Of a DNA stretch of 20,000 nt, positions 1 through 20,000 are shown piece by piece. Origin of the DNA: Planctomycetota bacterium (GTDB lineage Bacteria; Planctomycetota; Planctomycetia; JALXBF01). The stretch is from NCBI GenBank assembly GCA_026991575.1, contig JALXBF010000027.1, positions 59,759-79,758 on the forward strand, given 5' to 3'. Below the pieces are notes generated by a model. The model made no database searches, was not told the DNA's origin, and worked only from the letters and a program-made list of their open reading frames with translations. A program made the position numbers and the translations under genes. The first letter of the stretch is position 1; the number at the start of each line of letters is the position of its first letter.

Positions 1-458
1 AGCGTGGATTGCTGCCGGTCGTGCCGTGGCCAGGCTCCTCTGCCGCGCCGCCGCCCCGTTACGCCCTCGGAGCTGCGGGCATGTCTTTTCGGGTACGCTT
101 CAGATACGGTTGTCAGTGTGGCGCATGCCTGTTCTCTCCGACACCTGCATCACTCTTTGCTCAGCGCACCTGACTATCAGCTTGTCATCCTCAGGACCGA
201 CGGACCGGACTGTAACCGGAAGCTACTCGGGGCGAGGGCACCATTGCGGTTGTACAGACGGTCGGTGCCAGGCTGCGACCATCTTCCATAGTTGGACAGG
301 GCCAGTCTTGGGGGTATTGTGTGCGCAACCCTTGTTGCGGCTAATGGTTGCGCTAGGGACAAGCAGTCGCAGCCGTAGTAGAACCGGCCGAAAGGTGGAG
401 GCTATGCACGTGGCTATGGACCGCCGGCTACAATCCGCCGCCAGCGTCGGCCAGTACG

Positions 459-470
459 GTAACCGTTCAC
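459..470. repeat. IS66-family (ISBst12-like) terminal inverted repeat, right end (GTAACCGTTCAC)
   Basis: GTAACCGTTCAC lies just downstream of the minus-strand transposase C-terminus. IS66 ends begin with GTAA (recalled family knowledge). No partner repeat was seen at the other end. Confidence 0.6.
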
Positions 471-589
471 GGGGCGCAGACTGGTGGCGCGGGGCGAGGA
501 TGGAGGTGAGTTTAAGGGGTGTCGGTAATGCTTGATGCGTGTTGGTGGTGCTAGATAGAGGACGAGTTGCATGCGTCACGCAGCAGGTT

Positions 590-1460
590 CGGGTAGAAGC
601 CGTTGGAGGTCGTCTTCCTTGGCGGTAGGCAATCAGTGATTCTCTGAAGAAGGTCCGGATGGAGCGTCCGATCTGTCGGCACGTCTTGGCGATGCTCAGC
701 AGCCGTTCTGTGTAGCGACCACCAGATTCGGTGTCGTTGCCGAAGCTGATCTTCCGCCAGATCACCGGTGACCGCAGTGCCCGCTCGGCCGCAGTCTTGG
801 TCGGCTCAACGCCCTCGTGGTGCAAAAAACGCCCACAACGACGGCTCGTGCCGCAGGAGGAAGCGGCAGGTCGCCGCGGTCTTCGGACACTTCAGCCGTG
901 CCCCCTGCTGAAGCAGTTCTCTGATCCACCACCGTGCGTGCTTCAGGATCGAGTCCCGCATCGTGGCACGCGTGATCTCCCCACGACACATCCGAGCATG
1001 CTGCAAGAACGCAAAGTCCAGATTGTCCAGCAGAAGCGCCCCGATCCATGCACTCCTCCCTCCCCCGTTCCAGCATCGCCTTCGCCTGCCCCTGCACGTG
1101 CGCCAGGCACAGCTGACGACGATGGCGATCCAGCCAGCCGTATGCCGAATACCCGTCCGTGTGCACGATCGCCCGTGTTTCCGGCCCCAAAGCTGGTTCG
1201 CCATCGCCTGCAATCGGCTCCGACGGATCAGGTAGTACGTCACTCTATCCGTCGCCCCCACCCATAGCTATGTCCCGTTCTTCTCCACTCGCCAACTCCT
1301 CTCGTCGGCATGCACCGCCGACGTCGACCGCACCTCCTGGCCAATCTCCACATATGGCTCCGCCAGCGCTTCCGCTGCCTTCTGCACACTCGATGACAGC
1401 CGTCCCCGCGAGATCCTCACCCCAAACGCCCCCTGCAACAGACACTGGATCGGCACACCC
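590..1460 (-). pseudogene. IS66-family DDE transposase pseudogene (several frameshifts, N-terminally truncated)
   Basis: Consecutive minus-strand fragments in different frames carry IS66 motifs: FGVRISRG...VHADERSW (1268-1456), VHTDGYSAY...RRQLCLAHV (762-1190), LLRHEPSLWAFF (806-1261), GVEPTKTAAERALRSPVIWRKISFG...RLLSIAKTCRQIGRS (223-825). Confidence 0.9.
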
Positions 1461-1471
1461 GCATGGCTCTA

Positions 1472-1500
1472 TTGACATGGCAGCAGGAGGCGTCTATGCT
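1472..1500 (+). promoter_or_regulatory. Sigma70-type promoter TTGACA-N17-TATGCT for the three-gene operon
   Basis: Perfect -35 TTGACA (1472-1477), 17-nt spacer, -10 TATGCT (1495-1500), about 40 nt upstream of ATG 1540. Confidence 0.65.
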
Positions 1501-1539
1501 ATGGCTGGTTCTGTCTTGGACCTGGATGGCGTTGTAGGC

Positions 1540-2943
1540 ATGCGGTCAAGCTGGGATAGGGTAGCAGTCGTCGGTCTTCTTGGCACGTTCTTGACCGCGT
1601 TCTGTACTGCTGCGCGAGGCAGTGGCGCGCGCGAGACCGCAGATGCAATTTTGGAGCGCTACGGGCCCGATGCAGCAATCACGTACTTGTATGCGGTCTT
1701 GCGTGAGAATCCTGCTAACCTGACGCCGCTGCGGCACCTCGTCGATATAGCGTGCAGTACAGCTGACGTCGCTACCAGGCGGCGCGCCGATGCGATTGTT
1801 CGGGAAATAGCTCGTCGGGTAGCGGTGGAGGACGTGGAGGAGTGTTACCGGCTGCTGGAGCGCCTGTGGCGCGATGGGGCGGAGGGACAGCGCTCAGACG
1901 AGACGCCCGTCCCAGTCGAAGAGTTGCTCCGGGCCGTCCGGCAATTGACACGCCCTGGCGACGCGGATAACCCCGACGCTCCCCCCTGGTCAGACATCGA
2001 GGCAGTTCAGTTCCGGCTATCTCAAGTTCGCATCGTCCTTTCGGGAGATATCTCCGATCAGGAACTGCGGTCGCGCTTGGCTGCAGCGGAGCGAACGCTG
2101 GAGCGCGCCCTGGCAGCGGCGACTGGGCTGACAGAGGCACGGCGCGTCCTCGCGGCGATGCGGGAGGCGGTGGGTACCGGGAAGGCCACAAGGACGTGGT
2201 TAGTCCAGAAAGACATTGAACTAACCCTTGCTCTCAAGCCCCTCCTGGATGCCGGTGATGATAGCTGTCCCGGGGCCGTCCGTTTGGCAATGGAACTTAT
2301 GAGAAACTCCGAACAGCTCCTGGAACAGGCCCAACGTCGAGATGAGTCCGAACAGCTGGCACGGCTCACCGACAAAGTGGCGCGCCTACTGGAAGCCCTA
2401 CCACCGGTTGACTCAGAGCCACGCTGCGCCTGCCCTGTGGCGCGTTGGTGGCAGGGGTCGGTCAGGCCCATCAACCGAGGTAGAATCTGCTTCCCCGGCA
2501 TTCCCAATCCCCCTGGGCCTGCTACTCGACAACTCTGGTCCGTGATGCGGGTCCGCAACTTAGTGCGTCGCAAGTTGACGGGATCTCTGCAGAGCCCGGA
2601 GACACTCGCCGAAGCGTCCAGGTTGTTGAGACAGCTCGATGATCGGATCGAGCTCTTGCGACGGTGGCGCCGCGAGCGATACCGCCTGTGGGCCCTGCAC
2701 GCGCTGGGAAAAGCCCTTCAGAGATGGGCGGCGGACAGAAACTGGACCAACACCGACGCTGAAGCCCTGTGGAAGCACTACTACCTGGACAGGGTCATCG
2801 TACCTGTTGCTGGAGAACACTTTTCCGAGACGTTCTATTGGCTACGTGATCGCTGGATACTGGACGAAGTGGACGCGAACACGAGCGCGAGAATTCGGCT
2901 CATGTTCGCGATCCGACCTCCCGTGACACTTGAGCACTTTTGA
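1540..2943 (+). CDS. Hypothetical exported or membrane-anchored helical protein (signal peptide, TPR-like segment, coiled coil, conserved C-terminal DRNWT domain); paralog of the next gene
   Basis: Part of ORF 1159..2943, whose upstream part is antisense to the IS remnant. Start placed at ATG 1540 (MRSSWDRVAVVGLLGTFLTAFCTAARG, signal-like) downstream of the promoter; ATG 1501 is an alternative. TPR-like AAITYLYAVLRENPAN. C-terminus aligns by eye with the next protein. Confidence 0.75.
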   Translation: MRSSWDRVAVVGLLGTFLTAFCTAARGSGARETADAILERYGPDAAITYLYAVLRENPANLTPLRHLVDIACSTADVATRRRADAIVREIARRVAVEDVEECYRLLERLWRDGAEGQRSDETPVPVEELLRAVRQLTRPGDADNPDAPPWSDIEAVQFRLSQVRIVLSGDISDQELRSRLAAAERTLERALAAATGLTEARRVLAAMREAVGTGKATRTWLVQKDIELTLALKPLLDAGDDSCPGAVRLAMELMRNSEQLLEQAQRRDESEQLARLTDKVARLLEALPPVDSEPRCACPVARWWQGSVRPINRGRICFPGIPNPPGPATRQLWSVMRVRNLVRRKLTGSLQSPETLAEASRLLRQLDDRIELLRRWRRERYRLWALHALGKALQRWAADRNWTNTDAEALWKHYYLDRVIVPVAGEHFSETFYWLRDRWILDEVDANTSARIRLMFAIRPPVTLEHF

Positions 2944-2953
2944 GGGGCTCACG

Positions 2954-4531
2954 ATGTACGGGACACGCGCACGGTCTGCGGCGTTAGCAACGCTTGTCGT
3001 CGGGATAGTCGCGATCGCGAGCGCGTACTGGCTGGGCGGAGAGACGTCCGAGCACGACCAAGAATCGGCCGCAACGGGCGCCAACGGTTCTGCCAGCGCG
3101 CCAACACAGGCGGCACAAGCGAAGCAACCTAGGGTAGAGAGCAGCAGGAAGTCTGCGAGATCGCAACCCGATGCCACAACAGCCACGGCATCCGCACGGA
3201 AGCGCCAACAAGGCAGCACTGCCCAGCACCGAGAAACTGCCGATCGTGGGCACGACATGGCTGGGCCCACTTCGGAACACATCGATGCAGCCCTGCACCA
3301 TGCCCGCCGGGCCGCCGAAGCAAAGAACTGGGAACTCGCACTGCTTTATGCCGCGAACGCTCTAACAAGAGACCCGAACCACAGTGAGACTTACTCGGTA
3401 ATCCGGGAGGTGGCGGAGCAGTCAGGGGACAGCGCGGTTGTGACTCGGTGCATTGGCCTTCTGGCCAGCGCGGCAAACGTGGCTCACCCGGACCGGGTCC
3501 GGCCCCTGCTCGATGAAATCGCCCGCCTCCAAGAGTTGGCCAGCTCGGTTACTCAGCAAGTCGATGCGAACCGCTTCAAGCCCGAGCAACTGGTTCAGCT
3601 GTTGAACGAGATTGACCGAGGTGTGCGTAGCGCTCCCCAACAACCCGAACGGATTAGGGAGTGGCGAGACCAGCTCACGGAACTCCTTGCCCTCGCACAG
3701 GCGGCCGGTGAGGTCGAAGAAGAACCAATCGAGCGCGGCACAAAACAGCTCGAAGAGCTAGCAGTTCTGGAGGGAATCGCCGCTGCTATTCAATCCGCTG
3801 ACATGCTCATCCGGCAACTCAAAGCACACGTACAGCGTGGCACCCCAGAGCGGGCAGTCGTCTCCCGGTACGCTTTCTTGATCAGCACGCAGCTGGATAC
3901 CGCCCTGGTCAGCACGCACCTCCCCGAGACCTGGCGCAAGGCTGTGGAGCAGAGGCACAAAGACCTCAACGATCTCCTTCACCGTGCAGAATCTATCTGG
4001 TCGGCCCAGTACTTGCAACGGATGCGCGAGGCGTTGAAGCCAGCTATGGAGCAGGCACGCCAGGCCTTGCGAGCGCCCGTCGTCGGTCCGGTTCGCAAGA
4101 GAGGACGCCTCACCCTGGCTCTGGACCGCCTTCAAGCTGAGACAACGCGTGTTCAAATTGCTATTCTCCCGCATATCAAAGACCCGAACGCGTCGCTGGA
4201 AGCAACCAAGTTGATGCGCGAAGCCGCGCAGCTTGCACGGCAGCTTGAGCTGGCGCGTCTCGATCGCTATGTCTCCTGGGCCTGCTCTGTCCTGGAGCGC
4301 GCGTTGACGCGCTACGCAGAGGATCGGAACTGGACCGATGACGATGCGAAGCAGCTGGCCACCCACTACGGCTTGCGCGACATCAATCCCTCGTACTTGC
4401 CACCTGAGGCAGCTCGCGCGCTCAGCTGGCTACTGGACAACGCGATCTATCAGGAGCTGTCCGTGGCGGATGCTGCTAAGTTTCGTATGTATTTTGCCAG
4501 TAGTCGCCCGGTTCCGCTGGAGGCTTTCTAA
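2954..4531 (+). CDS. Hypothetical membrane-anchored TPR/coiled-coil protein with conserved C-terminal DRNWT domain
   Basis: ATG 2954 preceded by GAGGGG. N-terminal hydrophobic helix (ALATLVVGIVAIASAYWLGG), low-complexity A/S/T/Q linker, TPR-like AKNWELALLYAANALTRDPNH, long helical region. Confidence 0.85.
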   Translation: MYGTRARSAALATLVVGIVAIASAYWLGGETSEHDQESAATGANGSASAPTQAAQAKQPRVESSRKSARSQPDATTATASARKRQQGSTAQHRETADRGHDMAGPTSEHIDAALHHARRAAEAKNWELALLYAANALTRDPNHSETYSVIREVAEQSGDSAVVTRCIGLLASAANVAHPDRVRPLLDEIARLQELASSVTQQVDANRFKPEQLVQLLNEIDRGVRSAPQQPERIREWRDQLTELLALAQAAGEVEEEPIERGTKQLEELAVLEGIAAAIQSADMLIRQLKAHVQRGTPERAVVSRYAFLISTQLDTALVSTHLPETWRKAVEQRHKDLNDLLHRAESIWSAQYLQRMREALKPAMEQARQALRAPVVGPVRKRGRLTLALDRLQAETTRVQIAILPHIKDPNASLEATKLMREAAQLARQLELARLDRYVSWACSVLERALTRYAEDRNWTDDDAKQLATHYGLRDINPSYLPPEAARALSWLLDNAIYQELSVADAAKFRMYFASSRPVPLEAF

Positions 4532-6282
4532 TGAAGGCTCCACTCAGCATTTTCCTGCGACTAAGCCTAGGACTGGCCACTGCGTGGTGCCCACTTCTGG
4601 CGCAAGCCCAGCAGTCCGAGGATGAACGCGAGGCGTACGAGGCCCGCCAACTACCGATTGCCGCCGCTGCAGCCGTTGCCCTCGACCGCTCCGAGCTCGT
4701 CATCCTACACCGCGGTCTCAGCGGCAATGCACTAAAGGGGGAAATCGGCGAGGCGGTCGCCACCATGCCGGCGGTCCGTCGCAGGCTGGTTGGTGGGAAC
4801 TCGTTCCTGCAGATCACAAAACTCGGCCCCGGAAGTGCAAATCAGGCGGGACTCGACGCCCTCCTGCTGCAACAGGACCCCAGCGGCAGACCGGTCGGTG
4901 CAACGGTCTTGGAGGCCAAATTTGGTCGCGGCCGCCTACGGCCGGGCCAGCTCACCGATGCCTGGGTGCGCCCAAGGGCCTCTGCGCTTGCGGATGACCT
5001 TGCCGATGCAGCTCGCGCACTAAAAGCCGGGGCAGTTCGTCGCCGCCCAATCCCGATGGGAGCTACACGTACGGAGATCCTGCTGAACTACAAAGGGAAA
5101 AACATTCGCTTGGTACAACCGAAAGGGAGCAAGGATTGGTTCATCGCCGGCGCCCGTGACGTTCCCGTCGAGGAAGTGGCTGAAATCCTAACGCGCAACG
5201 CCCGGTACCTTCGCGACACATCGGTCAGCTTTCGCAAGATCCTGGTGGAGGTATTCATGAGCGGAGAGGACCGGATCAGTCTTCACCTGAAGGAAGTCTT
5301 CGATTGGGGACCAGGGGGGATGCGAACGGTTTCGCTAGGCAGGATAGCGCTGCAGCCAAGTGCTGTTGGAGCCCGCATCCGTGGCCGCATCGCCGAACTT
5401 CTGCAGCACCGCTACGGGTTGCCGATCAAGGAGGCCCGCGTCTATGCCGACAGCTTACTGAGGAGTGTTGGCCTGAAAGAGCTGTTGTCGTCTCGATGGT
5501 CATGGCGGCTAGCTGCGCGAACACTCTCGTTTGCCGTCCTGCCGGTGGTCATGGACGTCGGCGTACCGCTGTACGAGGCAGTCGCCGGCCACATCGATTG
5601 GACGGTCTTCGCGGCATATGCCGCAACAGCAACGGCTACCGCCGCTGTGGCACTTGCTGGTTCTGTCTTGACACAGCGTCTTATTTTGGAAACGCAGGTT
5701 GGAAGACGCATGGTTGAACACGTTGCAGCAAGAATCGGCCAGCAATCGGCGATGTGGCTGAGCAAATTTGCCGTGGGTGGCGTGCTGGCTGTCGTGGCCT
5801 ACAGCTACATTGGTGCCTTGCTGGGCATCCACACCATTGAAGAGGCACACCTCTTGGCGGCCACTAGCACCGCGGGAATCCTAGTCGGCAGCCTGGCGGC
5901 AACGCTATTGTACAACCTCGCGCTCTCGTATGGCGTGGCCAGCACCGGGACGGCAATCGCGGCTCTGTCGGGCGCAGCCGCGCACAGCGCAGCTCTGGCG
6001 TGGCTTGGAGGGGGTGCCGTGGCCGCAGGGGGGTTTGGCGTCTTTGGCGGCGCGCTTATCCTGACGGGAGTGGGAGCGTTAGCGGCTCTCGCTACGCAAT
6101 TCGCGGTGCACTTCGCTTGGAACACCTACGTCCGCACGTGGGACGCCCAGCGTTGGGCAGCCTTTGTTAAGAGTCTGTCAGAGGACGGTAACCGCGGAAT
6201 GGCCGTGCTTCGGATGCTTTCGGAACGAGCCGGGACGCGCGTCGAAAGGACAGCGCCTACTCCTCCGGTCAGCCGACAATAG
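4531..6282 (+). CDS. Signal-peptide protein with PD-(D/E)xK nuclease-like domain and C-terminal multi-TM glycine-zipper (pore-former-like) region
   Basis: Coupled to the upstream gene by a TAATG overlap. Signal-like N-terminus ending LAQA. Motifs GEIGE, GLD, EAKFG, GQLTDAWV. Several hydrophobic helices and ASTGTAIAALSGAAAHSAALAWLGGGAVAAGGFG. Confidence 0.8.
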   Translation: MKAPLSIFLRLSLGLATAWCPLLAQAQQSEDEREAYEARQLPIAAAAAVALDRSELVILHRGLSGNALKGEIGEAVATMPAVRRRLVGGNSFLQITKLGPGSANQAGLDALLLQQDPSGRPVGATVLEAKFGRGRLRPGQLTDAWVRPRASALADDLADAARALKAGAVRRRPIPMGATRTEILLNYKGKNIRLVQPKGSKDWFIAGARDVPVEEVAEILTRNARYLRDTSVSFRKILVEVFMSGEDRISLHLKEVFDWGPGGMRTVSLGRIALQPSAVGARIRGRIAELLQHRYGLPIKEARVYADSLLRSVGLKELLSSRWSWRLAARTLSFAVLPVVMDVGVPLYEAVAGHIDWTVFAAYAATATATAAVALAGSVLTQRLILETQVGRRMVEHVAARIGQQSAMWLSKFAVGGVLAVVAYSYIGALLGIHTIEEAHLLAATSTAGILVGSLAATLLYNLALSYGVASTGTAIAALSGAAAHSAALAWLGGGAVAAGGFGVFGGALILTGVGALAALATQFAVHFAWNTYVRTWDAQRWAAFVKSLSEDGNRGMAVLRMLSERAGTRVERTAPTPPVSRQ

Positions 6283-6815
6283 ATCCCACACCCAACCACG
6301 GCGACTACGGGTCCATCCGCGCCCCTCGTGCCCTTGATTCCGTTGGGATCGCCGATAGCAACAGCTAGGCGTTCCGGTCTGAAGCACCCCGGCGACCGAG
6401 CCGCCGGGCAAACGGCAAAGAGTCCGGCCATGCAGTCTTCGGATGCATCGCTCCCACCAGACGATCCGGCACAAACACGGGCGTGCGGCGATCTCCAGCG
6501 CCGAAAGCCAGCAAGACCACCCCGCCGCCCGCGGTGCGTCGAAAAGGTACGCTCCCCTGGCCAGCGCAACTCCAAGGCCAGTGCTGGTGCAGACAGGGTA
6601 GCTGACTGGATAAGCGGCAGGACGTAGTCTGGACGGATCGAAACGTTCGGACTGACTCAGTAAGCGTGAAGAACCCCGGGCTCCGGGCTGGCCGTTCCGA
6701 GAATCGTCGGCGCCTGCAGCTGCGAAAGCTCTGGTGACCTTTGGCAGGTGAGCGCCGGATCCTCGTGCGTCTTCGGCGCTCGTCAGATGGCAGCTGGGGT
6801 ATCCGCGGCGAGTAG

Positions 6816-9224
6816 TTACCGCCTGCCTTTTCCGCTCTTGCGGCCCTTGTTCTCCCTCGGTCCTTTGCTCTTCTTCGGGCTCTGCGGCGGCAGATACGGA
6901 AGGCCGCTACCCTGTTCGAGACTCGGCAGCGAAAGCCCATGGCGCGGCGTTTTCCCCGCCACGCGCTCGTTCTCGACAAACCACCTGAACGACTCCCCTT
7001 TCCGATTCGGCGGCGTGGCCTTGCCATCAGCATCACCCAGCCTCGGATAGTGGATCGGCGCGTCGTCAAAACCACGGCACGCCTGCAAGAACGCCCTGAT
7101 GAACGAGACGCCCTCCCATGACCCATTACCGTACACGCGGCCAACGGCGTCCTGGAATGCCCTGACCAGTCGTTGACAGACCGTCGCGAAATCGTCCCGG
7201 CCTGCCAGATCGTCAGCCAGAGTACGATACCGCTCGGCCCAGGCCTCACCATCGGCCAGCACACTCCCTTCCGGCACGATCTCCAACCGAACACTCCCAA
7301 AGCCCAGCGGTTTGGCACCACCGAAACGAAGGTAATGTCCTTCAGGCAACGACAGCAGCCAGAGCAGAGCACCGGCTTCCACCGCACTCAAGTTCCAGAA
7401 GTCGATGTCGAACTCGAACTGAGCCCCCGGCTTAATCCATCCCAGGATCGAACGGTTCTGGTTCGTCCGCTCGTCGTCGCCCGACGGCATCCGGTACTCC
7501 TGGTAGCGACCCCCGCGCCGTGCCTGCGTGCGGTCTTCGGTCGGGTTTTCCCAATACCCGGCCGGCAAACCGCCGTGGTGAGGATAGACCTTCCGTCCCC
7601 GCAGATACCTGCCCTCCTCATACAAGATCTCCTCCTTCGGCAGCCCGTCGTCCAGCGGCGTGCCGTTCGCGTCCCTGGCCAGGTAGAACCGGGTCTGCTG
7701 TGGCTTCGGTTGTCCCAGGATCGCTAACGGAACTCCGGGCCGCTTGAATGTCTCCACCGGGGCCTCCGTCCGGCACTCCACGTGGCTGATACGAAGCTGC
7801 CCCCGGTAGCTACCTGATCCTTTCTGATGCACCCAACCGAAGACCCGGTCCGCGGGCGAGAGCTCGTCCAGTGATCCGGCCGGTCGCAAGCTGGCATCCA
7901 GACAGCTTTCCGGTGGCTCAGGGAACAGCTTGCGCGAAATGGTTACCGGGTACAGCCCATTGATGGTCTGCCCGTCGTGTTCGACGTAGCACAGCGTGCC
8001 CGGCGTCAGCCTACGTTCTTCCTTGCGATAAATGTGCCGCGACCACGCCGTCTGTCCGGGTGCCGGGCCGAGGTAGTCCCAGGGGTTGTGTCCCTTGCGC
8101 TTCCGGTCTTCGAGATCGTCCACGTGGATCTCCTGATAGTTCGCGATCAGGTCTTCCCAGAGCCGTCGGGCATTGTCGTCAATCGGCAGCACTTCTCCGC
8201 CGTTGTCCAGGTAGAACACGCGTTCATAGGCCTTCGTGTTGATGTTCGGCCCGTTCACGAGGACCCAGCCTTTTTTCCAGCCATCACCCGGCTTATCTTC
8301 ACCTTCCCTGCGACGTTCGATGGCCGTAACCCGATCGCCCGCGCCCGTCCTTATCCAGACCTCGTCACCATGCTCTGGGATGGAACGATCGGGATAGCGC
8401 AGGACGTTTGCGCTTCGCCCCTTGTTCCTCGGGTCTTGCGTCGGACTCTTGTCTGCCTCGTAGAACGGCAACCGGGCCGCTTTCAATATCCGGAGCTGCA
8501 AGCCTCCCTCGGGTGTGCTCTCAACAATTGCCGGTTCGGTCGTTACCTTCGCCGGCGCCCGGTACGCCAGTCGCCGATCGTGGCCGAAGAACACCCCGAA
8601 CCGTGAGTTTGTCACCGCCTCGAACGCAGCGCGAAGCATGCCCTTGATCGACGTCGGAGCAATGTACGGCCGGCCGGTATGGTCCAGCCGCACGGCGAAC
8701 GTCTTGTGGCCATTCGTATCTTCTTCGGCGCGTGCTGCGTCGACCACCAACAGTGGCGTGACGGCCGTCATGCGCACGCGGATTCGCCCGGTGTACCGCG
8801 AGGGCTTCAGCCGGTGATGTCCTTCGGGCCTACGGTCGCCCAACTCGGCATCGCGTCTGTTCCGTGGCGGAGCCGGGACGAAGTTGTAGGGGTTGTGGAA
8901 CGTGGCCGTGGCAGGTCTTTGACTCACCGCACTCACACTCGTCTGTACAGCCGACCGACTCGAGGATTCGCTCGCCCTTCCGCTCCGGATCTGACCCTGG
9001 ACACTCACGATCCTGGCCTGCTGACCGTGACGCTCGAAAAGGACCGCGACGCCGTCAAGGGCTCGCTTGCGAGCCGCCTTGTCGGGGTTGGCCATGACCT
9101 GGCGGACGGCGTCGGGCTGAGCATCGTCGGGAACGGACAGGTGCTCTTCATTGCCACGCGCGTTCGTGACCTTGACAAACAGCTTGCCTTTCTTGCTGAC
9201 AAAAAGCTTGCCTTCACTCGCCAT
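6816..9224 (-). CDS. cas7: Type III-D Cas7 protein with large insertion (TIGR03986-like RAMP)
   Basis: FHNPYNFVP, AVTPLLV, PYIAPTSIKGMLRAAFEAVTNS, LSPADRVFGWV, LRGRKVYPHH and the G-rich loop GGAKPLGFGSV. ATG 9224 has GGAG upstream (the ORF track starts at GTG 9230). Confidence 0.93.
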   Translation of the reverse strand: MASEGKLFVSKKGKLFVKVTNARGNEEHLSVPDDAQPDAVRQVMANPDKAARKRALDGVAVLFERHGQQARIVSVQGQIRSGRASESSSRSAVQTSVSAVSQRPATATFHNPYNFVPAPPRNRRDAELGDRRPEGHHRLKPSRYTGRIRVRMTAVTPLLVVDAARAEEDTNGHKTFAVRLDHTGRPYIAPTSIKGMLRAAFEAVTNSRFGVFFGHDRRLAYRAPAKVTTEPAIVESTPEGGLQLRILKAARLPFYEADKSPTQDPRNKGRSANVLRYPDRSIPEHGDEVWIRTGAGDRVTAIERRREGEDKPGDGWKKGWVLVNGPNINTKAYERVFYLDNGGEVLPIDDNARRLWEDLIANYQEIHVDDLEDRKRKGHNPWDYLGPAPGQTAWSRHIYRKEERRLTPGTLCYVEHDGQTINGLYPVTISRKLFPEPPESCLDASLRPAGSLDELSPADRVFGWVHQKGSGSYRGQLRISHVECRTEAPVETFKRPGVPLAILGQPKPQQTRFYLARDANGTPLDDGLPKEEILYEEGRYLRGRKVYPHHGGLPAGYWENPTEDRTQARRGGRYQEYRMPSGDDERTNQNRSILGWIKPGAQFEFDIDFWNLSAVEAGALLWLLSLPEGHYLRFGGAKPLGFGSVRLEIVPEGSVLADGEAWAERYRTLADDLAGRDDFATVCQRLVRAFQDAVGRVYGNGSWEGVSFIRAFLQACRGFDDAPIHYPRLGDADGKATPPNRKGESFRWFVENERVAGKTPRHGLSLPSLEQGSGLPYLPPQSPKKSKGPRENKGRKSGKGRR

Positions 9225-9813
9225 GACCACTCCCGGGAACCATCCCCTCTAGCTCGAAACCGACCAGCCGCTCCTCAGCGACCACGACGTTGCCGTACCG
9301 AGCACGTTGCAAGTACTCGCGCGTCCGCAGACAGACCTGCTGCTTCGGCCCGGGCCTGGCGTCGATCGGAACCCAGTATGCTCCCACCCGAGCTGTCGAC
9401 AGCCGAACCCAACCGTCAGGCTGGGCTCCGGAATCGGTCTCACCCCACAGCAGATACTGTTGATCGAGGACCTTTGTTGCTGTGAGTTCGTTGCGATCCC
9501 ACGATGCGACCGGCTCCGCCAGGTCCCGTTCGCTGATGACGACCGCTTGGTGGCAAGCCGTGGGCGTTGGATCATTCAACCAGCGAAGCTCCGCTTCCCC
9601 AGTGAACACTCGAGCCTCGTACGCATCGACAGGCTGCTCCTTGGGGTGCTCGAACACCGGTCCGTCACTGCCCCGTCGAATGCGTACCACCAGACAACGC
9701 CGTGGCGTGTACAGAATCCCGGTCGCCTCCGCTTCACCGGTGGCGGCCAGGAACTGCTCCACCGCTTCGTCCAGGCTGATCCCGTCACGACGATAGCGAT
9801 TCAGTTTCGTCAT
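9214..9813 (-). CDS. csx19: Type III-D subunit Csx19
   Basis: YEARVFTGEAELRW, QQYLLWG, LRTREYL, GNVVVAEERLVGF. Sits between the Cas7-Cas7 and Cas7-insertion genes. ATG 9813 overlaps the upstream stop (ATGA). Confidence 0.88.
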   Translation of the reverse strand: MTKLNRYRRDGISLDEAVEQFLAATGEAEATGILYTPRRCLVVRIRRGSDGPVFEHPKEQPVDAYEARVFTGEAELRWLNDPTPTACHQAVVISERDLAEPVASWDRNELTATKVLDQQYLLWGETDSGAQPDGWVRLSTARVGAYWVPIDARPGPKQQVCLRTREYLQRARYGNVVVAEERLVGFELEGMVPGSGHGE

Positions 9814-11483
9814 CTTCGTTCGCCCTCGTCCAAGTCGTCTGAAGAGCCCCCCAATGATGTGTGACTTCGGATCCATCCGGCCCAAGTTTGCCGCAGTTCC
9901 TCGCAGAGATCGGCAGCCAACTCCTCAAACCGCTGCCCGCTCCAGCGCACGCCGTCCAGCTTAGCGAGCTGGCCTTCCACGCCCTGAGCACGAAAGCGGA
10001 TCTCTTTGACCCGAACCTGGCCCATCCCTCGGTTCGCGGCAAAGCCCAGGGGAATCCAGCCGGTGGCCAGGTCGCGCAGGACGCAGAGCAGTAGCGCGAG
10101 CGCCGGCATGCGGTGTCGGCGCTGAATGCGGCGCCAGTCCACGGTCATGCGGATTGGTTCCCATTGGACGCCGTGGGGCTCCAACACGGTGTACAGCATC
10201 CGCTCGGCGGCTCCTCCGGTCCAGCGATCCACCGCCACGTGGTAAGCCTGCTGCCACCGAGCCGCCGAACCTCCGAGTTGGTTCAACGCGCTGAGCACGC
10301 CAGCGTCGTCCGCAGCAGCGACCACGTCCGCCCACCTGGCTGGATCGAACCGGTCCCGCTCAGCCAGGCAGTCTTCCACCAGCAACGCACCGCGGCCTGG
10401 TTCGGGCAGGTCGGATCGAGTACCCGATGGTTTCTCTGCGCCGCCGTTGCCCCGTCGCGCGCGTGGGCTGTCCTTGCGGTGCATCAAGGCCGTGCCGAAG
10501 AGTTCGTCGACCAGCGGAACTTCAAGTTGGCCCAGGAAGCGTTTACGCGGGTCCTCTTCGTCCACGACGTCCTGGCCGAGGATGGTACGCACGATGAGTT
10601 CAGCTCGGCTTCTCAACGCGCCCTTGATCGAACTGCCCGGAAGCACAGGTGTGATCCTGCGGCCACCGTCCACGCCGGTGGTCATCGGTAGCATGTCTGA
10701 CGCCATGCCGTCATACCCGGCCTTGACCATGACCGGTCCGACGGGTTCCCAGTCGATTTCCATCGCCAGGACGGGGCGTCCCTTCGGTTTCCACGGTGGA
10801 ATCGCCTCCAGCGAGAGCTTACGCCCGCCCTGGGCCAGTCCGTCCAGAAACGCCTCCGCGTCATCGAAGCGCAGCTCACGCAACTGCACGTTGACCAGCT
10901 TGATCTTGCCGAGGCCGCGCGTCGTCGCCGCTCCGACGCGAAGCCCACCACTGGTGAGAGCATCCAGCATTGTGCGGAGCTGACCGAGCAATCTATCGTG
11001 CTCCTCTTGGTTGGCCGTCTCCAACCGGACCGAGAAACGGAACCTGGTGCCTCTCGGAAGGACCGCGCAATCGAACTTGATCCCTTCCGCTGCGGTTCCC
11101 CATTGCCGGTCGATCCCGACGCCATCGCGGATCTCATGTTCGACCTGTCCGATAACGACAGCGTCGTCCACAATCAGCTTGGATGCATGACCGGTGTCCT
11201 CTTCGTCGTCAGACGCATATCCGAACAGATCTTCGACCTCCGCCAGATCGCGTTCGTCCGAACCCAGGACGCTGTCGCCCAGGATCGCGGCGCGGAACCA
11301 GGCGCGGAGCACGCCGGCCAGGCTGGTACCTGGGATGTAGTAGTTGCCGGCACCGTTGACGGCCAGCGGCAAGTCGGTATCGACATCGCCCCCGACTCCA
11401 CCAACGTGCAGTGCGGTTTCGGCGACCAATTCGCCACGGGCGGTCACCACCGAATACAAGCTGCGTTCTTGCGTGGTACTCAC
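9810..11483 (-). CDS. csm3: Cas7-Cas7 fusion (two Csm3-like RAMP domains)
   Basis: Domain 1: ALHVGG...DTDLP...YIPGTSLAGVLR...VGAATTRGLG. Domain 2: PVMVK...SDMLP...LPGSSIKGALRS...VAVDRWTGG...LGFAANRGMG. Start moved to GTG 11483 (GGAG RBS) because the upstream extension overlaps the previous gene. Confidence 0.92.
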   Translation of the reverse strand: MSTTQERSLYSVVTARGELVAETALHVGGVGGDVDTDLPLAVNGAGNYYIPGTSLAGVLRAWFRAAILGDSVLGSDERDLAEVEDLFGYASDDEEDTGHASKLIVDDAVVIGQVEHEIRDGVGIDRQWGTAAEGIKFDCAVLPRGTRFRFSVRLETANQEEHDRLLGQLRTMLDALTSGGLRVGAATTRGLGKIKLVNVQLRELRFDDAEAFLDGLAQGGRKLSLEAIPPWKPKGRPVLAMEIDWEPVGPVMVKAGYDGMASDMLPMTTGVDGGRRITPVLPGSSIKGALRSRAELIVRTILGQDVVDEEDPRKRFLGQLEVPLVDELFGTALMHRKDSPRARRGNGGAEKPSGTRSDLPEPGRGALLVEDCLAERDRFDPARWADVVAAADDAGVLSALNQLGGSAARWQQAYHVAVDRWTGGAAERMLYTVLEPHGVQWEPIRMTVDWRRIQRRHRMPALALLLCVLRDLATGWIPLGFAANRGMGQVRVKEIRFRAQGVEGQLAKLDGVRWSGQRFEELAADLCEELRQTWAGWIRSHTSLGGSSDDLDEGERR

Positions 11484-11505
11484 GGCAAACTCCGTCGCAA
11501 GCCTG

Positions 11506-13905
11506 CTAGTGCTCCCTTTCCGACGACTCGCTCTGCCGCTTGTGCGCGCGTGCACAAGCGTCCACCAGCGCACGGACGGCAAACGCCCACAGTTCCCGCT
11601 GCACTGCAGCCTTGCCATCCTCGGTCAGAATTTCCCAGCTGCCTTCCAGTTGAAGGGCCCTCCAGACTGCGTTGTCGTCCTGTACCAGTTGCAAGCACTT
11701 GCTCCTCGCATCCTCAGGCCATGCCTCCTTGCGAAGCTTGCTTTTCTCCAGGCGGCTGAACCAATCCGAGACGATGCGGCGGTCTTGCTGGCTATGCAGT
11801 CGGGCGAGGACTTGGCGGAAGGCCATGATTTGGGTGATCGTTGGCTCGCTCTGGCGGCCGTTGAGCTTCCAGCCAAGCAGCCTCCGACGTTCCTGCGACT
11901 TGTCCGCAATCTCCAGGCAGCGGCGTCGGATCAGCCGTTTAGCCACCTCCTGTTCGAGCAGTCTGGCCAGCTGGAAACCGGGCTCACCGTCTCTCAGTAG
12001 TCGCACCCCGGCGCCGGTCGCTGGGTCTGCTTCTGACGTGCTCATCTGGCCGATGGTCCAGTTCTGGGGCGGCTGAGTGAGGGCCGGGTGGTTGAAGACG
12101 ACCTCGCCGAACCCTTCGGCAGTTCGTTCGCCGATGCCGGTAGCCTGTAGCTCGGCCAGCCGGCTTGGATCGATCGGCCGATCCGCCTTGAACACAAAAC
12201 AGGACCCGGCGCGCAGGGCGATCAGCGAAGGGCGGGGCATCTGCCAGCCGGAATGCCAGGTCTCATGCCGGCGGGTGCGAGCGAACGCGCTGCGGGCATC
12301 CCTGAGCTGCAAGCCCACGCCAAGCCTTGCTTCCAGTGCGCGGCGAAGCCGTTCGACAAGCGGCGTGTATCGCAGGCCGTCGTCGCGCAGGAGCGTATCG
12401 GAGGCAAGCCAAACGAAGAGGTCGTTGTCGGAGGAAGCTGCTGGTGGCTGGGTCAGCTCACAGGGCTCGCCAGAGTCGATCTCCACCATGCCGTAGTCAT
12501 CCTTCTTGGACCGACCGACGCGAGCCGTGCCGTTAAGCCGACGCCACCACCGTGGGTCGCGCTGGCCGAGCAGGGAGTAAACGGCTTCATTTACTATCAG
12601 CACGCTACGCAGGTAGACCGGCCGGCCGTCGTCAACCGCCGCGATCGCCTCATACGAATAGACCCCTCCGCCTGCTTCGGGCGTGGGCCGCTGCCGCACG
12701 TCATCCACGCTGCCGTGGGTCCGCACGGTTAGCGGTACGCGCGCAGGGCCAATGAACACACCACCATCCCAGGCCAGATAAACTCCTTGGGCCGGCTTGG
12801 TCTGCTTGCTGGTATCGCTTTCTTGTTTCTTATCCCCCTCGCTTTTGGCATCGTCTGCCGCGATCAGGAATTGATTGACCACGCACTGTCGTGGTTTCGC
12901 GAATCCTTCGCTGTCCTTGCGCACCTGCACCGCCTCAGGTGCCGGCAGTGTGCGAACGCGTCCTTTCTCGATCGTCGCGTTCAGGACGCGCACCAGACCG
13001 CTGGCGACATACGGACGGATCGATACGCCGATCGCGTCTGCGGCAGCTGTGACGAAGGGCAGTAGGCAGTAACCGGGAACGTAATCCAATGTCTCGACCA
13101 CGTTACCCACCGTGCGGTAGCTGATGGCCAGCGGCGCAAGCGGTTTGATCCGCAGCGGGATTGCCCACCACCGTTGGGCGGGGGCAGCGGCAGGGACTGC
13201 TTCGCCGGCGGATTTCGGTTCGGGCGTGTGAACTGGGATCGAGATGCCTTCCCTCCTGGCCTTCCTTAGCACCTCGATGGCTTGCCGCACGTCGGGTACG
13301 CGGTCGCCGCGGAGTCGGATCTGACAGCGGCCGTGTCCTCGGCGACGCTTGCCCCCAAGCCGGTCGACCAGCTGAGCTCCCGCCACCAGAAGGGCCAGGG
13401 CAACATCCTCGACGTCGGGCGGTACGTCCAGTTCGACCTCGGCCTCGAGCTCGGCACCCACCCTCGCCAACTCTTCGAACCGCAGGTAATCCTCGACCGC
13501 CTGTCCCGTCCGGTCGCTGATCTTGACACCGGGCTTAACGAACGTCAGTGCGGCTGCGGCAGCACGGTGCCGGGCCAATAGCGCACGTAGGGGAGCCGCA
13601 AGCCGAGCGGGACGCACAGACAGTGCGGCAGGTTGCGGAGGGTGATCTGTGGGACCGCGGTGCAGCGATGGCTGGCTGCCAAACAGGAACTCCACCAATT
13701 GGTTCCAGGTCCCGCGCGGCCCACTGTCCAGAGCGAATGCGACCCGTTCGCATGCATCGCGCCAGATGCCCTGCAATGTCTTGGCCGGAACGAACGGCAG
13801 GCCGTCGGAGTCACGGGCAACCAGGGCATCGATGTGCCCGGGCTGACCGGCGCCGGAGCCAACGTGCCAGTCGGATTGTGTCTTGATCGTCGCCGTTAGC
13901 TTCAT
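11506..13905 (-). CDS. csx10: Cas7-Cas5-Cas11 fusion (Csx10-like RAMP with C-terminal small-subunit-like domain)
   Basis: Cas7: SDWHVGSG...IDALVARDSDGLPFVPAKTLQG...LGGKRRRGHG. Cas5/Csx10: LDYVPG, VGRSKKDDYG, GIGERTAEGFG. Helical C-terminal ~140 aa interpreted as Cas11. Start is ATG 13905 or GTG 13911. Confidence 0.9.
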   Translation of the reverse strand: MKLTATIKTQSDWHVGSGAGQPGHIDALVARDSDGLPFVPAKTLQGIWRDACERVAFALDSGPRGTWNQLVEFLFGSQPSLHRGPTDHPPQPAALSVRPARLAAPLRALLARHRAAAAALTFVKPGVKISDRTGQAVEDYLRFEELARVGAELEAEVELDVPPDVEDVALALLVAGAQLVDRLGGKRRRGHGRCQIRLRGDRVPDVRQAIEVLRKARREGISIPVHTPEPKSAGEAVPAAAPAQRWWAIPLRIKPLAPLAISYRTVGNVVETLDYVPGYCLLPFVTAAADAIGVSIRPYVASGLVRVLNATIEKGRVRTLPAPEAVQVRKDSEGFAKPRQCVVNQFLIAADDAKSEGDKKQESDTSKQTKPAQGVYLAWDGGVFIGPARVPLTVRTHGSVDDVRQRPTPEAGGGVYSYEAIAAVDDGRPVYLRSVLIVNEAVYSLLGQRDPRWWRRLNGTARVGRSKKDDYGMVEIDSGEPCELTQPPAASSDNDLFVWLASDTLLRDDGLRYTPLVERLRRALEARLGVGLQLRDARSAFARTRRHETWHSGWQMPRPSLIALRAGSCFVFKADRPIDPSRLAELQATGIGERTAEGFGEVVFNHPALTQPPQNWTIGQMSTSEADPATGAGVRLLRDGEPGFQLARLLEQEVAKRLIRRRCLEIADKSQERRRLLGWKLNGRQSEPTITQIMAFRQVLARLHSQQDRRIVSDWFSRLEKSKLRKEAWPEDARSKCLQLVQDDNAVWRALQLEGSWEILTEDGKAAVQRELWAFAVRALVDACARAHKRQSESSEREH

Positions 13906-13948
13906 GCTCACCCCTGTCGGTGTCGTTGCTTGCCGCTCGCACGCACGG

Positions 13949-15607
13949 TCACCGGCTCTCTGCCAGGCCGGCGACTTCGATCACATCTAGCAGATCAGTC
14001 TGGTAGCGGGGCCCCTTGGACTCGCTCTGCTGCCGCGCTGTCCCGGAGCCGTTGCGCTCCCAGAACAAGTTCCCGTTGGTCAGGATCTCGTCGAGGGCCT
14101 TGTACCGGTTGCGGATCAGAGCGAGTTGTGCCTCGGCCACGGCTCGCCCTTCGAACAGGGCGTCGCGGAGCACGTGCAGCTGACTGGATGGAATCACCCG
14201 TCGTCCCTCTTCGCGCCTCAGTACCACGTTACGCTTGCGGATGAGCTCGTCCCACAGGGGACCTTGCGTCGAAGTCCCCTCCCCGCGGCTCGGTTCGACG
14301 ACGTACGGGCGAGCGGTCAGGTAAGACTCCCCGTTGTCGACCCACCACCCGGCGCGCATGCGGTCCAGATCGGTAGCGCTGGCGTCGTAGACGATCTGGA
14401 AATCAATTGCTGCGTCAGGCTTACATTTCTTCGCCTCGCGCAGCAGCGACTCGGCCAGGTCGTATGCTGCATGGAACGGGAAATGGGGCTTGATCACCGC
14501 AACGCCGGCAGACGCAGTCAGCGGGCGCTCGCTGATGCTTTGCACGATCGAGGCGATGTCCTGATTCGCTCGTGCCTGTTCGACGAAGCATCTCAGAAAC
14601 TCAGCGGTGAACTCCAGCGCGTAGCGACCGGCAACGATGACGGTCAAGTCGTCGCCGCCGAGAACCAACGGCACAATCGGATACCGACCGTGGCGATCCA
14701 GCGGGACAGCCTGCTTCACCGCCCGGCAGAACGCCGTCTCGGTGCACTCGTCCAGGGCAATGGAAAACCGCCGGACTCTGTCGATGTACTCCCGATTCCA
14801 GCTCCGGCCGCCTGTCGGCTGTTTGCTGATCGCCTTATCAAACCTCAGAAAGACTTGTCCCAGACCGTTGCCATCGGCATGCACGACGGCGATCCATTGG
14901 GCAGGTTCGAGGGCATCCAGCGAGCCCGCGACTCCCGCGGCCAGACCGTGACGCTCAAACAGCTGAACGGCGCGTTGCTCCCACCAGTCACGGGCTTCGA
15001 TCTTGGCGAGAGTCGAGTGAGCGGCCGGGCCTTCTTCACCCCGAGGAACTCCGTCCCGCCGACGGGTGACTGTCCGCATCGCCGGCAGCCCGCTGGTCCG
15101 GCACTCAGCAACAACAGGCAGTCGCTGGAAGCGGCTCTCCGGGCCGGGAAGCTCCGCGCGCAACCGCGTGTGCTCGACATGCACCTGTCCAATCTTCTCG
15201 TGCAGGTTATCCGCGTCGAGATCCATCGGGACGATCGCCCCGTGAACGGCCAGCCCTGGAGCCTGCTCCAGCGCTCGCGTGGTCACCTCCGCCACGATCC
15301 TTTCGGCCGTGGCTCGGTCACGCACCAGTAACAATGCCTTGCCGGACGCAGAGACGACGACCTCCACCGAGCCCTTGCCATCCTCGATCGGTGGGTTCGA
15401 ACTGGGATCACGCAACCGGTTCCGCAACTCAGCGGCGTCCGTGTCCCACAGTGCCGGTCCCCCTGCTTCTTCGACCGCCTCGAGCACGTACTGGGTACCG
15501 GTACGGTAGATCAGCTCCGACGCCCCAACGTTTTCCCGGAGCTTGTTTGTGGCGAAGATAAACGCCTGGTTTGAGCTGGTCTCGATCAGGACAAGGTGTA
15601 CGTCCAT
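13949..15607 (-). CDS. cas10: Compact Cas10 (552 aa) lacking the HD nuclease domain, with intact Palm GGDD motif
   Basis: Begins directly at LIETSSNQAFIFATNKLRENVGASEL. Contains VVHADGNGLG, LGGDDL, SAGVAVIKPHFPFHAAYDLAESLL. GGGGAG RBS upstream. Confidence 0.95.
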   Translation of the reverse strand: MDVHLVLIETSSNQAFIFATNKLRENVGASELIYRTGTQYVLEAVEEAGGPALWDTDAAELRNRLRDPSSNPPIEDGKGSVEVVVSASGKALLLVRDRATAERIVAEVTTRALEQAPGLAVHGAIVPMDLDADNLHEKIGQVHVEHTRLRAELPGPESRFQRLPVVAECRTSGLPAMRTVTRRRDGVPRGEEGPAAHSTLAKIEARDWWEQRAVQLFERHGLAAGVAGSLDALEPAQWIAVVHADGNGLGQVFLRFDKAISKQPTGGRSWNREYIDRVRRFSIALDECTETAFCRAVKQAVPLDRHGRYPIVPLVLGGDDLTVIVAGRYALEFTAEFLRCFVEQARANQDIASIVQSISERPLTASAGVAVIKPHFPFHAAYDLAESLLREAKKCKPDAAIDFQIVYDASATDLDRMRAGWWVDNGESYLTARPYVVEPSRGEGTSTQGPLWDELIRKRNVVLRREEGRRVIPSSQLHVLRDALFEGRAVAEAQLALIRNRYKALDEILTNGNLFWERNGSGTARQQSESKGPRYQTDLLDVIEVAGLAESR

Positions 15608-15935
15608 CCGGGTCTCCCCACTGGCGGAACCAATCGCATTCCACTACATCAACGCGCAGCCCGTTCCGTTTCTGACACACCTCAGTCGACAGTTCGGACG
15701 CGGCCCGGTCACCGATCTGTGACCCCCGGGCGACGCTCACCTGCACGGCTTCGGGCCAGGCACATCAAGGGGTGCTGTTCCTGTGGAACAGGCCGTGCTG
15801 GCCGATCCGGATTGGGCCCGGTCGAGCAGATCGGACGCTCTAAGCCAGGGCCGAACGAAATGGGTGCGGCCACCGGCGCGGGCCCGACGTGAGGGCTCGC
15901 CCGCCGGTGCGGTGCCGGGCTGCGCCTCGCAAGCA

Positions 15936-16913
15936 CTACGAACGCACGGCCTCCTCGCTCGCGGTCTGGCTGCGGCGCCGCCGTACGGTGGCCTTCGCAT
16001 GTGGATCGGGCTTTTGTTCAGGCGCGTTGCGACTGTCTGCTACGAGCTCAGCCATCCGGCGTCTGTGGTCGAGCCACAGCTTGACCAGGCCGTAGCACAG
16101 GAGGCAGGCACCGAGGACGGGCACGGCGATGTGCCAGGGAATGCTGCGGGTCGTTTCCGTCAGCACCGTGCCGGTTGTAGTTCCGACCGTTTCGATTCCT
16201 TTCTCCACGGGCCGCAAGATCAGCTCCTTGGCTGTGTTAATGTAAAGTTCCGGGTTCCTCAAGAACGCCACAAGCGTGGCCGTGACGGCCAGGGCTCCTT
16301 TGTGTCGCCAGATGAAGTCCATCGCCCGGTCACCGTACTTGGCCAGGATCTCCAGAAGCTGCTTCGCCTGCTGCTGCGTCTTCGGGATCTTGTCCCAGTG
16401 CCCCGTTCGATGCATGATCGCCCAGCGGCGAGCTTGTTTCGGAGACAGCGACGCCAGCACCCGCACGCCGTCGTCACCGTAGCGGGTCACCAGCGGAGTC
16501 ACCACGGCTCGGCCGTGTTTCAGGTAGAGGTCTGCAAGCTCGTCCCCGTGATGGGCGATGAGCTTGAGGGCACGGGTGTCCCGGGCGATACCCATTGCGC
16601 GCTTTCCATAGCGACCCAGTATCCGGGCCCGGGTCGGAGCGTGCGGGCCACCTTTTTCGAGCACTTCCAACGCCTCGATCCCGCCTTTCCGGATCGCGTC
16701 AGCGGCGTCCTCACCGTGGCGTGTCAGCACCCGTTGGATTCGGTGGGCCAGATCGTCCACCGTCTTACGTCCCACCTTGCTGGTAACTCTGATTAGCTGT
16801 TCAGCAAGCTCGCGTGCCAGTGTTCCTACGCCCGCAGACGCGGTCCCCGGCACGCCGGTTAGCAACACGGCAGCGACTGCAAACGCCGACAGGACAGCTG
16901 GTACCCTGATCAC
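15936..16913 (-). CDS. Hypothetical signal-peptide membrane protein with short helical [RKH]-[HY]-G repeats and C-terminal TM helix
   Basis: GTG start with GGAGG RBS, 1 nt after the upstream stop. Signal peptide ending TASA. Repeats RHGED, RYGKR, HHGDE, KHGRA, RYGDD, KYGDR. Hydrophobic ALAVTATLVAFL and IAVPVLGACLLCYGLVKLWL. Confidence 0.8.
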   Translation of the reverse strand: MIRVPAVLSAFAVAAVLLTGVPGTASAGVGTLARELAEQLIRVTSKVGRKTVDDLAHRIQRVLTRHGEDAADAIRKGGIEALEVLEKGGPHAPTRARILGRYGKRAMGIARDTRALKLIAHHGDELADLYLKHGRAVVTPLVTRYGDDGVRVLASLSPKQARRWAIMHRTGHWDKIPKTQQQAKQLLEILAKYGDRAMDFIWRHKGALAVTATLVAFLRNPELYINTAKELILRPVEKGIETVGTTTGTVLTETTRSIPWHIAVPVLGACLLCYGLVKLWLDHRRRMAELVADSRNAPEQKPDPHAKATVRRRRSQTASEEAVRS

Positions 16914-16914
16914 G

Positions 16915-17904
16915 TCAGCGCACCTCCACTTTCATCTGCCGCAGTGCCTCGTAAACCACAGCCCGACGGACCTCCGACCGTTCTTGCGCGATCTTCTCGA
17001 GCAGCTGCACCAGTCCCGGCCGCCCGTCATGTCCGGCCAGGATGCCCTGCTCCATCTCGTTAAGCATGTCGCGCAGCTGGCGACTCAACTTACCCGCCGG
17101 ATCCCACAGCCAGTGCAGGATCCAGTCCACCGCAATCCCGATGAGTATGGACACACCGAAGGTGGCTAACGCCCCGCCGCCCGTTACAGCCACGATCCCA
17201 AACCTCGCAGCCACCCGTGCCGCAGCAACAAGAACCGCCTTCTCGATCACCTCGGTGACCAGCAGGACGACCAATTCCCGCTTTAGCGTCTCCAGCGGCA
17301 CGGCTCCGACGCGTTCCAGGGCGTCGGAATACTGCATCCGCAGATCATGCTTGATCTGCTGCAGGATCCCTTCCGCCTCAGCAAGCGAAAGCTCCCTTCC
17401 TTCCACCTCGACGTCCGCCGCAAGTTGCACGAGGAGTTCCGCCTCCGCGTCTACCTGCGCCTGGGCGAACCGTTGCACTGCGCCCGTCAGTACCGCTTCC
17501 AGTTCGGCGCTGGACAGCACGCGCTGTTCGAACATCCGGGCGATGTCCTCCTTGCCGTACCACAGGTAGCGGAACATCGTCCACAGCCCCACCGCGTCGT
17601 CAGCGAACGCCGGGACATTGTCCCGGGCTCGGGCGAAAAGTCGGCGAACGTCTTGCTCGGCTGCTCGGATTGCTGCCCGGACCGTCCGGTCACATTCGGC
17701 CAGTCGCTGTTCGATGGTCTCGCGCCGGATGGTCACCGTAGGTGCCGGCGCTTCAGCAGGCTCGGCCACGTCGGGTGGTGCGGCGGGCGTCTGCGCGGTG
17801 CTACGGCTCGTTTCATGCTGGAAGAACCACACTGCCCAGCCCGCGACGAGCAACGCACCTAGTGCCACAGCCAGGGCTTGTGGGGACAACAATCTTCGCC
17901 TCAT
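16915..17904 (-). CDS. Hypothetical membrane protein: N-terminal TM anchor, helical body, Gly/Ala-rich hydrophobic hairpin
   Basis: ATG 17904 (MRRRLLSPQALAVALGALLVAGWAVWFF) with GGGGGTGA RBS. Hairpin FGIVAVTGGGALATFGVSILIGIAVDWILHWLW is flanked by amphipathic helices. Confidence 0.8.
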   Translation of the reverse strand: MRRRLLSPQALAVALGALLVAGWAVWFFQHETSRSTAQTPAAPPDVAEPAEAPAPTVTIRRETIEQRLAECDRTVRAAIRAAEQDVRRLFARARDNVPAFADDAVGLWTMFRYLWYGKEDIARMFEQRVLSSAELEAVLTGAVQRFAQAQVDAEAELLVQLAADVEVEGRELSLAEAEGILQQIKHDLRMQYSDALERVGAVPLETLKRELVVLLVTEVIEKAVLVAAARVAARFGIVAVTGGGALATFGVSILIGIAVDWILHWLWDPAGKLSRQLRDMLNEMEQGILAGHDGRPGLVQLLEKIAQERSEVRRAVVYEALRQMKVEVR

Positions 17905-18688
17905 GGGCAAGTCACCCCCAGTTGGCTTCTCTGCAGGTGTGTTCTTCGCATTGCCCACCAATCCATCTACTGACTTTCGCACCAATCTCTGACAGCAGCA
18001 TGGACTGGACGTCACGGTTGGTCGACAAGGGCAGCAGTTTGTGCCCGGGGCCCCCAGGATGCTGGTCGAAGTTCATCAATGGCAACGGCCGCAATCGACA
18101 CCAATCCGTGTTCGGCAAAGAGAACGGGACGATCAACGGAAACGATTGGAAGGCACGGGCCGGTGTATTGGGCAAACTTCGGCATGCGCCCAATCAGACT
18201 CGCAGCCTGAACCGGCCCTGCCGCAAACGGGAGAACGCTTCCAAAGACAAGCGTTAATGAGAAGTCAAATCTTCAAGAAAGGAAGAGCCACAACGAACTT
18301 TGACTGGGCGACCGTGCCCGGTCGGCAACAGCTCCAGCGTGTCTGAGTGTCTCGACGCGGTCCATCCAGCACCATTCTACCTAGGCCTCATCACCGGCGG
18401 CAAGAGCGAGGCAGGCAGGCTTGAAGCAGTGGTCACGACGACCCGTTGGTACTGGAGTTCTTGGCTGGCTGGCCGGCTAGGGGGGCCTCCCTTGTCGCGC
18501 GGCAGCTGGAGGAGCTGTACGGGGTGCGAGCCGGAGTGGCCGAACCGGACGCGGAACTAGACGGCGGCACAGGAGCGGGCTGCGGCCATTGAACCGCGGT
18601 GGGTCGGGTCCTGGGGACATGCTGCTGTCCGAGTTACAATGGCAGGTGTGCGCGGATCGCCTTGTCTCCCTGCGGAAGGACTGAGTAT

Positions 18689-20000
18689 ATGAGCGGCCAA
18701 CGCCAAGATTGCGATAGTTCTGGTCGGCTGACTCGGCGTGGGTTCCTTCGTGTCGGCAGTCTCGGTGCCCTGGCCCTCGGACTGCAGCCGAGCGGTGAGC
18801 CAATGGATGCTGTCGGTGATCACGCAGGTGGGCCAGCTCCGGCCGGCCGAGCCAAGGCGTGCCTTTTCGTGGTGCTGACTGGGGGTCCCAGCCAGCTGGA
18901 AACCTTTGACCCGCGTCCGGACGCGCCCGCGGAGGTACGTGGTCCGTTCGACGCGGTGCGGACCACCGTTCCGGGACTGTGGTTCTCCGAGTGCCTCCCG
19001 AGGCTCGCCCGGCTTGCTCATCGGCTGACACTCATCCGCACCGTTCACCATGATCAGCTCAGCACGCACGAGGCGGGCCTGCAGTTATTGCTCAGTGGCG
19101 GTTTGCACCGCGCCGGCATCCAGCGCCCGGGCCTCGGCGCGATGTTCTGCTATCTGGACCTTTGTCGCCGTCACCTGCTGCGTCCCTGGTTCGTGTTGCC
19201 CCGCCCGCTGGGCAATCTGGGGCTGTCGGTCCGCAAGGGGCAGGATGCCGGTGCCCTGGGCCCGCTGTTTGAGCCGTTTACCGCGGAGTCAGCCCCGAGG
19301 CCCGTCGATGCAGAGCCAGCCCGAATCGGCATCGACGAAGTTGACCGTCTGGTGACTACACTCGACGTGGCTGACTATGTGGCCTCGGTGCACAGTCTGA
19401 TCCGATCCGCCCAGCAGATTGAGGACGAGCCAGAGTCGGTACGGGAACGATACGGGCCCGGTGGCTTTGCCCGCAACTTGCTCACCGCGCGCCGCCTGGT
19501 CGAGCGGGGCGCATCTTTCGTGGTGGTGAACATGTTCACGGAGCTGTTCGGGACGACCAGCTGGGATTGCCACGCCAACACGGTCAACCTGACCACCACG
19601 TTAGAGGATTACCGCAAGACGGTCTGCCCCACGTTCGACCGCGCCTTCTCAGCCCTGATCGAGGACCTGGACCAGCGGGGCCTGCTGTCGGAGACATTGG
19701 TTATCGCCGCCGGCGAGATGGGGCGAAGCTATGTGCAGAACCGCCGTGGCGGTCGGGACCACTGGACTCGTGCCTGGACCGTGCTTCTGGCCGGCGCCGG
19801 TTTGCCGGAAGGGGCCCTCATCGGGCAGACGGACCAGTACGCGGCTGAACCCGTCGAACGTCCCGTTCACGCAGCCGACATCGCCGCCACGGTGTGCCGC
19901 TTGCTGGGATACGCCCCGGCCACCTCCGTGACCTTGCCCCAGGGCCGCTTTATACCATTGGCTGAAGGGCAACCGATCGCCGAGCTGGTTGATATGCCGA
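18689..20000 (+). CDS. DUF1501 domain protein with Tat signal (runs off the window end)
   Basis: My translation from ATG 18689: MSGQRQDCDSSGRLTRRGFLRVGSLGALAL...LTGGPSQLETFDPRPDAPAEVRGPF...WDCH...GEMGR...GRDHW...PIAEL. The frame is consistent to the window end; it is absent from the ORF track, consistent with no stop codon in the window. The family is abundant in Planctomycetes. Confidence 0.9.
   Translation, partial: MSGQRQDCDSSGRLTRRGFLRVGSLGALALGLQPSGEPMDAVGDHAGGPAPAGRAKACLFVVLTGGPSQLETFDPRPDAPAEVRGPFDAVRTTVPGLWFSECLPRLARLAHRLTLIRTVHHDQLSTHEAGLQLLLSGGLHRAGIQRPGLGAMFCYLDLCRRHLLRPWFVLPRPLGNLGLSVRKGQDAGALGPLFEPFTAESAPRPVDAEPARIGIDEVDRLVTTLDVADYVASVHSLIRSAQQIEDEPESVRERYGPGGFARNLLTARRLVERGASFVVVNMFTELFGTTSWDCHANTVNLTTTLEDYRKTVCPTFDRAFSALIEDLDQRGLLSETLVIAAGEMGRSYVQNRRGGRDHWTRAWTVLLAGAGLPEGALIGQTDQYAAEPVERPVHAADIAATVCRLLGYAPATSVTLPQGRFIPLAEGQPIAELVDMP

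Follow-up and report, generated by a model that had tools for sequence, protein, structure and literature searches.

The 20,000-nucleotide stretch of DNA analysed here, referred to as the window, carries five minus-strand cas genes that form a type III-Dv operon with a complete effector set in the order cas10, cas7-cas5-cas11, cas7-2x, csx19 and cas7-insertion. The product of cas10 (13949..15607) matches the PADLOC Cas10 profile (E=8e-108) and the Pfam family Cas10-Cmr2_palm2. The gene is followed by the cas7-cas5(csx10)-cas11 fusion (11506..13911), with Cas7_IIId matched at residues 3-215 and Cas5_IIId/Csx10 at residues 251-723, and by the double Cas7 fusion cas7-2x (9810..11618), which comprises two RAMP stretches and matches PADLOC Cas7_IIId (E=8.4e-131). 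The operon ends with csx19 (9214..9885; TIGR03984, E=7.3e-32) and cas7-insertion (6816..9230; TIGR03986, E=1.4e-95; PADLOC Csm3/Cas7_IIId). Residues 317-320 of Cas10 read GGDD, encoded at 14648-14659, and the dipeptide HD is absent from the whole protein, as is an HD domain. The assignment of the operon to type III-Dv is based on the profile matches, the gene order, and the presence of GGDD together with the absence of HD. The profile matches thus bear out the five cas genes of the original prediction, positions included.

The operon is bracketed by five further genes, here designated A to E, in the layout that had been predicted: A, B and C, on the plus strand, run convergently towards the operon's 3′-end, and D and E, on the minus strand, lie upstream of cas10. 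A Kyte-Doolittle scan revealed an N-terminal hydrophobic segment in all five proteins, confirming that each has a signal peptide or TM anchor. Gly-rich hydrophobic regions are present in two of them, C and E. Judged from hydropathy and charge alone (positive-inside rule), the bulk of each of the five proteins is predicted to be extracytoplasmic. When searched against Pfam, NCBIfam and PADLOC, A-E gave no match to CARF, SAVED or any further nucleotide-sensor domain.

Gene A (1540..2943) is paralogous to B, with which its product shares 30-31% identity over the C-terminal ~190 residues. The A protein consists of a TM anchor at the N-terminus and a helical body, and the B-family HMM, which had A itself in its training set, matches it with E=1.6e-152. 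The gene is over-extended by the long ORF 1159-2943, whose N-terminal 98 residues match other contigs. An IS-like repeated element (458..1451), present in six other copies in this genome with 76-86% identity, overlaps with a fragment of an IS66-family transposase gene (ORF 223-825 on the minus strand; NCBIfam transpos_IS66, E=1.3e-12). The promoter-like site TTGACA-17-TATGCT just upstream of A (1472..1500, plus strand) agrees with the consensus at 10/12 positions; such sites are not more numerous in the window than in shuffled controls, and this one is a consensus match only. The product of gene B (2930..4531) is anchored by an N-terminal TM segment, contains a helical region resembling TPRs and carries a conserved domain at its C-terminus. 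A single close homologue, P0008 (46% identity), was found, and designed TPR proteins are matched weakly (E~1e-3). The protein encoded by gene C (4531..6282) combines a signal-peptide-like N-terminus with an alpha/beta domain of the PD-(D/E)xK-like type, a beta-rich domain and a membrane domain made up of several Gly-rich helices (AF2 model, pLDDT 82.5). The C family comprises 182 matches at E<=1e-10, and residues E74, D109, E128, K130 and Q140 are invariant in 50/50 aligned members, which identifies C as the protein with the predicted nuclease motif; structure comparison gave no match to a nuclease. The Gly-rich module that C has in common with the PADLOC profile PDC-M09A occurs in many otherwise different proteins.

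On the other side of the operon, the product of gene E (16915..18015, probable start 17904) comprises a TM helix at the N-terminus, a bundle of helices and a hydrophobic hairpin rich in Gly (AF2 model, pLDDT 77.6). Its partner D (15936..16913) combines a signal peptide with a body of helical repeats and a TM anchor at the C-terminus, and a search of genome contigs returned 117 relatives. A DUF1501-family gene outside both systems (18599..20000, plus strand; Pfam PF07394, E=2.8e-72) is cut by the contig end, which is also the end of the window.

The homologues of these genes recur as pairs. Five full-length C loci with upstream DNA were recovered (L139, L140, L151, L168 and L190; the first two are apparently one sequence), and in each of them the C homologue is directly preceded by a B-like ORF. 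None of these loci has cas neighbours, and the neighbours at L190 are housekeeping genes. A/B-C is an autonomous conserved cassette consisting of a B-like protein followed by C. Likewise, E immediately precedes D, with both genes on one strand, in 72/81 loci, mostly of Planctomycetota and with otherwise variable neighbours, the next real neighbour cluster being common to 11 loci. Any RAMP match occurs in 13/55 checked genomes carrying D, and RAMP genes reside on the same contig at one D locus, a type III-B locus of one MAG. Cas or CARF matches are absent from the 91 neighbouring ORFs of E-D, which are mostly housekeeping or conjugative-element genes, including genes for T4SS coupling proteins (5 loci) and for integrases (3 loci), and thus do not support the defence-island setting that had been proposed. 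E-D is an autonomous conserved cassette as well, spread over Planctomycetota and further phyla in differing surroundings that at times include conjugative-element genes. The homologue-neighbourhood check put forward with the original prediction therefore turned out negative for proximity to cas10 (1/55 D genomes with same-contig RAMPs, no cas genes at B-C loci); proximity to each other holds within the E-D and B-C pairs but not for the five genes as a set.

The window contains no CRISPR array. Arrays are located on four other contigs of this genome (G000), one of them adjoining RT and Cas1 genes. Orthologous III-Dv operons are present in two related genomes, G301 (locus L029, 44-52% identity) and G594 (L225, 42-48% identity). 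Both have a Card1/Can2-like CARF nuclease gene directly downstream, and in neither is any of the five flanking genes present. Homologues of A-E were detected neither by tblastn in L029, L030 and L031 nor by HMM searches in 9 Card1-like loci. The only Card1-like gene found in G000, encoding a CARF/PD-D/ExK nuclease, is situated on contig C162, outside the window. Its product is 42% identical to the Card1-like protein of G301 over 412 aa (E=4e-92) and contains the D...DxK stretch DIVVNCNGRVHIIDCK. Together with the G301 and G594 relatives beside the III-Dv operons, it matches CARF_Card1, Card1_endonuc and PADLOC CARF_PDDEXK (E=8.9e-14 for the C162 protein), with Card1-like Pfam scores under the curated cut-offs (22.6 bits vs 26.4; 22.4 vs 24.6). 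The signal-activated nuclease of the window operon is likely encoded on C162; as G000 has further type III modules on C32, C183 and C133, the pairing of this nuclease with the window operon in particular is an inference. The claim that the module has no recognisable effector thus stands in cis, as the window holds none, but fails genome-wide.

Taken together, we favour, with a probability of roughly 0.7, the interpretation that the window shows a III-Dv operon parted from its accessory pieces and adjoined by two unrelated autonomous cassettes that are not Cas10-dependent effectors. The III-Dv complex would bind crRNAs derived from the arrays elsewhere in the genome; upon binding of target RNA, the GGDD palm of Cas10 would synthesize cyclic oligoadenylate, which in turn would activate the Card1/Can2-like CARF and PD-D/ExK nuclease of C162. 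We propose this course of events because of the behaviour of the Synechocystis III-Dv complex and the position of the orthologous nuclease in the two related genomes. As to the cassettes, the predicted topology suggests that C is exported and anchored in the membrane by its Gly-rich helical bundle, displaying the conserved PD-(D/E)xK-type motif domain outside the cytoplasm, and that B, duplicated here as A and B, would be its membrane-anchored helical/TPR-like partner. Similarly, both proteins of the E-D cassette would face the periplasm, E as a helical bundle that includes a membrane hairpin and D as an exported protein of helical repeats that is anchored at its C-terminus. Our best guess is that both cassettes serve an envelope-level function independent of Cas10, either in membrane maintenance or in conflict with mobile elements. 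The alternative offered in the original prediction, an independent co-located envelope system, fits better than new Cas10-dependent ancillary effectors, but as two separate cassettes, A/B-C and E-D, rather than one five-gene system.

We consider it unlikely, though worth weighing, that E-D, or E alone, is a facultative type III accessory module that is usually free-standing but has been repeatedly recruited beside type III effector or CARF genes, where it might add a membrane-level response, for instance when triggered indirectly by damage to membranes or nucleic acids. E-family genes have type III components as neighbours in three places: the E-D pair of the window lies 328 nt upstream of cas10 in the same orientation; on C162, a paralogue of E (E′, 49% identity) lies 364 nt downstream of the Card1-like gene; and in L084, a complete cas6-cmr1-6 operon and then two small ORFs precede E-D, which is on the same strand. 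These occurrences, counted after the fact, suggest an excess over random expectation. D was detected in only 1/151 genomes of the order of L084, so that the L084 contig was apparently gained as a unit by horizontal transfer; mis-binning is another possibility. Moreover, the modelled shape of E, a helical bundle with a hydrophobic hairpin, would be compatible with membrane insertion. However, 42/55 D genomes have no RAMP match, although RAMP genes of some could have been missed because the MAGs are incomplete, only 1/80 D loci is on a RAMP-bearing contig, E or D matches were found in 0/9 other Card1-like loci, and the orthologous III-Dv loci lack E-D. In addition, no nucleotide-binding domain was found, the cytoplasmic exposure is predicted to be tiny, and the enrichment estimate is post hoc.

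It seems more doubtful that B-C and/or E-D represent stand-alone envelope defence or toxin cassettes in a defence island, independent of Cas10 and engaged in the same biological conflict, in which case C would be an exported protein whose Gly-rich membrane domain forms pores and bears a nuclease-like domain. In line with this possibility, the Gly-rich module of C (aa 443-512) matches PDC-M09A (E=2.1e-16), as do the C homologues of L139 and L190, and PDC systems are described in the available part of 10.1101/2024.01.29.577857 as candidates found embedded in known defence systems. Further points in its favour are the invariant E...D...ExK...Q motif of the C family, the mobile-element-like or defence-like neighbours at L168 and L139 (PDDEXK_4/PDC-S26, AAA_27 with Metallophos, IstB), the surroundings of E-D in L084, which comprise a type III-B operon as well as ORFs resembling ShosA and PDC-M72A, and the IS copy adjoining A. 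Conversely, the 91 E-D neighbour ORFs gave no specific defence-system match, their PADLOC matches being generic (kinase, UvrD, T4CP and methyltransferase domains), and L190 has housekeeping surroundings. The PDC-M09A match covers only ~70/330 profile positions, viral contigs yielded neither D relatives nor full-length C relatives, and C lacks a structural match to a nuclease.

Finally, the original proposal that one or more of A-E are new ancillary effectors, dependent on the Cas10 signal and replacing the missing CARF effector, is very improbable: the five genes do flank a signalling-competent cas10 with GGDD in a window without a CARF gene, and membrane ancillary effectors such as Cam1, Csx23 and CorA are known (available parts of PMC11229360 and PMC13294483), but a Card1-like effector exists in trans here and in cis in two relatives, A-E show neither a sensor domain nor the soluble nucleotide-binding domain of the known membrane effectors, their homologues are mostly in RAMP-negative genomes or away from cas genes, with those of D and E rarely beside type III genes and those of B-C without cas neighbours in the recovered loci, and the III-Dv orthologues do without A-E.

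A-E resemble Cam1, Csx23 and CorA as membrane proteins beside a signalling-competent cas10, C and E with Gly-rich hydrophobic helices. However, as far as the available parts of PMC11229360 and PMC13294483 describe them, the known effectors combine TM segments with a soluble nucleotide-binding domain (CARF in Cam1, a cA4-binding domain in Csx23; PMC11229360), which was undetected in A-E; most of each A-E protein is predicted to be extracytoplasmic, and the A-E families are not regularly near cas10. The candidate system PDC-M09A shares the Gly-rich membrane module with C aa 443-512, whereas the match includes neither the nuclease-like domain of C nor its beta-rich domain. The C162 protein compares with Can2/Card1, a class of cA4-activated CARF nucleases according to the available part of PMC11229360, but has an extra C-terminal region of ~140 residues, its assignment is below the Pfam cut-offs with ligand and activity putative, and its gene lies outside the window. 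The closest counterpart of the operon itself is the III-Dv system of Synechocystis sp. PCC 6803 as described in the available part of PMC11026444: its five genes and their order are identical to those in the window, its Cas10 likewise retains GGDD without a working HD domain, and its cas7-insertion likewise has ~110 extra N-terminal residues, the TIGR03986 match starting at aa 114 in the window protein. In Synechocystis, cas6, adaptation genes, the array and Csm6/Csx1 accessory genes adjoin the operon (PMC11026444), whereas the window contains none of these, and the likely effector class is Card1/Can2-like here but Csx1 there.

Profile searches indicated that the window, which comprises the final 20 kb of contig C27 of the source genome (G000, a Planctomycetota MAG of 4.96 Mb in 191 contigs), harbors the complete III-Dv gene set in one operon. 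The minus-strand genes correspond to cas10 (13949-15607), a Cas7-Csx10(Cas5) fusion extended at its C-terminus (cas7-cas5(csx10)-cas11; 11506-13911), a double Cas7 (cas7-2x; 9810-11618), csx19 (9214-9885), and a TIGR03986-type Cas7 with an insertion (cas7-insertion; 6816-9230). The GGDD cyclase motif of Cas10 is intact (aa 317-320), and the entire protein contains neither an HD dipeptide nor a Pfam match to an HD domain. No CRISPR array, array-type tandem repeat, or Rfam family was found in the window. The CRISPR part of the window is a further example of the known III-Dv architecture, here in a planctomycete-like MAG.

The III-Dv accessory genes are scattered across this fragmented, IS-rich assembly. 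Arrays with a repeat starting GTTTCAATCCCATCGTGG are present on four other contigs (C47, C96, C182, and C187). The C96 array (locus L001, ~9572-10091) is adjoined by separate, overlapping genes for a reverse transcriptase (616 aa) and Cas1 (380 aa) at L001:10995-13788, which likely form a module for RT-assisted adaptation used by the type III systems. C32 and C183 also carry RAMP genes, and C133 a Csx10/Csx19 pair, indicating that the genome contains several type III modules.

The operon is enclosed by five further genes. Three of them, A (1540-2943), B (2930-4531, with stops and starts overlapping those of A and C), and C (4531-6282), are encoded on the plus strand and converge on the 3′-end of the operon. 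The other two, D (15936-16913) and E (16915-17904/18015), are located on the minus strand upstream of cas10, with a gap of 328 nt between D and cas10. Hydropathy analysis revealed an N-terminal hydrophobic segment in each of the five proteins, and further such segments in the C-terminal half of C (several), near the C-terminus of D, and in E, where they form a hairpin (~aa 246-304). In line with the original prediction, the operon is thus bracketed by genes with signal or membrane anchors, three of them convergent and two co-oriented upstream.

The start of gene A is preceded by an IS66-family-like repeat (458-1451), which overlaps an ORF at 223-825 on the minus strand and has six further copies in the source genome at 76-86% identity; its core, ~727-817, matches many copies in related genomes. 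A longer ORF beginning at 1159 was rejected as the real gene A, since the reading frame of the IS-like element runs into A. A promoter-like site, a consensus match, is well placed before A (1472-1500); the promoter and terminator scan of the window yielded nothing above shuffled controls.

According to excerpts of PMC11229360 and PMC13294483, membrane effectors of type III systems combine transmembrane segments with a soluble ligand-binding domain, namely a CARF domain in Cam1, a cA4-binding domain in Csx23, and the N-terminal domain in CorA. In contrast, A to E are devoid of a detectable soluble domain for binding a second messenger: searches with Pfam, NCBIfam, and PADLOC (E≤0.01) revealed no CARF, SAVED, Csx23-type, or CorA N-terminal domain, though a divergent, unmodelled sensor could escape these profiles. 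Judging from hydropathy and flanking charges, the bulk of each protein would reside outside the cytoplasmic membrane. By their sequences, A to E appear to be poor candidates for receptors of a Cas10 signal.

To what extent these genes follow type III loci was addressed for D by a survey of one genome per species, which identified 117 relatives, of which 80 loci were retained. Most derive from Planctomycetota (Pirellulales, Planctomycetaceae, Isosphaeraceae, and Gemmataceae), and some from Verrucomicrobiota and other MAGs; no relative was found in viral contigs. ORF clustering of the 80 loci and the window placed an E-family ORF directly upstream of D and on the same strand in 72 of the 81, while the next neighbor family is common to only 11 loci, setting aside a larger cluster of antisense ORFs that overlap D. 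E-D is a widespread autonomous pair. The phylum-level search detected relatives of E in 7 of 301 genomes, and a word-index search with the E profile returned three matches, a method that badly under-reports these families. In the ESM Atlas, all clusters containing relatives of D are named ‘hypothetical protein’, Planctomycetota being the commonest source.

The surroundings of the pair were scanned with Pfam and PADLOC, using 91 ORFs chosen as the longest one found in the 3 kb to either side; ORFs >830 aa were excluded, as were six near-duplicate or previously analysed loci. No Cas or CARF protein was present among the 91 ORFs, and the PADLOC matches were to generic domains only. The flanks encode housekeeping enzymes as well as DUF6690 (4 loci) and YcjX-like proteins (2 loci). 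In addition, a T4SS coupling protein (TraG/VirD4-like) adjoins the pair in five loci (L072, L080, L085, L108, and L118), and integrases lie close to it in three (L071, L108, and L114), suggesting that some E-D copies may ride integrative conjugative elements. Genome G190 contains two identical copies of an E homologue at the ends of contigs C5 (L033) and C9 (L034), which suggests that the assembly was interrupted there by a repeated and possibly mobile region.

PDB profile searches with the E and D families returned nothing significant. The model of E (pLDDT 77.6) consists of a long helical bundle and the hydrophobic hairpin, for which neither Foldseek against pdb nor VIA wide yielded a convincing fold match. 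The best Foldseek E-value was 0.05, with TM≤0.17 for ClyA, SmhB, AhlB, and MakA; VIA scored MxB and bacterial dynamin stalks at Z ~10 and a designed bundle at Z 11.5, below the Z ~13 that is given as a level common for helical bundles. The likeness of the predicted structure to dynamin-family stalks or ClyA-type toxins does not exceed what helical bundles commonly show.

The plus-strand genes form a second cassette that is unrelated to E-D. Word-index searches, which again under-report relative to exhaustive search, retrieved six matches for C and one homologue of B, as if both were near-orphans, whereas the exhaustive search with C found 2039 relatives at E≤0.001, of which 182 passed E≤1e-10. 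Among the best 150, most span nearly the whole length (540-600 aa). C was found in 2 of 301 genomes in the phylum-level search, counting the source genome and one weak match. All ten relatives that were looked up are unnamed or ‘hypothetical’, and the ESM Atlas clusters of C are all called ‘hypothetical protein’, with Verrucomicrobiota as the commonest source; one YeeR_C cluster, scored at 0.79 in the Atlas searches with C and D, represents a lead only.

Over 100 full-length proteins belong to the C family, in which an apparently exported domain carries an invariant motif of nuclease type. Across 50 aligned members, E74, G107, D109, E128, K130, L136, and Q140 do not vary. The AF2 model (pLDDT 82.5) places the motif in a helix (65-77), two strands (110-115 and 121-131), and the start of another helix (143-165), an arrangement that would correspond to the order expected for a PD-(D/E)xK core. 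Searches for this fold with Pfam, PDB profiles, and the whole model (Foldseek pdb, VIA wide) gave no significant match, and PDB profile searches with the C and B families were likewise without a significant hit. The N-terminal segment passes the hydropathy threshold in 22 of the 50 members, and many of the others have shorter, signal-peptide-like starts by eye. The C-terminal third is predicted to form a bundle of membrane helices that includes a highly conserved Gly-rich motif, which recurs in many otherwise different proteins. This motif accounts for the partial match of C to the PADLOC profile PDC-M09A, as only positions 143-212 of its 330 align, with aa 443-512 of C. The four matches to C in viral contigs are likewise all to the Gly-rich module.

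In each of the five full-length metagenomic loci with upstream sequence (L139, L140, L151, L168, and L190), the C homologue is immediately preceded by a B-like ORF. L139 and L140 seem to be one and the same sequence, and L187 contains a partial B-C pair. In the source genome, the B gene is duplicated, giving rise to A and B. The neighbors of the pair comprise an SMC-like ATPase, a phosphoesterase, and IstB in L139, PcfJ, PDDEXK_4, and DUF2779 in L168, and housekeeping genes in L190; no cas gene lies beside B-C in these three loci.

Taken together, the flanking genes are two uncharacterised, conserved envelope cassettes, whose families are overwhelmingly found outside type III loci. Matches to the RAMP family PF03787 were detected in 13 of the 55 D-carrying genomes checked (2/5 and 11/50) and were absent from the other 42, and in a single case RAMP genes are located on the same contig as D. 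Neither for D nor for the B-C loci do we thus see the proximity of homologues to cas10 that would mark a CRISPR-linked membrane/nuclease system, and the original prediction of such a system replacing a missing effector is not borne out, since the families are mostly found elsewhere and a likely effector is encoded in trans (see below). Its fallback, independent envelope systems that merely lie nearby, is closer to the data, with a role in defence or as toxins remaining putative. Both cassettes are conserved, unannotated gene pairs that would merit functional study by themselves.

One observation deserves separate consideration. Region L006:584-3598 on contig C162 of the source genome contains a paralogue of E (E′), which is 49% identical to E, lacks a D partner, and is located 364 nt downstream of a gene for a Card1-like protein, a predicted CARF and PD-(D/E)xK nuclease; a DDE transposase fragment lies beside E′ at the start of the contig. 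Moreover, L084, a 15-kb contig binned as Venatoribacter, carries cas6-cmr1-cas10-cmr3-cmr4-cmr5-cmr6, two small ORFs, and finally E and D; the genes share the same strand and are separated by short gaps. Together with the window, the E family therefore touches type III components three times, and random placement would predict far fewer. We retained as the main rival that the adjacency of E-D to type III systems reflects a functional association. However, the counting was post hoc, one of the three cases is the very window from which the question arose, and the nine other Card1-like loci contain no relative of A to E (HMM searches, E≤0.01); a functional association is regarded as unlikely. Also unlikely is the bolder reading that E-D is an envelope module repeatedly recruited beside type III components (III-Dv cas10, Card1-like, and III-B cmr genes), where it would add a membrane-level arm of immunity without a canonical nucleotide sensor, and that the C family would represent a novel kind of exported nuclease of the PD-(D/E)xK type on a Gly-rich membrane domain, acting with B against incoming nucleic acid at the envelope. 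We found no evidence that ties either of the two envelope cassettes to Cas10 signalling; the recurrent adjacency of the E family to type III components is the one thread deserving a proper census.

The two small ORFs between cmr6 and E-D (L084:7908-8943) match PADLOC PDC-M72A (157 aa) and ShosA (155 aa) and could be a small defence cluster. Among 151 genomes of the order of L084, no other one contained D. A third, distant member of the E family in the source genome (C115:32696-33877, minus strand; E-family HMM, E=7.5e-22) has no obvious N-terminal transmembrane helix; two small ORFs come after it.

The original prediction further stated that the III-D module has no recognisable effector. This holds locally but not for the genome, since related loci carry a Card1-like gene, which the source genome encodes in trans on C162. 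The C162 protein (499 aa), the only one of its kind in this genome, matches both Pfam models a few bits below the curated cut-offs (CARF_Card1, 22.4 bits versus 24.6; Card1_endonuc, 22.6 versus 26.4), and PADLOC assigns CARF_PDDEXK (E=8.9e-14) and Csx1, a CARF and nuclease profile (E=6.6e-13). A DNA search of 41 related genomes revealed collinear matches to the cas operon in G301, a member of the same family, whose five Cas proteins share 44-52% identity with their window counterparts. There, the cas7-insertion genes are directly followed by a Card1-like gene, the product of which shares 42% identity with the C162 protein across 412 residues (E=4e-92), a divergence equal to that of the Cas proteins. 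The class-level search detected relatives of the C162 protein in 9 of 251 genomes, among them G594, where the gene immediately follows a full III-Dv operon. Thus, the orthologues in G301 and G594 adjoin type III modules, whereas the copy of the source genome is unlinked. Given the fragmented assembly, an effector missing beside cas10 can simply be an effector on another contig.

In G301, contig C132 (L029:3789-8755) together with contigs C306 and C67 contains two tandem cas7-insertion genes, which are 44% and 52% identical to that of the window, and three Card1-like paralogues. Tblastn detected no relative of A to E in the orthologous and related loci L029-L031, and an ORF downstream of the Card1-like gene (L029:1093-1770) is not E-like and looks spurious.

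The gene order of the window operon equals that of the Synechocystis III-Dv operon, as far as the latter is given in excerpts of PMC11026444, and the same excerpts describe that the Synechocystis complex makes cOA and thereby activates Csx1. By analogy, the Cas10 of the window would activate the nuclease encoded on C162, and the related loci suggest that the clade of this operon pairs with a Card1/Can2-like nuclease instead of Csx1.
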